Assembly (NCBI GenBank): GCA_049513715.1
Contig: JBEKVV010000005.1
Coordinates: forward strand, 1 to 64,000
Reading direction: 5' to 3'
Length of the DNA stretch: 64,000 nucleotides
DNA from: Candidatus Bathyarchaeia archaeon
Lineage (GTDB): Archaea > Thermoproteota > Bathyarchaeia > 40CM-2-53-6
In this document: one piece after another, positions 1 through 64,000 of the stretch
Layout of the letters: every line of letters starts with the position of its first letter
Position numbering within the stretch: the stretch's first letter is position 1
Translations under genes and position numbers: made by a program
Notes under the pieces: model-generated
Databases searched by the model: none
What the model was told of the DNA's origin: nothing
The model's input: only the letters and a program-made list of their open reading frames with translations

Positions 1-112
1 GGCGTGAGGTTCGCGCCATTCGCGTCTGCAAGTGAAGCAATGGTACAAGAACCCCAGCGTAGGGGAACCTTGAAAGTCGATGCAGACGAGTTAACCAAAT
101 CGGCGAGTTAAC

Positions 113-433
113 GTGAGCCGACAAGTTAACAGAACCGTTGGGAAGAAACCCGAAAGGAAACCATTCGGACGCTCGAGCCCTCCAAAGGGCTACCCGAAAG
201 ACCGGTCAGTCTACGCCGACCCTGAGAACTGGCGCTACCCCCTCCACACCTCTTGGCACGCAAAAGCCGCACGCCGCTACTTCGATGACGAGCCAAACAG
301 AACCAAATATACAGTAGACGAGCAGACCTACATCGATCGGCGAATCAACGAGGCTCTGAAGAAATTCGAGGCAAGAAAAGGAAAACGCTCCCCCTCAAGA
401 GCTCCAACGAAGGACGTGGAGAGATGTCGTTGA
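113..433 (+). CDS. DUF6582-like small basic protein; possibly the N-terminal half of a frameshifted fusion with 424..750
   Basis: YADPENWRYPLHT..HAKAARRYF motif; overlaps the next ORF by 10 nt. Confidence 0.5.
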   Translation: MSRQVNRTVGKKPERKPFGRSSPPKGYPKDRSVYADPENWRYPLHTSWHAKAARRYFDDEPNRTKYTVDEQTYIDRRINEALKKFEARKGKRSPSRAPTKDVERCR

Positions 434-750
434 AGCAGTTACTCAGGGTGCTTCTGGGACCTGCGAGACTCAAAAGGGCGACTGAAATCCATGACTCTCT
501 CTTAGTTATCACATCGGAGACTGGGGAACGAATTGAGGCGAAAGTGAAGGATTACGTCGTCCAGATCGACATCAAGAATCAAACCATCTTACACGACTGC
601 CAAGACTGGCGCAATAACATGGCCTCCAAGAACATTTGCAAGCACCTTGGCAAACTGTTCCTAACCTTGGACGAGAGAAAAGCAATCGATCTATCCCGGA
701 GCGTACTCGAACATAAGGAATCCTGGAAATTCACAGCGCCGGGAGCCTAA
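424..750 (+). CDS. SWIM zinc-finger domain protein
   Basis: HDCQDW...ICKH SWIM-like motif. Confidence 0.65.
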   Translation: MSLKQLLRVLLGPARLKRATEIHDSLLVITSETGERIEAKVKDYVVQIDIKNQTILHDCQDWRNNMASKNICKHLGKLFLTLDERKAIDLSRSVLEHKESWKFTAPGA

Positions 751-766
751 CGTCGAACACGTGCGG

Positions 767-2059
767 CTATCGCACGGATTTGGTTAAAATGCGCAAGACC
801 TCGTAAGCGTGCTTAACGACTCCTAGCTTACCTTTCCTAGCATAGCCTTCCGTGAACCGCAACGAGCCATCAGGGCTGATCCCAGGACCAAGCATCAGCA
901 GTGGAACAGGATCGTCGGAGTGCCCCTTAATCTTGCACGGGGTTGAGTGGTCGGCTGTAACGCACATCGTTCTCATTTCCAACTCACCGAGAGCAGAGAA
1001 GAAACCTTTGTCAATGTCTTCGATTGATTTTCTTTTCCCGTCAAAGTCGCCGTCGTGGCCCGGTTCGTCTGGTCCTTTCAGGTGAACGTAGATCAAATCA
1101 TACCTTTCTGAAAGTTTGATGGCTTTGCGCGCTCGCTGTGAATACCCTTCTACTGACCGGTCGGGCGGAAAAACTTCTATGTCCATACCCACGACTTTCG
1201 CAATTCCAAGTTCAACCGGCATGTCAGCTAACGCGACCGCCTTCAAACCGAACTTTTGCGTAAGCGTCTTGACCTTCGGTGTCTTTGTCCCGGCGTCACG
1301 CATTAGGAGAAAATTCGCCGCGGGGAAGCCGCGCGATTTCCTTTGCACATTTACTGGATGATCTTTCAGAACTTCGTAGACACGAGCAGCGAACTGATTC
1401 AGCAATTGGGCTGATTCGGCGGCAGCTCTCGTTTTCGTCAGGGGAACGCATTTCGGGACAGGTGTGGGTAATTTCACGCCGGATTTCGCTATGCTGACTT
1501 TACCTTTGCGCGAATATGCGGGGTCGAGATTTGAAACGGCATCAGAGAACTTCGAACCCCCACTCCGAAACACGAGCGCGCATCTATGGCCAATCGTGGC
1601 CTGAAGCCTAAAGTCAACCACATCTTTGAGCATCGAGTCATTGTTGACGGCTTCGACCAGTTCCTTCGCTTCAATAGTGGAAACATTCCTTCCGGCTCGC
1701 CTATCCAAAATCTGGTTATTTTCCACGGTTGCGAAGTTGCACCTGAGCGCCAAGTCGCCATCCTTGAAATCTAGACCCGATCCAATTGCTTCAACAACTC
1801 CCCGGGACAGATGCAACTTGGTTGGGTCGTAGCTTAGAAGTGAGAAGACGCCTGCATCACTTTCCGGGGCGATTCCGCGTCCCACGGTGTATAAGGTACC
1901 CATAGCCCCTCGTTTGGCGTACGCATCTAGGTTCGGCGTCTTTGCCACCTCCAAAGGAGTTTTGTTCCCGTACTCCGGAACAGGCTTGTCGCCGACCCCG
2001 TCCAATATTACGTAGATTATTGCGTTCTCCAATTTCTGCCGCTGCGCCGCTATCCCCAT
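767..2059 (-). CDS. apgM: 2,3-bisphosphoglycerate-independent phosphoglycerate mutase, archaeal type
   Basis: ILDGVGD, KTPLEVAKTPNLD, PESD, DEPGHDG and TADHSTP motifs. Confidence 0.93.
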   Translation of the reverse strand: MGIAAQRQKLENAIIYVILDGVGDKPVPEYGNKTPLEVAKTPNLDAYAKRGAMGTLYTVGRGIAPESDAGVFSLLSYDPTKLHLSRGVVEAIGSGLDFKDGDLALRCNFATVENNQILDRRAGRNVSTIEAKELVEAVNNDSMLKDVVDFRLQATIGHRCALVFRSGGSKFSDAVSNLDPAYSRKGKVSIAKSGVKLPTPVPKCVPLTKTRAAAESAQLLNQFAARVYEVLKDHPVNVQRKSRGFPAANFLLMRDAGTKTPKVKTLTQKFGLKAVALADMPVELGIAKVVGMDIEVFPPDRSVEGYSQRARKAIKLSERYDLIYVHLKGPDEPGHDGDFDGKRKSIEDIDKGFFSALGELEMRTMCVTADHSTPCKIKGHSDDPVPLLMLGPGISPDGSLRFTEGYARKGKLGVVKHAYEVLRILTKSVR

Positions 2060-2113
2060 CCCTCAATATATTGATTAGAGCTGCAAACCTCAGCTGTCAT
2101 CAGGTTATAGGAC

Positions 2114-3538
2114 ATGTCCGCGGACTGGACGAAGACGAAGATCGTTTGCACAATTGGACCGGCAACCTCATCGAGGGAAATGCTGCGGCGCCTCGTCATG
2201 GCTGGTATGAACGTCGCCCGATTGAACTTAGCCCATGACACGCAAACCGACCACGCCTCGAGAATCGAGCTAATCCGGTCAGTCTCAAGGAAGTTGAAAA
2301 CACCAATCGGGATCTTGCTTGACCTGCCAGGCCCTAAGATCAGGGTCGGCTTGATTCGACCGGAACCAATCTACCTCAGAGAAGGTTCGACACTCGTACT
2401 CACTGAACGTAATGTCGTTGGAAGTGAGAAAGTAGTTTCCGTGAAGCCACCGGGGGTTGTACGAGAGTTCAGTGAAGGTGACCCCATCTTCCTAGCTGAT
2501 GGCACAATTCGCCTTGTAGTTCGCCAAACAAGGAACCAAGGGGCTGTTTGCCGTGTCGTGAGAGGAGGACCATTACTCTCAGGCAAAGGCGTCAACCTTC
2601 CGGGGAAAAAGCTTGGACTAAAGGCGCTGACCCGGAGAGACGTTGCGCTCCTTAAGTTTGGGCTGGAAAACGGAGCCGACTTCATTGGGCTGTCGTTCGC
2701 GACCTCTCAAAGCGATGTGGTTAGAGCGAAAAGGATTGTGAAACGAGCTGGGTTCCGGACATGGGTTATCGCCAAGATTGAGACGCGACAGGGCGTGGAA
2801 AACTTCGACGAAATCGTCGAGAAAGCGGACGGCGTCATGATTGCCCGCGGCGACTTGGGTATAGAGATGGAAGTTGAAGACGTCCCCGTTATCCAGAAAA
2901 GCCTCATCAAGAAGGCGAACGCGGCAGGCAAACCTGTGGTGACCGCTACCCAGATGCTCGAATCCATGGTGAGTAACGCAACCCCCACGCGTGCCGAGGT
3001 GACTGACATAGCAAATGCAATTATCGATGGCACGGACGCGGTCATGCTCTCTGAGGAAACTGCCGTAGGTAAGTATCCAATCGAAGCGGTCAACGTAATG
3101 AGGAAGGTCGCAGCAGTCACCGAAAAGAGCCTTCCATACAGGGCGCTATTGAACTCACGACGGTCACTTCTGAGGGCGATTGTTCAGGATTCGATTAGTT
3201 TCTCGGCTTGCCAAGTTGCATATGATTTGAGCGCGGGTTGCATAGTGGCCTTTACAAGGGCTGGAGCAACTGCCCACAGAGTCTCGAAGTTCCGGTCATC
3301 TGTTCCAATAATTGCGTTGACCTACAAGCCACTAGTAATGAACCGCCTCTCACTCCTTTGGGGCGTGTACCCCCACCAGGTCAAGAAGCTGACAACAACC
3401 GCAGAAATCTTTGCTGCCGCCAAAACCGCTGCCACCAAAACCAAAATCGTCCACGCAGGTGGCAAGATAGTCGTAGTATGCGGCGACCCATCCACTTCGA
3501 GTGGGACGACAGACCTGCTCCGCGTTGAAACAGCCTAG
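2114..3538 (+). CDS. pyk: pyruvate kinase
   Basis: TKIVCTIGPA, DLPGPKIR, AKIET, MIARGDLG, ATQMLESM and DGTDAVMLS motifs. Confidence 0.97.
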   Translation: MSADWTKTKIVCTIGPATSSREMLRRLVMAGMNVARLNLAHDTQTDHASRIELIRSVSRKLKTPIGILLDLPGPKIRVGLIRPEPIYLREGSTLVLTERNVVGSEKVVSVKPPGVVREFSEGDPIFLADGTIRLVVRQTRNQGAVCRVVRGGPLLSGKGVNLPGKKLGLKALTRRDVALLKFGLENGADFIGLSFATSQSDVVRAKRIVKRAGFRTWVIAKIETRQGVENFDEIVEKADGVMIARGDLGIEMEVEDVPVIQKSLIKKANAAGKPVVTATQMLESMVSNATPTRAEVTDIANAIIDGTDAVMLSEETAVGKYPIEAVNVMRKVAAVTEKSLPYRALLNSRRSLLRAIVQDSISFSACQVAYDLSAGCIVAFTRAGATAHRVSKFRSSVPIIALTYKPLVMNRLSLLWGVYPHQVKKLTTTAEIFAAAKTAATKTKIVHAGGKIVVVCGDPSTSSGTTDLLRVETA

Positions 3539-3728
3539 TCCTGAGGTTCGCAAGGGCACAGACACAAGCACCCACCGCATGTGTTACGTCCGCCCGTCGA
3601 CTGTAATACAGTTCCGTGGCTGTGTCGGGCTCCGAACGCAGCCTAAGGATACATTTATGCCACAGCAAAATCGAAGAATCACCTGAGAAAAAGAATAGGA
3701 TGGCCCAACACTATCTCCGCAGTCCCAG

Positions 3729-4805
3729 GTGGCAGAATTGGCCGTAGGCAAAGAGGCCCTTCTGTACCAACACCTCCCCGGCGGAAGAGTACGATGCACC
3801 GCATGCGCCCGCTACTGCAACATCCCCGAAGGAAAAATTGGGCTGTGCGGCGTCCGCGGCAACGTTGACGGCAAACTCCAACTATTCGTGTACGGCAAAA
3901 TAATCGCCGGCCACGTTGACCCCATCGAAAAGAAACCCGTAACCCACTACATGCCCGGAAGCAAAATCTTCTCCATCGCAACAACCGGATGCTCATGGCT
4001 TTGCGCGTACTGTCAGAACTACGACATCAGTCAGCGGCGGAAGATTGAGGGTATGGAGGTTACGCCGGAGAAGGTTGTGGAGATGACGAAGCAGTATCAT
4101 TGTCAGGGTTTGGCGTACACTTACAATGAACCTTCAATATTCATTGAATTTGCACATGACATCGGCGTTCAGGCCCGGAAGGAGGGGCTCGTCAACATTT
4201 TCGTTTCGAACGGTTACGACACGCCGGAGACTGTTGGTTTGATGCGGGATTTCTTGGATTGCATTACTGTGGATTTTAAGGGTAATGGAGAAACCAGTTT
4301 TGTGCGGAAGTACATTGGCATTGCCAACGCTGAACCTATCTTCGATACTCTACTAGGAATCCGCGACAGGACCAAGGTTCACATCGAGATCACAGATCTA
4401 GTTGTGCCAGAGGTTGGGGATGACTTGGGGGCCGCCAAGAAGCTGTCAAGCTGGGTGTACGACAACCTGGGACCGGACACGCCCATTCATTTTCTGAGGT
4501 TCCACCCCGACTACAAGATGATGCAATTTCCCGCAACCCCCGTTGAGACTCTTGAGAAACATCACGCTATTGCGAAAGAGGTGGGTTTGAACTACGTCTA
4601 CCTAGGCAATGTTCCCGGACACCGTCTTGAACACACCTACTGCCCTGAATGCGGAGAAATAGTTGTGGAGAGATATGGATTCGACATCGCGGGTTGGAAC
4701 TTGGACAGACAGAACCGTTGCACGCACTGCGGAAACGAAATCCCAATCGTAGGCCACTTAAGCAAGGCAATCAACGAAGAACGCTTCATCCCCATAATAA
4801 CGTAA
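3729..4805 (+). CDS. amrS: AmmeMemoRadiSam system radical SAM enzyme (PFL-activase-like)
   Basis: CxxCxRxC N-terminus, DPIEKKP, GCSWLCAYCQN radical SAM motif, YTYNEP, HFLRFHP. Confidence 0.9.
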   Translation: MAELAVGKEALLYQHLPGGRVRCTACARYCNIPEGKIGLCGVRGNVDGKLQLFVYGKIIAGHVDPIEKKPVTHYMPGSKIFSIATTGCSWLCAYCQNYDISQRRKIEGMEVTPEKVVEMTKQYHCQGLAYTYNEPSIFIEFAHDIGVQARKEGLVNIFVSNGYDTPETVGLMRDFLDCITVDFKGNGETSFVRKYIGIANAEPIFDTLLGIRDRTKVHIEITDLVVPEVGDDLGAAKKLSSWVYDNLGPDTPIHFLRFHPDYKMMQFPATPVETLEKHHAIAKEVGLNYVYLGNVPGHRLEHTYCPECGEIVVERYGFDIAGWNLDRQNRCTHCGNEIPIVGHLSKAINEERFIPIIT

Positions 4806-5095
4806 GAAGCCACTCGTCGGGAGAATTGTCGAGTCCGGAGGGACCACTGTAAATCCTCACTGGGTCTTAGCCCATTTGCTGGTTTCGGATATTCCCTTGC
4901 CAGCCTAAGCCTCGTTTCCTATCGGGCCGGTGGGACAAGTAGCCACGAACTCGGAACGTCAACACTTAGCCGTAACGACTCCGATTCGACTACCAAACTA
5001 GGCTATGTGTCTGTCGGTGCGTGGTCGTGGGACCACTGGGAATTCACCCCACTATTTGTTGGGGTTAACGCCTCTCTCCGACCGAGCTTCTAAGA

Positions 5096-6076
5096 ATGCG
5101 AGGTTCAATTTCCGATGCTCGCACCACTAGACCACACACAAAACCACTAAACCCATTACGTGTACAGAGAAGATTGGTAATCAAAGGATTGGTCAAGACG
5201 TCGACCACTACGCACAGCCCTAAGATTGCACCTGAGTATCTTCTAAAGCGAACAGCACGTCAATTGATTTCCTCCGCGATCCTATGCTGGGTTTGGATAT
5301 CATTGACTCTGGCTGTCGTGACAGAGGTGCAACTTGCGGCATTGTGGCGGCCAGTACTTCTAATAGCGTCTGCAGTCAGCTGCTTCGCTCTGATGAGGAA
5401 TCGAATCCTTGATCGGATTTACAGAAGAATTAGCTTTGCAACGCACTATCAACTCAAAGTCACCCTCGCAATCCCATTCAGTGTCTTCCTGGGGATGGTA
5501 ATTGGCTTAATGCTGTTTGGCCGGTGGGACTCGCAACGTGAAATATTGGGCCCCATAGTCGCTGTCGGATTGGTAATTTGTTCGATCCTATGGTCCATCG
5601 GGCCAATGGTTTCCGACAAAAGCGAAGCGAGTCTGCTGCTCACTCAATGCATTTACGAGATCGGGAAAGAGAACAAGATCCCAGATTGCTTTCGCTGGCT
5701 TGACCGCGGTTTGTATAAGATAATCAGAATTCTGAGACAGTATGGCATTAGAGTTCATGGTCCCACACTAAGATTGGGAGCAAGGTTGTATTGCCTTGAA
5801 CGAAAGACTAACCTGAACTCCTTATTGGTCCTGTCCAAAGCAATCATGAAGATGGAAGAATCTGAGCCATTTAGGGAACTCAGGGCCGCGGTCGAGGCGC
5901 TTACAGACACTGCAGAGAAGGCCATCGCTAGAGGCGTCTCACCGCAGCCTCGCATCGTCGACTACTTGGACTTCAGATATCTGTCCCTAAAGAATGTATA
6001 TCAGATGTTAGGCATAATTCTCGCAATACTCGCGATATTGATTTCCATAACAACTGGGCATCTCTCGTTGCGCTAG
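5096..6076 (+). CDS. hypothetical multi-pass membrane protein (true start probably TTG ~5189, downstream of J1)
   Basis: long ORF with about 5 hydrophobic segments. Confidence 0.6.
   Translation: MRGSISDARTTRPHTKPLNPLRVQRRLVIKGLVKTSTTTHSPKIAPEYLLKRTARQLISSAILCWVWISLTLAVVTEVQLAALWRPVLLIASAVSCFALMRNRILDRIYRRISFATHYQLKVTLAIPFSVFLGMVIGLMLFGRWDSQREILGPIVAVGLVICSILWSIGPMVSDKSEASLLLTQCIYEIGKENKIPDCFRWLDRGLYKIIRILRQYGIRVHGPTLRLGARLYCLERKTNLNSLLVLSKAIMKMEESEPFRELRAAVEALTDTAEKAIARGVSPQPRIVDYLDFRYLSLKNVYQMLGIILAILAILISITTGHLSLR
5103..5143 (+). repeat. junction J1 (tRNA-3'-mimic type)
   Basis: GTTCAAtttccgatGCTCGCACCActagacCACACACAAAA. Confidence 0.8.
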
Positions 6077-6274
6077 CACCGCGTCTCTGGCGCAACTGAG
6101 TTATTCGATCCTCTGATCATCGTTATGTTCCATAAACCGATAACCCTCACAAGTGGAAAAAGCCCTACTGAAAACTGTGACCGAAGAGAATGGGGATAGG
6201 ACCGGCGTTGTTCTAAAGTTTAGAATCGGGGTTATGCTATGCGGTTTACGTTATCTTAGAAGTCGCCGGTAGGC

Positions 6275-6303
6275 TTTTTGTGTGTGCGCACCAGCATACC
6301 CAC
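6275..6303 (+). repeat. junction J2
   Basis: TTTTTGTGTGTG CGCACCAGCATAC CCAC; 6279-6303 is the exact reverse complement of 12885-12909. Confidence 0.85.
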
Positions 6304-6475
6304 CCCTCCAGAAAAAATTCCGTTATTGCCAACCACCACAAACAGATCACCCAACCATCCACACCACGAAAATCCCCAGGCCCAATGCGATTATTTACGT
6401 ATGCGAGGGACCTAAGTAATGGCAGTCAGAGCACAGAGAAATTAAGTCAAACGGAGAGGAAAGGCGTTTGGTGAT

Positions 6476-7222
6476 TTGAGTGGAATTGATTGGCTACTCA
6501 ACAAAGTCAAGAAAGTCAGAAGTCGGCTCTCACTTGGAAAAATGCTATGGCTGCTTTTCGTTATACTGCTGATGGTAGGCACCTACTACGTGTTCAATCG
6601 TGATAGATATGTGGGGGCGTCTCAGGATTTTGGACCTGTGGAAGTCTCAGGGTCAGGTGGGCGGTCACCTTTCAATGTGACTCTGAGACTTCAATGCGGC
6701 TCCGAAGATAATTCGTACTTGTCAGACGTAGCAGACATCAATTGTGAGATTCTGACGAGATCTAAAGCGGAACCAATTCCAGAAATGGATTTCCGTGTTC
6801 TTATAATGAACGCGAGAAATCAGACAGTGGTAGAATGCAATAGCGCTGTGGAGAACATCAGTAATGTTTCCGAGAGCTCAAGCTTTTGTCTTAATTCTAT
6901 GGGCAATAGGTACTTCGAACTTCCTACGGGGGACTTCAGAGTAGTAATCAAACAATTTTCTATTATGGGAGGAGGAGTTGTCGTAACAAAAGCAAACCCC
7001 GTGATGTTCCGCGGAGAATTGCATGTAATCTCGGCCTTTGAGAAGCAAACTAGATTATCGCAGGACGGTACATCACTTGCCACATTCCTCGCCTTTCTAT
7101 TCATCATCCCAACCACGGTGTTCGCATTACGTTCTTTCTTGATGGAATCCACGGGCAAGAACAGAACAGAAGACTCGCCCGAGGACTCGAATCCCAACAA
7201 GGCGCGCTATTGTTTTGAATAG
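6476..7222 (+). CDS. hypothetical membrane-anchored protein
   Basis: 248-aa ORF with N- and C-terminal TM segments. Confidence 0.6.
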   Translation: MSGIDWLLNKVKKVRSRLSLGKMLWLLFVILLMVGTYYVFNRDRYVGASQDFGPVEVSGSGGRSPFNVTLRLQCGSEDNSYLSDVADINCEILTRSKAEPIPEMDFRVLIMNARNQTVVECNSAVENISNVSESSSFCLNSMGNRYFELPTGDFRVVIKQFSIMGGGVVVTKANPVMFRGELHVISAFEKQTRLSQDGTSLATFLAFLFIIPTTVFALRSFLMESTGKNRTEDSPEDSNPNKARYCFE

Positions 7223-7267
7223 TTCCAGAGCCCTCTCTGTTCTCGTCTTGATCGTTGCTGGCAGTTA

Positions 7268-7663
7268 ATGCCATTTGCCAGTTTTGCCCTGGCTAGTGAC
7301 CACGCAAGCCCATTTGATTTGACATTCACGAGAACTGCAACTTACACCAACACGACTACCTTGACAAGTTCAAAGGTGGTGATGATTACATTCATGCGGA
7401 CCAGTACACTTCACAATCTCTCGCGGGGTCTGGGCGTAACAATTGTCGGGTCTGCAGGCATCGGATCGACCATGTCGATTACCACGTACACCAATCAACC
7501 AAGCGATGGTTCGCCAGCTCTATTCGGTGCTTTGCTGCTTTGCGTGCTTGGGCTGGTGTTAGTGATGTTGCGGAAGCTCAGAAGGTCGCAAAAAGATCAT
7601 AGGTTGAAGATCTTGGTATCGATGGTGCGACCGGTTGAATCTGATCCGTCGGTTCGTGCGTAA
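7268..7663 (+). CDS. Thr-rich small membrane protein or fragment
   Basis: Thr/Ser-rich with a C-terminal TM and basic tail. Confidence 0.35.
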   Translation: MPFASFALASDHASPFDLTFTRTATYTNTTTLTSSKVVMITFMRTSTLHNLSRGLGVTIVGSAGIGSTMSITTYTNQPSDGSPALFGALLLCVLGLVLVMLRKLRRSQKDHRLKILVSMVRPVESDPSVRA

Positions 7664-7666
7664 TTC

Positions 7667-7695
7667 TGTGTGCGCGCACCACTAAACCCAACACA
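7667..7695 (+). repeat. junction J3
   Basis: TGTGTGCG CGCACCACTAAAC CCAACACA. Confidence 0.75.
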
Positions 7696-7751
7696 TCACA
7701 ACACAACCCAACAAAACTGGACAGTACAGCAAGTCAGCAAAAGCTACGTCA

Positions 7752-7782
7752 TGTGTGCGCGCGCACCATTGGACCACACACA
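7752..7782 (+). repeat. junction J4
   Basis: TGTGTGCGCG CGCACCATTGGAC CACACACA. Confidence 0.8.
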
Positions 7783-7855
7783 GGCGAAAACCATAGCCAC
7801 GTCAAACTAGATACAGTATGCAAGATGTGGTCGCCATTACCCTCTATGAGACGTT

Positions 7856-8977
7856 TTAGGAGTGCCTAACAATCCACGACCACAATGCTGCTCGCACCGC
7901 CTCGGTCATAGCTTCCGTAAGGCCTGATGTTTCGATTGTTTCAAAGGCTCCTGAACTGAAAACCTCCTGATAAGTAAATACGGGGGGCATTCCAACATGC
8001 TGATCTCCGAGTTGGAACTGATCTCTAAGTTCCTTCAAGACTGCGCTAGTTGGGATTCGGAAGCGCGATTCGAAATCATGTGCAAAACTGTTACGGAACT
8101 TCTCTAGGAAGTTGATGAAGTCATCATAGCGCGAGTTGCCCGTTCCTCCAAGCTTGAACTCTGGTGGAGCGTTTCTCCATACTTGAACCGTAGATGCTAG
8201 TTTGTCACGCAAGGATTGATCAAGTGCTTTATCGAAGAAATTCCTCAGCGCACGACGACTTCCATGCCTAACTAGATAGAACTCGTAAATGTCCAGGAGA
8301 CTCTTGGGACTCATTTCCTTCTGTTCTCGTATGGCCTGTTCCACTTCGGACACAGTGTCTTTCGCTTTCAGCCAGTCGCCGTACTGGAAATATGGACTTG
8401 ACCGACCTAGAGATTCGGCGCAGGTACATAGAATGAACAGGGCCCATGACGCTGCACCTCCTGGAAAGAGATTGGCAGTTTCTACTCCCTGCGTTTGAAG
8501 CAAATCGACAGCCTGGAGTCGATGTATGATGGATTCGATGAACCCTATCGGATGGTTCGCACGTTCCTCAGTTGATGGAACCTAATCATCTGGTAATTCC
8601 ATCAACGATTCTAGGCGTTTATCAAACTCGCTCCGACTGCAAACCATCTCTACCTGTTTGAAAATCGCATTTGACTCTGCTTCATAGCGACGTATTAGGA
8701 GAACAACTTTTGAATTCCAGGAAACATGGTAAATTCGAAGCTTCACAGCGCCTGCCAAGGGCGTGTTTGAAACACTCGTGAACGAATGATCATAACCAGA
8801 CTTTACTTCCAAGCCCTCGGCGTCTTCAGGTGGTTCGCTGCTAACTCCGAAATATAGAATTGCCCCTAATCTGAGAAGTTTAGGGTTTATTCCGAGGAGA
8901 CCCGATGCTTTGAGCTCCAGCCCATTATATCGAAATCTGAAAGGATCTAGCATTGAGTCCAACTCAGCCGTTCTCAA
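7856..8977 (-). pseudogene. putative HEPN-domain protein interrupted by an in-frame TAG at 8582-8584 (ORFs 8582..8977 and 7856..8503)
   Basis: both ORFs share a frame with 26 open codons between them; FRNSFAH RxxxxH motif in the C-terminal half. Confidence 0.55.
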
Positions 8978-9215
8978 GGATTAGACCATTCGCAACATTG
9001 TTTGGGTTGGCTTGCCTGCTTAAGTTTTGGTGTTTGCTCCTTCAATCGTACGAACCCCCAGAACCGTCCTCCATAAATGACAATCACAGAACAGCTTCGT
9101 TTCGCGGGAGTTCCGTCGCGTACTTCGCCACATATGTTTGGGTTGACGAATATCCGAGGACGGATTGTTGGAGGATCCCTCCCTTGACTTCAGATACAGA
9201 AAAAGGCACAGGGTG

Positions 9216-9254
9216 TTTTCGTGTGTGTGTGCTCACCAGCTAGTACCACACACA
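9216..9254 (+). repeat. junction J5
   Basis: TTTTCGTGTGTGTGTG CTCACCAGCTAGTAC CACACACA. Confidence 0.75.
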
Positions 9255-9328
9255 GAGCCACTCCGCACGAAAAGCACCGCAAGTCTGAAAGGAATGTTCC
9301 GAACTAAGACAGGACAGTTGAATCGAAA

Positions 9329-10885
9329 GTGCCGTCCTTTGCGCTGGTGGTTGATAGCCAAAATGTCTCTGGACGAATTGAAGGGCTAACAGCCGCCTTA
9401 GGACCTAGAGCTGGGGGCACTTCTTCGAGCGAACTAGAAAAGAAAGACTTTTCGAGAGGGAGCGCCGCGTTCGATCCTCGGACGCTAACGAATCCAAAGA
9501 CAAAACTAGCCATTGATTATGCGCCGGCAGGCAACGCAGAAGAAACTCTCGAATTCATTTCTCAAATCAAGAGCGTTTTTCCAGAGATGGCATTCGAATC
9601 CGAGTTTCTCCAACAATTAAGGTCAAGTGCCCAAAGTTTCAAGTATGTTCGGAGTCGCGGTTTCCTGAGCTTATGGAGAGAAGGCCTATTCGGTCAAGAC
9701 CTCGAATTCTTTCTGACTGACTCGCAACAGGACGACGATGTTGTCATAGCTGAAGATCACTTGGACACAAGCCGAAAACAAATCGTATTCGTCAGGACTT
9801 GGCAACAGATGTCGGCATTTGTCGAAAAAGTGCTTGAACCTTGGTTGGTGAGCGGGAAGGTCAAGCCTATTCAGGACTTTGGCGAGACCGCTGTTCCATT
9901 CTTTACGGGTCCCACCTCTCATGCATTGTCAGAATCGCGCCAGCGATGGCTGAGTCTTCCAGTTCCATCAATGATTTACTCGCGAGCATGGGCCGAACAG
10001 AAACCGGACTATCCCAACAAGGACTGGGCAATAATCAGTTCGAAGCGGACATATGCCAACCTTCACCACGCCTTCGCGGTTCTGCTGGAAAGATCCCAGG
10101 AACGTATTAGATTCGGTTGCATCTTTTGCCTTCCTGAAAATAGAGGCCGAGTTGTGGATGTTCATGTCGACCCGAACGAGACGAATTACAAATTGATTGT
10201 CCAATGTGAGACAACAGTTCCTCTCAAGCTCAAAGTGTCCTGTCTTCAGGATTCAAATGTCACTGAGGTATACAATGCCGATGCCTCTGCTACTCAGGCG
10301 TTTGCGGTTGACTACGCTCCCACAGAGGTCATAGCCGAACTACTGGGACCGGATTTGGTCGACAGATCTGCATATCACAATAGAGCGGGCGCCATCACAA
10401 CTTCCATTCAACCTAAGCCTCAGGTAGTGGTCGCGACTCAGATAGGTCTTCCAGTGCAGCCGCAGGTACTAGCTGGAGCAGAGACCATGATTGCTGCGTA
10501 CGCTCGATTCTTCATAATGGAGAACACATTGAGGGCGCTGGCTAAAGACAGATTCGTGAAGGCATTCGGTGTTCGGTGGGCGAAGGAATTAGCGCCCGTT
10601 CTAATTGCCGGAAAAACTCCCGGAGAACAGGCTCGAGTAAATCAGGTCTTAGTATCAAATCCTGATCAGATCCTTGAGCAGGTCTACTATCGCGATCTCA
10701 ATAGAATAGTTGACAAGTTCTGGTCCTTGTTCGAACCATTATTCCATGATAAGGATAGAACTCTGCTGAAGTTGAAAGAACTGGAGAATCTGAGGAACGA
10801 CATTGCGCACAACCGCGTCCTTGCTAATCACGACATAAAGCGAATTGAAGTATACTACATGGACTTGCTCAGCAATGTACCATGA
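9329..10885 (+). CDS. large protein with C-terminal Swt1-like HEPN domain
   Basis: YARFFIMENTLR...YYRDL..IV...W..F...LENLRNDIAHNR. Confidence 0.75.
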   Translation: MPSFALVVDSQNVSGRIEGLTAALGPRAGGTSSSELEKKDFSRGSAAFDPRTLTNPKTKLAIDYAPAGNAEETLEFISQIKSVFPEMAFESEFLQQLRSSAQSFKYVRSRGFLSLWREGLFGQDLEFFLTDSQQDDDVVIAEDHLDTSRKQIVFVRTWQQMSAFVEKVLEPWLVSGKVKPIQDFGETAVPFFTGPTSHALSESRQRWLSLPVPSMIYSRAWAEQKPDYPNKDWAIISSKRTYANLHHAFAVLLERSQERIRFGCIFCLPENRGRVVDVHVDPNETNYKLIVQCETTVPLKLKVSCLQDSNVTEVYNADASATQAFAVDYAPTEVIAELLGPDLVDRSAYHNRAGAITTSIQPKPQVVVATQIGLPVQPQVLAGAETMIAAYARFFIMENTLRALAKDRFVKAFGVRWAKELAPVLIAGKTPGEQARVNQVLVSNPDQILEQVYYRDLNRIVDKFWSLFEPLFHDKDRTLLKLKELENLRNDIAHNRVLANHDIKRIEVYYMDLLSNVP

Positions 10886-10894
10886 AAAGGTCAA

Positions 10895-11185
10895 GTGATA
10901 GCAATATTCGGTTCGACAGAATGTGACAGAGAACTGGATGATCCTCTGTTCATTTCTAGCAGATCTTCAGCGGTTGATCTTGCAGAACCTTCACCAAAGT
11001 TAGTGGGACAGGATGACCGTGAACTAAGAGCTAGGATTCTCAGGATGACTCAGTCCGAGGCAAGAGACCTTGGCATCGGGAAGAGCACGCTTCATTACCT
11101 ACGCAAAAGAACGCGCAGTAGGACACAGATGAGGCTTTACTCTAATACACACGGTAAACTACAACTTCTCTGCTCCAAGACATGA
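10895..11185 (+). pseudogene. cas1: C-terminal HTH fragment of a casposon-type (solo) Cas1 / casposase
   Basis: DLAEPSPKLVGQDDRELRARILRMTQSEARDLGIGKSTLHYLRK resembles the C-terminal HTH extension of family-2 casposases; catalytic domain absent. Confidence 0.7.
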
Positions 11186-12252
11186 CAAACCGCAAATTCT
11201 GCGTTTTCTGTGGCGCAGAGCCAAAGACACACAGCCGAGAGCACATAATTCCCCGATGGCTGATTGAGCTTACGGGCGACCCGAAGAGAAAGGCGATTTT
11301 TGGTCCATTTTGGAATACTGCGAAAAGAAAGTTCGAAATGCACACATTCGCTTTTGATCAATTCACGCTCCCTTCATGCGCAGCATGCAACATGGAGTTC
11401 TCGAAGCTTGAGAAATCCACAAAGCAGATTATAGAGTCTATTTTGGAAGTGAAGCCGCTTGACTCTAGAGATTTGCTTGTTCTTCTGTCGTGGCTAGACA
11501 AGGTGAGGGTTGGGTTATGGCTTGCATACTACCATGTTCAAAAGAACGTTTGGCAAATTGTTCCACAGTTTTTTGTCAAGTCACGGATGGACATGTCGGA
11601 TCGAATGGTACTCATCTATAGGTCAGATCTACGAGACCCACGATTACGTGTCGAGGGGCATACGGTCCCTGCATTCCAATACCAACCAACTTGCTTTGTG
11701 CTCAGTGTAAACGAATTCATTCTGTTCAACATCTCTACCAGCTTCTTACTCTCCGAACGAATGGGACTCCCCTATGCCCATCGACTGGCCTACACGAATA
11801 CTCCTCAAATCGAGACAACCCTGGCTAGAGGAAGGAATCGCATCGTGTATCCTTTGGTCAGATTCAAATATGATCATCGTTGCGCCGAGATATTCCAGCC
11901 GATATTCACCTCTTTAGTTGGAGATGCATATTACCAAAACGAACATGTGCAGTCGATTAGCCTTGACCATTCGAAAGGAGTTGGAAGGGTCTTCTACTAT
12001 GATAAGCCATTCGTACAGGAGTACCCCAACTCCAAGTCGATCAGTTGGGTGCCTAAATGGACGTGGAGGGATGACGCTCTGTGGAAAGTTATCCGAAAAC
12101 AGTGGCTAGAAATCCAATTACATCTTTTTGAGTACGGCCCATGCGCGACCAAGATAAGTCTTGACCATGTCGACAAACCAAAGAAACAATTAGTCCAATC
12201 ACAAGTGCAGACATCAAAGAAGATAAGCGGAATGTTCCTCGACTCGATTTGA
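11182..12252 (+). CDS. HNH endonuclease-domain protein
   Basis: FCVFCG...SREHIIPRWL...SCAACN. Confidence 0.75.
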   Translation: MTNRKFCVFCGAEPKTHSREHIIPRWLIELTGDPKRKAIFGPFWNTAKRKFEMHTFAFDQFTLPSCAACNMEFSKLEKSTKQIIESILEVKPLDSRDLLVLLSWLDKVRVGLWLAYYHVQKNVWQIVPQFFVKSRMDMSDRMVLIYRSDLRDPRLRVEGHTVPAFQYQPTCFVLSVNEFILFNISTSFLLSERMGLPYAHRLAYTNTPQIETTLARGRNRIVYPLVRFKYDHRCAEIFQPIFTSLVGDAYYQNEHVQSISLDHSKGVGRVFYYDKPFVQEYPNSKSISWVPKWTWRDDALWKVIRKQWLEIQLHLFEYGPCATKISLDHVDKPKKQLVQSQVQTSKKISGMFLDSI

Positions 12253-12271
12253 GAAATATTCCAAAGAAGGA

Positions 12272-12300
12272 TTTTGTGTTTGTGCGCACTAATAGACCCC
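12272..12300 (+). repeat. junction J6
   Basis: TTTTGTGTTTGTG CGCACTAATAGAC CCC. Confidence 0.7.
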
Positions 12301-12322
12301 AGTATGAAAGAGAGCTATCAAG

Positions 12323-12847
12323 ATGCAAGCTGATTTCGACCGTTTTATGACAGGCCTGGAGATCGCGGGTTCAAGGATTGACGCGCACTATTTCCAAATC
12401 AGAGTTTCCGGAGCAGAGGACCCAATATATCGTGAACGAGTCTATTGCTATGAATTATATCATCAGCTGCGCGTGGCGTTAGGCGACATTTTCGAATACA
12501 AACTCGATGGAGAACTTGACAAGAAGAATCACTCAATTCTAGTGAGATTAGGTGCAAGGAAGCCTGATCTTGTCGTGCACGTCCCCGGTAATATGGATGG
12601 AAACCTCGTCGTGATTGAAGTCAAGAAGGTTGAGACAAGAAAGCAGCTTCTTGAAAACGATCTTTGCAAATTGATGAAGTTCTTGGATGACGGTAATTAC
12701 TTTCGGGGGATTATGCTAGTATATGGTGATGGCTATCAGAAACTGCCGGATTGGATCAGAGACAAAGTCCTTCAGTTACAGGAGTCACGCCTCGCTCTGG
12801 TGTGGCATGCAGGACCTGGAGAAAGCCCCAGGATTATCAATGGTTGA
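12323..12847 (+). CDS. PD-(D/E)XK nuclease-like protein
   Basis: ERVYCYELYHQLR, GELDK, KPDLVVH...VIEVK. Confidence 0.7.
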   Translation: MQADFDRFMTGLEIAGSRIDAHYFQIRVSGAEDPIYRERVYCYELYHQLRVALGDIFEYKLDGELDKKNHSILVRLGARKPDLVVHVPGNMDGNLVVIEVKKVETRKQLLENDLCKLMKFLDDGNYFRGIMLVYGDGYQKLPDWIRDKVLQLQESRLALVWHAGPGESPRIING

Positions 12848-12878
12848 ATTTGAACAGTCGTCGTTTGTCGTCAGAAAA

Positions 12879-12915
12879 GTGTGTGTGGGTATGCTGGTGC
12901 GCACACACACCAAAA
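12879..12915 (-). repeat. junction J7 (inverted; most symmetric copy)
   Basis: reverse complement reads TTTTG GTGTGTGTG CGCACCAGCATACC CACACACAC. Confidence 0.85.
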
Positions 12916-12920
12916 CGTCG

Positions 12921-12966
12921 GTTCAAACTACGTTGCTCGCACCATTAGAACCACACGCACCGAAAA
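12921..12966 (+). repeat. junction J8 (tRNA-3'-mimic type)
   Basis: GTTCAAactacgttGCTCGCACCAttagaacCACACGCACCGAAAA. Confidence 0.8.
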
Positions 12967-13194
12967 CCAATCAAACCCAGACGCCGATGAAGGCGCGGGA
13001 GAATTCCCACGTAATAATTAAGACCGCTATCAACAAGACTCAGGCCATGGCATACTTCACGATTTCAAATCTCGAAAGACGCAACGGATGCAAAATGAAA
13101 ACGTATCAACAATATGCCAGAATGTGGTACAGAAATTGGATTAGGTTATTATGTCCGTGTAGATGGTTGCAGCCCTTGATTTCGGAGGTTTTGT

Positions 13195-14481
13195 ATGATG
13201 TATAACAGTGATTTGCTCGCCAGGCGGGAGCGGGCGCTGGGGAAAGGAGCAACGCTGTTTTACCGCCAACCGCTGCACATCGTACGAGGGGAAGGCGTAT
13301 ATTTGTTCGATGACACCGGCAAACGGTACATCGATATGTACAACAATGTACCATGTGTCGGCCATGCAAACCCCCACGTTGTTGCGGCAATGGTCAAACA
13401 GGCCAGTACGCTGAACGTGCACAGCCGTTATCTTCATGAGTCCATCGTGAGATATGCGGAGCGACTATCAGCTCACCACGATAAATCTTTGACAACCACG
13501 GTCTTCACCTGTACAGGCACAGAGGCCAATGAAGTGGCGATTATGATGGCCCGCTGTGCGACCGGTGGCCGGGGCATTATCTGCACCGATGCGGCCTATC
13601 ATGGCAACAGCGAGGAAGTCAGAAAACTGAAACACACACCCGTCGGCGGCAAGGGTGAGATTCGGAGCATACCGTTTCCGCAGACCTACCGCCCAATCAA
13701 AGAAGGTGTGAGTGAGACAGAATTGACCGACCTTTACCTTGCTGAAGTCCGGCGTGTCATCAGAGAGTTTGCCGAGGATGGCATCCGGTTTGCAGGCATG
13801 CTGGTCTGCTCTATACTGGCGAACGAAGGGTTGCCGAATATCCCGGCGGGTTTCATGCCCCGGGCAGCTGAGATAGTGAGACAGGCGGGCGGTCTGTTCA
13901 TTGCCGACGAAGTGCAAGCCGGTCTCTGCCGGTCCGGTCGCTGGTGGGGCTATGAAGTGACCGGTTTTGTCCCGGATATCGTTTCTATGGGCAAACCGCT
14001 GGGTAACGGACTTCCGCTTGCGGGTGTTATAGCTCGTGAGGAGCTGGTCAATAAGTTCCGGGCTTCCACAGAGTACTTCAATACCTTTGCTTCCAGCCCG
14101 CTTCAGGGTGAGGTAGGAAACGCCGTGCTCGATATCCTGGAGAAGGAAAAACTTTGCGAAAACTCGGCAGATGTGGGCGCCTATCTGCGCGGCCAGCTGT
14201 CGTCCTTCACAGCCCGTTATGATGCGGTTGCCGATGTCCGGGGTCACGGACTGTTCGTAGGCCTGGAGTGGGTCAGCGACCGTGCTGCCAAGACACCGGA
14301 CAGGCGTGGAGCGGAGGAAGCCGCCAACCGTCTCAAGGACAAAGGTTTTCTCGTGCTCAATGCCGGCGTCCTGGGTAACTTTCTGAAGTTACGTCCGCCG
14401 CTGGTCTTTTCCCGGCAACACGCAGATACGTTCGTGGGTGCATTAGGCGAAGTGCTGCAGGATATGTATGGGCACAGTTAA
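13195..14481 (+). CDS. class-III PLP-dependent aminotransferase / phospho-lyase (AGXT2L-like), bacterial type
   Basis: YIDMYNNVPCVGH, GTEANE, YHG, FIADEVQAG, PDIVSMGKPLGNG, FNTF, RGHGLFVGLE, LKLRPPL. Confidence 0.9.
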   Translation: MMYNSDLLARRERALGKGATLFYRQPLHIVRGEGVYLFDDTGKRYIDMYNNVPCVGHANPHVVAAMVKQASTLNVHSRYLHESIVRYAERLSAHHDKSLTTTVFTCTGTEANEVAIMMARCATGGRGIICTDAAYHGNSEEVRKLKHTPVGGKGEIRSIPFPQTYRPIKEGVSETELTDLYLAEVRRVIREFAEDGIRFAGMLVCSILANEGLPNIPAGFMPRAAEIVRQAGGLFIADEVQAGLCRSGRWWGYEVTGFVPDIVSMGKPLGNGLPLAGVIAREELVNKFRASTEYFNTFASSPLQGEVGNAVLDILEKEKLCENSADVGAYLRGQLSSFTARYDAVADVRGHGLFVGLEWVSDRAAKTPDRRGAEEAANRLKDKGFLVLNAGVLGNFLKLRPPLVFSRQHADTFVGALGEVLQDMYGHS

Positions 14482-15457
14482 TATTGATGCTGAGTCGATG
14501 GCCCAACAGGCGCTTGAGGCGTGGGGACTCCGGTCATCCAGGCGCGAGCTGTTTTCTGTCTCGGAGAATATTGTATTTCGTGTCGATACCGGTGACGGCA
14601 AGGCACTGCAGCTATGTCTTCACCGTTCGTGGTATCACAATTTGCAGGAACTCATCTCCGAACGCATGTGGACACGCGCTTTAAGCGACTACGGCATCAG
14701 TACGCCAGTCCCGGTTCCTGCCCTGGACGGTAATGACTACGTTCTGGTTCGCGGCAGTCTGAATGGTGAGGCTCGCTACGCAGGTATGAATCAATGGGTT
14801 GATGGTGAAACAATGCACCATATCATTGCCCGCAGCGAGGATTTCACGGTTTATTTCAGGCGCCTGGGCAAAATGGCTGCGCGGATACACAACCAGGCAT
14901 CGTACTGGGAGCCGCCTGCGGGGTTCAGGCGCCATTCCCTAGACGCTGATGGACTAATGGGGCTATCGCCATGGTGGGGCCCGTTCTGGGCAGCACCGTA
15001 CCTCACCGCAAACGAACGGGTAAGATTCGAGCATCTTCGTGAAAGGGTTCATAACCGGCTGTTGTGGCTGGACACGGGCCCGGATACTTACAGCATGATT
15101 CATGCGGACCTGTGCCCGGGAAACCTGATAATCAACGGCGAACATCTGCATATCATTGATTTTGACGATGCCGGGTTCGGTTGGCACATGTATGAGCTGG
15201 CGGCAGGACTGTATAATTACCAGGATCATCCACGTTTTTCCGAAATGGTGAGCGCCGTGTTCGAAGGTTATCGAGAGGTCAGGCAGCTCGATGCAGAATC
15301 GGCTGCGCTGCTGAACCTGTTTTTACTGGTTAGGGCACTGGCAATCGTCGGCTGGCGTGCCGCCCGGCCGGAGCTGTCAAAACCACCAGAGTGGAGCCGC
15401 GGCCCCAAATGGACGGTCAATAAGGCCCTTTCCCTCTCCGCCGAGCTGGGTCTTTAA
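14468..15457 (+). CDS. APH / type II homoserine kinase-like phosphotransferase
   Basis: SENIVFRV, IHADLCPGN, IIDFDD; overlaps the aminotransferase. Confidence 0.88.
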   Translation: MGTVNIDAESMAQQALEAWGLRSSRRELFSVSENIVFRVDTGDGKALQLCLHRSWYHNLQELISERMWTRALSDYGISTPVPVPALDGNDYVLVRGSLNGEARYAGMNQWVDGETMHHIIARSEDFTVYFRRLGKMAARIHNQASYWEPPAGFRRHSLDADGLMGLSPWWGPFWAAPYLTANERVRFEHLRERVHNRLLWLDTGPDTYSMIHADLCPGNLIINGEHLHIIDFDDAGFGWHMYELAAGLYNYQDHPRFSEMVSAVFEGYREVRQLDAESAALLNLFLLVRALAIVGWRAARPELSKPPEWSRGPKWTVNKALSLSAELGL

Positions 15458-15465
15458 CCTTCACT

Positions 15466-15798
15466 GTGACAGGCTCAAAGACTTCCACTGTCTGGACGAC
15501 AGTCACGCAAATCGTGGGCGGGGTTTCCACAAGCGTGGTCTATACAACCAGCACTAGCACTGTAACCGTCACCAATGCTTCGACCACGATGTCAACAACT
15601 ACGACTCCATCTACGACCAAGTCAACAACCACTCCTGTAACCACATCAACGCCCCATTGCAGGGAATATGCACCGCCCCTGTTCCCTAGTTTCACATCAA
15701 TCGTCGCTTCCTCGGGCTTGCTAGGAGTCGCCGTAACCATTGGGAGGAGAGCCATTCCAATAATCGACGCTCATAAGCAAAGAGATCCCGTTTTTTGA
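15466..15798 (+). pseudogene. Thr-rich cell-surface protein fragment
   Basis: T/S low-complexity stalk plus hydrophobic end, no clear N-terminus. Confidence 0.35.
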
Positions 15799-16350
15799 TG
15801 GGTTTTCGTTCGTTGACGAATAATGGCCCGAGAGGGAGAGAGATTTGCACGGGGGAAGATGGCGGACATTGCAATATGACCAAGACCCCCGAAATCACTA
15901 GCACCACTAGCACCTCGGACGCAGTCCTCTAGAAAAGTGGGGACGAAAGGTCAGGGAGAACGAAAGTATCGTACGCACAGCTATCGCAATTCACGCAGAT
16001 ATCGCACAGGGGTTTTCTCTGTGGTAATCTCGCATAGTGGAACCCATCTCACTTTGCGCTCCGTGAGTCGCTTAAGGTCGGCTGATGTGGAATTTTCTCC
16101 CCTCTAGGAATATCCACAGGCCGTTCCCGTTGTTGGTTCTCTGAATCCTATCCGCGTACGCCCACGGCATCACAAAATGCGTGCATTTCGTCGTTTCCTT
16201 TTCAGCGTTCGACTCGTCCTTCTGCGCTGAAAGATGACGCGGTGAAGTTTTCGGGTTAGTCTGCGGTCAGGCGTTTCTTGGGACCGAATTTCGTAACCGT
16301 TAGGGCGTACTTTCCACTTCTCCAGGTAGAGGAGGTTCCAATCATTCTTT

Positions 16351-17133
16351 GTGTCGTCGATGATTCGTCGGAGGTCCAATGCTTCCCTCCGGAAATCTGA
16401 GCCGAGAGCGGATTGGATCATGTTCAGCAGCAAGTCGGGTAGCTTCATTTTCGGAGTTCAGATTCCCGCTCGGATAGTAGGATTAGTGGGGTTCTCTGCG
16501 GCCGTCTACAATTCAAGTTGGATACAGAATGATCGCATCTGGTTGTCCTCAGAGCTCACAGTCAACGAGTTCTACAGTACGCAAGACGATGTCACGCTGG
16601 TCTGGCTTCAACCTAATCTTAACTCGACTAGTTACGAGATCATGGAAATCGGGTTCTATTTCTTGTGGAAAAACAGTGTTGGTCAGCTGGACTTCTCGGA
16701 ATACAGCCTTATCCTTCCTGTTAGTAGCGTTCCTGAATATTCAATCTACTACTTTCCGCCGAGTCCGTTCGCCACTACCCAGGAAATTCTAATAAAATCG
16801 ATCCTTACTTCATACAACATCAATTCGCTTATCGTTTGGGTATCTTTGCCCCCGTCAGGTGTGGTAACAAGCGCCTTTCCAGAACCTGACGCGTTCATTC
16901 CTCAGTCTTCTAGGTTATTGCTTGTCTGGAATCAAACCCGAATATCCGAATCAAAACCGCTGCAAACTTCGATCAGTGTGACGTTCAGGATGCCCACTCA
17001 AGCGTTGCAGCGCGACGAATCGGTCTTCTGGGCAGGTATAATCTTGGGTGTTGGGGCTGCATTGGCCGTTGAGAGTTTGGAGTTGTTTGCACGACCTCGC
17101 GTCAGGAGCAAGAATCGGAAACAGGTGGCCTGA
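16351..17133 (+). CDS. hypothetical membrane-anchored protein
   Basis: beta-rich body, C-terminal TM and basic tail. Confidence 0.5.
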   Translation: MSSMIRRRSNASLRKSEPRADWIMFSSKSGSFIFGVQIPARIVGLVGFSAAVYNSSWIQNDRIWLSSELTVNEFYSTQDDVTLVWLQPNLNSTSYEIMEIGFYFLWKNSVGQLDFSEYSLILPVSSVPEYSIYYFPPSPFATTQEILIKSILTSYNINSLIVWVSLPPSGVVTSAFPEPDAFIPQSSRLLLVWNQTRISESKPLQTSISVTFRMPTQALQRDESVFWAGIILGVGAALAVESLELFARPRVRSKNRKQVA

Positions 17134-17377
17134 TGGTCTTGAGCCACCACCAAGATTCGCCACGTAGAAAAACGCAAACAAAGACCTAACGCAAAGGCGT
17201 GAAACAGATGGAGTGTTCAATGTGCCGGGCAATGAAATTTCCAGTTCTAGTCAGGATATTGTGGAATGCATGATAGCGGAGTCATAGCGTTGACTTCCGA
17301 GCGTTTGGATAATCGTAATCCGTCCGTTTTCTCCTTTCAAACATATTCCAGGTCAGATAAGTCAGGGCATGCCTGGG

Positions 17378-17611
17378 TTAGGTGGATTGAGGGGGCTTGC
17401 TTACCGCATTTTCTTGGTCTTTGGTTAGCTCATCGTATTGTTGCGGGTGTTTTTCCTTCCAGTGGTCTTCCATGAGTTTGAGTATTTCGTGTACGGCTCG
17501 ATGGTTCGTCCATCTTCTGTTTTTGCATTGTTTGCAGACCCATTCGTTCTTGTCTGATTCGTAGTCAGCCATTTCCGTGAAATAGGGTTTGTTGGTCACT
17601 TTTCCTTTCAA
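17378..17611 (-). CDS. small C2H2-like zinc-finger hypothetical protein
   Basis: WVCKQC...HWKEKH. Confidence 0.35.
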   Translation of the reverse strand: MKGKVTNKPYFTEMADYESDKNEWVCKQCKNRRWTNHRAVHEILKLMEDHWKEKHPQQYDELTKDQENAVSKPPQST

Positions 17612-17878
17612 GGTTTCTCATTCAGACTCTTCTTGGGTTGATCTTCGGATTTCTTGGTTACTCGTGATTGGTTTTGAACGTGCTCAGCTGGGTTTTCAGC
17701 GAGTTCTGCTTCAACAATCCAGAATCTAGGGCTCTTTGGGTTTTTCAGGTCTAAGAGCATCTGTAATGCGACCACTCTTTGCCTTGGATTGCACTTTCTT
17801 TTTCACGTCAAAGCAGACTACTTGACTGCACTTTCAATTTATGTAATTCCATAGCGCAAACCATGCCAGTGAGAAAGA

Positions 17879-18532
17879 GTGAGCGAATCGTATAATAACT
17901 TCAACAAAATGGCAACCTCAATACTTCAGGAGAATGACAAGTTCTGCAAGTCAAACGACGTTGCGCAAGAGACTGTTATTGAAATTCTGAAGCTCATGAA
18001 GGATGCCATCAATTCCGTTCAGTGGAATGCAGACCTCTTTCCAAAGTTTGCTTTCGTAAACTGTCTGCGCTCTGTTCTAGTCCCAATGTCAAACGCGATC
18101 TATTACAACTTCATGGGAGGCAACCTTCCAGCGTGCTTCGTACAGTTGCGTATTTTGCTGGAGCAACTGGTGAAATGCTTCCTCTCCGACAAAGATTACC
18201 GTGACATCTCACGCTTCCAAGAGAAATTGAGGAGAGTCGAAGATCAAAAGCTCCACTTAACTGAAGCCGTCATTGCCGTCGAACCAAACGCCGAGTCCTT
18301 GTGGAGAAATCTCTCGAACGATTGGGTTCATATGAAGTATTTAGAAAGGCATGTGAGAGTTCTCCTGGAGAGGGGCGACGTGCTAGGATTCAACGTCGTA
18401 GTCCCGATCGATTTCAGTGAAACTGAGCTACCTGAAATACAGGAACTGGGCGAATCTATAAGCCAATTCAGAGCGATCCTAGCAGAAACGGTAGGAAAAT
18501 GGAAAACTGAAGTTTTCAGGAGTCACCAGTGA
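17879..18532 (+). CDS. hypothetical helical protein (possibly HEPN-like)
   Basis: LRILLE and LWRNLSNDWVH motifs; 1 nt from the next gene. Confidence 0.5.
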   Translation: MSESYNNFNKMATSILQENDKFCKSNDVAQETVIEILKLMKDAINSVQWNADLFPKFAFVNCLRSVLVPMSNAIYYNFMGGNLPACFVQLRILLEQLVKCFLSDKDYRDISRFQEKLRRVEDQKLHLTEAVIAVEPNAESLWRNLSNDWVHMKYLERHVRVLLERGDVLGFNVVVPIDFSETELPEIQELGESISQFRAILAETVGKWKTEVFRSHQ

Positions 18533-18533
18533 C

Positions 18534-19253
18534 ATGTCAGAATCAGTTTACGTGCAACCCTTAGCTGTCGAACCAGCCAATCCTACGACACTTGAAGAAC
18601 TTCAAGAAACATACCAGATGAAGCGTGCATTGATTCAGCAGAGAATTGAAGAGCTAAGAAAAGGATGGGAGAAAAGTGATAATGGTATTTTCGCGGAACT
18701 CTGTTACGGCATTCTACTGGCGAGAGAAGATGCTGCTAAAACTCTCCCCTTGGTTGCTGAGTTGGAGAGTAGTAGGCTGTTATTTGACGGTTCAAGCGAC
18801 CAAATTCAAGAATACCTCAGACAGCACCACTATGCCCTTAGAAACAGGTCTAAATACATCGTAGATTGGCGCGGCCGACTCACTGATCAAGGATCGCTAA
18901 GAATCAAGAACATTCTCGAAAACAAATTCAGAACATCGAAGGGTTGGCGCATCTATGCTGCCAGAGAATACTTGGTTTCGCAACATTCTGGAGTTGGTTG
19001 GAAAGTGGCAAGTCAATTCCTAAGAAACATCGGAATCGGATTAGATTGCGGACTGGCACTTCTGGACAGACATATCCAGAAGGAGTTGAGGAAGTTTAAC
19101 TACACCCCGCGAATCTACAAGCAAGCCTTGTGGAAGTCCAAATATCTTCAATACGAGCAGAAAATGCAAGCAATGGCGGAGAACAGCGCAATTCCAATCG
19201 ACGACCTAGACCTTTTGATTTGGTCAAACAGAACTGGTCTGATAATCAAGTAG
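18534..19253 (+). CDS. ogg: N-glycosylase/DNA lyase (OGG2-type 8-oxoguanine glycosylase)
   Basis: FAELCYGIL, HhH GVGWKVASQFLRNIG, LDRHI, C-terminal TGLIIK. Confidence 0.8.
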   Translation: MSESVYVQPLAVEPANPTTLEELQETYQMKRALIQQRIEELRKGWEKSDNGIFAELCYGILLAREDAAKTLPLVAELESSRLLFDGSSDQIQEYLRQHHYALRNRSKYIVDWRGRLTDQGSLRIKNILENKFRTSKGWRIYAAREYLVSQHSGVGWKVASQFLRNIGIGLDCGLALLDRHIQKELRKFNYTPRIYKQALWKSKYLQYEQKMQAMAENSAIPIDDLDLLIWSNRTGLIIK

Positions 19254-19354
19254 GCTTGCGCTACGACTCAGTATCTTGTAGCTGACTTTTCTACCTCCTC
19301 ACTAAAACGAAGCTAAATAGCTCCTCCATTTAGACTTGTCAAGCTTGCAAGCCC

Positions 19355-20815
19355 ATGCCAAACTTAGCGCCTGAATTCGTCCGAAAACTCATACAATCAG
19401 GCATCGAGACAACAAAGTTGGAGCACAAGCTAAGAATCGACATTCATTCCAACAATGGCAAAGCCGAACTGATCAAAGACGTTCTTGCCATGGCAAACGC
19501 CTCTTCCAGCGGCGAAGACACTGGGTACTTGATAATTGGATCGTCAAAGGGTTTTGCATATGACATTTCCGATCTCAAGCTGGACGATGCGACGCTTCAG
19601 CAAATCGTGAATTCAAAAGTGCATCCTCCAATCACCTTCTCCTACACAGAAATCGAAATTCAAGCAGGGATCAGGGTTGGCGTATTTGAAATCCCGAAAA
19701 GTAACGCCAAACCACATTGTGTAAAGCAAGACATCATGGACAATGAAGAAATTCTCCTCCACGAAGGAGAGTGCCTGATAAGACAAGGATCGAGCACAAA
19801 GGAAGCTATGAAGGAAGACTTCGACCAGATGTACGACGAATATGTTGAGTCTGAGCGCCGAAGGATAATGAACGAAGCATTCGAATATGTGCAACGTCAA
19901 AACGTACCGAGTGAGAAGAAGACTACAGACCTCACATACGTTACCTCAGCAAGTCCAAAAGAAATCTCCAATACGGTGATCGAGCTTCTTCGTCAAGGCG
20001 ATACTGTTGGAATGGCGTCGATAGTCAACAACCTCCGTGGAGAACTGATCTCAAGGTGGAAAGATACTGTTGACAAGTCGGAGGAACAAGTCGCCACAAT
20101 AAAGCACACTTTCATCGAACCCGTTATCTCAAGGCTGACCGCGTTGGGAGCTCTCCTCGTTGTTTACGATGCCGAGCAACCCTTCAAGGAGCTCCTTGGT
20201 GCATTCGCGGCCATCTACGAACTCGCGAACAATCTTTCCTATGGAAGACAGCCTGGTATGACAACTAAGAAGCATCTGAGCTGGACTGTGCCCTCGAAGG
20301 AAAGCATGAAGTCTCTATACGCTATAGGAGCAGTTGCTGCATTCAAAGGCAGGCTGAAATTCATCAGACTCATGCTTGACACGAAGATTACTGCAACCAG
20401 ATATTTCACTAACGTAGAGCCCATAATGTCGCATCCGCTCTATGAGTTCACGAGTGGCGAAGGAGATTTCACGGCGTTTTTCGAAGAGGCTAGAAATGAG
20501 ACCTTGGGTTCCAAACAACTCTTCGAATACTTCGATGGAGACAAAGAGAAGCTGATAACAGCATTTTGTGACTTCGACTTTCTCATAATGGCGGCTTTGA
20601 TCCATGAGAATCCCGAAACTGAGAGGTTTCCGAACTTTGCGCGCTACTATCGCAGGAGAATAGAACCGCTCCTGAGTAGGATTTCAAGCGACCCAGGGAG
20701 CTACGTAACAATACTTGGAGACAACCCGACCGGAGCTGTCGATAGTTGCATAGGAAAAGTCAACGAACTGGCTACTCGCGAACCCATAACTTTGATGGGA
20801 TGGAGAGTCCATTAG
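19355..20815 (+). CDS. Schlafen/AlbA_2 domain protein
   Basis: ETTKLEHK, ELIKDVLAMANA, GYLIIG, IRQGSST. Confidence 0.8.
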   Translation: MPNLAPEFVRKLIQSGIETTKLEHKLRIDIHSNNGKAELIKDVLAMANASSSGEDTGYLIIGSSKGFAYDISDLKLDDATLQQIVNSKVHPPITFSYTEIEIQAGIRVGVFEIPKSNAKPHCVKQDIMDNEEILLHEGECLIRQGSSTKEAMKEDFDQMYDEYVESERRRIMNEAFEYVQRQNVPSEKKTTDLTYVTSASPKEISNTVIELLRQGDTVGMASIVNNLRGELISRWKDTVDKSEEQVATIKHTFIEPVISRLTALGALLVVYDAEQPFKELLGAFAAIYELANNLSYGRQPGMTTKKHLSWTVPSKESMKSLYAIGAVAAFKGRLKFIRLMLDTKITATRYFTNVEPIMSHPLYEFTSGEGDFTAFFEEARNETLGSKQLFEYFDGDKEKLITAFCDFDFLIMAALIHENPETERFPNFARYYRRRIEPLLSRISSDPGSYVTILGDNPTGAVDSCIGKVNELATREPITLMGWRVH

Positions 20816-20835
20816 AATTAGTGCATAAGTTCGAG

Positions 20836-21276
20836 GTGGGGCTAGATTGGGGTCGGAGTAATCGTCGAGAATTGAGGCGTTTAGCAGATAGCCCCACCAT
20901 CATTTGATAGAGAGTCCCTTCGGCCCCACGTGGTTGCCCACTTCTTCCACTTCCTATCGAAAGAGGTTCCTGCTAAGGAGTTGAACAAGTGTTTGATATT
21001 TCGCCCGACGATCCAACACTTAGGCTGGCCCTGAAAGCTCTTCAGGCTTAGCCAAACGATCTTGTGTGAACTACGGCGTACCTCGCGGGCGGAAAATCCT
21101 GGTTTGCGCACACCGCTAAGGCCAGTACGGGAACTCCGGAACGGTAACGGTCGTGGTTGTGTAGGTTGGAGTTGTTGTTGTGGTGGGGCCGAAGGTTCCC
21201 ACTTGATGCATCAAGTGGGGCTATCCTAATCGGGGCTCATTTCGAGCCGTTTCCTCCTGCTCGTGCTTAGCCCCAC
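20836..21276. repeat. 94-bp diverged inverted repeat (20836-20929 / 21183-21276) with six GCCCCAC boxes and a perfect 22-bp palindrome at 21198-21219
   Basis: GTGGGGCTA-N42-GATAGCCCCAC-N19-CCTTCGGCCCCAC in both arms with identical spacing. Confidence 0.8.
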
Positions 21277-21283
21277 GCGGTGC

Positions 21284-21469
21284 CTATTTCCTCATGAGTT
21301 TGACTTTGCTGTCCAAGACTTTGCTGTATGCGTCGAGTTTCATGTTGATCTCGATGCGTGGGCCAATGTCGGGTTCGCTTAGCATTGCGAGGCGTAGTTC
21401 GTTGTTTTCTGGCAGGTTCTTTCTCGCCCACTCTTTCGCGGGCACGAAGCTGCTTGTTTCGAGCGGCAT
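21284..21469 (-). CDS. small protein of a type seen in archaeal integrated elements
   Basis: KEWARKNLP...LRLAMLSEPD pattern; recognised from memory only. Confidence 0.4.
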   Translation of the reverse strand: MPLETSSFVPAKEWARKNLPENNELRLAMLSEPDIGPRIEINMKLDAYSKVLDSKVKLMRK

Positions 21470-21475
21470 GAATGA

Positions 21476-21745
21476 TCACTTTTTGCGTTTTCTTCCTCCT
21501 AGTTTTTTCACCCGGCGTTTCCGTTTCCGCAGCAGTGTTTCTCCGAGTGCGTTGGCGATCGCGTTGTCAATTTTGTAGTGTAGTAGTTCGCTCATCTTTT
21601 CGTCTGGAAGTATGGCTAGGTCGCCAAAGCCGGTGATTTGCTCTGTGGTGTAGCCGGAGGTTTGCAGAAAGACCGCCCGCCCTGAACGCAATAGCTCGTC
21701 TGCTTTTTCGCGATCAGATTCGACTTCAGCCAAAGCGGACACCAA
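21476..21745 (-). pseudogene. fragment resembling the C-terminal tail of archaeal tyrosine integrases
   Basis: FLQTSGYTTEQITGFGDLAIL..E.M.ELL; no catalytic domain. Confidence 0.35.
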
Positions 21746-21783
21746 GCTGTGTTTGTCGGATAGGTTTCTTATTTGGTTATAGA

Positions 21784-22131
21784 TTGAATCCCTATCGGTG
21801 CTGGCTTATGACAAATGAGCGTTGGCTTCGTTGGGCAATACGGAAACACTTCCGAGATCGGGGGCTGACTGTGAACATGCGTCCTGTCAAAGTTGGAAAT
21901 GCTACAGTTGACAGGGAAGTCGTTGGACACGGATGGAGAATGGCTCTTGAAATTAAGAGTACAAAAGACGATCTCATTCGAGGGATTGGTCAATGCACAG
22001 AAGCCTTAGTCAGGGGTTATCAATCGGCGGCACTCGTCACATCCGTTCAACGTGCGAAGCGAATTAAACCCGAAGTTTTCCATGAACATCTCGTTTTGTT
22101 AGGTATCGATGCTAAAGGGATGGTTCACTAA
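21784..22131 (+). CDS. small PD-(D/E)XK-like nuclease (possibly degenerate)
   Basis: VD...ALEIKS..DDLIRGIGQC. Confidence 0.5.
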   Translation: MNPYRCWLMTNERWLRWAIRKHFRDRGLTVNMRPVKVGNATVDREVVGHGWRMALEIKSTKDDLIRGIGQCTEALVRGYQSAALVTSVQRAKRIKPEVFHEHLVLLGIDAKGMVH

Positions 22132-22442
22132 GTCTACCCATGAATGCCATTTAGAGTGTCGCGGGTTCATGCTCTGGGGTGGGATTTTCACCCCCGTGGG
22201 TGTGTCCGAAACACCCCACGGTTGGATTTGAACCGAGGGGGGCGAATTGAATTCACCCCGCGAACCTAGGGGTGTCTTTTCATCTTTCGAAAAATCTTCT
22301 GTCAAAGCTCACACCGAAGCGCTATTGGACGATTCAGAAGTTAAACTTCTGGGTGACCTCATTTTCCGATTTTCATTATGATCACGAAATTTCCAAAGTT
22401 CAAATTTGTTCTACCGCAACAATGATGCACACAAAAAGAGGA

Positions 22443-22482
22443 GTTCAAGATCAGCCGCTCGCACCAGCAGACCCACACACAC
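22443..22482 (+). repeat. junction J9 (tRNA-3'-mimic type)
   Basis: GTTCAAgatcagccGCTCGCACCAgcagacCCACACACAC. Confidence 0.8.
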
Positions 22483-22554
22483 TTCGACATGCAAACGACA
22501 ACGGTCCGACGGTCCGGGGGCCGCACCAGTGAGACTACAGACTAAGCGCGACTT

Positions 22555-24657
22555 CTATTTTGTTAGGCCACACTGTTTCCTGAGCTTCTCCACCAGTTCC
22601 AGGTATCGGGGGTCGGCCCTCGCCTTGGCGAAGAGGGGCGAGTACCTCATTGTTGTGGCAACTCCTGCATGGGCTTCGACGGCCCTGTTCAAGTACCCGA
22701 AGTAGGAGTCGAGGTCTCCGAGGGCATGGTAGACGTACGCGATGAAGTTGAAGCCTACCGGACCCATCTTGGCGTCCTCGATCTTCCTGACTGCGAGCAG
22801 TGCTCTTTCCCTGTCGCCCTCCATGGCCGCGATGACCCCTCCCATCCAAGTGACCCGAGGATTGGCGGGATCGATCTTCTCCAACTTCGCAAGGAGCTCC
22901 TTAGCCTTCTCAAGGTCCCCCTTGGCTAGGTAGTACTCCGTCATACCCCTGTACGCGAACGCCGGGGCCAGCTGCTCAGTCTTCTTCCAGAACTCCAGCG
23001 CCTCCTGCTCCCTCCCCGTTTGGAAGTATGCCAAGCCGACCCGGTAGATGAAGTCGGGTCTGATGGGGTCCAAGCGGTATGCTGCCTCGATCTGTCTAAC
23101 CATCTCCGCCGGGTCTCCTTTGACTGCCGCCAGCTCGGACAGGTTCCAGTAGGGCTCTGGGAGGTTAGGGTTGAGTTCCAGCGCCCTTCTGGCCTCCGCT
23201 TCCGAACCGACGACGTCGTCCTCGTTGAAGAGCACGTTCGAGAGCGCCGAGTGGGCCTCCGGAAGGTTCGGGTCGAGGTTGAGGGCGCGCCCCAGTAGTC
23301 GCCTCACAGTCGTGACGGAGATGCCAACTGGCTCACTTCCTTTGTCAGAAAGTAATTGGTGACATTCTGCCTCGCCCACGTACGCTCTCGCGAACTTGGA
23401 ATCCAGCTCGATGGCCTTCTCGAAGAGAGCTATGCCCTGCCTAAGTGAAGCCTCGGTCTGCTCCCTCAACAGTTCCCTGCCCCGCAGGAAGCAAGTGTAC
23501 GCTTCCGTGTTCTCAGTATCCTTCTTCACGATCACGCGCTTCTCTGAATCCACGAGCCGAATCTTGAGTTCCCCGGCCACCTTCTCAGCGATCTCCGACT
23601 GAATCGCGAAGACGTCCTCCAGCTGCCGGTCATAATTCTGGCCCCAGAGGTGACCCTCCGTTGATGTGTCGATGAGCTGCGCCGTTATCCTCACCTTGTT
23701 ACCCGCCTTTCTGACGCTGCCCTCAATCAAGCTGCCAGCGTTCAGCTCCTTTCCCACGTCCGAGGCGCCCTTCTGTGACCCCTTGTACTTCATGACGGAC
23801 GTTCTAGCGATAACTGTCAGCTGTCTCAGGCCTGAGAGGGATGTGATGAGCTCCTCGGTCATGCCGTCCGCGAAGTACCCATCTTCAGGGTTGGAACTCA
23901 GGTTTGCGAAAGGCAGAACTGCAATCCGCCTCTTATCAAGGCCCGCTTCGATCGCTTCTTGTCTCTTGTCTCTCGTCGCCTGTCTCTCGGGGGCTAATCC
24001 TTCTAAGAGAACCTCTTTTTCGGTGGTTTCGATTCCATGCATCCATTTGATTACGAGGCTCTTTCTTAGTTGGCCTTCGACTTGTTTCTCGATGAGTTCT
24101 ATGTTCCCGTTGAACAGGTCAACGATCGCTTGAACCTCTTCGCTCGAATGCATGAGCGGGTTCAGGAGGACCAGCGTTGTGATGTTCTTGGCTCGGAACT
24201 TGTCGAGAAGCTCTGAGAGCCACTTCCTCGTTTGAAGCGCCTTATGCCGCAACAGAACATCGGAAAGGAACTGAACCGCGAGCCGACTGGCGTGAAGAGC
24301 GTTGATGGTTTCCGTGATCACGATGTTTAGTTCGGTTAGGTTTTCGATGCCCTTGCCGGGTAGAGTGTTCTGGGCGGGGGGAACGGGTTTGTCGCTGCAA
24401 ACAAGACACTTCAGGCCGTCAGGTTTGTTGCCGAGAATTGGCTCCGCAGAAGACAAACTTCGAGTGATAAGCAGACTCACCGGATCAGCTTCGAGGAATC
24501 TGCGTAGAAGTATTGGGACTTCGTCGCTCGCGGGTGCACTCAGAACGATGGCTGAACCGGCTAGAAATCCGCCTTGAAGCGCCTCATCAAGTCTAGCGTA
24601 CCCAGTAGAAACCCTGCCCCTCAAAGCGGAACTAGGTGCCGCTGGCCTCTCAGTCAA
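22555..24657 (-). CDS. degenerate KaiC/RAD55-like domain fused to TolB-like N domain and TPR repeats
   Basis: VSTGYARLDEALQGGF with a broken Walker A; RIAVLPFANLS..YFADGMTEELI; TPRs. Confidence 0.8.
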   Translation of the reverse strand: MTERPAAPSSALRGRVSTGYARLDEALQGGFLAGSAIVLSAPASDEVPILLRRFLEADPVSLLITRSLSSAEPILGNKPDGLKCLVCSDKPVPPAQNTLPGKGIENLTELNIVITETINALHASRLAVQFLSDVLLRHKALQTRKWLSELLDKFRAKNITTLVLLNPLMHSSEEVQAIVDLFNGNIELIEKQVEGQLRKSLVIKWMHGIETTEKEVLLEGLAPERQATRDKRQEAIEAGLDKRRIAVLPFANLSSNPEDGYFADGMTEELITSLSGLRQLTVIARTSVMKYKGSQKGASDVGKELNAGSLIEGSVRKAGNKVRITAQLIDTSTEGHLWGQNYDRQLEDVFAIQSEIAEKVAGELKIRLVDSEKRVIVKKDTENTEAYTCFLRGRELLREQTEASLRQGIALFEKAIELDSKFARAYVGEAECHQLLSDKGSEPVGISVTTVRRLLGRALNLDPNLPEAHSALSNVLFNEDDVVGSEAEARRALELNPNLPEPYWNLSELAAVKGDPAEMVRQIEAAYRLDPIRPDFIYRVGLAYFQTGREQEALEFWKKTEQLAPAFAYRGMTEYYLAKGDLEKAKELLAKLEKIDPANPRVTWMGGVIAAMEGDRERALLAVRKIEDAKMGPVGFNFIAYVYHALGDLDSYFGYLNRAVEAHAGVATTMRYSPLFAKARADPRYLELVEKLRKQCGLTK

Positions 24658-24982
24658 GTTGCGATTTACCTAAACCCGCAGCCCTACTCAGGGTTACAGA
24701 AAAATGGTTTACGGTTCCCGACTTGGTGAGCCAACACGTTCCAATTGAGCCACACCACTTGACACACCCCGGCGCTTAGGATCACAATAGGTATGATGGA
24801 TTCGGAGCGCGTTACAAAATCGGTCGAAGCATTTCCTTAACTATCGACAAGGCCGAAGGGACCCACTGCGAGGTTCTCGATGCTTATGCTGGGTCACTTT
24901 CACTCAACCCTCCATGAACACTCGCAATCTCACCCTCGAATAACCACTTGCTACCTTGGAAACGTAGGATGGGCAGGGAACT

Positions 24983-25579
24983 TTGAAGAATTCTTCTGGC
25001 AGCAAGTTCGAGAACGAAAACGCTGGAAACACGCATAACTTTTCGGTTCAACTTCCAGTCCGTGCAGCTGACTTGGTGAAACAGGCCGCGCTTAGGAAGG
25101 GCCAAACGGCCGAACATTTCCTGCGGGAAATGATCGTGGAGGCTGTAGAAGAAGAGGCTTTGCCTGCGGAAGTTCATCTTGAGCGGCTCGATGAGCTCGT
25201 CAAGAAGATGGATTTGGTAGTGAAGAAGACGCCTATGCAGGAAGAGAAAGACGCCAGTAAAGCGGTCCACTCTTTAGAGGAACGGACGAAGAGACGGGAA
25301 CATCTAATCGAATTAGGGATAGAGGCCTACGATGAACTGAGGAAGATCGCAACATCGGAGCAGGCTTCTAAAGAATCAGAATCCCGCATCCAAGCATTCG
25401 CCGTGATGGCCCGCATCGGCACGTTCAACGCCGCCGTAATCCGCGACGCCGAAAACGATGAACTAGGCAACCTCCTAGCGGAAGTGGAGGAGACGGATAG
25501 CCGGCTCAAAGCGGAGCTAAAAAAACTAGAGAAGAAGCGGCGCGAAGAGGAAGCGGAGGAGAGGCAACGTTACCACTAA
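24983..25579 (+). CDS. hypothetical RHH-like/coiled-coil protein
   Basis: FSVQLP..AADLVKQAA N-terminus; E/K-rich coil. Confidence 0.5.
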   Translation: MKNSSGSKFENENAGNTHNFSVQLPVRAADLVKQAALRKGQTAEHFLREMIVEAVEEEALPAEVHLERLDELVKKMDLVVKKTPMQEEKDASKAVHSLEERTKRREHLIELGIEAYDELRKIATSEQASKESESRIQAFAVMARIGTFNAAVIRDAENDELGNLLAEVEETDSRLKAELKKLEKKRREEEAEERQRYH

Positions 25580-25592
25580 GCCGCCTTCTGAC

Positions 25593-25904
25593 ATGCACCG
25601 CCCCGAACCCCCCACCAATCAACCCAGTCTTCGGAAGTTGAGGCGTTATAGGAGTGTTCAGGTGAACTTCAGGGCGAGCGGCAAATGGCTCAAAATAGTC
25701 AACATGCTAGCCAGCCTAGAAGGCCGCAGTAGCAGCGCCCTAATGCGCGAACTCCTAACCCTCGGCCTCGCCCAATACGTCAACATCCACTACCGAACAC
25801 CCCAAGCCATAAGGCAACAACAACTACAATCCATCCTCAACACCCAACTCCAAAACGCCGCGGCCGAAGCCAAAGCCAAGGCAGCCCAGAAAAAAGATGT
25901 CTAG
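25593..25904 (+). CDS. RHH/CopG-like small protein
   Basis: VQVNFR...LASLEGRSSSALMRELL. Confidence 0.45.
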   Translation: MHRPEPPTNQPSLRKLRRYRSVQVNFRASGKWLKIVNMLASLEGRSSSALMRELLTLGLAQYVNIHYRTPQAIRQQQLQSILNTQLQNAAAEAKAKAAQKKDV

Positions 25905-26220
25905 CATATGTTATACACATCTAACGGGCGGAAATGGCGGGGTCGCACCCAAAACGGCCCACTCCAAGCCTCTTCTCGCCGGTTCCCCTTAGAACACAGC
26001 GACGTTCAAGACAGGATGTCCAGCGAAAGAGGATTAGTTCGTCTTGCTCTCGTGATGACTCCGCTTCAAATTTCTGGAATGAGGCCAAGAATGACGCGGA
26101 GAGGCTTTCCCGTGAGATCAAGATCGCTGCTTGGTTGGCGTTACCAGGAAGCCAAATCCCATTAACTGCCTTGGGATGAAACATAAAGGGCACCAAATCG
26201 CAAGAGATTGTCGACCAGCG

Positions 26221-26442
26221 ATGTCGAAAGTCCTCACATTCACGGTTGCTCTAAAGAAGGATGATACCGGAGGATACTCTGTGAGGTGCGTTGAGTTACC
26301 TGCTGCCATCAGTCAAGGGGAAAACGAAACGGAGGCCCTATTGAACATTAGAGAGGCAATCGAATTGGTTCTCGAAGAACTCGAAGCACGGGCCCAAGCG
26401 CAGAAACCAGACAAGCTGGAACTGGTCACTGTCACCGTCTAA
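26221..26442 (+). CDS. hicB: HicB family antitoxin
   Basis: GGYSVRCVELPAAISQGENETEALLNIREAIEL. Confidence 0.88.
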   Translation: MSKVLTFTVALKKDDTGGYSVRCVELPAAISQGENETEALLNIREAIELVLEELEARAQAQKPDKLELVTVTV

Positions 26443-26655
26443 ACTGCCAATTTTCTCTTGGCGTGATGTCCTGAAAGCGCTTCAAAAGGCCGGATTCAAA
26501 CCAGTTCGACAACGCGGAAGCCACATCCTTCTCAGCAATGACGGCAACCTATAGTCTCCGTTCCGCGTCGTGAGGAAATCAAACCCGGGACTCTGCTAAG
26601 CATAATCGACCAAGCCAAGCTTACCAAAGAAGAATTCCTCAAACTCGCACCTTAG
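26429..26655 (+). pseudogene. hicA: HicA family toxin, frameshifted near 26550
   Basis: KLPIFSWRDVLKALQKAGFKPVRQRGSHI, then TAG at 26552; continues in another frame as VSVPRREEIKPGTLLSIIDQAKLTKEEFLKL. Confidence 0.85.
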
Positions 26656-26712
26656 TACAGTTATCTAGGGGTCTTCACAGCGATAGGGCTCTGGAGCAAA
26701 CACGGGATTCCG

Positions 26713-27537
26713 ATGCAGAAGAAACAAGGCGGCATGAAGCCAGTAAGAACACTTGCGCTTCTCCTTGTCATCTTCGTCGTTTCGATTCTAACGAGGCTTG
26801 TCGAGAATATTCCAATTGCCGCAACGCAATTGGCCTATTACCTCCTCAACGGGGTGATACTCACCGGCTTTCTCGCTTGGCTCGTCCCCAAGATCCATCT
26901 CGGCTCACGGTCGCTAACCCTGCTGGTCTGGCTGGACCTGTTCGTGGTTGGATTCCTCAACAACTATGTCGAAGCGTACTTCTTCACAAACACGTTTGAC
27001 AAGGCCGCAGTTCTTGTCCAATCAGTGGCCTCCACTCTCACCTCTTCGGTGATAGCCGCGACGGCAGCCGCCCTCCTCCTTGGCTACGGGAGTATTGGGC
27101 TCACGGCCTCGTTGAAAGCGCACTTCTCGGCAAGGACGCGGAGTTCGTGGGTTCTGCGGATAGCCGTGGGTTCGGTTGCTTACTTTCCAATCTACTTCTT
27201 CTTCGGAGCCCTAATCGGCCCGTTCGTTCTTCCTTACTACAACAATCCCTCGTTCGGACTTCGGATACCCCCATTCACAGTGATAATCCCAGTGGAGCTC
27301 TTCAGAGGCTTCGTGTACACGCTCGTGCTCCTGCCGCTGCTGGCGACGATTGTTGGAGGGAGAGCTACGAAATTCATCGCACTCGCTGCCATGCTGTACA
27401 TTCCCGGCGGGCTCATCGCGCTGCTGGGAAACCAACTACTGCCAGCCGCAATCATCCCAATCCACGCGCTGGAGATACTGGCTGACTCGATTGTCTATGG
27501 CTTCGTACTATCTCGCATCCTAAACACGCCAGAGTGA
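26713..27537 (+). CDS. hypothetical multi-pass membrane protein
   Basis: about 8 hydrophobic segments. Confidence 0.65.
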   Translation: MQKKQGGMKPVRTLALLLVIFVVSILTRLVENIPIAATQLAYYLLNGVILTGFLAWLVPKIHLGSRSLTLLVWLDLFVVGFLNNYVEAYFFTNTFDKAAVLVQSVASTLTSSVIAATAAALLLGYGSIGLTASLKAHFSARTRSSWVLRIAVGSVAYFPIYFFFGALIGPFVLPYYNNPSFGLRIPPFTVIIPVELFRGFVYTLVLLPLLATIVGGRATKFIALAAMLYIPGGLIALLGNQLLPAAIIPIHALEILADSIVYGFVLSRILNTPE

Positions 27538-27851
27538 CTTCCGATTCTTCAGCTAAGACCGGGCTAACGCGCGAGTCTCCATTGTCGGAGACACTTCAGA
27601 CTCCTCCCCCGACCCTAACCCAAATCGGCAACGCCAACGAAAACCAAGAAACCTCCTCTCGCCCCTGTCATCATTTCGTCCAAACACGCATTTCTCCATC
27701 CCGATGAGGGACGAGTAACATATTTCCCCACAAGACTGCAACCCGGTACACATCGGATGTTCTTAGGTGGCAACCCTTCCTACCCTTGCTATTCTAAGGG
27801 AAAGTGGTCGGGGTTTTATTGATGTCAGAAGTTTAATGCCTGCGTGGTTAC

Positions 27852-28091
27852 ATGTCTAAGCGCACGACCATTCTGCTCGACGATGATGTTTATGAAAAGC
27901 TCGTCAACGAGAGCATGAGAAAATACAGGACTACCAAAGCTATGTCCAAGGTGGCAAATGAATTGCTCAAGAGGGCGCTAAAGAGCCAGACGAAGGTTTT
28001 AGAATTGATCTCTTCGAAAAAGATTGCCAAGACGACCAATAAAGAGTTCGAGTCATTTCGCAGGGAACTGTCCAGACGGTTCGAAGCTTGA
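27852..28091 (+). CDS. RHH/CopG antitoxin (VapB-like)
   Basis: KRTTILLDDDVYEKL; overlaps a PIN-like start. Confidence 0.7.
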   Translation: MSKRTTILLDDDVYEKLVNESMRKYRTTKAMSKVANELLKRALKSQTKVLELISSKKIAKTTNKEFESFRRELSRRFEA

Positions 28092-28125
28092 TCCTTGATA
28101 CAACATACATGCTTCCTCTAGCGAG
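28088..28125 (+). pseudogene. first ~12 codons of a PIN/VapC toxin
   Basis: MILDTTYMLPLA PIN N-terminal motif, then unrelated sequence. Confidence 0.55.
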
Positions 28126-28153
28126 CAATTGCGCAAGCCACGTGGGTGGGCGT

Positions 28154-28666
28154 ATGGAATCATTCAAAGTTAACAGAGAACTTCCCAGGGGGCGTTACAA
28201 GCTCACCGAAGTCTTTTCAGGCTTAGACCATGTCGAGCCACTAGCCAGGAGTATCGGCAACCGGGCGCTGCTGGCCAGCATAATTCATGAAACAGATGTC
28301 ACCCTGACGGCCGAAGATGGTTACATGTACGTTGACGATGATGACGGGAGTCTAGTTGTGGGATTGGAATATCTCAGAACCGCAGACCCGAAGTACCTGT
28401 ACTTGGACGTGATTCATGAATTGGTTCACGTCAAGCAGTACCGTGATGGTATGGAGTTATTCGATAGGTCATACAGCTACGTGGACCGGCCCACGGAAAT
28501 AGAGGCGTACAAATGCTGCGTCGAGGAAGCCCGCAACACTGGAATGACGGACGACGCGATCGCTGAATACCTGTACGTGGAATGGATAACGGATAAGGAA
28601 CACGAACAACTATTGAAAACGCTCGGTGTCAAATCCAAACCGCACGGCCACGTAACGTCTTCCTAG
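28154..28666 (+). CDS. HExxH zinc-metalloprotease-like conserved protein
   Basis: VIHELVH...RPTEIEAY. Confidence 0.65.
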   Translation: MESFKVNRELPRGRYKLTEVFSGLDHVEPLARSIGNRALLASIIHETDVTLTAEDGYMYVDDDDGSLVVGLEYLRTADPKYLYLDVIHELVHVKQYRDGMELFDRSYSYVDRPTEIEAYKCCVEEARNTGMTDDAIAEYLYVEWITDKEHEQLLKTLGVKSKPHGHVTSS

Positions 28667-28688
28667 CTTTCTCTTCTTCTCCGTATCA

Positions 28689-29114
28689 TCAGTTGGTCGG
28701 TTTCGATTCTTCCAAGTATTTGACGACGAAGTTGCGGGTATACTCCTCCAGGTCCAGCTTTAAGGCGTCTTCAGGTTTGATCCACACGTACGACTGCAGC
28801 TCTCTGCCATCTAACTGCACATTCTGACTCATCGCTTTACAGAGGTAATCGAGGAAAATGAAGTGTTCATGTTTGCAGTAATGCTTAGGGTAGATAGCTT
28901 GCTGCACAAGCAGGAGTTTGACTGCATCAATGTCCAAACCGGTTTCTTCTTTTACTTCTCGTTGGATGGCATCTTCGGCCAGCTCGCCTAGCTCAATGTG
29001 GCCACCGGGAACTGTGAACTTGTCATTCCATTTGCTCGAGCGAACAATCAACACTTCACCTTTAGGGTTCACCACCAGAGCCCCAACGGTCGCTTCAGGA
29101 TACTGCTGCGCCAT
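28689..29114 (-). CDS. NUDIX hydrolase
   Basis: PGGHIELGE..EDAIQREVKEETGL Nudix box. Confidence 0.92.
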   Translation of the reverse strand: MAQQYPEATVGALVVNPKGEVLIVRSSKWNDKFTVPGGHIELGELAEDAIQREVKEETGLDIDAVKLLLVQQAIYPKHYCKHEHFIFLDYLCKAMSQNVQLDGRELQSYVWIKPEDALKLDLEEYTRNFVVKYLEESKPTN

Positions 29115-29182
29115 GCATGCTCTCCCGGCAAGTTTCAGATAACGCTCCTACGATAATAACGGTGTCCCGAAACCATTCGCAC

Positions 29183-30397
29183 TCAGGATTCGGATTCCCG
29201 CGGTTCATGAATCAGAACAAGAGGAGCGGCGACGATGCACGCCAAGACAACTGAGAGAAGAAATGGGGCTCTCGCACCAAAATCCACCCAGAGTCGACTG
29301 CCTACGTAAGGCGAGATTATCGCCCCCAGTCCTGCGACAGTAGTTATGAAACCGACGATTGACCCTCTCTCCCTCGCCTTCGTGAGATTGGCCATGAGCG
29401 TCTGGTTCCCAACAGTGAAGAACTGAGCGAAGAACCCCGTAACTCCAAAGATAGCAATGGCGAACAAGGGGGATGGCGAATAAATCCAAGGAATAACGAG
29501 GCCTCCAGCCACGATCACGGAGAGAATCATCGTGTTCCTGACCCCGAGTTTCCTCGTAATCGCTCCAGCTCCAAACGCTCCCAACATAGCCGCGAAGGAT
29601 CCTAGCCCTACCATTGCACCAAATTCCGCTTGGGAAAGTCGGAGTTGCTCAGTTGAGAAGATGGCGTAAACCGGCTGCCCGAGACCGGAGAAAAAGTTGA
29701 AAACAAACAGAGCAATCAAAACCAACCAAATGTTTCTTGACAGACGGCGCAGCAAGAAGTGTTCACCGACCGGTTTCTCTTTTCTGCGTGCCTCGAGCGG
29801 CAACGTTTCCCTAACGAAAAAGCCTCTTGTAAGGGCCGCAACGAATCCAGCCACCACCATAACTAAGATGTTAAACTGGAATTTTCCCGGATTCGGCAGG
29901 ACACCTCCAAAGAGACCGCCCAAACTAAGCCCCATATACAGCAGGAAGTAGAGCGTGCCGAAGGCGTTGCCTCGATTCTTATGATCAACAGATTCCGCAA
30001 TGCTCGATGAGAAAGCAGGCTGAACTACCGCGGCAACTGTGGTTGCCACGAGCAAGACAACCAGGGCGACAGTCCACGTGTTAGCATCGAATAGTGCAAG
30101 GTAGATGCCAAACCCCAATGCATTCCCAAACACTATGATCCATTTGCGGCCAAACCTGTCCGCAAGGGCGCCACCGAGAAACGGAAACAGGTAAGTGGCT
30201 ACACCCATTCCGACATACACGAAGCCGATGTCGAGAATACTAGCCCCCAACGATAGAAGGTATAGCGGGATAAACACGTAGAAAGCCTGAGTCCCAAAAT
30301 TCATCAACATCGAAGTCAAACTCAACAATAACACGTTACGATCCAAAGACAGGAACGAGCTCATTCTAGCCCAATTTCGATTTGGAGATGATTCCAT
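29183..30397 (-). CDS. MFS transporter
   Basis: GALADRFGRK motif; about 12 TM. Confidence 0.9.
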   Translation of the reverse strand: MESSPNRNWARMSSFLSLDRNVLLLSLTSMLMNFGTQAFYVFIPLYLLSLGASILDIGFVYVGMGVATYLFPFLGGALADRFGRKWIIVFGNALGFGIYLALFDANTWTVALVVLLVATTVAAVVQPAFSSSIAESVDHKNRGNAFGTLYFLLYMGLSLGGLFGGVLPNPGKFQFNILVMVVAGFVAALTRGFFVRETLPLEARRKEKPVGEHFLLRRLSRNIWLVLIALFVFNFFSGLGQPVYAIFSTEQLRLSQAEFGAMVGLGSFAAMLGAFGAGAITRKLGVRNTMILSVIVAGGLVIPWIYSPSPLFAIAIFGVTGFFAQFFTVGNQTLMANLTKARERGSIVGFITTVAGLGAIISPYVGSRLWVDFGARAPFLLSVVLACIVAAPLVLIHEPRESES

Positions 30398-30504
30398 GGG
30401 TCATTCCATCCCGTTAGTAAGAATCCGTTACGAGCCGCTTGTGGCGGCGAGAGTCTGCAGGATGCGTACCCTTGCGCATGGTCGAAACAGCGAGATTATT
30501 CATT

Positions 30505-30675
30505 TTAACTCTTGCGCATCATGGCCCCGACTACTGATACAACCGAGATGAGGCCGCCAACTACGAGAATCAGGGGCTCCTGCGTTCTGAGATAGACTAG
30601 GCCAGTGAACGCAACCAGAGAAGCGAGGCCCACTAGGTTCAACATAGCCAATCTTGTCTCTTCTCTCAACAACAA
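30505..30675 (-). CDS. small two-TM membrane protein (56 aa, not in the ORF track)
   Basis: own translation MLLREETRLAMLNLVGLASLVAFTGLVYL...MMRKS; AGGTG upstream. Confidence 0.4.
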   Translation of the reverse strand: MLLREETRLAMLNLVGLASLVAFTGLVYLRTQEPLILVVGGLISVVSVVGAMMRKS

Positions 30676-30844
30676 TCACACCTTGACAGGATTCCGAGTT
30701 CAGGCTTTACAAGTATATTTCAGTTCTTCTACAAAGAACCTTTGCAACAATGACCACTCATAATGAAGGAACAAGTTACCTATTCCTCTAAACCTAACGA
30801 GTTTATCTTGGCGTAGCTGAAGAATGGAGATGTAGCGCACTCAC

Positions 30845-32038
30845 TTGGACTCATCTGCATCACTTCGCTCGCCACTTCTGCCGTCTCTGAGGTTTTCGGC
30901 TGACGTAGCGGAAACGGCCTATGAAGTGTACGGAGGCGACGCACCCCTCGTTCTTGAATCTCTCGCGAAACCTGTCTCCACATACTATGTGCGCTGCAAC
31001 ACACACAAAATCGACCCAAAGAACCTCAAATTGAAACTGGAAGAGGAGGGGTTGATAGTGAACCAACATTCAATCATCCCGGAAGCATTGGGTATTCACG
31101 TGGAAGGCCCATTCGATATCCCAATCTTCAACCGGGAAATTGCTGTCGACAAGCGAGCAGCTGAATCAGTACTGCAGGGCGCTGACGTTTACGCCCCCGG
31201 AATCCTGGATGTTGGTTCGATGCGCGTTGGCGATGATGTCACTGTTGTTTCGGAACTTGGTGACGCCGTAGCATCCGGCCATGCGCTGATGAGCGCGAAC
31301 GATGTTTTGACCTTCAGAAAAGGATTAGCTATTCAAGTGGACCATCATCGGTACCACGGTCCCCGCGTCAGAGAGCTTCCGGAGTTCTCTCAAGGCCTCT
31401 TGTATCCTCAATCCTTGGCTGCGATGGCAACTGTACATGTATTGAACCCGAAGCCTGGCGAAACCATTATTGACATGAACTGCGCGCCAGGTGGAAAGCT
31501 CTCGCACATCAGCCAATTGACCTCGAATTCGGGGAGGGTCTTTGGGTTTGACAGGAACTCGCAGAAGATTGCACAGGCCCGGCGGAACCTTACCAATCTC
31601 GGCTGCAATAACGCCATTCTTTCAATACAGGACACAAGATACCTGCCTAACGATTTCCCCAACCTGCAAGCGGACAGAGTGTTAGTCGACCCTCCCTGCA
31701 GTGCGCTCGGGCTCAGACCTAAAGTCCACGATTTCACATCGCGGAAACGTGTGGAGGACCTGGCGAGTTACCAGAAGCAATTCATCAAAGCTGCCAGCAA
31801 AGTCGCGAAACCTGGAGGAGTTGTAGTTTACAGTGTGTGCACGTTCACTGTCCAAGAATGTGAGCAAGTGGTTGATTTTGCCGAGCACGAATGCGGGCTC
31901 CGAACGGTAAGCCAAGTGCCGATGGTGGGTTCCTCAGGTTTGGCTGCGTACGGCGCTCAGGGCTCGCTTTGCCAACGATTTCATCCCCATGTGCATGAGG
32001 TGGGGTATTTCATAGCAAAATTCGAACGAGAAAAGTAG
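30845..32038 (+). CDS. RsmB/NOP2-family RNA m5C methyltransferase with PUA domain
   Basis: PUA (SVLQGADVYAPG), DMNCAPGGK, DPPCS, YSVCT. Confidence 0.9.
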   Translation: MDSSASLRSPLLPSLRFSADVAETAYEVYGGDAPLVLESLAKPVSTYYVRCNTHKIDPKNLKLKLEEEGLIVNQHSIIPEALGIHVEGPFDIPIFNREIAVDKRAAESVLQGADVYAPGILDVGSMRVGDDVTVVSELGDAVASGHALMSANDVLTFRKGLAIQVDHHRYHGPRVRELPEFSQGLLYPQSLAAMATVHVLNPKPGETIIDMNCAPGGKLSHISQLTSNSGRVFGFDRNSQKIAQARRNLTNLGCNNAILSIQDTRYLPNDFPNLQADRVLVDPPCSALGLRPKVHDFTSRKRVEDLASYQKQFIKAASKVAKPGGVVVYSVCTFTVQECEQVVDFAEHECGLRTVSQVPMVGSSGLAAYGAQGSLCQRFHPHVHEVGYFIAKFEREK

Positions 32039-32078
32039 CAGTAACGAAGCACATTACCTGCATAGTTGCGGTGGTAAG

Positions 32079-32375
32079 ATGGACCTGCCTGAGAACGTTT
32101 TGACTAAAGGAAAGGCTGGGAAACTTGAGGTTAGGAGCCTTGAGTCTCGCGGTAGCTATGTGATCTGCAAATACCTGGACCCGAAGACTATGAAGTCGGC
32201 AGGCCAGAAGCGCAAGCTCATGCTTAGAGACAAAGATGGGAGGGTTATCGAATTCTTCATCATCCCCTTCAAAGACCCCAACAGAGCGCTTCTAATCTCA
32301 GCCAAAACCGCGGAAAAGGAACGCCAAGTCTGGAACGAGAAACTGGGTAGCGCCGAAGACGTTTGGGCCGATTGA
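32079..32375 (+). CDS. conserved hypothetical protein
   Basis: compact ORF with GGTGG upstream. Confidence 0.6.
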   Translation: MDLPENVLTKGKAGKLEVRSLESRGSYVICKYLDPKTMKSAGQKRKLMLRDKDGRVIEFFIIPFKDPNRALLISAKTAEKERQVWNEKLGSAEDVWAD

Positions 32376-32378
32376 CCT

Positions 32379-32990
32379 CTAGGGTGAGGCCACGGGAAGA
32401 ATCTGAATCAAAGATTTTAGTGGGAGTCCATCAATTTTCGTCATGCCGCTCTTGTTAACCAAAACCAGAACACCTACAGGCTTTGCTTTTGCATCTCGCA
32501 AGGTCTGAATAGCGGCCCTGTGGGTTACCCCAGCCCGAAGTACTGCGTCAGCAACCAGCACTTTCTTTCCGGCAACACTGTGGAACGACGGGTTGACCAA
32601 GCCAGGAACCTTCTTGCGGTTGATTCTATGGGAGCGAACGGCCGCGAAGGGTTTCTCCCATTCCTTGGCAAGGGCAACGCCCAGAACCATCCCACTACCT
32701 TCAACCGCAACTATGACGTCCGGTTCCGGAAATTCTGATGCCTTCACAGACTCGCGTGCTAGGTCAGCCAAGGCTGACGCAATCGCCGACAGACGTTTTC
32801 CATGCGATCCCAAAGAACTCCAATCAACGAAGACATCGTGCGGTGGATGTTTCGATGCCCGTTCTTTTCCTTTGAGTAGAAGCCAAACCACGGTGTCAGG
32901 TTGGACCTTCAACTCGTCAGCTATTTCGTATGTTGAAAGGCCCTTTGACTTGAGCGCCTGGGCTCTCTTAACGAGCTCCTTTGCCACCAA
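32379..32990 (-). CDS. orotate phosphoribosyltransferase-like protein with N-terminal HTH (GfcR-like)
   Basis: LKSKGLSTYEIADELKV..TVVWLL; DVFVDWS; degenerate PRPP loop. Confidence 0.8.
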   Translation of the reverse strand: MVAKELVKRAQALKSKGLSTYEIADELKVQPDTVVWLLLKGKERASKHPPHDVFVDWSSLGSHGKRLSAIASALADLARESVKASEFPEPDVIVAVEGSGMVLGVALAKEWEKPFAAVRSHRINRKKVPGLVNPSFHSVAGKKVLVADAVLRAGVTHRAAIQTLRDAKAKPVGVLVLVNKSGMTKIDGLPLKSLIQILPVASP

Positions 32991-33091
32991 CCAAACAAAC
33001 CCCCGCGCAAACGCGGCTATTGTCCAGTTGATGTCTTATAAGGGCTAGTGAACTTCTACGGAAGTCGGCATCAAGAAAGTGAGCAACCCGT

Positions 33092-34063
33092 TTGTCGAAA
33101 CCGTCTCTCGCATTGCAAGAATATTCTTTCGAAATATCATCAAGCCAAGTCAACGGTCCCCTTAACCTGAATGAGACTGTGCTCAGCGCCCAAACATCAG
33201 AACCCGAATGGCAAAGAGAGACCGAAGGGTTTACTGATATTGAAGAACTTGGAGAAATTCCTGTAAAGTACACGCTTAAGCAAAGCGGCGATTCCGACCG
33301 TTTTGAAATCGAGGCTAGGGCCGTAAGCTCAAGGCCAGACAGCCATTCGTCGGCCGAATTGGAGTCACATTTGCACAAAGTTTTGGGCCTAAGGGATGAC
33401 CTCTTGTCTTTCTACTGGGCCTTTGAGGGCGACGAGCCGCTCGCTTCGACGTTCTCGTTGCTGCGGGGCCTAAGGCTGATGCGTGGTACGAACCTTTTTG
33501 AAAGCTTGATCTGTTCCATCTTGTCACAGAACAACTCTGCTTTGCTCTGGAATCGGACCGCTCGCCTCATGATGAAGCTTTACGGCCGCCGAGTTGATTT
33601 TCCCGACGGCTCAACTTCCAATCTTTTCCCGAATCCGCAAGCATTGGCGAAGGTGTCTGCGAGGGAACTCCAGTCGAAGACGTCTATGGGTTACAGGGCG
33701 AAGCCGGTCGTCCAGGTCTCGCGGATGGTCACTAGCGGCGAATTTAGACTCGATGAAGTGGCCACTTCTGGTTATGATGAAGCTATGGAGATGCTGCTTG
33801 AACTTCCAGGTGTTGGGCCTAAGGTTGCGGATTGCTTCCTCCTTTACGGAGCTGGAAAACTTGAAGCAGCGCCCGTTGACGTTTGGATCCATAGGATAGT
33901 CACACGCCTCTACTTCAGGGGGCGGAGGGTAAGCAGATTGAAGACTGCTGGGTTTCTGCGAGAGCGATTCGGTGGCTGGGCCGGGTACGCACAATTGTAC
34001 TTGTTCGATTATGTGCGACGAACCGCACAAGCAAGAGGCAAATCCAATAAGAGTCCGCCCTAA
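33092..34063 (+). CDS. HhH-GPD DNA glycosylase (Ogg1/AlkA type)
   Basis: ESLICSILSQN, LPGVGPKVADC, PVDVWI, WAGYAQLYLF. Confidence 0.88.
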   Translation: MSKPSLALQEYSFEISSSQVNGPLNLNETVLSAQTSEPEWQRETEGFTDIEELGEIPVKYTLKQSGDSDRFEIEARAVSSRPDSHSSAELESHLHKVLGLRDDLLSFYWAFEGDEPLASTFSLLRGLRLMRGTNLFESLICSILSQNNSALLWNRTARLMMKLYGRRVDFPDGSTSNLFPNPQALAKVSARELQSKTSMGYRAKPVVQVSRMVTSGEFRLDEVATSGYDEAMEMLLELPGVGPKVADCFLLYGAGKLEAAPVDVWIHRIVTRLYFRGRRVSRLKTAGFLRERFGGWAGYAQLYLFDYVRRTAQARGKSNKSPP

Positions 34064-34593
34064 GTTTTAGTATGTCTCTTCTTGGCAGCTTGTTTCCGCA
34101 GAGGTTTCCGTTTCAGTTTGGTCCCGCAGACGGGACACTCTTGGATGTCTCCTGCAGGATAACGCCGGTAACACGCAGGGCAGTAATTGGTCCAGATGAA
34201 TTTGTGCCGTATACCCAATGTAGCGAGCGGTTGATAGCTGATACCAATTCCCTCCGCCACATTCTGAATCGCGTAATCATCGCTCACGATGATCGGCAGA
34301 TTACCTTCATTCCTTAGATCTAGAGCTAACGCTATGACGCAGGTATCCGCCCTCGAAAGTGCAACTTTATCCCCTAGCAGCTTGGCGCTCTCTGCAACAG
34401 ATTTGAGCGAGGCTGTTGTTGGACTTTGAATTCTCAATTTTCCAGATGAACTCGACACAGTGAGCCTGTAAGAGGGCCCAGTTTGCTGTCTCAGCTCCTC
34501 CGCAACTTCGGGAACCGAGTAAGACTCGGAATCAAGGCCGAGGGGGTCTAATCCCATAATGAAAGCAGATGTATCCAAAACAAGGACTTTCAC
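34060..34593 (-). CDS. nob1: Nob1-type PIN endoribonuclease
   Basis: VLDTSAFI, SDDYAIQNVA, C-terminal Zn ribbon. Confidence 0.88.
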   Translation of the reverse strand: MKVLVLDTSAFIMGLDPLGLDSESYSVPEVAEELRQQTGPSYRLTVSSSSGKLRIQSPTTASLKSVAESAKLLGDKVALSRADTCVIALALDLRNEGNLPIIVSDDYAIQNVAEGIGISYQPLATLGIRHKFIWTNYCPACYRRYPAGDIQECPVCGTKLKRKPLRKQAAKKRHTKT

Positions 34594-35432
34594 AAATCCA
34601 TTCGCTCCATCTTATGAAGGCGAGTTAGGCTTCCCAAGGTCGGCGCTGGCCCCAATCGCACGAAGACCGAATAGTGTTCTGCCTTCCGAATCACAAGCCT
34701 AACGTCTTGCGCAAGCTCTCTCTGAAATCGGCCATCTGCCACAACCAGCGCTCTGAGTCTGGGGTTAGTCAACTGGATCGAGAGGGAGCGATCCATCGAC
34801 AGCACAATTGGCCTAATGAACTCGAGCGGACAAATGAAGGTGACAACAAACGCGTCCACAGCAGAATCGACGACGGGGCCGCCTGCCGACAGGGCATAAG
34901 CTGTTGACCCTGTGGCAGTTGAGACAATGACACCATCTCCTCTGAGATGTACGAGTTCCTGCGAGTTCGCTGTAAGTCGAAGATCGAGCATCTTGGAGGG
35001 GCTTCCAGATGATACAACCAGCTCGTTTAGGGCGTCAACGATATGCGTTTCATTCATGTGAACAGCTAACTTCGAGCGTTTTTCTAGCCTGCACTTTCCT
35101 TTCATGAAAAGGTCGACCGCACGCAACGCTTTGGGTGGTTCAACTTCGGTAAGGTACCCTCGCCTTCCCATGTTTACTGCCAAAATCGGGGTTTCAGGGT
35201 TAGGAATGCTCATGCACGTTTTGAGGACTGTGCCGTCGCCGCCCACGGTCATCACGAGGTCGGCCCTTAGATCAGTGAGATCCTTTCCATCCCCCAGCCG
35301 GGCTCGCTTGGCCAGTTCCAGTTCCGCGTTGACGGTGACGCCTCTCTTCCTCAGTTGCTTGGCCAGAGTGGCCGCAACCTCAAGTGCTCTGGCGTCGTCC
35401 AGCCTTGAAACTAGGCCGACTTTGAGAACCAA
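34590..35432 (-). CDS. nadK: NAD+ kinase
   Basis: GGDGTVL, ALNE, DGVIVSTATGSTAYALSAGGP. Confidence 0.95.
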   Translation of the reverse strand: MVLKVGLVSRLDDARALEVAATLAKQLRKRGVTVNAELELAKRARLGDGKDLTDLRADLVMTVGGDGTVLKTCMSIPNPETPILAVNMGRRGYLTEVEPPKALRAVDLFMKGKCRLEKRSKLAVHMNETHIVDALNELVVSSGSPSKMLDLRLTANSQELVHLRGDGVIVSTATGSTAYALSAGGPVVDSAVDAFVVTFICPLEFIRPIVLSMDRSLSIQLTNPRLRALVVADGRFQRELAQDVRLVIRKAEHYSVFVRLGPAPTLGSLTRLHKMERMDL

Positions 35433-35624
35433 TATTGCTTCTCCAGGAAAAAACAGTAACCACGGCTAGGATAATTAAGTAATTCATTCAAAGTCCAAAA
35501 CTTGTTTGGAAGTTTGCCTCTTCTAAATTTCCGTTAAGTGACGGGACTGCCAGACAAGCTTTTTAGACGAAGAGTGTGCGTTTACAGGTTCGGTTCTCAG
35601 ATTGGAGCAAGCAGGGGAACGACA

Positions 35625-36020
35625 CTGAGCAAACCAGTAGACGTTGGTTCCGTGAAGATTGGTCAGTACATTATCGTAGATGGTGAACCCTGCAAAGTCG
35701 TCGAATTTGAGAAATCCAAGCCAGGAAAGCATGGGGCCGCAAAGGCGAGAATAGTTGCCATCAGTGTTACAACAGGAACCAAGAAGAATGTCATGAGTCC
35801 GGTTGACGGCCGGATTGACGTTCCAATGATCGAGAAGAAAACGGGCCAAGTACTTGCTTTTGTGGGTACCAATGTGCAAATCATGGATATGCAATCGTAC
35901 GAGACTTTCGAAACACCCATTCCCGAGGAAGAAGAAATCAAATCAAAACTCGGCCCTGGCGTAGAAGTTGAATACTGGCAGATGCTGGGGCAGAACAAGA
36001 TAATGCGAACGAAGGGTTAA
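35625..36020 (+). CDS. eif5a: translation factor aIF-5A (probable CTG start)
   Basis: [10 protein letters not shown] hypusine motif. Confidence 0.95.
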
Positions 36021-36057
36021 TTCCACATCACGCCTCTCCGGTTGTGAAGGCCTCTTA

Positions 36058-36987
36058 TTGCCCCTAGTGTCCCACATCAAGATCAAGCGCGGCATGTCAA
36101 TATCAGACATCGCAAGCCAAATGGAAGCAGTCAAAGTCCTCGGACCAGGGCGATTCGGCAAAGCCGCAAACATTCTCACTGAAATGTTCCGCGACAGAAA
36201 TTACACCAATTTCATCTCTCTCGCAGGCCCAATGATACCCGGCGGCCTTAGAACCATCATCACCGACCTCGTTGACCGGAGATTAATAGACGGAATCGTC
36301 ACAACTGGTGCAAATGTAACCCATGATATGCTAGAAAGCTTAGGGCATAGGCACATTGTTGGCTCAGAACTCTCAGACGACAGGGCACTAAAACGAAAAG
36401 GCTTGTCACGCATCTTCGACCTATTGGTCAAGCAAAGTGCAATTGAGCACCTGGAAAAGACCACCTACCGAATGTTGAACCGAATTCCGGAATCCAAGCG
36501 CCGTAACATCGCAAGCCATGAATTGCTGTGGGAGTTTGGGGATCAACTTCGCGACCCCAACTCCTTGCTGCGCACTGCCCAAAAGCGAAAAGTGCCGATC
36601 TTCTGTCCAGGAATCTTCGACTCCATGTTGGGGTTGAACCTTTGGACGTACAGCCGGACCAACACGCTCCTCGTCAACCCGTTCAAAGACTTCTCAAGGT
36701 TGGTGGATCTGACGTACGAGCGCAAGAAAACTGGCGTTGTGATTTTGGGGGGCGGTATGCCCAAGCACCATGTTCTCATAGCCAACTCATACAGAGGCGG
36801 AGTTGACGCAGCGATTCAGATTACCCTAGACCGACCCGAAGGAGGAGGAGCCAGCGGGGCACCCCTAGAGGAAGCAATTAGTTGGGGGAAGATCAAAACG
36901 CCGAATAAGCTGGTGACGATTCTGGGAGACGCCGCAGTCATGTTTCCGTTGCTAACCGCGGCAGCTTTAGAGCGATTGAAAACCTAG
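36058..36987 (+). CDS. dys: deoxyhypusine synthase
   Basis: GGGMPKH, SGAPLEEAISWGK; adjacent to aIF-5A. Confidence 0.92.
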   Translation: MPLVSHIKIKRGMSISDIASQMEAVKVLGPGRFGKAANILTEMFRDRNYTNFISLAGPMIPGGLRTIITDLVDRRLIDGIVTTGANVTHDMLESLGHRHIVGSELSDDRALKRKGLSRIFDLLVKQSAIEHLEKTTYRMLNRIPESKRRNIASHELLWEFGDQLRDPNSLLRTAQKRKVPIFCPGIFDSMLGLNLWTYSRTNTLLVNPFKDFSRLVDLTYERKKTGVVILGGGMPKHHVLIANSYRGGVDAAIQITLDRPEGGGASGAPLEEAISWGKIKTPNKLVTILGDAAVMFPLLTAAALERLKT

Positions 36988-37002
36988 TCTTGTCGAGCGT
37001 GC

Positions 37003-37392
37003 CTACCTCAAGCGTGGAAGATGAACCTCGAGCACGCCACGTTTGAAACTGGTTTGAATCTTACTTTCATCGACGGGTACTGGTATTTGGATTCTCGCGT
37101 GGTAGCATGTGAATTCTCCGTGTCTATGTTTCAATCCGAGATCCTTGAACGTAATCTTCCTAGTTGTTTCGGCGTAGACTTCAATGCAATCATTTGTAGG
37201 GCAGTCCAATTTGACCTGTTTATGTTCCACGTATGGCAGATCCACTGTTAGAACCACTTCCTTTGCGGCCACAAAGAGGTTGTATAACGGCCGAATGCAG
37301 GCCGCGGCGGCGTTCCAACCTGAACCATGAGGAAGTGACATTACCGGCGGTTCAACTGCAGATCGATGGCTCTTCGTGTGTTCAGAGCTCAA
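37003..37392 (-). CDS. Hsp20/alpha-crystallin small heat-shock protein
   Basis: VDLP, IPVPVD...FKRGVLEVHLP. Confidence 0.8.
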   Translation of the reverse strand: MSSEHTKSHRSAVEPPVMSLPHGSGWNAAAACIRPLYNLFVAAKEVVLTVDLPYVEHKQVKLDCPTNDCIEVYAETTRKITFKDLGLKHRHGEFTCYHARIQIPVPVDESKIQTSFKRGVLEVHLPRLR

Positions 37393-37398
37393 AGTAAT

Positions 37399-38160
37399 TC
37401 ACCCGTACAATGGTGGCAAGTCATATTCGTGAGCCTTGTTCATCTTCGCCATCTCTTCCTGCGTTCGATGCATCATATCCTTACTTTTCAGCCGAATTTC
37501 CTCACCTCTCTTCAGAAGTTCCGAGACGTCAACCTTGAGGTCGAGAATCTTGTTAACGGCTGTTAACGCTGCTCCTGCGGCTTCCGGGTCTGGATAATTG
37601 TAATGCGATTGTGTGAGCAGCGCTATCGCTGGAACTGATAACTCTGCACACCTTCGAAGTATCAAACCATAAGCCCCAACAATGTAGCCTTCCTCCAGAA
37701 CCTCAGCAGCACCCTTCAATTTTGGTTCAAGGTTCAGCTCTGAAAGCGCTGCGAAGACTTTGGGAACATCAATATCTTGCCTGTTCGTGACGGCCATTCC
37801 GCCCAAGGACAGCATCAAAGCTGCATCTTTGCTCTTCGCCCAGTCAACGAGACTGTTCGCCAGCGGTCGAAGAATGGCTGTCGGGACGGCTGTCTCCGAA
37901 ATCACGACAACCAAAGATTTGCCCGCGAAGACTCGGATTGGCGATTTCGGAAGCCCCCTATGCAACACTATAATCGGTGGGAGGAGCTCGGATTCAACAG
38001 AACCCACTTCCTGTAGATTCAATGAACTAATGATATGCGAAGCCGCAAGCAACCCCACTAGCCCAACATCCGGCAGACCGTTAATTATGATGCAACGCTT
38101 CGGAACCACACCGGTCTCCACAATCCGAAAAACTTCTTGTTCAGACAGTTTCGCAGGCAT
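37399..38160 (-). CDS. PAC2-family proteasome assembly chaperone
   Basis: GLPDVGLVG, PIRVF, YPDPEAA, terminal LYG. Confidence 0.88.
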   Translation of the reverse strand: MPAKLSEQEVFRIVETGVVPKRCIIINGLPDVGLVGLLAASHIISSLNLQEVGSVESELLPPIIVLHRGLPKSPIRVFAGKSLVVVISETAVPTAILRPLANSLVDWAKSKDAALMLSLGGMAVTNRQDIDVPKVFAALSELNLEPKLKGAAEVLEEGYIVGAYGLILRRCAELSVPAIALLTQSHYNYPDPEAAGAALTAVNKILDLKVDVSELLKRGEEIRLKSKDMMHRTQEEMAKMNKAHEYDLPPLYG

Positions 38161-38299
38161 CTCATGGAACCCTTCTAACAGGTCAGAAAGCTGATGGGAA
38201 GCAATGTTAGCGAGTAATTAAACGGTTCGTAGAGCCTTCAAAGAACTTTTAGGCCGTGTCGAACAACGCATGCGATGAATAATCACGTAGGGCAAAACC

Positions 38300-39640
38300 A
38301 TGAGCGCGCTGGAAGGCCTCGGCAAGTCACTTAACGACGCAGTGAAGAAGCTTCTTCGCCTAGCTGTCGTCGATGAGAAAGCAGTTAAGGAACTAGTTCG
38401 GGATCTCCAACGAGCTCTCCTCCAATCTGACGTAAACGTCAACTTGGTTCTGCAGATCTCACAGGCAGTGGAGAAGAGGTCTCTTGAGGAGAAGCTGCCC
38501 CCTGGCATTTCTAGGCGTGAACACGTCGTTAAGGTTCTCTATGAAGAGCTTACTCGGTTTCTTGGCGAAGAACCCGCCAAGCTCGTAATAACACCTGGAG
38601 AACGCCACGTCATAATGCTGGTTGGAATTCAGGGGACCGGAAAGACCACAGCGTCCGTTAAGTTGGCGCGATTTCACCAAAAGCGAGGCGTGCGCCCTGC
38701 AATCATCTGCGCAGACACCTACCGCCCCGGAGCCTTCGAGCAACTCAAACAACTGGCGGATAGAGTGAACGTTCCAGTTTACGGTGAACCAACATCAAAG
38801 GACCCTTTGAGAATTGTGCGCAAAGGAATGGAAGAGTTCACCGATAAGAAACACGACCTGATCATTGTGGACACTGCTGGCAGGCACAAAGACGAGAGCG
38901 AACTCATGTCGGAAATGAAAGACTTGGCCAAACAAATCGAGCCTGATGAAATAATCCTTGCAATTGACGCATCCATCGGCCAAGCTGCTATGTCACAGGC
39001 TACAGCCTTCAACGAAGCCACGAAAATCGGGTCGATCCTTGTAACAAAGCTTGACGGAACAGCCAAGGGAGGGGGGGCTCTCTCAGCCGTAGCAGCAACT
39101 CACGCAAAGATCAAGTTCGCTGGAACCGGAGAAAAAATCGACGACTTGGAGCAATTCATCCCCTCAAGCTTCGTGGGACGCATGCTGGGAATGGGGGACA
39201 TCAAAGCACTCGTGGATCGGGTCCGCGAGGCAGAAATTGTCGTCCCACAAAAAAAGGTCAAGGCGTTCATGGAGGGAAAGTTCAGCCTCAAGGACATGTA
39301 CGACCAAATGGTCGCCGTCCGAAAAATGGGCCCCCTGAAGAAATTGATGGGAATGGTGCCAGGAGGCATGAACGTTCCGGATGATGCTATGGAAACAGCT
39401 GAAAGGAAACTGGATTCCTGGCGAGTAATCATTCAATCCATGACGAAAGAGGAAGTTGAAGATCCCAAGCTGGTCGACTCATCTAGGGCAAGGAGAATTG
39501 CACGAGGGTCGGGAACATCGGACAAGCAAGTGAAGGAGTTGATCAATCAATATTTCATGATGAAGAAGATGATGAAGAGCATGAAACGGCGGGGAGGCGC
39601 TCTTGGAAGGAGAGGCATGCCTTTCCCGATGCGACCATAA
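38300..39640 (+). CDS. srp54: signal recognition particle protein SRP54
   Basis: GIQGTGKTT, DTAGR, TKLDGTAKGGG, Met-rich M domain. Confidence 0.97.
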   Translation: MSALEGLGKSLNDAVKKLLRLAVVDEKAVKELVRDLQRALLQSDVNVNLVLQISQAVEKRSLEEKLPPGISRREHVVKVLYEELTRFLGEEPAKLVITPGERHVIMLVGIQGTGKTTASVKLARFHQKRGVRPAIICADTYRPGAFEQLKQLADRVNVPVYGEPTSKDPLRIVRKGMEEFTDKKHDLIIVDTAGRHKDESELMSEMKDLAKQIEPDEIILAIDASIGQAAMSQATAFNEATKIGSILVTKLDGTAKGGGALSAVAATHAKIKFAGTGEKIDDLEQFIPSSFVGRMLGMGDIKALVDRVREAEIVVPQKKVKAFMEGKFSLKDMYDQMVAVRKMGPLKKLMGMVPGGMNVPDDAMETAERKLDSWRVIIQSMTKEEVEDPKLVDSSRARRIARGSGTSDKQVKELINQYFMMKKMMKSMKRRGGALGRRGMPFPMRP

Positions 39641-39807
39641 CTCAACATCTAGTCGCCCGGATCGACCATCAATCCGACCCGGGTGTCGGTGGAATTCCTC
39701 TGTTCGCAACGCCGGGAAGCGAATAAGAAACATTGTGGGAAGCGCCCAGCCAAGAAGGTTAATTAGCGCGCCTCTTAGTCTGGTAGCGAAATTCAAGGTC
39801 GTCATCA

Positions 39808-40101
39808 ATGAGACGCTCCAAGGGCTTCCGTTCAAGGACGAGAAACCTTCTCCGGAAGAAGCCTCGCGAAAGAGGCAAGATCGGATTGAGTAGGATTCTT
39901 CGAGTATACCAACCCGGGGAGAAGGTCACAATCATACTTGAGCCATCAGTTCACAAAGGCATGCCCCATAGACGTTACCATGGAAGGGTAGGTGTAATTC
40001 ATGCCAAGAGAGGCAGGTCCTACGTGATCCATGTAGCGATGAGCCATCAAATAATCAAACAAATCATCGCACGGCCCGAACACATCACGCCCGCTCACTG
40101 A
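39808..40101 (+). CDS. rpl21e: 50S ribosomal protein L21e
   Basis: SKGFRSRTR, KGMPHRRYHG, RPEH. Confidence 0.96.
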   Translation: MRRSKGFRSRTRNLLRKKPRERGKIGLSRILRVYQPGEKVTIILEPSVHKGMPHRRYHGRVGVIHAKRGRSYVIHVAMSHQIIKQIIARPEHITPAH

Positions 40102-40110
40102 GTGAACCTC

Positions 40111-40446
40111 ATGCCGCGGAAGATAGTGGATTCAAGACCTGCAACGACAGCAGAAGCCAAGAAAACTTTAGAGAAAGCTAAGGAGGATGAGCTCGGTGAG
40201 TTCCAGAGACGAACGCTTGACTACGCTTCGAAGTTCGCCAAGATTTCTCCAGCTAAGGCTGAGAAGCTCGCTCGGGAGCTGTCTGATAAGTTCCAACTTG
40301 ACCGGAAGGATTCGATTCAGATCGTGAATACAATGCCGCGGTACGTAGAGGAATTGCGCACTATTCTAACCGTGAAAGGTCGTATCATTATCGGAACGCA
40401 GCTAGAGGATATTCTGAAAATGCTCAATGGCTACAGGGAAGACTAG
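40111..40446 (+). CDS. rpoF: RNA polymerase subunit F (Rpo4)
   Basis: FQRRTLDY..KF, IVNTMP...ELRTIL; follows rpl21e. Confidence 0.88.
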   Translation: MPRKIVDSRPATTAEAKKTLEKAKEDELGEFQRRTLDYASKFAKISPAKAEKLARELSDKFQLDRKDSIQIVNTMPRYVEELRTILTVKGRIIIGTQLEDILKMLNGYRED

Positions 40447-40646
40447 GCCGCAGCCGTAGTTTGAGAACCGAATACAGGAAGGCTTTTTTCCCTGCAAATC
40501 CACCTCATTACTAGTGGATGCGATCGACCTTGCGCAATTTCGGCCGCAACACAAAGAAAATGGCAAATGAAGAAAACGGGCCAATTCGAATCTTCTCGCT
40601 TTAGTGCGACCTGAGCTGATACCCTCAATTTCTGGAGACAATTAAG

Positions 40647-41306
40647 TTGAGTCAGAATAGGGAAAGTTCACCGGTTAAGAGTGGCCCTAGCATGTCCGAA
40701 TCGCAACGGTTTAGGCCGGCAGCAGCAGGGAACGCGGCTGAAGGCCTACCACCCCGCTTATACGAGGAGTACGCGTACGTACTCGACTACCTGCAATTCG
40801 GCAGGCCAGCAACCGATAAGCCTAGGCACCTCGCTCTTCCCACGGTACAAATGCTTGGCGAGAGCTACCTCACATTGCTCGAAGCTGAAGTCCGGGCTGG
40901 AGCACAAGCGGCGTTCCACGAAAGAGTCTACATTGGAAAAGACCGACGCGAGAAAATCAACCGCATCATTGGAAGAATCGGCTACACCGACCTAACAGCA
41001 AACGCGAAGGCGGAACTACTTCCAGTGCTTGAGAAGCTAATCACCAACCAGGAAGGACGTTTCGTTTCATTCTTCAACAACTCTCAAGCCATAACACCAC
41101 GGATGCACTCATTGGAACTTTTGCCAGGAATTGGAAAGAAGTCGATGTGGCAGATCATCAATGCCCGTGAAAAGAAACCGTTCACGTCATTCAAGGACAT
41201 TCATGATAGGAGCAGCATAGGCGACCCTACAAAAGTCATCGCGAAAAGAATACTGGATGAATTGATCGGTGGAGAAAAATACCGTATTTTCTCGCGAGCA
41301 CTATAA
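40647..41306 (+). CDS. DUF655 nucleic-acid-binding protein (start possibly 40692)
   Basis: EEYAYVLDY, FFN...ITPRMHSLELLPGIGKK. Confidence 0.9.
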   Translation: MSQNRESSPVKSGPSMSESQRFRPAAAGNAAEGLPPRLYEEYAYVLDYLQFGRPATDKPRHLALPTVQMLGESYLTLLEAEVRAGAQAAFHERVYIGKDRREKINRIIGRIGYTDLTANAKAELLPVLEKLITNQEGRFVSFFNNSQAITPRMHSLELLPGIGKKSMWQIINAREKKPFTSFKDIHDRSSIGDPTKVIAKRILDELIGGEKYRIFSRAL

Positions 41307-41345
41307 CAAAACCTTCACCGATGTTGCCAGAAGAGAGCTACCGGT

Positions 41346-42446
41346 TTGCCTACAAGGGTAATCATGCACGTTGACCTAGACTACTTCTACGCGCAATGCG
41401 AGGAAAACGCGAACCCAAGCTTACGCGGCAAACCCGTTGTAGTGTGCGTGTACTCCGGCCGAACCGAAGAGAGCGGCGCAGTTAGCACATGCAACTACGA
41501 GGCGCGAAAATTCGGAGTCCACGCGGGAATCCCAATAATCCAAGCAAAGAGACTTTTAGAAAGAACAGATGCAACTTTCCTTCCGATGAACCGGCCGCTT
41601 TACGATGAAGTGTCTCACAAGATCATGGAGGTATTGAGAACACAGGGTGATTCCTTCGAAAAGACGGGTATAGACGAAGCCTACCTAGATATGACCGTCA
41701 GAACGGATGGTGACTTCGAGGAAGCAAGAAATCTAGCGGGCGAAATCAAAGGCCTAATCTTTCAACAAGAGCACGTCACATGCTCCATCGGTGTAGCCCC
41801 GAACAAAGTAATCGCCAAAATAGCATCCGACCACCAGAAACCCAATGGCCTCACAATAGTAATGCGTGACGTAGTCAACGGCTTTCTCGCACGACTCCCC
41901 GTAGGCAAGATCCCCGGGGTCGGGAAGAAAGCGGAAAGAAAAATGGAAGAATTACATATCACAACCATAAGTGAACTAGCTACCCTCAGTCCGAGTATTT
42001 TGGTTGAGGCTTTCGGTAAGAACCTCGGAGGATACCTGTACCATGTTGCCCGGGGAGAGGATGACGACCCTGTCCAAGAACGAGAGCAACCAACCCAGTT
42101 CAGCCGTATAGCCACACTGAAAAAGAATACCCGCGAGCCTGAAGAAATCATGCTGATGCTTAACGAACTAGCTAACTCTGTTGCGGCCAAACTGAATGAA
42201 AGGAAAATGTTGTGCAAGTCAGTGAGCGTGATCGCAATCTTGGAAGACTTGAGCATTCACAGCAAATCCAAAACGTTCGAATCTGGGACAGCCGACGTGA
42301 GTGTCATCAAGCAGTCATCAAGGGACCTCGTTCAACAATTCCTGCAATCGATGCCCGGCGCTGTGCTTCGCCGAGTAGGGGTTAAAGTGTCGATGCTCTC
42401 AAGGCTGACTGGTCAGACGGACATCTCCAAATTTCTAATGGGATAG
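41346..42446 (+). CDS. dinB: Y-family DNA polymerase IV (Dpo4/DinB)
   Basis: HVDLDYFYAQ, NYEARKFGV, IDEAYLD, KPNG. Confidence 0.95.
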   Translation: MPTRVIMHVDLDYFYAQCEENANPSLRGKPVVVCVYSGRTEESGAVSTCNYEARKFGVHAGIPIIQAKRLLERTDATFLPMNRPLYDEVSHKIMEVLRTQGDSFEKTGIDEAYLDMTVRTDGDFEEARNLAGEIKGLIFQQEHVTCSIGVAPNKVIAKIASDHQKPNGLTIVMRDVVNGFLARLPVGKIPGVGKKAERKMEELHITTISELATLSPSILVEAFGKNLGGYLYHVARGEDDDPVQEREQPTQFSRIATLKKNTREPEEIMLMLNELANSVAAKLNERKMLCKSVSVIAILEDLSIHSKSKTFESGTADVSVIKQSSRDLVQQFLQSMPGAVLRRVGVKVSMLSRLTGQTDISKFLMG

Positions 42447-42492
42447 AGGCTAGAGGTAACTGAGTGATTGGATTTCCAAGGGGGGCTGACTA

Positions 42493-43299
42493 ATGGGATG
42501 GGTTCGCCGCGAACTTGATGCGTTGAGCATTCCGCCGTTGAAGAGGTTTGGTCAACACTTTCTCATAGACAAGAAAGTTCGCGAGAACCTAGTCCAACTC
42601 GCCGGCCTGACACCTCAAGACACTGTGCTTGAGGTGGGACCGGGATTGGGGTTCTTGACTGCCGCGCTTGTCACGAAGGCTAGTCGGCTAATTGCAGTTG
42701 AAAAGGACCGAACGCTAGCGGGGTATCTGACAACAAAATTCGCCTCGAACACCAATCTGACCGTAACAGAAGGCGACGTCCTGAAGATCGAGCTGCCAGA
42801 TTTCACGAAAGTCGTTTCTAGCCCCCCCTACAACATATCATCAAAGCTGATACTCCTATTGCTGAACAGCCGGTTCAAACGAGCGGTTCTACTGCTCCAA
42901 CAGGAATTCGTTGGAAGGCTAATGGCTCCGAGTGGTACTCGGGAGTACGGAAGGCTCACAGTAATGTTCCAGAGCAGAGCTCAGGCCACAGCTGCCTCAA
43001 GAGTCCCTTCGTCAGCGTTCTTTCCAAGACCACGCGTCGAATCAACCATCGCAATAATCGAGCCCAAAGCAAACCCACCAGAAATACACAACATGACCGT
43101 CTTTACTGACTTGGTTCGCGCCCTATTCACGCAGCGACGTCGCAAGTTGAGGGGCGTTCTGATCAGATATCTCAAGTACAAATACACAGAACTACCCTTA
43201 CTGCACGAACAAGCTCCACTGATGGAAAAACGCGTGTTTGAGTTAAGCCCTGAAGAGCTGGCGGACTTGTCCAACCAAATAACCGACAAAGTGTCCTAG
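42493..43299 (+). CDS. rsmA: 16S rRNA dimethyladenosine transferase
   Basis: FGQHFL, EVGPGLG, PPYNIS, FFPRPRVES. Confidence 0.95.
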   Translation: MGWVRRELDALSIPPLKRFGQHFLIDKKVRENLVQLAGLTPQDTVLEVGPGLGFLTAALVTKASRLIAVEKDRTLAGYLTTKFASNTNLTVTEGDVLKIELPDFTKVVSSPPYNISSKLILLLLNSRFKRAVLLLQQEFVGRLMAPSGTREYGRLTVMFQSRAQATAASRVPSSAFFPRPRVESTIAIIEPKANPPEIHNMTVFTDLVRALFTQRRRKLRGVLIRYLKYKYTELPLLHEQAPLMEKRVFELSPEELADLSNQITDKVS

Positions 43300-43311
43300 A
43301 GTATCGAGGAA

Positions 43312-44013
43312 GTGGTTCAATTGCCTGTTCGAGTAATCCTGTTACAGCCAGAAAAAGCGGGGAATATTGGGGCAGTATCTCGCTCCATGAAGAACTTCGG
43401 CCTCGACGACCTGTGGATCGTAGACCCGAAAGCACCACTTGATGGTGAGGCGAGGGCCTACGCGATGGGGGGACTCACAGTCCTTTCCTCAGCCAAGACT
43501 GTCAAAGTCCTGGATGACGCACTCAAAGGAGTTGACGTAGTCGTGGGAACAAGCTCAGTTACGGCGAAGAGCCCCACAAATCTCTCACGGATCTCGATCA
43601 CAGCAGAGCAATTGGCGAAGAAAATCGTCTTGGCCAAAGGAACAGTGGGAATAGTATTCGGCAGGGAGAGTTCAGGGCTAAGTAACGAAGAAGTGGAAGA
43701 ATGCGACTTCATGGCCAACATTCCCGCGAACCGTGAGTATAATGTCCTGAACATCGCAACTGCTGCGTCTATTGTCTTCTATGAGATCTTTCAGAGAAGG
43801 AGGGTAGGAAAAATGGAGCTCGCCTCGACCACAGAAAGGAAGAGGCTCCTGAAGCAGTTCGACCAATTAGCCAAACTTTGCAATGTTCAACCACATAAGC
43901 GCAGGCTGGCCCAACGGGCTTTCCGTAACGTAATCTCTCGTTCCTTCATAGCAAGGCGTGAGGCATCTCTGATCCTTGGGGTGCTCAGAAAGGCATCGTC
44001 GAAGTTGATGTAA
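43312..44013 (+). CDS. trmJ: SPOUT tRNA (C32/U32) 2'-O-methyltransferase, TrmJ family
   Basis: GNIGAVSRSMKNFG, VFGRESSGLSNEE, LNIA. Confidence 0.88.
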   Translation: MVQLPVRVILLQPEKAGNIGAVSRSMKNFGLDDLWIVDPKAPLDGEARAYAMGGLTVLSSAKTVKVLDDALKGVDVVVGTSSVTAKSPTNLSRISITAEQLAKKIVLAKGTVGIVFGRESSGLSNEEVEECDFMANIPANREYNVLNIATAASIVFYEIFQRRRVGKMELASTTERKRLLKQFDQLAKLCNVQPHKRRLAQRAFRNVISRSFIARREASLILGVLRKASSKLM

Positions 44014-44067
44014 ACTTAAGTAACACTCAGTGCAATCACGCTAAACTCGCCGAGAGGAACATGTAAC

Positions 44068-44586
44068 ATGAAGGGTAGAAATTACAGGCAGATCAAAGGT
44101 CAACCCTACACTAGGTTGAAGTACATTCATGGTACCCCTCCGCCCAAGATTTCGAAGTTCATGATGGGCGACCTCAAGGCCAAATTTGAATACAAACTCT
44201 CCCTTGTGGCACAGAGTCCAGTCCAGATAAGACACAATGCACTCGAGGCAGCGAGAGTTGCAGCCAACAAAGTCATGTTCGACAAGTTGGGGGAGACAGG
44301 CTACAAGATTCACCTTCGAGTCTACCCTCACGTCATACTTCGAGAGAACCGCATGATCGCGACGGCAGGCGCGGACAGGTTGCAGGAAGGAATGCGCAGG
44401 GCCTTCGGCAAACCAACCGGAAGAGCTGCAAGAGTGAAGTACGGGCAGTCGATTCTGGATGTCTACGTTAACGGCAACGCAATTGACACCGCGAAAGCAG
44501 CCCTACACGTCAGTTCAACCAAAATCTCCGTCGCATGCATCGTTACTCAAGAGAGCCTACTCGCTCCTCAAGTCCAAGCAGCCTAA
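44068..44586 (+). CDS. rpl10e: 50S ribosomal protein L10e (uL16)
   Basis: QIRHNALEAAR, AGADRLQEGMRRAFGKP. Confidence 0.97.
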   Translation: MKGRNYRQIKGQPYTRLKYIHGTPPPKISKFMMGDLKAKFEYKLSLVAQSPVQIRHNALEAARVAANKVMFDKLGETGYKIHLRVYPHVILRENRMIATAGADRLQEGMRRAFGKPTGRAARVKYGQSILDVYVNGNAIDTAKAALHVSSTKISVACIVTQESLLAPQVQAA

Positions 44587-44724
44587 AGAAACAGACTCGT
44601 CTACTGCCGGTTTCGCAGCACAGCGATCCTTTCTCCCACTGGTTCGCTAAGAAGCAGTCACTATGTCGCATGAGGGAAGGAACGGTTAAGTTGCTCTGTG
44701 GACCTGCTACAACATTGTCTGCCC

Positions 44725-45735
44725 ATGTTTCAATTGGAAAAAGATCGGATCGTCCAAGAAATTAGAAGACGCAGCCCGAAACGTATCCTCCTCCAAATGC
44801 CGGAGGGATTGAAACCCATAGGCTTTGAATTAGCTCAGACATTAGAGAAGGAGACTGGAGTGGAAGTTTTCGTTTCAGGTGACCCATGCTACGGCGCATG
44901 TGACCTCGCATTGTACCCCAAGAAGCATGTTGATGCGGACCTGCTCATTCATGTTGGGCATGCCGATATTCCGGGGGAGTTTCTGGACGAGCAGGTCTTG
45001 TACGTTGAAGCACGAGCCGACGAGCCCATTGAAGCCCCCATGCTTCAGGCTGTTCGGATGTTGGAGGCGGAACATCGGATCGGAGTTGCCTCGAATGTTC
45101 AGCACATACACCAAATCGATAAGGCAAGGAAGATTCTCGAAGATCATGGAAAGGAAACGGTCGTAGGCCGTCCGTCGGGTTGGCTCAAGTATCCGGGGCA
45201 AGTCCTGGGTTGCGACTACGGTAGTGTTCGCGCGATCGCAGACAAGGTCGACGCCATCCTACTGTTGAGCGGTGGAGACTTTCATGCTCTTGGAATTTCA
45301 TTAGCCACGGGCAAACGCACGATCGTCGTCGACCCGTTCCAGCAAATTGCACGGGATATTACGGAGGAGTGCCGGAAGCTTCTCCGCAAACGCTGGATAA
45401 GCATTACCCGGTTTAAAGAGGCTAGGAGAATTGGCATAATCGTCGGTTTGAAGAGTAGCCAGATGAACATTTCACTGGCACGTAGGTTGAAAGGTCTGCT
45501 TGAGGAAGGGGGCTATTCAACGATGCTGATTTGCGCGACCGAAGTAATCCCTGAGGCATTAGGTTCGTTCGTCGACTTGGAGGCCTATGTCGAGATTTCT
45601 TGCCCAAGAATAAGCACAGATGACCAAGAACGTTACAGAAAACCAATCTTGAACCCTGAGGAGGTTATGGTTGCTTTGGGTAAGAAGAAATGGGAGGATT
45701 ACACTCAGGGAATGACGCTAGAGGAGTGGCATTAG
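44725..45735 (+). CDS. dph2: diphthamide biosynthesis enzyme Dph2
   Basis: LQMPEGLK, CYGACD, GQVLGC, CPRI. Confidence 0.93.
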   Translation: MFQLEKDRIVQEIRRRSPKRILLQMPEGLKPIGFELAQTLEKETGVEVFVSGDPCYGACDLALYPKKHVDADLLIHVGHADIPGEFLDEQVLYVEARADEPIEAPMLQAVRMLEAEHRIGVASNVQHIHQIDKARKILEDHGKETVVGRPSGWLKYPGQVLGCDYGSVRAIADKVDAILLLSGGDFHALGISLATGKRTIVVDPFQQIARDITEECRKLLRKRWISITRFKEARRIGIIVGLKSSQMNISLARRLKGLLEEGGYSTMLICATEVIPEALGSFVDLEAYVEISCPRISTDDQERYRKPILNPEEVMVALGKKKWEDYTQGMTLEEWH

Positions 45736-45786
45736 AAAGCTACCCCACACCTGAACAACTCGCATACGATTAGGAAGAGGCTTAAC

Positions 45787-46413
45787 GTGCAACCCGGAAC
45801 AGTGCAAATCCGCAAACGCGAATTAGCCATTAGGCTTCAGCAAATCGAACCGCACCCAGAACCAAAGGTCTGGTTGGAGCAGTACACGATTCCTGCGGAC
45901 CTGGCGGCGGAGATACTGTTCGCCGCTTGCTACACTTATGGAGACATTGAACAGAAGAACGTTGGAGATCTCGGTTGTGGAACTGGAAGGCTCGGGTTGG
46001 GAGCTTCGATGCTCGGTGCGAAGTACGTGGTCGGTGTCGATTTGGACAGGCGAAGCGTGGCAATTGCATTGCAAAATACCAAGGCTTTTCGGTTGCAGGC
46101 GGACTGGATTCTGGGGGACATTGAAACCCTGCGCGGACATTTCGACACTGTTCTCATGAACCCGCCATTCGGCACCAAGCAACCTCATGCCGACATACGG
46201 TTTCTGGAAACTGGGATGAAACTGGGTTCAGTTGTTTACAGTATCCACAAATCGGCGACACGAGATTTCATTTCACGTTGGTTGCGCAGGCGTAACACCC
46301 TGCCAGAAATAGTCATTGCCACTAAGTTGGAGATCCCTCACCAGTTTGGATTTCATAGAAAGAAGAAAGCCAATGTGGATGTCGACGTAATCAGAAGCTC
46401 ACTAAATCGGTGA
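45787..46413 (+). CDS. METTL5-family RNA methyltransferase
   Basis: LEQY, DLGCGTG, MNPPFG, YSIHK. Confidence 0.9.
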   Translation: MQPGTVQIRKRELAIRLQQIEPHPEPKVWLEQYTIPADLAAEILFAACYTYGDIEQKNVGDLGCGTGRLGLGASMLGAKYVVGVDLDRRSVAIALQNTKAFRLQADWILGDIETLRGHFDTVLMNPPFGTKQPHADIRFLETGMKLGSVVYSIHKSATRDFISRWLRRRNTLPEIVIATKLEIPHQFGFHRKKKANVDVDVIRSSLNR

Positions 46414-46540
46414 CGCTACTGTCTCTGGCCTTATATACAGGGCTGCAATCTATCGCGTTCGAATCTACGATAATCGGGAAGACTTACCGAGGCTGACTTA
46501 ATCGGCCGAGGACCGAATAGGATAGGCAAAGTGCAGTAAG

Positions 46541-47113
46541 TTGAGCAAAACAACACGAGAAACAAATCAAGCAGTACTCCCCGGAGACAAGTTGGGAGTT
46601 ATAGAAGAGTTTCTGCCAGGCACGGGCACATACGAAACTGAGGGCACGATTTACGCTAACTACACGGGAAACGCTAAGATGGACATGAAGAACAAGCGTG
46701 TCACAGTCATCCCGACTACGAGAATCCCTCAACTGCCTAAGGAGGGAACGGAGGTTTTGGCCTCTGTTACGCATACGACAGAGAAGATGGCGACGGTCAG
46801 CATTTGGAAGATTGACGGTAAGATGTTACAGAACCCGTTCACTGCATTACTCCACATCTCAACATCAAGTCCGCGTTATGAGAGGAATATGTCCGACGTA
46901 TGCAAAGCGGGCGACCTCATCCGAGCCAGGGTCATTGACATGACGAATAGGGTTCCGCAGCTGACCACAGCAGGCCGCGGCTTGGGCGTTATCAAAGGAT
47001 TCTGCTCCAAGTGTGGAGGCGTCCTAGAGCTTGTCAACAGAAGGCTCGGGTGTCCTTCGTGCGGAAACTCGGAAAGAAGAAGACTCGCTGAGGATTATGG
47101 AAAGTTCACGTAA
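46541..47113 (+). CDS. csl4: exosome RNA-binding subunit Csl4
   Basis: VLPGDKLGVIEEF, GDLIRARV, Zn ribbon. Confidence 0.92.
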   Translation: MSKTTRETNQAVLPGDKLGVIEEFLPGTGTYETEGTIYANYTGNAKMDMKNKRVTVIPTTRIPQLPKEGTEVLASVTHTTEKMATVSIWKIDGKMLQNPFTALLHISTSSPRYERNMSDVCKAGDLIRARVIDMTNRVPQLTTAGRGLGVIKGFCSKCGGVLELVNRRLGCPSCGNSERRRLAEDYGKFT

Positions 47114-47125
47114 GGGTGATGGATT

Positions 47126-47410
47126 GTGGAAGTGAAAGTTCTCTCAAAATCAAAGAATGAACTAAGAATTGAGATCGTCGGGGAAGACCACACCTTCTGC
47201 AACCTGCTACAAAACGTGCTGCTGGAGGACAAGAATACCGAGATAGCTGGATACGACCAACCCCATCCCCTCATACGCTCGAGCATTGTCTACCTCAGAA
47301 CCAAACGTGAAGCATCACCAGAGAAGACATTGCTGAACGCCCTAACCAGCATTCAGCAATTAAATAAGGAGTTCAACGAAAAATTCTCTAAGGCCACCGG
47401 GCCTTCCTGA
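47126..47410 (+). CDS. rpoL: RNA polymerase subunit L (Rpo11)
   Basis: GEDHTFCNLL, AGY..PHP. Confidence 0.94.
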   Translation: MEVKVLSKSKNELRIEIVGEDHTFCNLLQNVLLEDKNTEIAGYDQPHPLIRSSIVYLRTKREASPEKTLLNALTSIQQLNKEFNEKFSKATGPS

Positions 47411-47781
47411 TGAACAACCCCGACGCGATCCGCCAAATCCTTCGGGACAAGCAACTTGCGAGCCTCGGAGACGCCCTCGTAAACCTCATCTACTCCCTAG
47501 CCCTGACAAAGGTCAGCGGTAGCCCCCACGGAATCAAAGTCAGCGACAGAATCCTAGCCGACGCCCTGAAACTAGCCGGGCTGAGGCAATACATGGGATC
47601 ACGAGTCACGAAGGAAGACATGGCGAATGCCGGCGAAGCCCTCCTAGCAGAAGCCTACCGCAGAAACGTTCTGACGATAGAGGAAGGCGTGAAAGTCCTA
47701 GCAGCAAACCCTGACGGACCGTTCGGAGGGCTCCTTGAACTGCTGAAATTAGCCGCTCAGCGCGTAAGCGACGACGCGTAG
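47410..47781 (+). CDS. archaeal ribonuclease III-like family protein
   Basis: LASLGDALVNLIYSLA...NAGEAL. Confidence 0.8.
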   Translation: MNNPDAIRQILRDKQLASLGDALVNLIYSLALTKVSGSPHGIKVSDRILADALKLAGLRQYMGSRVTKEDMANAGEALLAEAYRRNVLTIEEGVKVLAANPDGPFGGLLELLKLAAQRVSDDA

Positions 47782-47791
47782 GCGGTTCCAG

Positions 47792-48364
47792 TTGCTCAAG
47801 AAAGAGATCAGAATTCTCGGATTGAGCGCAGCACCAGAACGAAACGAGAAGACTCCTGTCGTCGGCGTCATCTTCAGAGGAAACCTGTGGCTTGATGGAG
47901 CATTCGCCTGCATATTGAAAAAGAGCCACCGGAACTGTGCCTCTGCTCTCGCAAAGACGATCATGCAAACCAAACAGTATTCGCAACTTCACGCAGTAAT
48001 TATGTCTAGCGAATACTCCACCAGACAGGAAGTGGATATAGTTGCTCTCGCAAACAAAATCAAATTGCCTGTAATAACCGTGGTCAGAGACGGCGGTGAA
48101 AAGCCCGGCAGAACAAGGAATTCCACGGGCTCCAAGAGAGCATCAAAGTTGAGGCCGTATACTTTCAAGATTGAAAACAACGCAGTGCACATTCAGGCTG
48201 CTGGCATAAACAGAGAGATGGCTCATGAGATTCTCAGAGTCAGCTGTCCTCGCGGTAGTCATGTTCCTGAAGCAGTGAGAGTAGCAAAGGTACTCGCAAA
48301 ACATGCATCATTAGTACAAGATGCAAGGAATCAGAATGGCGCTTGTCATTCTGCTGGAAGGTAA
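47792..48364 (+). CDS. DUF99 (endonuclease V-like) protein, apparently lacking catalytic Asp residues
   Basis: KKEIRILG, VVGVIFRG..WLDG, VPEAVRVA; synteny. Confidence 0.75.
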   Translation: MLKKEIRILGLSAAPERNEKTPVVGVIFRGNLWLDGAFACILKKSHRNCASALAKTIMQTKQYSQLHAVIMSSEYSTRQEVDIVALANKIKLPVITVVRDGGEKPGRTRNSTGSKRASKLRPYTFKIENNAVHIQAAGINREMAHEILRVSCPRGSHVPEAVRVAKVLAKHASLVQDARNQNGACHSAGR

Positions 48365-48421
48365 TGCGTCTCTTTTGTGGCTCGACACGCATGGCGTAAG
48401 CATCACGTACGGTTCGCTCTT

Positions 48422-48796
48422 TCAGTCGGTTAGGTACTGAGAGGCCAGTGATTGCATCGTTTCGGTGAGTGCACTCATGAACGGTCTTGTCACAGTAGGA
48501 CTGAAGCTCAGAACAACCACATAATTCTCCTTTGTGAAAAATACGAGAAGGACCTTTTCGTATCTCACAGTCACCGACTCCACTTTGCCAAGTAATGGTG
48601 TTAGTTTTTCGACAGCATCAAGAAGGATTGGAGGTATCAATTGGACGAAGTGGCGGTCATCCTCTTCCGGAGTGATGCTGGCAACGCCTTCCCTCATTCT
48701 CGAGACGAGGACATGGAACTGCCTATCAACAATTGCAACGTAGCGAATACGACTATCCATCCTGAACGTTTCTTCAGCGAACTTGTTGGCGTTCAT
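48422..48796 (-). CDS. roadblock/profilin-like fold small protein (DUF6659-like)
   Basis: DSRIRYVAIVD...MREG...LGKVESVTVRYEKV. Confidence 0.6.
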   Translation of the reverse strand: MNANKFAEETFRMDSRIRYVAIVDRQFHVLVSRMREGVASITPEEDDRHFVQLIPPILLDAVEKLTPLLGKVESVTVRYEKVLLVFFTKENYVVVLSFSPTVTRPFMSALTETMQSLASQYLTD

Positions 48797-48869
48797 ACCA
48801 ATCTGCCATGCCACTAGAGCGTCTCTTGTTGAAAAGATTTCACATTGCAGAACAAAGACCGACACACTG

Positions 48870-49031
48870 AGCATATGCGCTACATTTCCTTCGCTTCATC
48901 AGGCCCCATAACAACAAGATGGACCGCATCAACGGCGGCTACTCGAAAGTGAAAATGTTATGCGCTCACTCAAGAAAGAGGACACCCCAATTATCTCAAG
49001 GCTTCAGATTTATCATAACTTAACAGCCCCG
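48870..49031 (+). pseudogene. IS6-like DDE transposase C-terminal remnant
   Basis: HNNKMDRING and VMRSLKKEDTPII..LQIYHN in shifted frames. Confidence 0.7.
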
Positions 49032-49089
49032 TGCCAAGTAACGCTTAAATGGAACTCTCAGGGATTGGGCTGGCTGGTCGTTATCAAAA

Positions 49090-49413
49090 GTGCAGTTCTG
49101 CCCAAAATGCGGCCTGGCGCTTCTGCCCACCAAGAAGCAGAAGAATGTTGTGTTGAGTTGCCCGAAATGTGGCTATGAAACCAAGAAGTCAGATCGCACA
49201 GTGCAGAAACTTGAGGAGCATAGGGAGAACGTAGTCGTCATCGGCAAGGAAGAGGAAAAGATACGCACGCTGCCCAAAACCAAGGTAGATTGCCCCAAGT
49301 GCGGGCACAAGGAAGCGTTCTACTGGCTCGTCCAGACCAGAGGCGCAGACGAGTCGTCAACACAATTCTTCCGATGCACAAGTTGCGGCACGACTTGGCG
49401 CGAAAACTCTTAG
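49090..49413 (+). CDS. tfs: transcription factor S
   Basis: two Zn ribbons, QTRGADE. Confidence 0.94.
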   Translation: MQFCPKCGLALLPTKKQKNVVLSCPKCGYETKKSDRTVQKLEEHRENVVVIGKEEEKIRTLPKTKVDCPKCGHKEAFYWLVQTRGADESSTQFFRCTSCGTTWRENS

Positions 49414-49497
49414 AATCCGCCGTTTCTTTTGACACCGTTGAATTAAAGTACGTAGAAACATCTCTTTAGGCAGAGCCCAACATTTGGTGGTTAATGT

Positions 49498-50250
49498 TTG
49501 TTTAAGGCAACAATTAGTGATGCTAGACTTTGGAGGAACATGTTAGCTGCGATCTCCACACTCATCGAGGAGGCAGACTTCAATGCGGCGCCCGAAGGAA
49601 TCAAACTCAGGTCAATGGACCCCTCTCACGTCGCGATGGTTGACTTTGAATGGAACAAGTCTGCTTTCGAGGAATATACATGCCTCCAGCCCACCAAGAT
49701 TCGTTTGAACGTTTCGGATATAGTGAAGAAATTGCGGGGCGCCGGCCAAGAGCCGCTGGAAATGTCGTACGACGAGAACACCAAGAAGCTCAGCATGGTG
49801 ATTAAAGGTAAATGGAAAACCACGTTCACACTCCCAACGCTAGACCCTGGCGACGAAGAAGTCCCCACCCCGAAAATCGCCTTCAACACGAAAATCAAGA
49901 TGATTAGCTCAAGCTTCAAGGACATCATCGACCAAATTCAAACCGTCAGTGATAACGTAAGACTTGAGACAACCCCAGAGAAGTTCACCGCTGAGGCTGT
50001 TACTGAGTTGAGCGGGGCGAAAATTGAGCTTGAGAAAGGCAGCGACGTCCTCTTAGAGCTTGAGGTGAAAGAGCCCTGCAAAGCAACGTTCAACCTGAAC
50101 TACCTAGCTCAGATATCCAAAGCTGGCGCCATGGCCGCAGAACTTGTCACTCTGGAATTCTCAAGCAACATGCCAGTCAAGCTTGAGTACGAAATGCCAC
50201 AGCAGGGTAAGCTACAATACTATCTCGCGCCAAGAATTGAGGCGGAGTAG
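49498..50250 (+). CDS. pcn: PCNA sliding clamp
   Basis: MDPSHVAMVD, YYLAPR. Confidence 0.96.
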   Translation: MFKATISDARLWRNMLAAISTLIEEADFNAAPEGIKLRSMDPSHVAMVDFEWNKSAFEEYTCLQPTKIRLNVSDIVKKLRGAGQEPLEMSYDENTKKLSMVIKGKWKTTFTLPTLDPGDEEVPTPKIAFNTKIKMISSSFKDIIDQIQTVSDNVRLETTPEKFTAEAVTELSGAKIELEKGSDVLLELEVKEPCKATFNLNYLAQISKAGAMAAELVTLEFSSNMPVKLEYEMPQQGKLQYYLAPRIEAE

Positions 50251-50307
50251 AAGAATAAACGCCAACCCGTCTAGCTGCCTCACCCTGACAGTTCAGGGGC
50301 GTACAGC

Positions 50308-51399
50308 ATGCAAGCGCTACTCACAAAACTTGACCTCGCAAGATTCCCCTTCACAGCCGAGGCTTCAGAATACGTAAAGTCTCGAAACATCGACCCGACC
50401 GAGCTAATTCGGCCCGAGCTGCTCCCCATATTGGAGCGCGCGATGGACCGCATCAGGCAAGGAGTGTTTAGCGGAAGAATCTCAGCTGACCTAACCCAGG
50501 AAGACGTGGACATACTCGCCTACCCCACAGCCCTGATGCTCATCACAGCCGTTGGCGACGACCGAACCCGAAGGCGCTACGCGCTTGCGGAGGCAAAACG
50601 AGCGTATGAACTTCTGAGGAACGAATTACCCGAGAAGCTGCTTCAAATCGCCGCAGGCTCATTCGGATGGGACGCCAAAATCACAGAGCGCGATGTGGGC
50701 GACACGCATTTCGAGTTAGCGCTCAACTTCAGACACTATGTCCACAACTCCGCTAGAATCCACGACTTGAAATGGAAGCTAGTAAACCGAGTCCTCTCGG
50801 ACGGCTACGTCCTTCTTCCACGGGAAGACTTCGCGAGGCTGCTTGAGGAGGAAGTCCAAGTCAGAGTACTGGAGAGAACGTCGGGTATGGGCGTTACGCT
50901 CCCTGATGAGCTAGGACGGCGCGTTGATCCTCTGCGTTCCGTCCTGCAAGCGAGATCACGCTCACTTGCCGCAGACGAGATGCCGCATGCGGTTATGGCG
51001 TCTGCGATGCCACCATGCATGAAGAACCTACTCAGCTTGCTCCAAACGAGCAAGCACATCTCACATATGGGCCGGTTCGCCATGGCGGCTTTCTTGTTGA
51101 ATATTGGAACGAACGAGGAGGAGTTGCTCAAGATGTTCAAGACCTTCACCGATTTCGACGAGCGAATCGCTCGTTACCAAGTTGAACACATTGCAGGCAG
51201 GCGTGGATCAAGAAGAAAATACACTGCACCCAACTGTGCCACAATGCGAACCCACGGGTTATGCATCAACCCTGATGAATTATGTGGCACCATTAAACAT
51301 CCTTTGTCATACTACCGAAGGAAGGCACGGACGCTATTCAGAGAACGGCGAACGAATACGAGGCGGCGTCCGCAAACTAATACTGGGGTCAACGAGTGA
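50308..51399 (+). CDS. priL: DNA primase large subunit
   Basis: LARFPF, PPCM, DFDE..ARYQVEHIAG, HPLSYY. Confidence 0.94.
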   Translation: MQALLTKLDLARFPFTAEASEYVKSRNIDPTELIRPELLPILERAMDRIRQGVFSGRISADLTQEDVDILAYPTALMLITAVGDDRTRRRYALAEAKRAYELLRNELPEKLLQIAAGSFGWDAKITERDVGDTHFELALNFRHYVHNSARIHDLKWKLVNRVLSDGYVLLPREDFARLLEEEVQVRVLERTSGMGVTLPDELGRRVDPLRSVLQARSRSLAADEMPHAVMASAMPPCMKNLLSLLQTSKHISHMGRFAMAAFLLNIGTNEEELLKMFKTFTDFDERIARYQVEHIAGRRGSRRKYTAPNCATMRTHGLCINPDELCGTIKHPLSYYRRKARTLFRERRTNTRRRPQTNTGVNE

Positions 51400-53777
51400 A
51401 CAGGTTCACAACCATTCTAAGTTTGGCACTTCTGGTGCTCACCATCCCATCGGTAACGCACGCAATCGTCGCAGTCCACGCCTTCAGTCCTAATGAATCT
51501 TCTTCATCCTCACGTGCAATCACGGTCATGATCGTTTCTCTGCATGACCTGGGGTCTGAACAAACCCAGCTGCTGAGTGCCTTCGGAACGATAACCACTG
51601 TTGCAGGTCCAGTTGCAGTCCTACACACCACAACGACCTCCATCCCGACCCTGTCCCGCCTTCCTTTTGTTTCGCGAATTGAACGTTCACATCCCCTCAG
51701 CGTCTACCTTGACCAGAGTGTGCCCGACATCGGAGCAAACATGGTCTGGGACGAAGTCAAAGACCCATATGGTCAAAATGTGACTGGTGCGGGTGTTGTT
51801 CTGGGTTTCGTGGATACGGGACTTGACACGACGCACCCCGATTTCAGTTTTCCAAACGGAACATCCAAAATACTCTACGTTTGGGACCAGACACTCTCGG
51901 GCCGACCCCCAGCAGGATTTGACTACGGTTACGAATGCACCACTGCTGACATCCAAGCGAAAAACTGCCCGGAGGAGGACACGTTTGGGCATGGAACGCA
52001 TGTGGCGGGTATTGCAGCCAGCTCAGGAATGGCGACTGGCAACTATACTGGGGTGGCGCCTGGTGCGTCGATTATTTTCGTCAAAAGCGGCGGGCCGCTG
52101 TGCAGCGGAGAAAGCTGGTATTTCGACACGGACCAAATACTTGATGGCGTAAATTACATAGCCACTAAGGCTCGACAACTCGGTATGCGGGCTGTAATTA
52201 ACCTAAGCCTCGGAGGGAACATAGGAGCACACGACGGCTCAGACCCAATGGAATTAGCCCTCGACGCAATTGTGAAGGCAGGTACTCCCGTCGTTGTCGC
52301 GGCTGGAAATTCTGCACTTGACAACAGCCACGCTGACGGCCGGTTATCCCAGGGACAAAGCGTCACAATGAGCATCGGGGTTATGCCAGGGACCACTGAT
52401 CTTGTGGTTGATGCATGGTACTCCCCCCAAGACCAAATCGATGCGACAATTACAACTCCCAACGGCGAAAAGTTCAACGTTCCAACCCTTTCCGGAGGTG
52501 CGACCAGCAAAGTGGGAAACGTAACTGCCCTAGCTGGCCTATCTTGGGCATCTTCACCGGTTGGAAAGGAGTTGTACTTCGAGGTGAACTCAACCGCCCA
52601 GCTTCCCTCTAGCGGTTGGAGCGTTACGCTTACAGCAAAACAGGTCAACTCCGGTAGTTACTGGGACGCATGGGTTGATACAAACTCATGCTCCTCTCCT
52701 GGGGCCTCGTTTCTCCCCGGTAATGGTTACCAGATTGATAGCCACGACACGATAGGAATCCCTGGCACAGCGAAGAGCGTAGTTACAGTCGGCGCCTACG
52801 TCACAAAGGCATCATGGCTCGGAGAAAATCGAAACACCTTGGGCAACTCTGGGGCAACCACGGGAGGCATAGCTCCATTCAGTTCTTGGGGGCCAACAAG
52901 GGACGGCCGAGTCAAACCTGACGTTGTGGCACCGGGAATGTATATTGCCTCTGCAAGATCAAGCGCAATCTCAATTGGCAATAGCGATCCAGACATATAC
53001 CATAGGATTTCGGCTGGAACAAGCATGGCCGCCCCCCACGTCGCGGGCACAATCGCACTGATGCTCCAATATGCGCCCAATTTATCCGCAACCGAAATTC
53101 CTAACATACTCAGAGAAACGGCTCGACTCGACGCTAGCACTGGACCACTTGGGTCAGGTTCTCCAACATGGGGGTACGGGAAAGTGGACAGCAGAACTGC
53201 TACCGGCCTCTTTCGATTGACGCTCGCAACAGAAGGCCTCCCTAGGTCAGTTACAGACATGGTCAAAATAGATAATGAACGGGTGCTCGAGGTTCCTGGG
53301 GGTTCGTGGACGGACATGTATTGGCCCAAAGGGTCGACGCACACCGTCGTGTTGGGAACATTGGCGAATAGCACAGCGGACAGTCGATATCAACTATTGG
53401 GCGGAACCTTCACTGTCTCATCGAATACTTTGGAACCTGTCAAATTCACAGCTCAATATTTGCTGAGGGTTAACTCGCCTTTTGGAGACACGGGTTCTGG
53501 GTGGTATGACGCCGGCCAAGTTGCGACATTCAGCGCTCCCTCACGAGCAGCTGCATCAGGAGCTCTCGGCTACCTTGGTGCGGAGTATGTCCTATCTCAT
53601 TGGGTTTCTGATGAAGGCAACGCCATTTCCAATTCATCCGTGAAAATGGACCGCCCCACCACAGTCACAGCGGTGTACCAACTGACCGTCGTCCCCGTGA
53701 CACTCGCTACCATAATAGGTCTAATTGCAGCCGCAATCCTCGCCCTAACAGTGGTTATACGACGTCGAAGAAATTAG
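51396..53777 (+). CDS. secreted, membrane-anchored S8 subtilisin-like serine protease
   Basis: signal peptide; DTG, HGTHVAG and GTSMAAPHV triad; C-terminal TM. Confidence 0.93.
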   Translation: MNRFTTILSLALLVLTIPSVTHAIVAVHAFSPNESSSSSRAITVMIVSLHDLGSEQTQLLSAFGTITTVAGPVAVLHTTTTSIPTLSRLPFVSRIERSHPLSVYLDQSVPDIGANMVWDEVKDPYGQNVTGAGVVLGFVDTGLDTTHPDFSFPNGTSKILYVWDQTLSGRPPAGFDYGYECTTADIQAKNCPEEDTFGHGTHVAGIAASSGMATGNYTGVAPGASIIFVKSGGPLCSGESWYFDTDQILDGVNYIATKARQLGMRAVINLSLGGNIGAHDGSDPMELALDAIVKAGTPVVVAAGNSALDNSHADGRLSQGQSVTMSIGVMPGTTDLVVDAWYSPQDQIDATITTPNGEKFNVPTLSGGATSKVGNVTALAGLSWASSPVGKELYFEVNSTAQLPSSGWSVTLTAKQVNSGSYWDAWVDTNSCSSPGASFLPGNGYQIDSHDTIGIPGTAKSVVTVGAYVTKASWLGENRNTLGNSGATTGGIAPFSSWGPTRDGRVKPDVVAPGMYIASARSSAISIGNSDPDIYHRISAGTSMAAPHVAGTIALMLQYAPNLSATEIPNILRETARLDASTGPLGSGSPTWGYGKVDSRTATGLFRLTLATEGLPRSVTDMVKIDNERVLEVPGGSWTDMYWPKGSTHTVVLGTLANSTADSRYQLLGGTFTVSSNTLEPVKFTAQYLLRVNSPFGDTGSGWYDAGQVATFSAPSRAAASGALGYLGAEYVLSHWVSDEGNAISNSSVKMDRPTTVTAVYQLTVVPVTLATIIGLIAAAILALTVVIRRRRN

Positions 53778-53803
53778 GAATGGGGAGCGTGTTGACGGTG
53801 GGC

Positions 53804-54118
53804 CTACGCTTTCTTGAGAAGTACATCTGAACCTTGAATTTGAACATTGAATTTTGCTTCGTCTTTTGTTGGAGGCGGGCTTACGGCCTTTCCGGTTGTA
53901 ACGTCAAATTGTCCCCCGTGATAGGGGCATATGACGTTGTTCCGTTCCAGTTCCCCCTCATTTAGGGGGCCGCCCCTATGGGTGCATGCGTTCGCGATTG
54001 CATGAAGCGTTCCATTTATGTTCACTACCAACACTTCCTCGCGTCCAACCTGAACCTTCTTCAATATTCCACTTGGAAAATCGTTAAGCTGCCCGACTTT
54101 CACGTAACCTTCGTTCAT
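53804..54118 (-). CDS. Rieske [2Fe-2S] ferredoxin
   Basis: CTH...CPYH. Confidence 0.9.
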   Translation of the reverse strand: MNEGYVKVGQLNDFPSGILKKVQVGREEVLVVNINGTLHAIANACTHRGGPLNEGELERNNVICPYHGGQFDVTTGKAVSPPPTKDEAKFNVQIQGSDVLLKKA

Positions 54119-54284
54119 GACCGCCGCCCTACAGGTGTAGTGGCATCTTGAGGATTTAGCGCTTGTCCAAAAGTTCAAAGCCATGTCCACCTGACTCGCT
54201 TCATGAACCTATATTCACCAAATCAATGGGACGAGGAAGGGAACACTGCTCCCACAGAACGAGTCGACGCAACGCTTCGACTTC

Positions 54285-55517
54285 TTGAAATCCAAATTCT
54301 TAGACTATTACAAGAACAACATTGCTGCGGTCAAACCGCCCATGGCCATGACGGAGCGGGAGTTCGGATTCCTACTCTTCAGAGAAAGAATCATGGTGCG
54401 CCACAAGGCTTTCCAAGATTTTAGGGACTTCGCCGACTCACTCCTATCGCTCATCCCCTCCGATGTCTACTATTCAACTGCATATTACAGACACCCCGAT
54501 CGTGAGATGGATCAGAAAGGCTGGCTTGGCTCAGACGTTGTTTTCGACGTAGACGCTGACCACATAGACACTCCCTGCAAAGAGGCGCATGACATGTGGC
54601 TGTGCCCCAAATGCAAAGAAACACGTAGGGGCAAGAAACCAGTCAAGTGTCCCAAATGCGGAAACGAGAAACTAGATGAGAAGGCTTGGCTGTGTGACAG
54701 ATGCCTGATCGCTGCGAGGGAAGAGGTTTTGAAGCTAGTCGAGTTCCTCTCCGAGGACTTCGGAATAAAATCCCATGACATGCACCTATTCTTCTCCGGC
54801 CACCGAGGATACCACTTGCACTTGATCTCCGAGAACCTGAAGACATTAGACGAGATCCAAAGGAAGGAGTTGGTGGATTATGTGATCGGACTAGGATTGG
54901 ACCCAGCTGAACAGGGGCTGTACCAAGACTTGGTGGACAACAGGCACCCTATTGTTGTTGGTCCCGAATTGACGGACCCGGGTTGGCGAGGCAGGTTAGC
55001 AAGAGGGGTGTACCAAATTCTCACAGAGTCTGACCCAAAGCAATTGATGGAGCTGGGATTTACGCGAGGAGCGGTCAACCAGATTGTGGGTGAGCGCGAA
55101 AGAATCAAGACTGAGTGGTCTAAGAAGATGCTTTGGAGTTCTTTTCAGGACAAATGGAGGATAAACGAGAAGATATGGCGGAACATAGTTGAGAAGGCCC
55201 TCACCCTCGTGGCCTTGCCAGCAAAAATAGACACAGTCGTTACGACAGACATCCACAGATTGATTCGAATGCCTGAGACACTCAATGGCAAAACAGGGTT
55301 CAGGGCGGCGTTTGTGGACCTAAAGCGATTAGAGGATTTTGACCCATTCACCGAACCTGTAGCTTTCGAGGGAACCCAAAAGGTCTTTGTTAAAGAATCA
55401 CCTGAAATACGAATTCGTGGTCAATCATTTGGCCCGTTCGTTGACGAGAAGGTTGAGCTGCCCCTAGGAGGGGCAGTGTTACTAATCGCCAAGGGCGTTG
55501 CTCTACCGGTGAACTGA
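54285..55517 (+). CDS. priS: DNA primase small subunit
   Basis: REFGF, FDVDAD, FSGHRGYH, IDTVVT.DIHRLIRMP; Cys-rich insertion. Confidence 0.95.
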   Translation: MKSKFLDYYKNNIAAVKPPMAMTEREFGFLLFRERIMVRHKAFQDFRDFADSLLSLIPSDVYYSTAYYRHPDREMDQKGWLGSDVVFDVDADHIDTPCKEAHDMWLCPKCKETRRGKKPVKCPKCGNEKLDEKAWLCDRCLIAAREEVLKLVEFLSEDFGIKSHDMHLFFSGHRGYHLHLISENLKTLDEIQRKELVDYVIGLGLDPAEQGLYQDLVDNRHPIVVGPELTDPGWRGRLARGVYQILTESDPKQLMELGFTRGAVNQIVGERERIKTEWSKKMLWSSFQDKWRINEKIWRNIVEKALTLVALPAKIDTVVTTDIHRLIRMPETLNGKTGFRAAFVDLKRLEDFDPFTEPVAFEGTQKVFVKESPEIRIRGQSFGPFVDEKVELPLGGAVLLIAKGVALPVN

Positions 55518-55519
55518 TC

Positions 55520-56074
55520 ATGTATAACGAGCTATACAAAGCCTGGAAATCGGAGAAGACGGCTGAACCACCACAACCCTTGCCCCCCGATTTCTACAAG
55601 CGCGCAAACGGGTACCTGAAGGGGTTGGAGGCGGACTCCACTTCAACCGATGTGCATACTCTGCAGGGTCGCTTATTGCATAAAGAAATGGAAGTGGCAC
55701 GACGACTGCTAAGCGACCTCAAGGAACAACGCCTTCAAAAAATAATTAGCTTGGCAAAGAGTGGAACAGTAATCAACCCACAGTCACTTACTGAAGAAGA
55801 ACAGGCCTTGGCGAATTCCGTTGGTGAATCCATATCTGACTTCAATAAGGAAGAAGGAGACCAACAAATCAGAAAATCAGAGGCGACGCCCGAAATTGAG
55901 ACGGAGCTCACTGTGGTGAGATTTCAGGAGGATATTCCAGAAATCGTCGGAGTCGATATGAAGATGTACGGACCATACAAGAAGGAAGATGTTGGTTCGC
56001 TTCCCAAAGAGAACGCGACAGGCCTGATCAAGCAAGGTGCAGCGAAACTTGTTGAGGTAACAGGGGTCGTATAA
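55520..56074 (+). CDS. GINS complex subunit (Gins15-type)
   Basis: QPLPPDFY; IPEIVGVDMKMYGP...LP.ENA B domain; follows priS. Confidence 0.85.
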   Translation: MYNELYKAWKSEKTAEPPQPLPPDFYKRANGYLKGLEADSTSTDVHTLQGRLLHKEMEVARRLLSDLKEQRLQKIISLAKSGTVINPQSLTEEEQALANSVGESISDFNKEEGDQQIRKSEATPEIETELTVVRFQEDIPEIVGVDMKMYGPYKKEDVGSLPKENATGLIKQGAAKLVEVTGVV

Positions 56075-56154
56075 CCCCGACCACCATAACTAAACTGGCC
56101 CGCCAACAATAAATAGACCACGAACGGCTAGGTAGCGAACTCAAGCTGATCAGT

Positions 56155-56430
56155 ATGAAAGCCCCGAAACAAATGCGCACGTATTGCCCCAAGTGCAAAT
56201 CGCATACTGATCACCAAGTGTCCATATACAAGAAAGGTAAGGACCGAGCAATGGCGGTCGGGAATAGACGCCACGAGCGCGACGAGCACGGTTATGGGGG
56301 CCAAAAATTCCCGAAACTTAAGCGAACAGCGAAGACAACCAAAAAGCTGGTTCTCAGACTCACCTGTAAGACATGCGACGCCGACGTGTTCAGGCTCGGC
56401 ATAAGACTGCGTAAACTGGACCTTGTGTAG
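56155..56430 (+). CDS. rpl44e: 50S ribosomal protein L44e
   Basis: TYCPKC..HT, GYGGQ, KTTKK. Confidence 0.96.
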   Translation: MKAPKQMRTYCPKCKSHTDHQVSIYKKGKDRAMAVGNRRHERDEHGYGGQKFPKLKRTAKTTKKLVLRLTCKTCDADVFRLGIRLRKLDLV

Positions 56431-56569
56431 ACGTTCGGCGCGTTCCAGAAATCAATCAAATTCTTCACGACCAGGGTAAGCTAGCCGCACCCTTGGGCGC
56501 TGCCATAATACTTATGTGGGCATTTCGTATTGGACTTCGTTCCTCACTAGAATCACGAGTGCAACAAAC

Positions 56570-56764
56570 ATGGTAAAGGGAGAATTAATTCCAAAACCCG
56601 AGAGCGTCTTCATTAGAGTGAAGTGTTCGAAGTGTGGAAACGAGCAAGTGATCTTCGACAGACCCTCTCTTGCTCCCCACTGCTCTGTTTGCGATGAAGT
56701 CTTAGCTGACCCCACAGGTGGCAAGGCCAAACTCAGATCGGAAGTAGTTCAAATCCTCGGTTAG
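56570..56764 (+). CDS. rps27e: 30S ribosomal protein S27e
   Basis: VKCSKCGNEQVIF...PTGGKA. Confidence 0.95.
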   Translation: MVKGELIPKPESVFIRVKCSKCGNEQVIFDRPSLAPHCSVCDEVLADPTGGKAKLRSEVVQILG

Positions 56765-56776
56765 GGCTCACCAAAT

Positions 56777-57559
56777 ATGTCAGTAACGCCTCAGTACCCC
56801 GAAGTTGGCGACCTCGTCGTTGCGTCTGTCACGCGGGTTGTTGATTATGGCGCATACGTCAAGCTTGATGAGTACGAGGGCGTGGAGGGCCTAATTCACA
56901 TCTCCGAAATCGCAAGCACCTACGTCAAGAACATCAGGGTTCACGTAAGGGAAGGCCAAAAGCTCGTTCTGAAGGTTCTGCGCGTCAGCCCTCAGCGTGC
57001 CCAGGTTGACCTCTCGCTTAGGCGGGTAACTGGCCGCGAGAAATCTGAAAAGATGCTAGATTGGAAGAAGGTCAAGAAAGCAGACTCCATAATCAAAGGC
57101 GCCGCTGAACGCATGAAGGTTGGGGAGGATGAAGTCTCCAAGATCAGTAACGTTGTTTATGAGAAATTCGACAACCCCTACGACGCCTTCGAGGAGTCGA
57201 TAGATGAAGGAGAGGAGACGTTCACTAAACTCGGAATCAGCGAAGAGTGGGCGAAAGCACTCACAGAAGTCGCCAGAGGTAAGATTAGGCTTGAAAAAGC
57301 GAAGGTCAACGGGACCGTGGAGCTTACATGCACTAAGACCGCTGGAATCGAAGCTATTCGGCAGGCGCTTCGAGGCGCCAAGAAAGCGAAGAAGACACGG
57401 GGCACAACAATCAAAATCTACACTATTGGTTCGCCACGTTACAGACTTGAGGTTAGAAGCAAAGTAATAACTGACGCACAATCAACACTGAACCTCGCCA
57501 TTGAAGAAGTTTTGTCAGCGATAAAGGGGCTTGGCGGCGAGGGACGTAGGCTGGGTTGA
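56777..57559 (+). CDS. eif2a: translation initiation factor 2 alpha subunit
   Basis: YPEVGDLV, GLIHISE, DLSLRRV, GSPRY. Confidence 0.95.
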   Translation: MSVTPQYPEVGDLVVASVTRVVDYGAYVKLDEYEGVEGLIHISEIASTYVKNIRVHVREGQKLVLKVLRVSPQRAQVDLSLRRVTGREKSEKMLDWKKVKKADSIIKGAAERMKVGEDEVSKISNVVYEKFDNPYDAFEESIDEGEETFTKLGISEEWAKALTEVARGKIRLEKAKVNGTVELTCTKTAGIEAIRQALRGAKKAKKTRGTTIKIYTIGSPRYRLEVRSKVITDAQSTLNLAIEEVLSAIKGLGGEGRRLG

Positions 57560-57708
57560 AGTGGCTTCTCCGAAAATGTCCCGCTTGTAGTCAGTACACA
57601 CTGAAACCGAAATGCCCCAAATGTGGAGCCGACACTATTATTCCACATCCATCCAAATACTCGCCCCACGACAAATACGCCAGTCTAAGGCAACGGGAAA
57701 AAGGATAA
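57556..57708 (+). CDS. nop10: H/ACA RNP protein Nop10 (50 aa, not in the ORF track)
   Basis: MKWLLRKCPACSQYTLKPKCPKCG....PHPSKYSPHDKY. Confidence 0.92.
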   Translation: MKWLLRKCPACSQYTLKPKCPKCGADTIIPHPSKYSPHDKYASLRQREKG

Positions 57709-57731
57709 CGATTAATCAATTTCTAGGCTGA

Positions 57732-60524
57732 TTATGGTCTTGACGTGATTATTACTCCGTTACTGATAACGAAGTCGTAATTTGTGTTGCCGCGGAACCC
57801 GACCCGAATCGTGAACGTGCCCTGGATGTTGACTTTCCAACTGTAGGTCGTCGTGTTCGAGGTCATTGTGAAGGTTCCTATGGGCGTGTAGGTCTTGTTG
57901 TCCAACGTGTAGGAAACGTCAATTTGCGAACCTTGTAGGAATGGATTCATCGTGACGGCTAGCGTAATGTTGCTGCCCGTTGTTACTGTCGTGGGTGAGC
58001 CGGAGAGGGCTAGGGTGATTTGTCCTTTCGTTACCGTGAGGCTCTGAGGGTCACTCACAGAGTCCACATAGACCCCTTCGAGACCTTGGTAGTGCGCACG
58101 AACCAAGTAACTCCCGGCATCCGGTGTCCACGTGTAGTTGTATGCTCCCCTTGATGACACAGGGATTGTTTCTATGCTCTTCCAAGTCTGAGCGTTATCG
58201 GTCGAGTACTCCAAGACAACCGCAATTGGACCTAGGGTTAGTGGCAAGCTGTTGGTGTCCGTGAGGTTGCCGGACAAGTAAACCTTGTCCCCGTATCTAA
58301 TTTGGGGAGGAATCTGGCTCATCGTGATACTTGTCGCTTTGACGTACCTTACTTGAAAGAGGAATACAAAGCGGTTCGAAGAGGCGAACACTTGAGTGAG
58401 GTAGGGCGAGGTTGTCGCGGCCGCTGCACCGCTGAGGGTTGCTTTGGCCATCATGTATCCTAACATGCTGTTATCGCTGAGTTGATTGCTGGTGGCAATG
58501 GTCTGGTTGTCCACTATCCTCCCTGACTTTGGATCCTGAAGGACCCTCGTGTAGGTCGCGGCCCCAGTAGTTCGGTCCGTGATGGTATCCGTAAACATGA
58601 CTTTGTACGCGTTCCACATGGTGTTGTTTCCAATCCTCGCCATCCAGTACCATTTGCCATCTTCACCGTATCCCTGGAATTGACTAGAGCCGGAGCTGGA
58701 ACCGCCGGACGGGGTGATGAATATGGCTACGTAGGATACGTTGTATCGCTGCATCGTTGGAACCGCCATAGTGATATTGTCCAGAAAGGTTTGAGCTATG
58801 ACGCCGATCTGTGTGGAATTCTGTGTACCGTTATCAGCTAGGCTCCTACGGTCCCCTAAGGCAGTAATCCAATACCCGTAGTCCCACCAAGCGAATATGA
58901 CCGCCCCTGGGGGCGTGTTGTAACGCATCCAAGACAATCCCTCCAACCAGTCTTGGTATTTCAGTTCCGACCCTGCGGATGGGATCGTCGGGATACTTGA
59001 CGTGACAATCGTGGCCGGCTGGTAAGAAGCCTGCACCGACCTCCAGAATGATGGAACAATAACAATGAGAAGTATTAGGAATATTGCAACGCCAAACTCT
59101 CTACCAATCCTCGCGATCACGCGTGTCTTTCGCTTTGGATAGATTACGGCCTCCCTGATTATGTCAACCGCTGGCTTACCAAGCTCAACGGTTCCAATTC
59201 CTGCAAGGATGCAGAACGCAGGAGCTAACAGCAGTGTCAGACGGACGAAAGAGGCTGCGAAGTAAACGGATGTTAGACCCCAAAGAACCATGAAGATGTC
59301 ATCATTCCTAGCCCTCTGCAGCGTGAAGACAAACCCGAACAGCATCAGGAAGATCACGGTTCCAAATTCGTAGAAGAAAGACGCCCATGTAGCGGGTTGA
59401 TGCTCCGCCACGCTCTGGATGATTGGAACGTCCCCTCGAACAAATGGGTTGATTACCGCATAGAACTTGCCAGCCGGGTTGGCGATTATGTTGAAGTATG
59501 AAAGCAGGAAGACAACGCCCAAGGTTGCAATAACAGCGGTCGAAAGAGCGTACAACTGAAGCCTTCTACGTGAAATGTAGGTTGAGGCTTCACGAGCAAG
59601 GAGAACAACCTCACCTGCCGGGATAACCAACCAAGTTAGATCTATAAGCGATGCGAAACCAAGTTTCGGAACCATGAAGGGTGTGAATAGCAGGAAGATG
59701 CCCATCGATACTGAGTACGTTATGAAGAGCTTCTTTGAATACCGTCCAATAACCACCAAGATGACTGTGTATAGGACCAGAAGGTCGAGTGGGTAATACG
59801 AAGCGGCCCAAGATGCTGCTAGGTAGAAGAGGGAGAAGCCAGCCAGAGCAGCGTAGGTCAAGGTTTTGCGCAGAGACGTTGTGGGAACCATGGCGCGCCT
59901 GAAAAAGAGAAATATCAGAATCATTAAGAGAATACCAAGAGGCTCGTGGCGAAGGAACCCAAGTTGGGTTCGGCCTATGCTGCTGGCATTCAACGCTAAG
60001 AACAGGGCAGTGAACATGCCCACGCCTTTACCCCAAATGTCCTTTCCCAAGAAGTAGGCCGCTATGACGGTGATCGTTCCGGCGACAACAGGGAAGATTA
60101 CGGCAACGTCAAAAGTGTTGGTTGCTACGCCTACCCCCTTGAGGAAAAGGGTTATGGCAGCTACAACGAAAGCCTCTCCGTACAGGTTCCAAGTGGGCAT
60201 GTCTGCGCCATATGGGTACCAACTCATCGTGTCATGCCATGAGAACCAAGCCAGGAAGCCATGGTCAACAACATACTGCGCCATACGCCATTGCAGGTAA
60301 GGGTCGAATTCATTCAGATAGAACCCCCACCGAATCGGCATAATCCTAACTGCCAAGGCAACGATGACAATGAGCGAGAGCGCAATCGCTTCGATAATGG
60401 TTCCGCGGGAAACCTCCGAAAACGCTTTACGGGTTCCCTGAACGCGTTCGGCGAGGACCTCGCGGTTGACATACTTACCCAAGAAACCGACAAGTTCCTT
60501 GACTGCCCGCCGAGTCGCCGACAT
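57732..60524 (-). CDS. aglB: oligosaccharyltransferase AglB/STT3 with C-terminal Ig-like domains
   Basis: EFDPY, SVAEH, WWDYG, DNGT; multi-TM. Confidence 0.95.
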   Translation of the reverse strand: MSATRRAVKELVGFLGKYVNREVLAERVQGTRKAFSEVSRGTIIEAIALSLIVIVALAVRIMPIRWGFYLNEFDPYLQWRMAQYVVDHGFLAWFSWHDTMSWYPYGADMPTWNLYGEAFVVAAITLFLKGVGVATNTFDVAVIFPVVAGTITVIAAYFLGKDIWGKGVGMFTALFLALNASSIGRTQLGFLRHEPLGILLMILIFLFFRRAMVPTTSLRKTLTYAALAGFSLFYLAASWAASYYPLDLLVLYTVILVVIGRYSKKLFITYSVSMGIFLLFTPFMVPKLGFASLIDLTWLVIPAGEVVLLAREASTYISRRRLQLYALSTAVIATLGVVFLLSYFNIIANPAGKFYAVINPFVRGDVPIIQSVAEHQPATWASFFYEFGTVIFLMLFGFVFTLQRARNDDIFMVLWGLTSVYFAASFVRLTLLLAPAFCILAGIGTVELGKPAVDIIREAVIYPKRKTRVIARIGREFGVAIFLILLIVIVPSFWRSVQASYQPATIVTSSIPTIPSAGSELKYQDWLEGLSWMRYNTPPGAVIFAWWDYGYWITALGDRRSLADNGTQNSTQIGVIAQTFLDNITMAVPTMQRYNVSYVAIFITPSGGSSSGSSQFQGYGEDGKWYWMARIGNNTMWNAYKVMFTDTITDRTTGAATYTRVLQDPKSGRIVDNQTIATSNQLSDNSMLGYMMAKATLSGAAAATTSPYLTQVFASSNRFVFLFQVRYVKATSITMSQIPPQIRYGDKVYLSGNLTDTNSLPLTLGPIAVVLEYSTDNAQTWKSIETIPVSSRGAYNYTWTPDAGSYLVRAHYQGLEGVYVDSVSDPQSLTVTKGQITLALSGSPTTVTTGSNITLAVTMNPFLQGSQIDVSYTLDNKTYTPIGTFTMTSNTTTYSWKVNIQGTFTIRVGFRGNTNYDFVISNGVIITSRP

Positions 60525-60990
60525 TTCTACACCAGAGAGGATTTTTTGATTACACTTTGTGCGTGTTATAAAAGCTTGATGAAAGGCAAATTGGCCGTTC
60601 TTCGCGTGTTACATACCAACCCTTACAAATGCGAATTCTTGATACCCAGTAGCTTGTCAACAACTCTACTATAATGCAACTTCGCCAGTATCAACCGAAA
60701 ATTCATGTTTGCGAAGATTCACGAGCTCATTTCTCGGTTGAACGAAACTTGGTGAGCTCCTAGAATTAGAGCCGCTCCTAGGATTTCTCGTCCATCGACC
60801 CGGTCGGACCTACACTTCCGCCCATTGCTGAAATAGGGACAATAAGCCTGACTAGCGGAGCTTCCGTTGACAAGGTGAATCTTCGGTGTATGTGGCTCAG
60901 TATGGTTCCTAGTAAGATTGATTCCGAAAGCCTTGTTTGACAGTCGGTCCGACTGTAACTGTAGACAGCGTGCGAAACGTGGGGCTCACC

Positions 60991-61350
60991 ATGACTAGTT
61001 CCATTTCCAAATGCCCGTCCTGCATGAAGACCAACAAGCCGGACAGCAGATACTGTATCTATTGCGGTTCCATTATGACCCCCGTCTTTTGCTCTTCATG
61101 CGGTACCGTGAACCCCGAAGGACTGCCTCAATGCCTTGAATGCGGAAATCAAATCCCAAGACTATCCGAGATTCACTGGAACCCCATCGTCACAGTCATA
61201 CAATCGACATCAGGCATGACAGAAGTTGGGGGACAAAACTTACAGACAGAAATCGAGCCCACCTTATCCGTCAAGGATTCTGACGAAAGACAAACTCTGC
61301 GATGGCTACGCGACAGATTCGCCCGAAAGGAGCAGTCGTCAGGGGACTAA
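60991..61350 (+). CDS. double zinc-ribbon protein
   Basis: four CxxC motifs. Confidence 0.7.
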   Translation: MTSSISKCPSCMKTNKPDSRYCIYCGSIMTPVFCSSCGTVNPEGLPQCLECGNQIPRLSEIHWNPIVTVIQSTSGMTEVGGQNLQTEIEPTLSVKDSDERQTLRWLRDRFARKEQSSGD

Positions 61351-62492
61351 CCCTTCCTCGAGTATCCATATCGGGTTGTATCGTAGAAGGGTGTTTTCAC
61401 AATCTTGGCTTTCTCGATTCGTTCGCGAACTTGAATGTCGACGAAACGCCCTTCTTGGGCGGATTCTCTTTGAACGTATCCCATTGCGATTCCGGTATTC
61501 AGTAGAGGTGATAGAGTTCCGCTGCTTACTGTTCCAATGGGTTTTCCCTCGCCCGCTATCCCGAAACCACGCCTAGGGATAACGCGCTTTACAGTCAGTA
61601 GGCCAACTCGTACCCGCGGGGTTCCTTTCTCTTTAATGGCTTGCAGTCTTTGCTTGCCGATGAATTCCTTGTGCAACTTGACTACGAAGCTCAATTTGGC
61701 CTCATAGGGGTTCGTGTTCTCATCCATGTCGGTTCCGTATAGGCACAAACCAGCTTCGAGGCGTAGCAAGTCTCTCGCGCCGAGACCACACGGTTCAAGG
61801 CCGTAGGGTTTGCCCACCTCTAGCAGTCTGTCCCACACTGATCTAGCCTTGGAGGGGTTTGATATGGAGGAATCCCATACGTAGACTTCGAACCCATCTT
61901 CGCCAGTGTAGCCCGTCTGTGTGACCAGCGTTTTCGCGTGCGCCAACTCAGTCCAGGCCCATCCAAATCGCGGGATCGTGTCGAGGTTGTTCTTGCTTAA
62001 GCTTCCGACGATTCTTCTGGCCTTAGGGCCTTGCACGGCGAACATCGCAACATCATCCGAAACGTCACTTATGGAGACCTCAAGGCCGCTGGCATTTGAA
62101 ACGATCCAATCATAGTCCTTCGATCGATTTCCTGCATTATAGACCACAAGATGCTCATGCTCTCCCAGCCTGAAAACTGTGACATCGTCCTTGATTCCCC
62201 CCTCTGGATTGCAGATCAGGGAGTACTGTCCTTGACCGATTTTGAGGGAGGGGACATCGTTTGTGGTCACGTTGTCAAGTAACTTCGCCGAATCTTTGCC
62301 TTTGATTACAACGCGTCCCATGTGGCTGACATCGAAAATTCCCGCTGCATTCCGTACGGCCATGGCTTCTGGAATTATTCCTTTGAACCATAGTGGTAGA
62401 TTGAATCCCGCGAACTCAGTTATGTTGCCGTTCTTCTCGTGGAAATCCTGAATCTGGACGACTTTCAACGAACTGCTTCCTTGTACTCCCAA
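61347..62492 (-). CDS. gcvT: glycine cleavage system T protein
   Basis: FDVSHMG, TGYTGEDGFE, GLGARDLLRLEAG. Confidence 0.95.
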   Translation of the reverse strand: MGVQGSSSLKVVQIQDFHEKNGNITEFAGFNLPLWFKGIIPEAMAVRNAAGIFDVSHMGRVVIKGKDSAKLLDNVTTNDVPSLKIGQGQYSLICNPEGGIKDDVTVFRLGEHEHLVVYNAGNRSKDYDWIVSNASGLEVSISDVSDDVAMFAVQGPKARRIVGSLSKNNLDTIPRFGWAWTELAHAKTLVTQTGYTGEDGFEVYVWDSSISNPSKARSVWDRLLEVGKPYGLEPCGLGARDLLRLEAGLCLYGTDMDENTNPYEAKLSFVVKLHKEFIGKQRLQAIKEKGTPRVRVGLLTVKRVIPRRGFGIAGEGKPIGTVSSGTLSPLLNTGIAMGYVQRESAQEGRFVDIQVRERIEKAKIVKTPFYDTTRYGYSRKG

Positions 62493-62510
62493 CAGAGCAG
62501 AATGAGCGTT

Positions 62511-62696
62511 TTAGCCAGGCGGTTTGGCGGCTTGCTCAAATGGAATTATCTTGACTTTCTCCGTCTCGAACTCCAGCTTCTTCTTGCATTGTGGGCACAC
62601 GCCATTATGGCGTTGAATTATCTCTGTTGGTGTCTCAAGCTCAAGGCCGTGGTATAGAATCGAGCCACACTCACGGCAGACGATTTTCTGTGGCAA
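62511..62696 (-). CDS. small zinc-finger protein
   Basis: PQKIVCRECG...CPQCKKKL. Confidence 0.7.
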   Translation of the reverse strand: MPQKIVCRECGSILYHGLELETPTEIIQRHNGVCPQCKKKLEFETEKVKIIPFEQAAKPPG

Positions 62697-62717
62697 GCCA
62701 TAACCACGGCAAAGCCA

Positions 62718-63233
62718 GTGGCAAGGCAAGATATTTTAGCCTCGTGGTTATGTCCCGTTAGCAGGACTGGGAAAATGCTGGAAGCACTTCGAATCAAGCT
62801 CAGAAAATTGCCATGGAAGCTTCAACGAAGCTTCGGTAACTTAGGCTACTCAATGAAGATATTCAGCGGACCAACCGCCCGCAGAATGAAACCTTCAACA
62901 ACGGTCTCATTGCTTGCGGTCTTAATCTTCGTCGGGTTTGTCCTGGCTGGTGGAATCTACGACATCCTTGAAAGACCGATTTCACTCCTTCCGACCGCAA
63001 ATGGCTATTCATTCGTAATCAAAGGAACGCTGGGACAGCAGACCCTTAACGAGAGCCTTGTGGCAGGATTCGTCTACATGCTAGGCCTAGGCGGCCTTTA
63101 CATGCTACTAAGGAGTACGCGGTTCGCCTATCGGCCCCGCAACGCGTACCTGCTCCTAATCCTGGGCACGATTACGATAATGTTGGTTATCGCCTATTCC
63201 AACGCGCTGATTACCCAAAAGATTGGCGGGTAG
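62718..63233 (+). CDS. OST3/OST6/DC2(OSTC)-like membrane protein
   Basis: GGIYDIL..P...GQQTLNESL TM pattern. Confidence 0.6.
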   Translation: MARQDILASWLCPVSRTGKMLEALRIKLRKLPWKLQRSFGNLGYSMKIFSGPTARRMKPSTTVSLLAVLIFVGFVLAGGIYDILERPISLLPTANGYSFVIKGTLGQQTLNESLVAGFVYMLGLGGLYMLLRSTRFAYRPRNAYLLLILGTITIMLVIAYSNALITQKIGG

Positions 63234-63238
63234 AGAAC

Positions 63239-63751
63239 CTACCAGTAATTCGATTTCAAACCCAAAGCGTAAGCCCCTACGTTCGCAAGAAAATGGATCG
63301 GCGGGGTAACCAATAGCAGTATCAACACTGTTCCTAAGCTAAGCTGGAAGACAGTTGACACCGCAAAAACTGCGCCTATAACAAAATCCAGTTGGTCTAT
63401 GCCAGGCAACGAACCCCCTGGAGAAATCTTCAACCTTCTCTTGATGAAAGCCCCACACAAGTCACCTAATAGAGCGCCCAAGGAGGCTAGAAGCGCAGCA
63501 GGAAACAGGTTGGATGACGTGTACAGGTTTTCAAACGCTCCCACAATCCCTCCCACGACCAGCCCGCTCACAAAGCCCCTAATCGTCTTGTGGCCGCCGA
63601 AAATTCTCTCTCCGTCGGTGAAGGTCTTGCCAAAATCAACCGAAGGTCCACCCCCAAATAGAACGGGGGCACCGTTGGTACAGTAGATTGGGACGATAAT
63701 GTACAGAGCATTTATCCAATCCTGAAGCGTTGGCCACACGCTACCCACCAA
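63239..63751 (-). CDS. carS: CDP-archaeol synthase
   Basis: P.Y.TNGAP..FGGG..VD, GGHKTIRG, GDL.GAFIKRR, DQLDF. Confidence 0.92.
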   Translation of the reverse strand: MVGSVWPTLQDWINALYIIVPIYCTNGAPVLFGGGPSVDFGKTFTDGERIFGGHKTIRGFVSGLVVGGIVGAFENLYTSSNLFPAALLASLGALLGDLCGAFIKRRLKISPGGSLPGIDQLDFVIGAVFAVSTVFQLSLGTVLILLLVTPPIHFLANVGAYALGLKSNYW

Positions 63752-63793
63752 CTAGAATTATCGCCCGTAACCTAAGGTCGAATGAATTAAGAC

Positions 63794-64000
63794 TTAGGCC
63801 GCCGCGTCTTCTAACCCACCCTCTTTCAGCGCCACCAAACTACTGTTGGCTCTAACGTCTGAGCCCTCTATCCGCTCAACGCTGAACTCTTTCACGTTTG
63901 ATTTTGGCGTATTCCTGATTCGGATTACCATTCGTGGGAAGTGAAGGACAGCCCGGCGCGCAACGGGCTCCACATAGGAGAAAGGCGGCATAGGCCTAGC
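63794..64000 (-). CDS. 3' end of a RecA-superfamily protein (RadB-like), truncated by the window edge
   Basis: EPVARRAVLHF...LKEGGLED. Confidence 0.4.
   Translation of the reverse strand, partial: ARPMPPFSYVEPVARRAVLHFPRMVIRIRNTPKSNVKEFSVERIEGSDVRANSSLVALKEGGLEDAAA

Follow-up and report, generated by a model that had tools for sequence, protein, structure and literature searches.

Probable remnants of a family 2-like casposon stack in a variable island of a Bathyarchaeia genome

The casposons of M. mazei are described, in the passages cited here, as generating 14-bp target duplications with an invariant 5'-CGCA that overlap the end of a tRNA-Leu, as requiring about 30 bp of upstream tRNA sequence, and as occurring in tandem pairs with one common duplication, solo ends being left (PMC6977970, PMC4779613). 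Engineered mini-casposons, reduced to ends, duplications and cargo, are mobile in vivo, and the part of that report cited here adds that an element may bring its own copy of the target, even in reverse complement (PMC10359463). We have analysed a stretch of 64,000 nucleotides from a Candidatus Bathyarchaeia archaeon (the window), in which a first-pass annotation had noticed a repeated junction motif between small gene modules and had proposed a cassette system built by a casposase or another recombinase. We conclude that the junction motif is very probably the insertion signature of a family 2-like casposon lineage in the genus, the window holding a decayed, immobile stack. The family 2 casposon type is already known; the variant here appears to lack a polymerase and forms stacks with many junctions.

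Anatomy of the junctions and modules

Direct reading of 5000–13100 and 22200–25000 recovered all nine annotated junction copies at their positions, far above chance: GTGTGTGCGCACCA, with up to two mismatches, gave 6 matches where 0.43 were expected, and none of 100 shuffles reached 6. A junction consists of three parts, a core (CGCACCA-N3-KACC, 14–15 bp), a casposon left end on its right side (CACACACAC-AAAA) and, on its left side, either a right end (TTTT-GTGTGTGTG) or a leader of about 30 bp that resembles a tRNA 3' end. The consensus is CACACACAc..aaa for left ends (n=75) and CACACACACaaaAa for right ends (n=32), the CACACACAC-AAAA consensus being present at both termini in inverted orientation; relatives have in addition a second, GC-rich end type. 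The sites span 32–50 bp, identity between junctions is restricted to the conserved blocks, and at array ends (J2, C1 620042, C4 204646) conservation does not extend beyond the last base of the 14-nt core. A left-end stub precedes about 22 of 43 leader-type sites, making units of 43–63 bp, an arrangement that counts against the casposon reading.

J1 (5103–5145; forward strand, like all junctions and modules below except J7) comprises a leader (5103–5119), the 14-bp core CGCACCACTAGACC (5120–5133) and the left end CACACACAAAACC. Module 1 (5134–6286) is a single membrane-protein-like ORF with no Pfam match; the perfect 11-bp inverted repeat annotated at its borders (CACACACAAAA at 5133–5143, TTTTGTGTGTG at 6276–6286) was found to be exact, and the flanking 13-mers in J1 and J2 are identical at 10 of 13 positions, as annotated. 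J2 (6275–6300) has the right end TTTTTGTGTGTG and the core CGCACCAGCATACC (6287–6300), with no CACACAC run after it. The 'empty' module of 73 bp (7689–7761) lies between J3 (7667–7688; degenerate right end, core CGCACCACTAAACC at 7675–7688) and J4 (7752–7792; right end, core CGCACCATTGGACC at 7762–7775, left end CACACACAGGCGAAAACC). In J5 (9216–9256), the right end TTTTCGTGTGTGTGTG is followed by a 15-nt core, CTCACCAGCTAGTAC (9232–9246), which starts with CTCACCA, and by a left end. The cargo gene of module 5 (9329–10885) encodes a 518-aa protein with a Swt1-like HEPN domain (Pfam PF18731, E 5.9e-7), for which one weak homologue was found among 40 relatives.

The weakest copy, J6 (12272–12298), has the right end TTTTGTGTTTGTG and the core CGCACTAATAGACC (12285–12298), starting with CGCACTA. 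J7 (12879–12911, reverse strand) is inverted and reads GTGTGTGTG / GGTATGCTGGTGCG / CACACACAC; its core (12888–12901) is identical to that of J2, on the opposite strand. J8 (12920–12968; leader, core CGCACCATTAGAAC at 12938–12951, left end CACACGCACCGAAAACC) precedes a 9.4-kb block (12952–22414) encoding an aminotransferase III, an APH-type kinase, an Ogg glycosylase and a Schlafen/AlbA_2 protein; this block has a left end only, no right end having been found. An extra, degenerate leader-type junction at 22415 (22396–22439, core CGCAACA...) is followed by J9 (22443–22482; leader, core CGCACCAGCAGACC at 22460–22473, left end CACACACAC). Two weaker copies had been annotated further on; the one at about 22520 is a core-like CGCACCAGTGAGAC that lacks inverted ends, and the one at 24751 found no support.

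The spacing of the J1 leader equals T-loop(7) + T-stem(5) + acceptor(7) + A + CCA; ARAGORN calls no tRNA at J1. A real tRNA (C3 86163–86290) ends with ...CCCGGCGGCCGCACCA, followed by a core and a left end, and the leader consensus resembles this 3' end. At C1 ~573334, where ARAGORN calls no tRNA, the CCCGGCGGCCGCACCA end recurs, with a degenerate core and a left end behind it. Judged from sequence, a core beginning with CGCA at a tRNA-like 3' end would be a site-specific target of the casposon type.

Casposase genes, remnants and complete elements

Module 5 carries a remnant of the C-terminal (HTH) part of a casposase (10949–11167, forward strand, within ORF 10895–11182). In tblastn searches with nine casposases of relatives, it matched residues ~331–404 at 37–52% identity (E 1e-9 to 1e-15); these ~71–84 C-terminal residues are all that survives of a casposase in the window, and DNA matches to the remnant adjoin Cas1 genes in G017, G013 and G010. 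Four of the five casposase fragments of the genome, this one included, lie in motif clusters. Neither an intact casposase nor a Cas1 Pfam match was found in the genome, which counts against the casposon reading; with a casposase tail only, and no intact gene elsewhere in the genome, the window stack would now be immobile.

Cas1 (PF01867, E about 1e-50) is present in 12 of 22 same-genus genomes, in ORFs of ~400–440 aa, and full-length Cas1+HTH casposases of the genus sit inside motif-bounded elements. The best solved match of one relative's casposase was the M. mazei casposase 6OPM (E 6.9e-71, residues 9–404, HTH included). The first-pass annotation had advised looking elsewhere for a Cas1 gene next to the motif, and at 8 of 10 Cas1 loci in relatives a junction is indeed at most 3.1 kb away. 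Four complete casposase-bearing elements are flanked on both sides by the appropriate types of junction and by perfect 14-bp duplications: G013:C3 (8.6 kb, duplication CGCACCACTATACC), and G002:C38 (17.5 kb), G004:C45 (7.1 kb) and G014:C3 (11 kb), each between identical 14-mers; a fifth, G003:C14, is truncated where its contig stops. Of the 22 same-genus genomes, 20 contain the strict motif, compared with 1 of 18 others, and a reversed control gave 0 everywhere. Two observations count against the casposon reading: both ends were found within 20 kb at only one of the first ten Cas1 loci inspected, and there is no Cas1 Pfam match in the motif-rich genomes G021, G018, G012, G016 and G019, nor in G034.

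No PF00136 match was obtained by Pfam search in the ORFs of the duplication-bounded elements, and the sole PolB within the ten Cas1 loci is a host gene with an 80.6%-identical syntenic host orthologue. Winged-HTH genes adjoin Cas1 at several loci, where Pfam detects no HNH and many ORFs belong to no family. The 14–15 bp CGCA core, the duplication-bounded casposase elements of relatives and the remnant in module 5 together support the casposase idea.

In the mechanism that we propose, a casposase (a Cas1-type integrase with a C-terminal HTH) would recognise the T-arm/acceptor-like leader of ~30 bp and a 14-bp 5'-CGCA target, composed of the last 7 tRNA nucleotides including CCA and then N3-KACC. 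It would join the inverted ends (CACACACAC-AAAA...) to the two target strands at points staggered by 14 bp, and gap repair would duplicate the 14-mer. Re-use of the target may stack elements, a core being bordered directly by the right end of one element and the left end of the next, which would account for the near-palindromic junction originally noticed. Elements of the lineage would lack a polymerase gene and vary in cargo, and those devoid of a casposase would need mobilisation in trans. The window's stack (5.1–22.5 kb), in a 23-kb strain-specific island, would then have been converted by decay and rearrangement into modules of 1–3 genes; that casposase action brought these small modules, and in which sequence, is inferred. 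How CGCA and the upstream tRNA are recognised biochemically, and that mini-casposons can be mobilised in trans, is taken from the passages of the literature cited in the opening paragraph.

Distribution of the motif and competing readings

The genome contains about 75 to 117 motif copies in ~25 clusters, nearly all intergenic; stacks reach ~10 junctions, there are tens to more than 100 junctions per genome, and GNAT, glyoxalase and nitroreductase genes are among the cargo. The intergenic placement that had been annotated was borne out (5 of 75 junctions within long ORFs, which make up 73% of the genome), as was the absence from the ~36-kb core: the junction scan gave no copy between C5 22460 and 95999, and the window is therefore motif-free from 22.5 to 64 kb. 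The motif is strongly clustered, not evenly spread over core intergenic regions, which favours the original interpretation over a plain terminator or transcription-factor site.

The modules lie in a variable island of ~23.3 kb (4806–28087), between a radical-SAM gene (3729–4802) and the gene at 28088–28663. DNA synteny ends at ~4805–4809 and restarts at ~28289 in 7 of 8 loci. The island-flanking genes are 30–65 bp apart in G016, G017, G012 and G006; neither a tRNA nor the motif is present at these four empty sites, so that no target is seen at the locus, which counts against the casposon reading. The same is true of the flanks of the modules, since no perfect duplication surrounds any module of the window, only imperfect pairs being found, and the flanking cores are mostly unlike one another. 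Genome-wide, identical cores are not enriched at adjacent co-oriented junctions (2 of 26 compared with a permutation mean of 0.86, P 0.21), and neighbouring junctions are co-oriented in 26 cases and opposite in 28, a mix not predicted by simple leader-proximal stacking; both results also count against the casposon reading. If elements carried their own target copy, as mini-casposons can, unlike and inverted cores such as these could result. The module variants that a shuffling cassette system might show were not seen in the sequencing data: contigs of four runs have one fixed form, and those of all four break at J7. The runs containing the stretch are peat and wetland metagenomes. The unlike cores, the lack of enrichment, the mixed orientation, this single form and the lack of an intact casposase lead us to read the locus as a fossil stack.

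It is possible, although somewhat unlikely, that the small modules never moved as units, having instead arisen by deletion and rearrangement from a few large casposons, with shuffling by recombination among more than 100 near-identical junctions; this is a sub-variant of the casposon explanation and involves no other enzyme. The unlike flanking cores, mixed orientations, non-enrichment of identical neighbouring cores and truncated casposase of module 5 all fit such an origin, as do a G013 junction stack that connects regions found on separate G000 contigs and paralogous GNAT cassettes that are alike at the DNA level only in the junction. However, the same genome contains a 1,027-bp single-gene (arginase-family) element with both ends and a perfect 14-bp duplication (C5 167006–168047), the inverted ends of modules 1 and 4 match, and engineered mini-casposons move in trans, according to the passage cited (PMC10359463).

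We consider it doubtful that the polymerase-less casposase acts as a leader-directed gene-capture integrase, stacking mini-casposons of 1–3 genes with defence or metabolic cargo at tRNA-like pads. If it did, the system would be an integron analogue in function, built by a Cas1 enzyme, and a living example of the proposed casposon-to-CRISPR-array step, including the tandem core-plus-stub units of 43–63 bp. The phrase 'CRISPR/integron-like cassette system' was overstated, in that its casposase part stands and a working capture platform is not demonstrated.

The tyrosine-recombinase reading, which the first-pass annotation had also entertained, fared poorly. In this reading a tRNA-targeting tyrosine integrase would use the motif for attachment, and the array would be an accumulation of integrated elements with displaced tRNA 3' fragments at their borders. 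It is suggested by the tRNA 3' end mimicry of leader and core, by a SAM-domain tyrosine integrase (C5:218633–219133, 319 aa) beside a tRNA and a motif cluster, and by separate partial copies of that tRNA's end at C5 182533 and C6 5070. We nevertheless regard it as very unlikely: only two PF00589 matches pass the family cut-off genome-wide, and the window contains none (the closest lies at C5:218633), compared with ~25 motif clusters; what repeats is a 14-nt unit between inverted element ends, not a long identical direct repeat; and the perfect duplications belong to casposase-bearing, not integrase-bearing, elements. The crossover region of tyrosine recombinases is 6–8 bp, and the 14-nt spacer between the inverted ends exceeds it. 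A regulatory or structural palindrome unrelated to transposition (terminator, transcription-factor site, REP-like element) is hardly credible, since the intergenic position and the possible GTGTGTG...CACACAC hairpin with T and A runs alongside are outweighed by a motif that is confined to clusters amounting to 7% of the genome, is missing from the window's core part, is non-palindromic in leader-type copies, has its T run before and not after the hairpin on both strands, matches no Rfam family and bounds casposase elements with duplications.

Comparison with described systems

The likeness to integron cassette arrays is in layout only, namely accessory cassettes of 1–3 genes between short imperfect palindromes; there is no IntI-type integrase at the array, and the associated enzyme is of the Cas1 type. 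The attC sites of integrons measure 55–140 bp and have paired R and L boxes with extrahelical bases, whereas the sites here measure 32–50 bp and lack the R''/L''-L'/R' architecture. A relation to attC or integrons found no support, given this size, the non-palindromic leader-type copies and the absence of PF00589 from the window. CRISPR arrays likewise involve a Cas1-family integrase and a leader beside the target, which is duplicated whenever an insertion occurs. They consist of 25–50 bp repeats with short spacers and cas1-cas2, whereas here 14 nt are duplicated, and gene modules of kilobase size, bearing inverted ends of their own, are inserted; with no Cas1 Pfam match in the genome either, a CRISPR array was rejected. 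As in tRNA-targeted tyrosine-recombinase islands, accessory genes accumulate at sites derived from tRNA 3' ends, but enzyme class and site anatomy differ.

The engineered mini-casposons of M. mazei Go1 also have ends and duplications around arbitrary cargo, with the casposase acting in trans, in the part of the report cited (PMC10359463); those are laboratory constructs, whereas the units here occur naturally and would have moved as such, C5 167006–168047 being the one clean case. With family 2 casposons (M. mazei MetMaz, 6OPM) the lineage shares a Cas1 with a fused C-terminal HTH, seen here in relatives, and, as far as the cited descriptions go, the 14-bp CGCA duplication at a tRNA 3' end, inverted ends, tandem elements and solo ends; the conserved tRNA-like leader of ~30 bp would correspond to their upstream tRNA sequence. 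It differs from them in that Pfam finds no PolB or HNH in the five duplication-bounded elements, conservation of the ends extends over only about 9–15 bp, the overlap of the core with the tRNA is 7 nucleotides, an encoded CCA included, not 4, and junctions number tens to more than 100 per genome in stacks of up to ~10, rather than pairs.

Anatomy of the junctions and their tRNA-like target

All the junction copies reported by the first-pass annotation were seen on direct reading of the window (J1 to J9, at 5103, 6275, 7667, 7752, 9216, 12272, 12879 in inverted orientation, 12920 and 22443). The core of the window junctions is a 14 nt sequence, CGCACCA-N3-(G/T)ACC, with a 15-nt version in J5. 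On its right-hand side, window junctions usually carry CACACAC(AC)-AAAA, the element end bearing the A-run being CACACACAC-AAAA. To the left, J2 to J7 read TTTT-GTGTGTG(TG), and J1, J8 and J9 read GGTTCAAnTT-N4-TGCT, with a spacing exactly that of a tRNA end; the J1 target, composed of this leader plus the core, includes CGCA and the GGTTCAAAT block. At the array termini, similarity ends exactly past the 14th base of the core. The cores in the window are all unlike, except that J2 and J7 have one core in inverted orientation. With up to two mismatches the 14-mer GTGTGTGCGCACCA occurs six times versus 0.43 expected, a number reached in none of 100 shuffles. The first-pass annotation was exact on the inverted repeat of 11 bp in module 1 (5134-6286) and on the 10/13 match between its flanks.

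No RNA gene was found in the window by ARAGORN or Rfam, ARAGORN calling no tRNA at J1 and J9 and Rfam matching no family in the window or in ten motif-rich loci; multi-intron tRNAs probably escape Rfam. Elsewhere in the source genome, a tRNA with its acceptor stem and T arm both perfect is located at C3 86163-86290 (C1 to C11 being the genome's contigs), and its 3' end, ...CCCGGCGGCCGCACCA, is followed by a core and then a left end. ARAGORN calls this tRNA Val(CAC) with an intron, a call that is unreliable in a multi-intron lineage. The same 3' end CCCGGCGGCCGCACCA was observed at C1 ~573334; there it precedes a degenerate core and left end, and ARAGORN makes no tRNA call. The 3' end of the C3 tRNA is similar to the leader consensus, gacGGTTCAAaTTccG.tGCc, and other tRNAs with CGCACCA ends are unoccupied. 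The idea that the leader contains a conserved T-arm-like hairpin was dropped, as by eye the N4 positions vary without compensation.

Two other sequence families were observed near tRNA ends or leaders. A ~50-bp repeat, made of a GGGG-loop-CCCC hairpin followed by a ACCGGTACATATAA box (C5:166936-166990, equivalent to 2936-2990 of extracted locus L031), has at least 12 copies in the source genome (C2:8870, C11:8466, C7:9593, C4:230691, C5:206437 and others) and numerous ones in relatives. It is often situated immediately upstream of leader-type junctions, with a tRNA close to one copy; it might act as a promoter or belong to an opposite-strand tRNA-like gene. The other is a tyrosine integrase of 319 aa whose N-domain is SAM-like (C5:218633-219133, minus strand); it adjoins a tRNA with its end at C5 220117, ending CCCCCGCACCA. 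Partial copies of the end of this tRNA were seen at C5 182533 and C6 5070, and the integrase seems to represent a distinct, classical family of integrase elements.

Junctions and casposases across the genus

The source assembly has 2.79 Mb in 11 contigs, with 99.4% completeness and 8.79% contamination (figures as supplied). A loose scan detected 117 junction-like sites in ~25 clusters, many of them at contig ends; with 2 kb padding these clusters make up 7% of the genome. In a stricter set of 75 junctions, each with at least two of three features, only five lie inside long ORFs, although long ORFs account for 73% of the genome. The loose scan found no motif between C5 22460 and 95999, so that the motif is absent from the 36-kb core region of the window. 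In a strict scan with a 21-mer and at most one mismatch, we observed 40 matches in the source genome and 2 to 40 in each of 20 of the 22 same-genus genomes. One genome from another family of the order had 20 matches and 18 others had none; the reversed pattern, used as a control, had no match in any genome scanned.

The first-pass annotation had proposed either a casposase or a recombinase as the builder of the array. The recombinase is not supported, as both tyrosine recombinases above the cut-off in the source genome lie outside the window. The casposase proved right: target duplications bound casposase-bearing elements in relatives, and a casposase remnant lies in the window. Pfam detected no Cas1 in the source genome and Cas1 in 12 of the 22 same-genus genomes (up to 11 matches per genome, in ORFs of ~400-440 aa). 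One of these proteins matches the structure of the Methanosarcina mazei casposase (6OPM) over residues 9-404, C-terminal helix-turn-helix included (E 6.9e-71). A junction lies at most 3.1 kb from Cas1 in eight of ten relatives' loci, and the only gene common to all ten Cas1 loci is the casposase. In the source genome, tblastn with nine relatives' casposases, the only search to detect remnants, found fragments and no intact casposase. The fragments lie at C1:893791-894261, C1:619104-619280, C1:46608-46784, C3:524394-524676 and window 10949-11167, the last covering residues ~331-404 with 37-52% identity (E 1e-9 to 1e-15); four of the five are within motif clusters. Short DNA matches to window 10971-11114 directly adjoin Cas1 genes in relatives.

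Casposase-bearing elements of relatives are flanked on both sides by identical 14-mers, in the order leader, core and left end on one side and right end and core on the other. Such elements were delimited in G013:C3 (8,615 bp; 14-mer CGCACCACTATACC) and G002:C38 (17.5 kb; CGCACCAGCATACC) and, with GC-rich ends, in G004:C45 (7.1 kb), G014:C3 (11 kb) and G003:C14 (cut by the contig end), G numbers denoting related genomes. Automated end matching around the first ten Cas1 loci gave one clean pair; the others required wider stretches and a second end type. This second type consists of CCGCC repeats (L071 in G004:C45, L051 in G014:C3, L078 in G003:C14, and L047). The GC-rich ends are found at an identical 14-bp target; the second end type therefore shares its target with the CACACAC type. 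No convincing copy of CCGCC-type ends was found in the source genome. In that genome, a casposase-less element of 1,027 bp at C5 167006-168047 carries one arginase-family gene, both ends and a perfect 14-bp duplication; of the candidate natural mini-casposons in this genome it is the cleanest. Among the 22 genus genomes this cassette has neither a DNA counterpart nor an empty site. Genome-wide, identical cores were not significantly enriched in adjacent co-oriented pairs (2 of 26; permutation mean 0.86, P 0.21).

In conclusion, the junction is a casposon insertion scar, and the array consists of stacked, decayed elements that were moved by a casposase and have no recognised polymerase gene, within a variable island.

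The island, its cargo and its present state

The array lies inside a strain-specific, variable island (4806-28087). In four same-genus genomes, only 30-65 bp separate the radical-SAM gene (3729-4802 in the window) from the homologue of the 28088-28663 gene, and neither the motif nor a tRNA is present in this gap. In comparisons with the loci of eight relatives, DNA similarity ends at ~4805-4809 and restarts at ~28289 in the seven loci where it restarts; other inserts occupy the same spot in two relatives.

Among 40 relatives, the module genes have no DNA counterparts, only the junctions being matched; at the protein level a 356-aa module protein has no match in these relatives and the HEPN protein has one weak match. 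Because the cargo is nearly absent from relatives, there is no second module copy with which to test movement as a unit. Pfam domains are sparse in the modules, with the exception of a Swt1-like HEPN domain; further right, an aminotransferase, a kinase, an Ogg glycosylase and a Schlafen/AlbA_2 protein were recognized. The cargo of other clusters is miscellaneous, including GNAT, glyoxalase, nitroreductase, zinc-ribbon and KaiC-like proteins, and two GNAT cassettes (C1 457-933 and C3 83522-83980) have only a 23-nt junction in common. Relatives' cargo includes a TIR-domain protein, AIPR, a methylase with ParB-N and an aldehyde ferredoxin oxidoreductase cluster.

The gene at 22558-24657 (minus strand) encodes a 700-aa protein with a KaiC-like ATPase domain and TPR repeats; its 3' end has paralogous copies at several loci in the source genome and relatives, and its product has a 68%-identical homologue within a casposase element of G014. 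A 59-bp sequence at 22176-22234, present in many copies genus-wide and in the source genome (e.g. C2:56677-56734; 81-98% identity), lies downstream of paralogues of this gene. It contains a T-arm-like palindrome, with no ARAGORN or Rfam call.

Some features do not fit simple stacking, among them the unlike cores of the window and the scarcity of identical cores in adjacent co-oriented pairs. Neighbouring junctions in the source genome are co-oriented in 26 cases versus opposed in 28, and about 22 of 43 leader-type sites have a left-end stub 8-30 nt before them, giving tandem or inverted units of 43-63 bp. These misfits may result from decay, from recombination among more than 100 similar repeats, from insertion into targets borne near element ends or, by analogy with M. 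mazei, from elements that may carry their own target copy. In G013, a junction stack unites regions that are on separate contigs in the source genome: within locus L049 (G013:C8:11000-30999), a 6-kb stack of junctions and casposase lies between synteny to window 49087-55297 and synteny to C2:446531-454056. The repeats thus coincide with a synteny break, which is consistent with rearrangement at junction repeats.

The stretch occurs whole in 24 listed runs from peat and wetland; its source may be among them, so that they are not independent. Logan contigs of four of these runs, in which rare forms would be invisible, cover 4001-12907 and 12880-22735 (12880-22221 in one run) with 100% identity, and in all four runs contigs end or start within J7 (12880-12907), indicating that the J7 repeat breaks short-read assemblies. 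Listed contig joints were rejected as empty sites or circles and attributed to repeat artefacts, as their shorter side has just 23-31 letters and at least one of them, with 12910 joined to 22460, corresponds to a further motif locus in the source genome (~C5 214483). A functioning cassette system of the integron or CRISPR kind is not proven. As the assembly lacks an intact casposase, the simplest reading of the array in the window is that it is a fossil.

Comparison with known casposons

Insertion scars, at tens to more than 100 per genome, mark most accessory islands of this peat archaeon, which is widespread. Movement of the small modules in trans, if it took place, would mean that Cas1-type integrases are able to build multi-unit gene-cassette arrays beside a leader; if true, such arrays would bear directly on the origin of CRISPR arrays, and the casposase would be a site-specific integrase with a compact target.

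Casposons are by definition self-synthesising transposons. In the portions of the literature consulted they are sparse and form tandem pairs at most. Judged from titles, no description of Bathyarchaeota casposons and no relevant publication on non-autonomous casposase cargo elements was found, nor was a literature description of polymerase-less casposons. According to excerpts of two reports, family 2 casposons of M. mazei make 14-bp duplications with an invariant 5'-CGCA over the last tRNA-Leu bases, depend for integration on the duplication together with ~30 bp of tRNA sequence upstream, are found as tandem pairs with one common duplication and leave solo ends (PMC6977970, PMC4779613). In parts of another report, mini-casposons made of ends, duplications and cargo alone translocate in vivo, only one target remains after their excision, and one element turned up at a different site together with a reverse-complemented copy of its own target (PMC10359463). 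The universal family 2 gene set is given, in extracts of two papers, as Cas1, PolB, HNH and two HTH proteins (PMC9939771, PMC6563490). No PolB or HNH match was found among the ORFs of the five bounded elements, and the sole PolB within the ten Cas1 loci belongs to the host and has, in the source genome, a syntenic orthologue with 80.6% identity. These elements thus form a family-2-type casposase lineage in which no polymerase gene is recognised and the defence and metabolic cargo is variable: they resemble family 2 casposons in every site feature seen here, and differ from them in their gene set.

Follow-up and report, generated by a model that had tools for sequence, protein, structure and literature searches.

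What does a piece resembling the 3' end of a tRNA do when it recurs three times, each time beside the same CA-rich run, within a single genomic island? The question is raised by the window analysed here, a stretch of 64,000 nucleotides from the genome of a peat archaeon (Candidatus Bathyarchaeia), in which three such sites, designated J1, J8 and J9, were recognized. We consider it probable, at roughly 0.85, that they are integration sites of casposons, mobile elements driven by Cas1 and related to CRISPR, standing as a fossil row in an island of 23 kb.

Anatomy of the three tRNA-like sites

A pattern search of the window for GTTCAA-N8-GCTCGCACCA returned exact matches at 5103-5126, 12921-12944 and 22443-22466, all on the plus strand, compared with none in 100 dinucleotide-preserving shuffles, which confirms the three-fold pattern of the original prediction. 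Its further claims on the form of the sites held as well. A CACAC run comes 7 nt behind each match (these 7 nt being NNNN plus ACC or AAC) and starts at 5134 (ACACACAAAA), 12952 (CACACGCAC) and 22474 (CACACACAC). The tRNA register is real, as GTTCAA at -17 to -12 from the 14-mer corresponds to G53-A58 of a genuine tRNA of the same genome (C3:86169), and the supposedly unpaired T-stem proved to be so: over 100 distinct site copies from this genome and GTDB species representatives, its five positions pair in 51.4% of cells versus 52.9 +/- 1.4% with shuffled partners. Likewise, neither ARAGORN nor Rfam at gathering score found a tRNA gene in the window, hence no 5' tRNA half is present. A site is thereby composed of a leader of ~18 nt, joining the T-loop letters (GTTCAA) of a tRNA to its acceptor 3' strand, a 14-bp segment CGCACCA-NNNN-ACC, and the TIR CACACAC...AAAA of an inserted element.

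J1, J8 and J9 are three among ~43 leader-type copies in the genome. The core CGCACCA-N4-ACCCACACAC has 87 genome matches at up to 3 substitutions versus 8 in the shuffled genome, amounting to about 75 sites, and at up to 1 mismatch 41 matches versus 0 for the reversed-pattern control; at the latter threshold it is present in 17/18 sampled genus relatives. As for the leader form, 107 stretches of GTDB species representatives contain it, and almost all of these are titled Bathyarchaeia.

With respect to genuine tRNA genes, the expectation of a host tRNA ending in GCTCGCACCA and followed by CACACAC stood only in its second part: no host tRNA has that end, just ...CGCACCA being common, but directly behind the tRNA C3:86166-86290 lies CTGG ACC CACACAC, the same 14-mer class plus TIR. 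In this gene the 14-mer consists of the last 7 nt (CGC-A-CCA) and the next 7 nt, and the region downstream of the gene is variable, measuring 0.8 to 11.7 kb in the five genomes compared. One might therefore ask whether the mimics are passive relics, that is, tRNA 3' fragments that were displaced when viruses or plasmids integrated ("gene capture") and that never served as targets. Partial tRNA 3' parts do exist, for instance at C1:573340 (anticodon arm to CCA of a tRNA-Gly-like gene), and other tRNA-linked repeats are abundant in the source genome. However, the conservation is unlike decay, with constant T-loop letters and acceptor strand and T-stem positions that vary unpaired; the leader resembles none of the real tRNAs found beyond CGCACCA; a TIR occupies 34/43 leader copies at a fixed distance; and Cas1 elements use such sites with fresh 14-bp duplications. 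A relic origin is accordingly highly unlikely.

Cas1 elements at sites of this type in relatives

PF01867 matches were found in 12/23 genus genomes (11 in G017) and in the source genome there were 0. Three Cas1-bearing elements of relatives lie exactly at such sites, each with TIR and identical 14-mers on both sides. The element of G013 (8,615 bp) reads leader AGTTCAAATCTGGATGCC, CGCACCACTATACC, CACACACACAC...GTGTGTGTG and again the same 14-mer, so that CACACAC is its TIR, bearing out the proposal that CACAC marks an element end. The G004 element (7,144 bp) shows TIR CCGCCGCC... and 14-mer CGCACCAGCTGACC, and that of G014 (10,965 bp) the 14-mer CGCACCAGCATACC. Furthermore, in both G013 and G014 the same 14-mer leads on to a second, tandem element, as in Methanosarcina spp., where tandem elements share one TSD between them (PMC4779613). 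The Cas1 proteins (404-410 aa) have PDB 6OPM as closest solved structure (E 7e-71, residues 9-404), the M. mazei casposase-DNA complex according to the portion of PMC6977970 consulted. Among NCBIfam models they score above the generic Cas1 cut-off only and below every CRISPR-subtype cut-off; by sequence, they look like casposases. That these elements occupy precisely such sites and show a 14-bp duplication there, together with a casposase remnant in the window, supports the landing-pad reading of the original prediction.

An alternative would have a tyrosine integrase use the sites as att sites, or would place them in an integron-like or pdif-like cassette system in which CGCACCA is the overlap between arms and circular cassettes recombine into tRNA ends and into one another. 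The palindromic arms GTGTGTG...CACACAC about an asymmetric centre indeed resemble a core recombination site, the modules of 1-3 kb that the sites delimit carry unrelated genes, on one IMG/VR contig a tyrosine integrase and a site are 270 nt apart, and exchange at a fixed overlap would explain non-identical 14-mers in rows more easily. Nevertheless, the genome contains only 2 solid PF00589 genes, neither adjoining a site, and homologues of the IMG/VR integrase occur in 8/23 genus genomes, including the source genome, with sites at 0/14 loci. Searches for a serine recombinase, an SSV-type integrase and a Y1 transposase found none, the overlap of a tyrosine recombinase is shorter than a 14-bp centre, and it is Cas1 elements that occupy the sites with 14-bp duplications. 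Taken together, we regard this alternative as very unlikely.

The island and its row of modules

All sites of the window lie inside a genomic island (4806..28150) between a radical-SAM gene (3729-4805) and the block 28289-29114, the right border being approximate. At 7/9 orthologous loci of the same genus, homologues of 28289-29114 lie within about 0.1-1.1 kb behind the radical-SAM gene; the relative G018 has a different 15.5-kb insert at the island position, and in 1/9 relatives no right flank turned up in the 20 kb searched. The 23-kb island, missing from 7/9 relatives, consists of acquired genes. These loci also bear on whether the sites could be host intergenic REP-type elements or bidirectional terminator hairpins (UUUUGUGUGUGUG...CACACACACAAAA) with no mobility role. 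The sites are intergenic, near gene ends, with T and A runs and a palindromic form able to fold; yet none of the 9 relatives examined has a site copy at the orthologous locus, sites gather at contig ends and in variable regions, a RAYT-type Y1 transposase was searched for and none found, an Rfam match is absent, and the sites coincide with TIR and TSD of Cas1 elements. Such a host function appears extremely unlikely.

Read as casposon integration sites, the row begins (plus strand unless stated) with the J1 leader GGTTCAATTTCCGATGCT (5102..5119), a pseudo-tRNA T-loop/acceptor segment read directly in T-loop register, and the TSD-type target segment CGCACCACTAGACC (5120..5133), of the 14-mer class of the duplications flanking Cas1 elements in relatives. 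Behind it lies module E1 (5134..6286, 1.15 kb), whose directly read TIR-like ends are ACACACAAAA and TTTTTGTGTGTG and whose single ORF is without family match. Junction 2 (6275..6309, class A/Crun) joins TIR-R TTTTTGTGTGTG, 14-mer CGCACCAGCATACC (6287-6300) and the C-run end CACCCCTCC. Junction 3 (7666..7699) reads CTGTGTGCG, 14-mer CGCACCACTAAACC (7675-7688) and degenerate end CAACACATCAC; junction 4 (7752..7785), just 73 nt apart from it, TGTGTGCGCG, 14-mer CGCACCATTGGACC (7762-7775) and ACACACAGG; and junction 5 (9216..9259) TTTTCGTGTGTGTGTG, degenerate core CTCACCAGCTAGTACC (9232-9247) and ACACACAGAGCC. Module E5 (9248..12285) is a decayed casposon with a HEPN-domain gene (9329-10885; HEPN_Swt1, PADLOC PDC-M34B), a casposase C-terminal remnant of 71 aa covering the HTH region (10949..11161) and a 356-aa ORF. 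The remnant aligns with the G014 casposase over residues 331-401 of the latter at 49% identity (E 1e-21), lacks the catalytic part, and has tblastn matches in 18/18 Cas1 loci searched (several overlapping). It is one of five such remnants in the source genome, which contains no intact casposase, so that its pads are probably fossil.

Junction 6 (12273..12299) consists of TTTTGTGTTTGTG and degenerate 14-mer CGCACTAATAGACC, with no TIR behind. J7 (12879..12915, minus strand) is an inverted site, reading on the plus strand GTGTGTGTG, GGTATGCTGGTGCG (reverse complement of CGCACCAGCATACC) and CACACACACCAAAA, and its repeat I1 matches 6279-6303 perfectly over 25 nt in inverted orientation. It is at J7, too, that public contigs break. 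As predicted, J8 is close by, beginning 11 nt past the inverted core copy 12879-12909 (inverted repeats I1, I2). Its leader GGTTCAAACTACGTTGCT (12920..12937) was matched by pattern and read directly; the core search (12938..12968) gave 14-mer CGCACCATTAGAAC (12938-12951) and TIR-like end CACACGCACCGAAAACC. A degenerate unit (22398..22440; nhmmer match 22407-22489) with leader-like AGTTCAAATTTGTTCTA, decayed 14-mer CCGCAACAATGATG and TIR remnant CACACAAAAAGA precedes J9, where leader GAGTTCAAGATCAGCCGCT (22441..22459; pattern match, read directly) adjoins 14-mer CGCACCAGCAGACC (22460-22473) and TIR CACACACACTTCG (22460..22486), with 0 mismatches to the core. A KaiC-like ATPase and TPR gene (22555..24657, minus strand; Pfam) adjoins the J9 TIR; it is 68% identical over 459 aa to L175:15713-17176, inside the Cas1 casposon of G014.

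Proposed mechanism and known systems

We propose that a Cas1-family casposase with a C-terminal HTH would recognize the leader together with the CGCA at the head of the target, and would join both 3' ends of the element to it with a spacing of 14 bp, gap repair then yielding the duplicated 14-mer. Repeated use of the leader-proximal copy could generate tandem rows with junctions GTGTGTG, 14-mer, CACACAC. The analogous A. boonei and M. mazei enzymes suggest that it is the leader which this casposase recognizes. Small modules were presumably mobilised in trans, and leader mimics may travel with elements; an element-encoded origin of the mimics is plausible, and 26/43 leader copies lie just behind a TIR-like end. 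With casposases apparently dead in the source genome, C-terminal remnants alone being left, the window would contain a fossil row in which one decayed casposon stands among small modules devoid of casposase.

Several observations count against the casposon model. The 14-mer centres within the window row are unequal (CTAG, GCAT, CTAA, TTGG and others, CGCACCA and ACC being constant), whereas simple repeated insertion predicts identical copies. Genome-wide and in fetched loci, only 12/107 same-strand pairs within 15 kb have identical 14-mers, with ~7% estimated by chance from the frequency of common N4 words; in three modules of the genome the 14-mers of the two ends do agree fully (C5:167006/168047, C3:68434/67533 and C4:201832/204646), and the 14-mer is retained even without TIR (GCATACC/tgtaacc, GTAGACC/tcctg). 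Some sites form inverted pairs, an arrangement that does not follow from the model, and the segment 12952-22397 behind J8 has a TIR-like start and no closing GTGTGTG. Finally, PolB, a defining casposon gene, was not found in the three Cas1 elements.

The closest known system is that of the M. mazei family 2 casposons, which share with the elements described here a Cas1-family casposase of ~400-430 aa with C-terminal HTH, HNH and TPR cargo genes (PMC4779613) and, in the parts of PMC6977970 consulted, TIRs and 14-bp TSDs with conserved 5'-CGCA at a tRNA 3' end (tRNA-Leu); that casposase requires upstream tRNA sequence and its own HTH (same parts of PMC6977970). In contrast to M. mazei, PolB is absent from the three elements examined, the TSD overlaps the tRNA by 7 nt (CGC-A-CCA, CCA encoded) instead of 4 bp, TIRs are simple CA or GC repeats, ~75 site copies occur per genome with many casposase-less modules, and most leaders stand outside any tRNA gene. 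Relative to the casposon literature searched, the three PolB-less elements, the dozens of small casposase-less modules and the leader mimics away from tRNA genes are new. For A. boonei, the portions of PMC5137440 and PMC6614799 consulted describe a similar leader-repeat logic, with a TSD plus ~18 bp of upstream tRNA 3' end; the minimal target comprises a 15-bp TSD and 18 bp including the tRNA-Pro 3' end, equivalent to the T-psi-C loop, and could in principle give tandem arrays, a new casposon being inserted upstream (PMC5137440, in the same portions). Unlike here, that casposon has PolB, a 15-bp TSD and a real tRNA-Pro gene as target, and free-standing leader mimics are not described in those portions of the two papers.

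The rows also recall integron cassettes, which likewise line up unrelated 1-3 kb gene modules between short conserved sites, and MITEs, small non-autonomous units bearing the ends of an autonomous element, but here IntI and attC are lacking and the sites are TIR plus TSD of Cas1 elements. The likeness to CRISPR concerns the leader/repeat layout, no Cas2, array transcription or interference genes being shown here; repeats are of 14 bp, not 25-50 bp, and what is inserted, in place of foreign spacers, is an element of kb size or a stereotyped unit of TIR plus leader. Nonetheless, as at the CRISPR leader-repeat junction (Cas1-Cas2), an upstream leader would guide a Cas1 enzyme to the first duplicated segment and rows would grow at the leader end, and in 6 pairs the tandem units are short, at 47-63 nt, each made up of the 14-mer and an insert of 33-49 nt.

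The tRNA-tail sites of this genome and genus

The three tRNA-3'-end mimics J1, J8 and J9 (5103, 12921 and 22443 in the window) are of a known kind, casposon target sites located at tRNA 3' ends, here in a form that is unusual. GTTCAA-N8-GCTCGCACCA, the pattern by which the original prediction had described them, occurs exactly three times in the window, always on the plus strand, whereas 100 shuffles that preserve dinucleotides gave no match; the description was correct. Each copy is followed by four variable bases, ACC (AAC in J8) and a CA-repeat. Furthermore, J8 begins 11 nt past an inverted copy of the core, in line with its reported closeness to the inverted site J7 (12879-12915).

Across the whole assembly (2.79 Mb, 11 contigs), the core CGCACCA-N4-ACCCACACAC has 87 matches at up to three substitutions vs eight in the shuffled genome. 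At up to one mismatch it is found 41 times, with zero matches for a reversed-pattern control, and an HMM of the wider motif yields 71 matches, many of which lie at contig ends. Of 18 genomes sampled within the genus, 17 contain the core (up to one mismatch), as do 2 of 12 genomes outside the genus but within the order; one of these two has a single match. With respect to their left flanks, the sites of this genome fall into three classes: about 40 carry the tRNA-like arm seen at J1, J8 and J9, about 29 carry GTGTGTG, which is the right arm inverted, and a few stand behind real tRNA 3' ends. Comparison of the genome with itself revealed no multi-copy long element, and one 0.78-kb module that is common to contigs C5 (whose positions 1-64000 are the window) and C6 and has one border at a site.

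A second repeat family, TCAGAGATGGGGCAGGGGATTTCAACCCCAATTTACCGGTACATATAAGC, is represented by 43 copies in the genome (e.g., C5:166964, C5:206464, C2:8933 and C11:8493). It resembles a tRNA 3' end, reverse-complement-like, joined to a TATA-like box, and its copies lie 3' of real tRNAs and immediately 5' of some casposon leaders. In addition, two paralogues of ~715 aa were encountered near sites (L002:6269-8422 on C11 and L003:4901-7048 on C3), with repeated weak partial Pfam matches (DUF7671, RIP, DUF7081) and without a clear family.

The tRNA likeness of the leaders is in sequence, not in structure. Neither ARAGORN nor Rfam identified a tRNA gene in the window, which upholds the claim that a 5' tRNA half is missing. 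The T-stem had likewise been said to be unable to pair, and over its five pairs in 100 distinct copies, pairing amounts to 51.4 % of cells vs 52.9 ± 1.4 % with shuffled partners. A tRNA gene or the 3' half of a split tRNA would be recognized by a cloverleaf, or at least by a T-arm that pairs together with a 5' acceptor strand complementary to the 3' one, and these features are not found here. The consensus over the leader copies is acgGTTCAAaTTnnGnTGCcCGCACCAnnAGACCCACACACAC, and GTTCAA at positions -17 to -12 from the C of CGCACCA occupies the register of G53-A58 in the real tRNA at C3:86169.

The original prediction had also looked to a host tRNA as the model of these tails, and this was borne out in part. 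None of the tRNAs of this genome has the 3' end GCTCGCACCA, but several finish in ...CGCACCA; similarly, the expected CACACAC is found behind the real tRNA at C3:86166-86290, where the 14-mer and the TIR follow, but CACAC is absent behind most of the tRNA genes, which encode their CCA. Among the matches listed for this genome, there was no convincing tRNA 5' end starting with GCG[AG]GC. ARAGORN reported 9 tRNAs in the 2.79 Mb without and 33 with its intron option. A 205-nt stretch on the minus strand of C5 (220117-220321) starts with GCGGGGG, ends with CCCCCGCACCA and shows a good T-arm. Probably this is a tRNA with several introns that both ARAGORN and Rfam missed; it adjoins a Xer-like tyrosine recombinase (C5:218585-219544).

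Cas1 elements inserted at the sites

The reading of the mimics as landing pads turned out to be essentially right, as Cas1 elements of relatives are inserted at such sites. A census of all 386 CGCACCA 7-mers in this genome uncovered ends in which GTGTGTG and CGCACCA-NNNN-ACC are followed by unrelated sequence, paired with an identical 14-mer farther upstream, before a CACAC or C-run end. Modules with identical 14-mers lie at C3:68434/67533 (central GCAT), C4:201832/204646 (central GTAG) and C5:167006/168047 (central GCTG). Such paired 14-mers with opposed ends are the mark of a transposon whose ends are inverted and whose insertion duplicates 14 bp of the target.

Cas1 (PF01867) matches are found in 12 of 23 genomes of the genus, with up to 11 in one, and many of them lie in site-rich regions. 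Among 12 Cas1 loci fetched from relatives, three elements are complete, here named after their genomes G013, G004 and G014. The G013 element (8,615 bp) has the leader AGTTCAAATCTGGATGCC, the 14-mer CGCACCACTATACC on both sides and the TIR CACACACACAC...GTGTGTGTG. That of G004 (7,144 bp) is flanked on both sides by CGCACCAGCTGACC, with the ends CCGCCGCC... and the TIR CCGCCGCCGCC.../...GGCGGCGGCGG, and that of G014 (10,965 bp) by CGCACCAGCATACC, with the ends CGCCCCCGCC... and the TIR CGCCCCCGCCGCC.../...GGCGGCGGGGGCGG. The elements of G013 and G014 each have a second element in tandem, located past the same 14-mer. Identical 14-mers, within the 14-15 bp of a target site duplication (TSD), surround the three Cas1 elements, two tandem followers and the three modules of this genome, and TIRs are present as in a casposon.

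In the relatives, the Cas1-family casposase is encoded outside a CRISPR-cas locus, and no cas2 was detected among the ORFs scanned in the Cas1 elements. The Cas1 ORFs comprise 404-410 aa, match PF01867 at 175-180 bits and, for the two compared (G013 and G004), share 58 % identity. The casposase genes of G013 and G014 lie at L171:11167-12399 and L175:9680-10894, respectively. Among NCBIfam models they pass the cut-off of generic Cas1 only, and their best PDB match is the casposase of Methanosarcina mazei (6OPM, E 7e-71, residues 9-404). No polymerase family was recognized among 38 selected ORFs (at least 90-110 aa) from the three elements, and six-frame searches of five genomes with PF00136 and PF03175 gave no match inside them. 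The family B DNA polymerase (PolB) of a self-synthesizing casposon was thus not found in the three Cas1 elements, which by strict definition are therefore casposon-like rather than casposons.

6OPM is the M. mazei casposase on DNA, an enzyme that inserts at the 3' end of tRNA-Leu, generates 14-bp TSDs with a conserved 5'-CGCA, and requires the TSD together with 30 bp of the tRNA sequence upstream of it, as well as its own C-terminal HTH; mutating CGCA, the four bases before it, or an upstream motif abolishes activity (PMC6977970). The Bathyarchaeia site likewise possesses a leader with the T-loop letters, TGCY conserved directly in front of CGCA, and a 14-bp segment that is conserved at its ends and free in the middle; TIRs and tandem rows are present as well. 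Judged by sequence, it agrees with the M. mazei target point for point.

If the sites were instead att sites of a tyrosine integrase or part of an integron-like system, a linked tyrosine recombinase would be expected beside them, and none was found there in this genome. The two solid PF00589 matches in this genome do not adjoin a site, clustering of the ORFs located up to 3 kb from 74 sites gave no enriched recombinase family, and serine recombinases, SSV-type integrases and Y1 transposases were not found in the genome. A Zn-ribbon integrase does lie next to a site in the IMG/VR contig L139; however, we take this adjacency as a coincidence, because its homologues in 8 of 23 genomes of the genus (this one included) have a site at 0 of 14 loci. 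REP/REPIN elements, which would call for a RAYT (Y1 HUH transposase), were rejected likewise, as the genome has no PF01797 match.

In G014, the genes immediately behind the casposase (fetched locus L175 on G014:C3, 8901-9398 and 10896-11660) encode an HNH endonuclease and a TIR-domain (Thoeris ThsB-like) protein, that is, defence-type cargo on a Cas1 element.

The island in the window

The island that holds the sites lies between a radical-SAM gene (3729-4805) and a block at 28289-29114. At seven of nine orthologous loci of the same genus, this gene is followed directly by homologues of the block; of the remaining two, one contains a different 15.5-kb insert, and in the other the right flank was not found. 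Sites occur at none of the nine. Accordingly, the ~23 kb from 4806 to roughly 28150 are specific to this genome.

Within the island, 14-mers or cores start at 5120, 6287, 7675, 7762, 9232 and 12286 and, in J8 and J9, at 12938 and 22460, all on the plus strand, while the one at 12901 is inverted (minus strand). The modules between them span 0.07 to 9.5 kb and carry mutually unrelated genes, encoding a HEPN-domain protein, a Schlafen/AlbA_2 protein, an Ogg glycosylase, an aminotransferase, a kinase, a KaiC-TPR protein and several further ORFs without a family match. Behind J1, the order is leader, 14-mer, module E1, 14-mer, E2, 14-mer, E3 (73 nt), 14-mer, E4, core, E5 and 14-mer, and junctions of the window show GTGTGTG/CACACAC ends. 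J8 and J9 are additional units of leader, 14-mer and TIR, each preceded by a short TIR remnant.

E5 (9248-12285) is a decayed casposon: an ORF at 10895-11185 includes the last 71 residues of a casposase (the HTH region), which match residues 331-401 of the enzyme from G014 at 49 % identity (E 1e-21). Furthermore, the KaiC-TPR gene beside J9 shares 68 % identity over 459 aa with a gene inside the G014 casposon. Genome-wide, tblastn with the relatives' proteins revealed five C-terminal casposase remnants, four of them in site-rich regions, and no intact casposase gene. When this genome was searched by itself with the Cas1 model of Pfam, there was no match; the remnants fall outside the Pfam domain, and only tblastn brought them to light.

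Neighbouring 14-mers of the window row differ in their central 4 nt, with CGCACCA and ACC kept. A simple TSD model is therefore insufficient for this row, as repeated use of one target predicts identical 14-mers, such as those seen in G013 and G014.

A perfect 25-nt inverted site pair (6279-6303 and 12885-12909) brackets 6.6 kb of the window; in contigs of four public runs, this segment is seen only in the window orientation. Inverted site pairs also occur beyond J7/J8: in G013 (L172, G013:C8:11500-31499, local 8579-11378), 2.8 kb with little besides a Cas1 gene lie between inverted 14-mers, the reverse complement of CGCACCACTAGACC and CGCACCATTAGACC, arranged as in J7/J8. The stretch is contained in 24 peat/wetland sequencing runs, with no RNA run listed among those containing it, and four of the 24 were compared with the window as Logan contigs. 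The window order is kept (4700-12907, and 12880-22221 onward), with breaks at 12880-12907. Apparent joints, which might have been taken for excisions or empty sites, are cross-matches to other genomic copies such as the C5:214489/214539 unit, and consequently the runs provide no population evidence for or against mobility.

The radical-SAM gene, uninterrupted in the window, contains in five relatives (G014, G001, G004, G007, G011) an insert of ~1 kb between residues ~94 and ~88-91, in a single open frame of ~580-730 aa. This insert looks intein-like.

Detached leaders and a possible portable target

The CRISPR adaptation machinery is presumed to descend from casposons. To our knowledge, the casposons studied so far are few, low-copy, PolB-bearing and located at real tRNA or protein genes. 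The lineage considered here shows the same chemistry, with a 14-bp duplication starting with CGCA and a tRNA T-loop leader, but differs by its dozens of sites per genome, leaders detached from tRNA genes, elements without PolB, and rows of small cargo modules, defence-type genes included. It offers a natural series of target variants for probing what a casposase reads, accounts for part of the Bathyarchaeia "tRNA-tail repeat" islands, and may show a way in which a leader-repeat architecture can originate. In practical terms, the site repeats break assemblies and flag acquired DNA. Within the accessible text of the literature combining Bathyarchaeia with integrase, tRNA, integron or casposon, we found neither casposons nor casposase-less modules nor detached leaders described for Bathyarchaeia; one paper, PMC6393860, contains both "casposon" and "Bathyarchaeota".

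The pads had further been proposed to be secondary targets or targets encoded by the elements themselves. In this genome, 26 of the 43 copies have a TIR-like CACACACA 4-20 nt in front of the leader, which fits the idea of element-borne pads but falls short of proof; across species, the same arrangement is seen in 46 of 100 copies vs 19 of 2000 random windows. Six candidates were noted for intact elements that carry an unoccupied leader plus 14-mer in their subterminal region. It is conceivable, though unlikely (we would put it at roughly one chance in seven), that this genus possesses a portable target, in which a unit of casposon end plus leader travels with the elements and casposases acting in trans stack the modules. 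A unit of ~35-50 nt would then recreate the leader and the 14-bp repeat wherever it landed, and trans-supplied casposases would line up in rows modules that lack both casposase and PolB (HEPN, TIR-domain, Schlafen-like and other genes). Such a portable target, if true, would constitute a natural platform for gene capture of the leader-repeat type, with Cas1 as its driver. Short units of TIR plus leader also occur in tandem (six pairs, 47-63 nt apart), and under the same assumption, these units, each made of a 14-bp repeat and an insert of 33-49 nt, would look like a form standing between the insertion of a casposon and a CRISPR array.

Follow-up and report, generated by a model that had tools for sequence, protein, structure and literature searches.

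A casposase C-terminal remnant among tRNA-like junction repeats in a Bathyarchaeia genome

Positions 10895–11185 of the window (the whole 64,000-nt stretch of DNA that was analysed, from contig C5 of a 99.4% complete, 2.79-Mb assembly of a peat archaeon, here termed G000) hold a 96-codon ORF that, by homology, is the leftover last fifth of a casposase gene. Very probably, this ORF is a dead 3′ casposase remnant lying in the remains of a polymerase-less, casposon-like Bathyarchaeia element. The reading is built on the homology and truncation of the ORF, the anatomy of the junction repeats around it, and the TSD/TIR geometry of intact relatives.

10895–11185, + strand: casposase-tail ORF, 96 aa, GTG start, containing EPSPKLVGQDDRELRARILRMTQSEARDLGIGKSTLHYLRK
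10949–11170, + strand: Cas1-homologous stretch in the ORF, corresponding to approximately residues 331–405 of Cas1/casposases of ~400 aa; linker and predicted three-helix HTH (ORF residues 42–74)

The initial annotation had called this ORF the C-terminal HTH region of a casposase. Protein search, tblastn and alignment all bear this out, with Cas1 C-termini as the best matches. In the alignment, ORF residues 19–89 correspond to the casposase C-terminal region, and residues 1–18 resemble nothing. The last ~72 residues of Cas1 proteins of ~400 aa match the ORF at 45–67% identity (E down to 7e-18), and an invariant GIGKSTLH block and the motif EPSPKL..DDRELR..RIL are common to the ORF and full-length Cas1. 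A database of 5.8 billion proteins contained 60 longer homologues (169–2000 aa; full-length members are ~391–415 aa) matching at E ≤ 0.01, and 51 of these carry PF01867. By tblastn, all 18 full-length Cas1 queries matched the window at 10946–11182 (E 3e-18 to 9e-13), and did so with residues ~330–405 only. Pfam found no Cas1 domain in the ORF itself, and searches of it with NCBIfam and PADLOC returned no family match.

The sole PDB match of the ORF was the Methanosarcina mazei casposase (6opm_A, residues 341–403, E 8.9e-4). A full-length relative, P0010, aligns to the same structure over residues 6–396 with E 1.1e-68; for the best CRISPR Cas1 structure the value was 6.8e-26, and CRISPR Cas1 alignments end near P0010 residue ~333–336. 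Family 2 casposases are described as having 60–70 extra C-terminal residues with a predicted HTH, which the CRISPR Cas1 proteins treated in the same account lack (PMC6977970), in agreement with the initial annotation. By descent, then, the ORF belongs with casposases: its homology to them is closer than to CRISPR Cas1 and includes the C-terminal HTH extension. An AlphaFold model of the ORF (28 sequences) predicts three helices at residues 42–74 (pLDDT 85–92) and disorder over the first 40 residues. Compared with the PDB by Foldseek, this model had no match at or below E 0.001, and the 32 weak hits (E 2.9–9.7) were mostly HTH DNA-binding domains.

A working casposase the ORF is not. The active-site residues E162, H232 and E247 of the M. 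mazei enzyme (PMC6977970) correspond to E167, H236 and E253 in full-length relatives, where they are nearly invariant. All three lie upstream of the first homologous residue of the remnant, and the ORF has no catalytic E/H/E. With the N-terminal and catalytic domains gone, DNA integration by the ORF product is impossible.

The ORF had been described as lying in a repeat-bounded module between a Swt1-HEPN gene and an HNH gene. Junctions do bound it, at 9221–9255 and 12879–12911, but the idea of a single clean insertion fails, as the two flanking cores are inverted.

9221–9255, + strand: left junction of the module; (GT)n end of the preceding module (9221–9231), core CTCACCAGCTAGTA (9232–9245), (CA)n end (9246–9255)
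9329–10885, + strand: HEPN cargo gene, 518 aa, with a Swt1-like HEPN at residues 394–517
11182–12252, + strand: weakly HNH-like cargo gene, 356 aa, its ATG overlapping the stop of the Cas1 remnant (ATGA)
12323–12847, + strand: unassigned ORF, 174 aa, no family match; last gene before the element end
12845–12888, − strand: conserved element end; reading inward, (CA)n tip, TTTTC, GACGAC-rich stretch, start of a tRNA-like GTTCAAATT motif
12889–12911, − strand: right junction of the module; inverted core CGCACCAGCATAC (12889–12901), further (CA)n end (12902–12911)

Of the two neighbour labels, HEPN stands (PF18731, 30.2 bits against a cut-off of 27.5, E 5.9e-7; PADLOC PDC-M34B, 2.8e-20), whereas HNH is weak: PF14279 (HNH_5) is sub-threshold at 13.3 bits against a cut-off of 27.5 (E 0.08), NCBIfam gave nothing useful for this protein, and an ESM Atlas cluster auto-named 'HNH endonuclease family protein' (feature score 0.97) is a lead only. 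The HEPN gene occupies the place where the missing 5′ four-fifths of cas1 would be. The break in cas1 falls between 10886 and 10948, a stretch with no junction motif. HEPN gene and Cas1 remnant are in one frame, split by a single TGA (10883–10885) and three codons; this is probably chance, a 1-in-3 coincidence. Downstream of cas1 the layout is that of intact relatives, with cas1 tail, overlapping cargo and element end following one another.

On the minus strand, the right junction reads (GT)n, CGCACCAGCATAC, (CA)n across 12879–12911. The two flanking cores, CTCACCAGCTAGTA on the plus and CGCACCAGCATAC on the minus strand, differ and face each other rather than forming direct repeats, and module 9246–12888 itself has no TSD. 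Because the cores are unlike and mutually inverted, the module is a composite, not one clean insertion; the limits of the original element are beyond reconstruction, and deletion or recombination is what we infer. Among the 61 genomes compared (G000 and 60 relatives) the module is unique, with no second copy in the 60 others. Only the cas1 tail (71–77% identity, 8 places) and the terminal ~42 nt (12845–12888; 82–97% identity, 25 places in 13 genomes, comprising 12 relatives and G000) recur. In each of four sequencing runs, one contig spans 4500–12907 (4727–12907 in X7), without differences. Over the region 4500–13500 in these runs, depth across the array equals that of the flanks and contigs break at the 12880–12907 repeat. 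No empty site or excision was seen in the contigs of the four runs; four 'joints' with 20–25-letter sides proved to be repeat artefacts. The array is fixed at flank depth. Among the sequencing runs listed as containing this DNA, 24 are DNA runs and none is an RNA run.

Junctions take two forms, GTTCAAATT-N5-GCYCGCACCA-N6-7-(CA)n and (GT)n-CGCACCA-N6-7-(CA)n, and by criteria set in this analysis the genome has 113 of them. Within the window, cores lie at 5120, 6287, 7675, 7762 and 9232 on the plus strand, at 12901 on the minus strand, and at 12938, 22415 and 22460 on the plus strand; a weaker T-type core match lies at 7629 on the minus strand.

5103–5141, + strand: tRNA-3′-like target motif heading the array, then core CGCACCACTAGAC and (CA)n end
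6279–6305, + strand: junction; (GT)n end, core CGCACCAGCATAC, C-rich end
7667–7783, + strand: two junctions 87 nt apart, cores at 7675 and 7762, each with (GT)n, CGCACCA core and (CA)n-like end
12921–12951, + strand: tRNA-3′-like target motif, GTTCAAACT..GCTCGCACCA with a 14-nt core, then a degenerate (CA)n end
22415–22481, + strand: two further tRNA-like target motifs, cores at 22415 and 22460, (CA)n ends, beside a KaiC-TPR gene

CGCACCA cores start directly after the T-arm-like GTTCAAATT motif, the arrangement seen with site-specific insertion at a tRNA 3′ end as in M. mazei. ARAGORN found no tRNA gene in the window, and Rfam had no hit at gathering score anywhere in the window and none even with E allowed to reach 10 in 4700–5300, so the motif at 5103 is not established as a tRNA gene. 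Genome-wide, the tRNA-like motif has 54 copies, 8 with a perfect T stem that look like genuine tRNA ends; the degenerate form occurs ~46 times. A (CA)n run is found within 45 nt upstream in 26 of the 54 copies and just after the core in 36. We considered and rejected a maintained hairpin in the motif: over the 54 copies, means of 2.81 of 5 pairs (8-nt loop) and 2.87 (7-nt loop) compare with 2.86 for shuffled partners. Since the non-tRNA copies pair no better than shuffled ones, the motif looks like a sequence signal, not a structure. Insertions at real tRNA ends are seen at L028 and G000:C3:86169.

Several further observations concern these motifs. After the core, a C-rich run and then AGAAAA occur at window 6294–6310, G000:C3:68434, C4:240357 and L020:14057, and may represent another end type or a preferred flank. 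Identical pairs of 14-mers starting CGCACCA flank three short stretches of G000 without cas1 (C4:201832–204646, 2.8 kb; C5:167006–168047, 1.0 kb; C3:67533–68434, 0.9 kb), which are candidate non-autonomous elements. Homologous TPR proteins adjoin tRNA-like junction motifs in three genomes (window 22555–24657 on the minus strand, L019:15213–16676 and L021:6514–7962); the window protein also has a KaiC-like ATPase part, and the L019 gene is inside a delimited element. ARAGORN reported 9 tRNA genes in G000 by default and 30 when introns (up to 399 nt) were allowed; the tRNA genes of this genome are heavily interrupted, with many still undetected.

The whole of G000 gave no PF01867 match and hence no intact Cas1. 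By tblastn it has five cas1 pieces, each 5′-truncated and lacking at least the first 239 codons.

C1:893767–894258, C1:619113–619280, C1:46608–46784, C5:10949–11170 (the ORF studied) and C3:524394–524676: cas1 pieces

Four of the five lie within 2 kb of a junction, compared with 8.1% of the genome (binomial 2e-4, treating pieces as independent), and in three of the five an element end and then an inverted core follow downstream. The window contains no CRISPR-like array, and no other Cas-related gene was found in it. The genome has four PF00136 PolB genes, none on the contig of the window; PF03175 (protein-primed PolB) had no match in it, but the control matched in no genome either. Pfam and the array search thus agree with the initial annotation that PolB, other cas genes and CRISPR arrays are missing from the window. 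An accessory 626-aa family B polymerase of G000 (C3:77949–79826; L043:3950–5827) has close copies (62–73% identity) listed in 7 of 22 same-genus genomes, and broken pieces of it occur in a few other genomes. This patchy polymerase was considered as one acting in trans and was rejected: in four other genomes no junction motif or cas1 lies within ~9 kb of it.

P0010 was searched against the 61 genomes and matched 77 places in 28 of them. Fourteen places are full length, 34 are 5′-truncated pieces still reaching at least residue 394, and the remainder comprise internal fragments, fragments interrupted by a contig end, and distant Cas1 genes. Broken cas1 is strongly skewed towards such 5′-less, 3′-kept pieces, whose starts spread from residue 103 to 356.

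We consider the ORF a relic with high confidence. Another reading, which we judge improbable, is that an HTH-only ORF has been kept as a small DNA-binding protein, either as an inhibitor or regulator of casposon integration in trans or as a regulator of the cargo operon, with predicted binding to the tRNA-like 'leader' or to element ends. Truncated transposases act as inhibitors or regulators in other systems. The 96-codon frame is uninterrupted, with neither an internal stop nor a frameshift, and it ends in a stop codon that overlaps the ATG of 11182–12252, so the ORF could be translated with the cargo operon; yet a recently truncated gene would be expected to retain 72 open codons, and the GTG start has no clear ribosome-binding site. 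The three-helix core is modelled with confidence, and an HTH is a self-contained domain. In M. mazei, deletion of the casposase to construct 1–341 abolishes integration, making the HTH essential, and this domain has been proposed to recognize sequence lying upstream of where insertion occurs; in the binding experiments described there, however, the authors detected no DNA binding by the isolated HTH (PMC6977970). Pieces keeping only residues from at least 329 to the end recur at 10 of the 77 places, and in L013 one HTH-only piece lies directly downstream of an intact cas1. Against conservation of such a protein, the module is conserved in 0 of 60 relatives, and database homologues show no common start. 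All 35 short ones (52–168 aa, one being the record of the ORF itself) align to the C-terminal part of Cas1 and 34 of them reach at least residue 390, but their starts are scattered over residues 246–352, and the first 18 residues of the ORF are shared by none of the 34 others.

Whether the ORF descends from an element with ends like the junction repeats was judged from intact relatives. We examined 14 intact cas1 loci, as 20 kb around ten intact genes plus four further loci. In six, identical 14-mers enclose cas1 and delimit elements of 7.2–11.0 kb; the other eight had no exact enclosing pair within the DNA compared.

L017: 14-mer CGCACCACTATACC, 8.6 kb; a third copy of this 14-mer comes after a second element, a decayed one whose cas1 is truncated
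L019: 14-mer CGCACCAGCATACC, 11.0 kb; GCC-rich ends
L021: 14-mer CGCACCAGCTGACC, 7.2 kb; GCC-rich ends
L022: 14-mer CGCACCAAGGTACC, 9.4 kb
L026: 14-mer CTCACCAGCTGTGG, 9.0 kb
L028: 14-mer CCCACCACGATTTC, 9.0 kb; directly after a proper tRNA T-arm and acceptor, with a perfect TIR of at least 26 nt

Four of the six 14-nt duplications start CGCACCA, one CTCACCA and one CCCACCA. Inverted ends are (CA)n in four elements and GCC-rich in two, and the repeats adjoin tRNA 3′ ends or the tRNA-like GTTCAAATT..GCYCGCACCA motif. All six relatives thus have the TIR and ~14–15-bp TSD that characterize a family 2 casposon. The orientation of cas1 relative to the core is the same in three elements and opposite in three, indicating that insertion orientation is free, as expected for inverted ends. 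The two GCC-ended elements (L019:6079–17058 and L021:8091–15249) represent a second subfamily, in which Cas1 is 57–58% identical to P0010 and the 14-nt duplication starts CGCACCA. The initial annotation had supposed a decayed casposon with the junction repeats as its ends, tying the array to Cas1-type integration, and had predicted the ends that intact relatives should show. The ends of the six elements support this, with (CA)n termini in the majority, 14-nt duplications throughout and the same junction forms in the window.

From 12 intact-cas1 loci, 118 ORFs were scanned against Pfam: 10 in L022, 88 of 143 in L013–L021, and 20 in L026 and L028. The minimum ORF size was 90–100 aa; in L013–L021, ORFs far from cas1 or nested in longer ones were dropped, and all ORFs of at least 100 aa inside three delimited elements were kept, except one nested antisense in cas1. 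None of the 118, which include those of all six delimited elements, matched PolB (PF00136, PF03104, PF03175), in a scan that very divergent or fragmented polymerases would escape. Because none of the six delimited elements encodes PolB, its absence is a trait of the family rather than a product of decay, contrary to the earlier suggestion that missing PolB marks a decayed element. No cas2, cas4 or other Cas family besides Cas1 was reported among these ORFs. Genes after cas1 are variable and defence-like (AIPR, TIR domains, N6/N4 methylase with ParB, DUF4365, NT5C, HEPN). Upstream of cas1, a winged-helix regulator occurs in several loci, together with three or four small, conserved genes of no assigned family, one of them a weakly TniB-like ATPase.

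These elements also bear on whether the junction repeats are instead att- or attC-like sites of a tyrosine recombinase, integron-like or tRNA-targeting, with the Cas1 fragment as an unrelated passenger. We think this very unlikely. In its favour, integrases classically target tRNA 3′ ends, gene modules lie between the repeats as they would in an integron, and a PF00589 gene (C5:218633–219133, 98 bits) lies outside the window, ~3 kb from the junction cluster C5:212984–215732. But PF00589 exceeds its cut-off only twice in the genome, both times outside the window, as against 113 junctions; it is found in 0 of the 118 ORFs of intact-cas1 loci; and no recombinase is tied to the repeat array. The elements have inverted termini, and their flanking 14-mers are identical within an element but differ between elements in the last 6–7 nt, the signature of staggered-cut duplication rather than of a fixed att core. 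The enrichment of cas1 pieces beside junctions likewise speaks against a passenger. Finally, although many homologues are publicly annotated 'CRISPR-associated protein Cas1', it is exceedingly unlikely that the ORF derives from the Cas1 of a decayed CRISPR-Cas locus, since its conserved part is the C-terminal extension that CRISPR Cas1 lacks (PMC6977970), the CRISPR Cas1 structures matching P0010 align no further than its residue ~336, the full-length relative is far closer to the casposase, no cas2 and array sit beside cas1, the window has no cas gene of any other kind, G000 has no Cas1 domain, and no second Cas family was reported among the 118 ORFs around intact relatives.

The casposase reading places the Bathyarchaeia elements nearest to family 2, which includes the M. 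mazei casposon. There, a 14-bp TSD includes an invariant CGCA, supplied by the final 4 bp of tRNA-Leu; insertion needs ~30 bp of the tRNA sequence upstream; and tandem casposons are separated by a shared TSD, with solo TIRs beside CGCA (PMC6977970, PMC4779613). Like family 2 casposons (M. mazei MetMaz, 6OPM; Aciduliprofundum boonei AciBoo-C1), the Bathyarchaeia elements combine a Cas1 bearing a C-terminal HTH with terminal inverted repeats and a 14-nt target duplication, CGCA being first in four of six (CTCA and CCCA in the others). Shared features also include insertion exactly at the 3′ terminus of a tRNA gene, with a need for upstream tRNA sequence, along with tandem stacks at a single site that have a TSD in common, and solo ends next to CGCA. 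Unlike family 2, they have no PolB (0 of 6), are smaller (7–11 kb), and have termini that are simple (CA)n or GCC-rich runs. Their usual target is a degenerate tRNA-like motif, often inside an element end, rather than a working tRNA gene; the cargo after cas1 is defence-like and variable; and the ORF studied is a catalytically dead tail only. The arginines R191 and R192, which contact CGCA in M. mazei (PMC6977970), align in the 6opm alignment to H-Q in Bathyarchaeia Cas1 proteins, which counts against our reading. Family 2 is thus the closest family by similarity to 6opm, as had been claimed, while membership fails on PolB.

Casposons are defined as self-synthesizing elements with PolB, which the Bathyarchaeia family does not encode. 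Casposons of families 1–4 carry PolB, and a 'family 5' from hot-spring metagenomes is PolB-poor; it consists of Cas1-solo genes with conserved catalytic residues, mostly with no PolB nearby, and has been suggested to comprise non-self-replicating transposons (PMC9755687). As described there, family 5 has no C-terminal HTH and is placed next to subtype I-A Cas1 (PMC9755687). The Bathyarchaeia Cas1 differs, on a comparison with family 5 by description only, in having the HTH and being closest to a family 2 structure. A likeness of casposon insertion to CRISPR adaptation, with its leader, repeat and Cas1-Cas2, is a model discussed in PMC6977970. In contrast to CRISPR adaptation, the Bathyarchaeia inserts are kilobase-sized and have inverted termini, their repeat measures 14 nt, array orientation is mixed, and the elements have no Cas2, crRNA processing or effector. 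In the literature searched we found no description of a PolB-less, casposon-like Bathyarchaeia family, nor, in the parts of it that were available, of non-autonomous casposons.

Taken together, the co-location of cas1 pieces with junctions and the likeness to M. mazei suggest that Cas1 made these junctions. In the mechanism we propose, an intact element of 7–11 kb with short inverted ends would insert beside a tRNA 3′ end or a tRNA-like copy, duplicating 14 nt that start CGCACCA. Many element ends would bring their own tRNA-like landing site, so that new insertions would pile into older ones and yield the nested or tandem array at 5103–12951. For the module around the ORF, we infer both the order of events and the loss of function. 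Its right part (cas1 tail, cargo and end) would come from an element inserted against the direction of the core. The left part, with four-fifths of cas1, would have been lost by deletion or recombination, joining the remainder to a HEPN-bearing piece of the plus-oriented stack. The transposition genes and most of cas1 would thereby have gone from the module, their place taken by the HEPN gene, while one conserved element end and the cargo genes that follow cas1 would have survived.

More tentatively, and with somewhat less than even confidence, we suggest that Bathyarchaeia harbour undescribed casposons with an HTH-bearing Cas1 and without PolB, in which the ends carry a tRNA-like leader and a CGCA target, insertions recreate targets, arrays collect defence genes, and HTH-only tails possibly act as decoys that limit insertion. 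If true, this picture would offer a present-day counterpart to the casposon-to-CRISPR-array transition that has been proposed.

The ORF itself is, in all likelihood, an ordinary pseudogene. Its value is as a label that ties genome-wide tRNA-tail repeats to Cas1-type integration, and it points to the enzyme family responsible for the gene modules that are stacked between repeats in a peat archaeon. That family joins the target logic of M. mazei to three traits absent from the searched literature: no PolB, target copies borne by the element, and arrays of defence-like cargo. Should a purified relative reproduce the insertion in vitro, self-synthesis would cease to be obligatory for casposons, and nature would offer a Cas1 system that builds leader-proximal repeat arrays, with a direct bearing on the origin of the CRISPR array.
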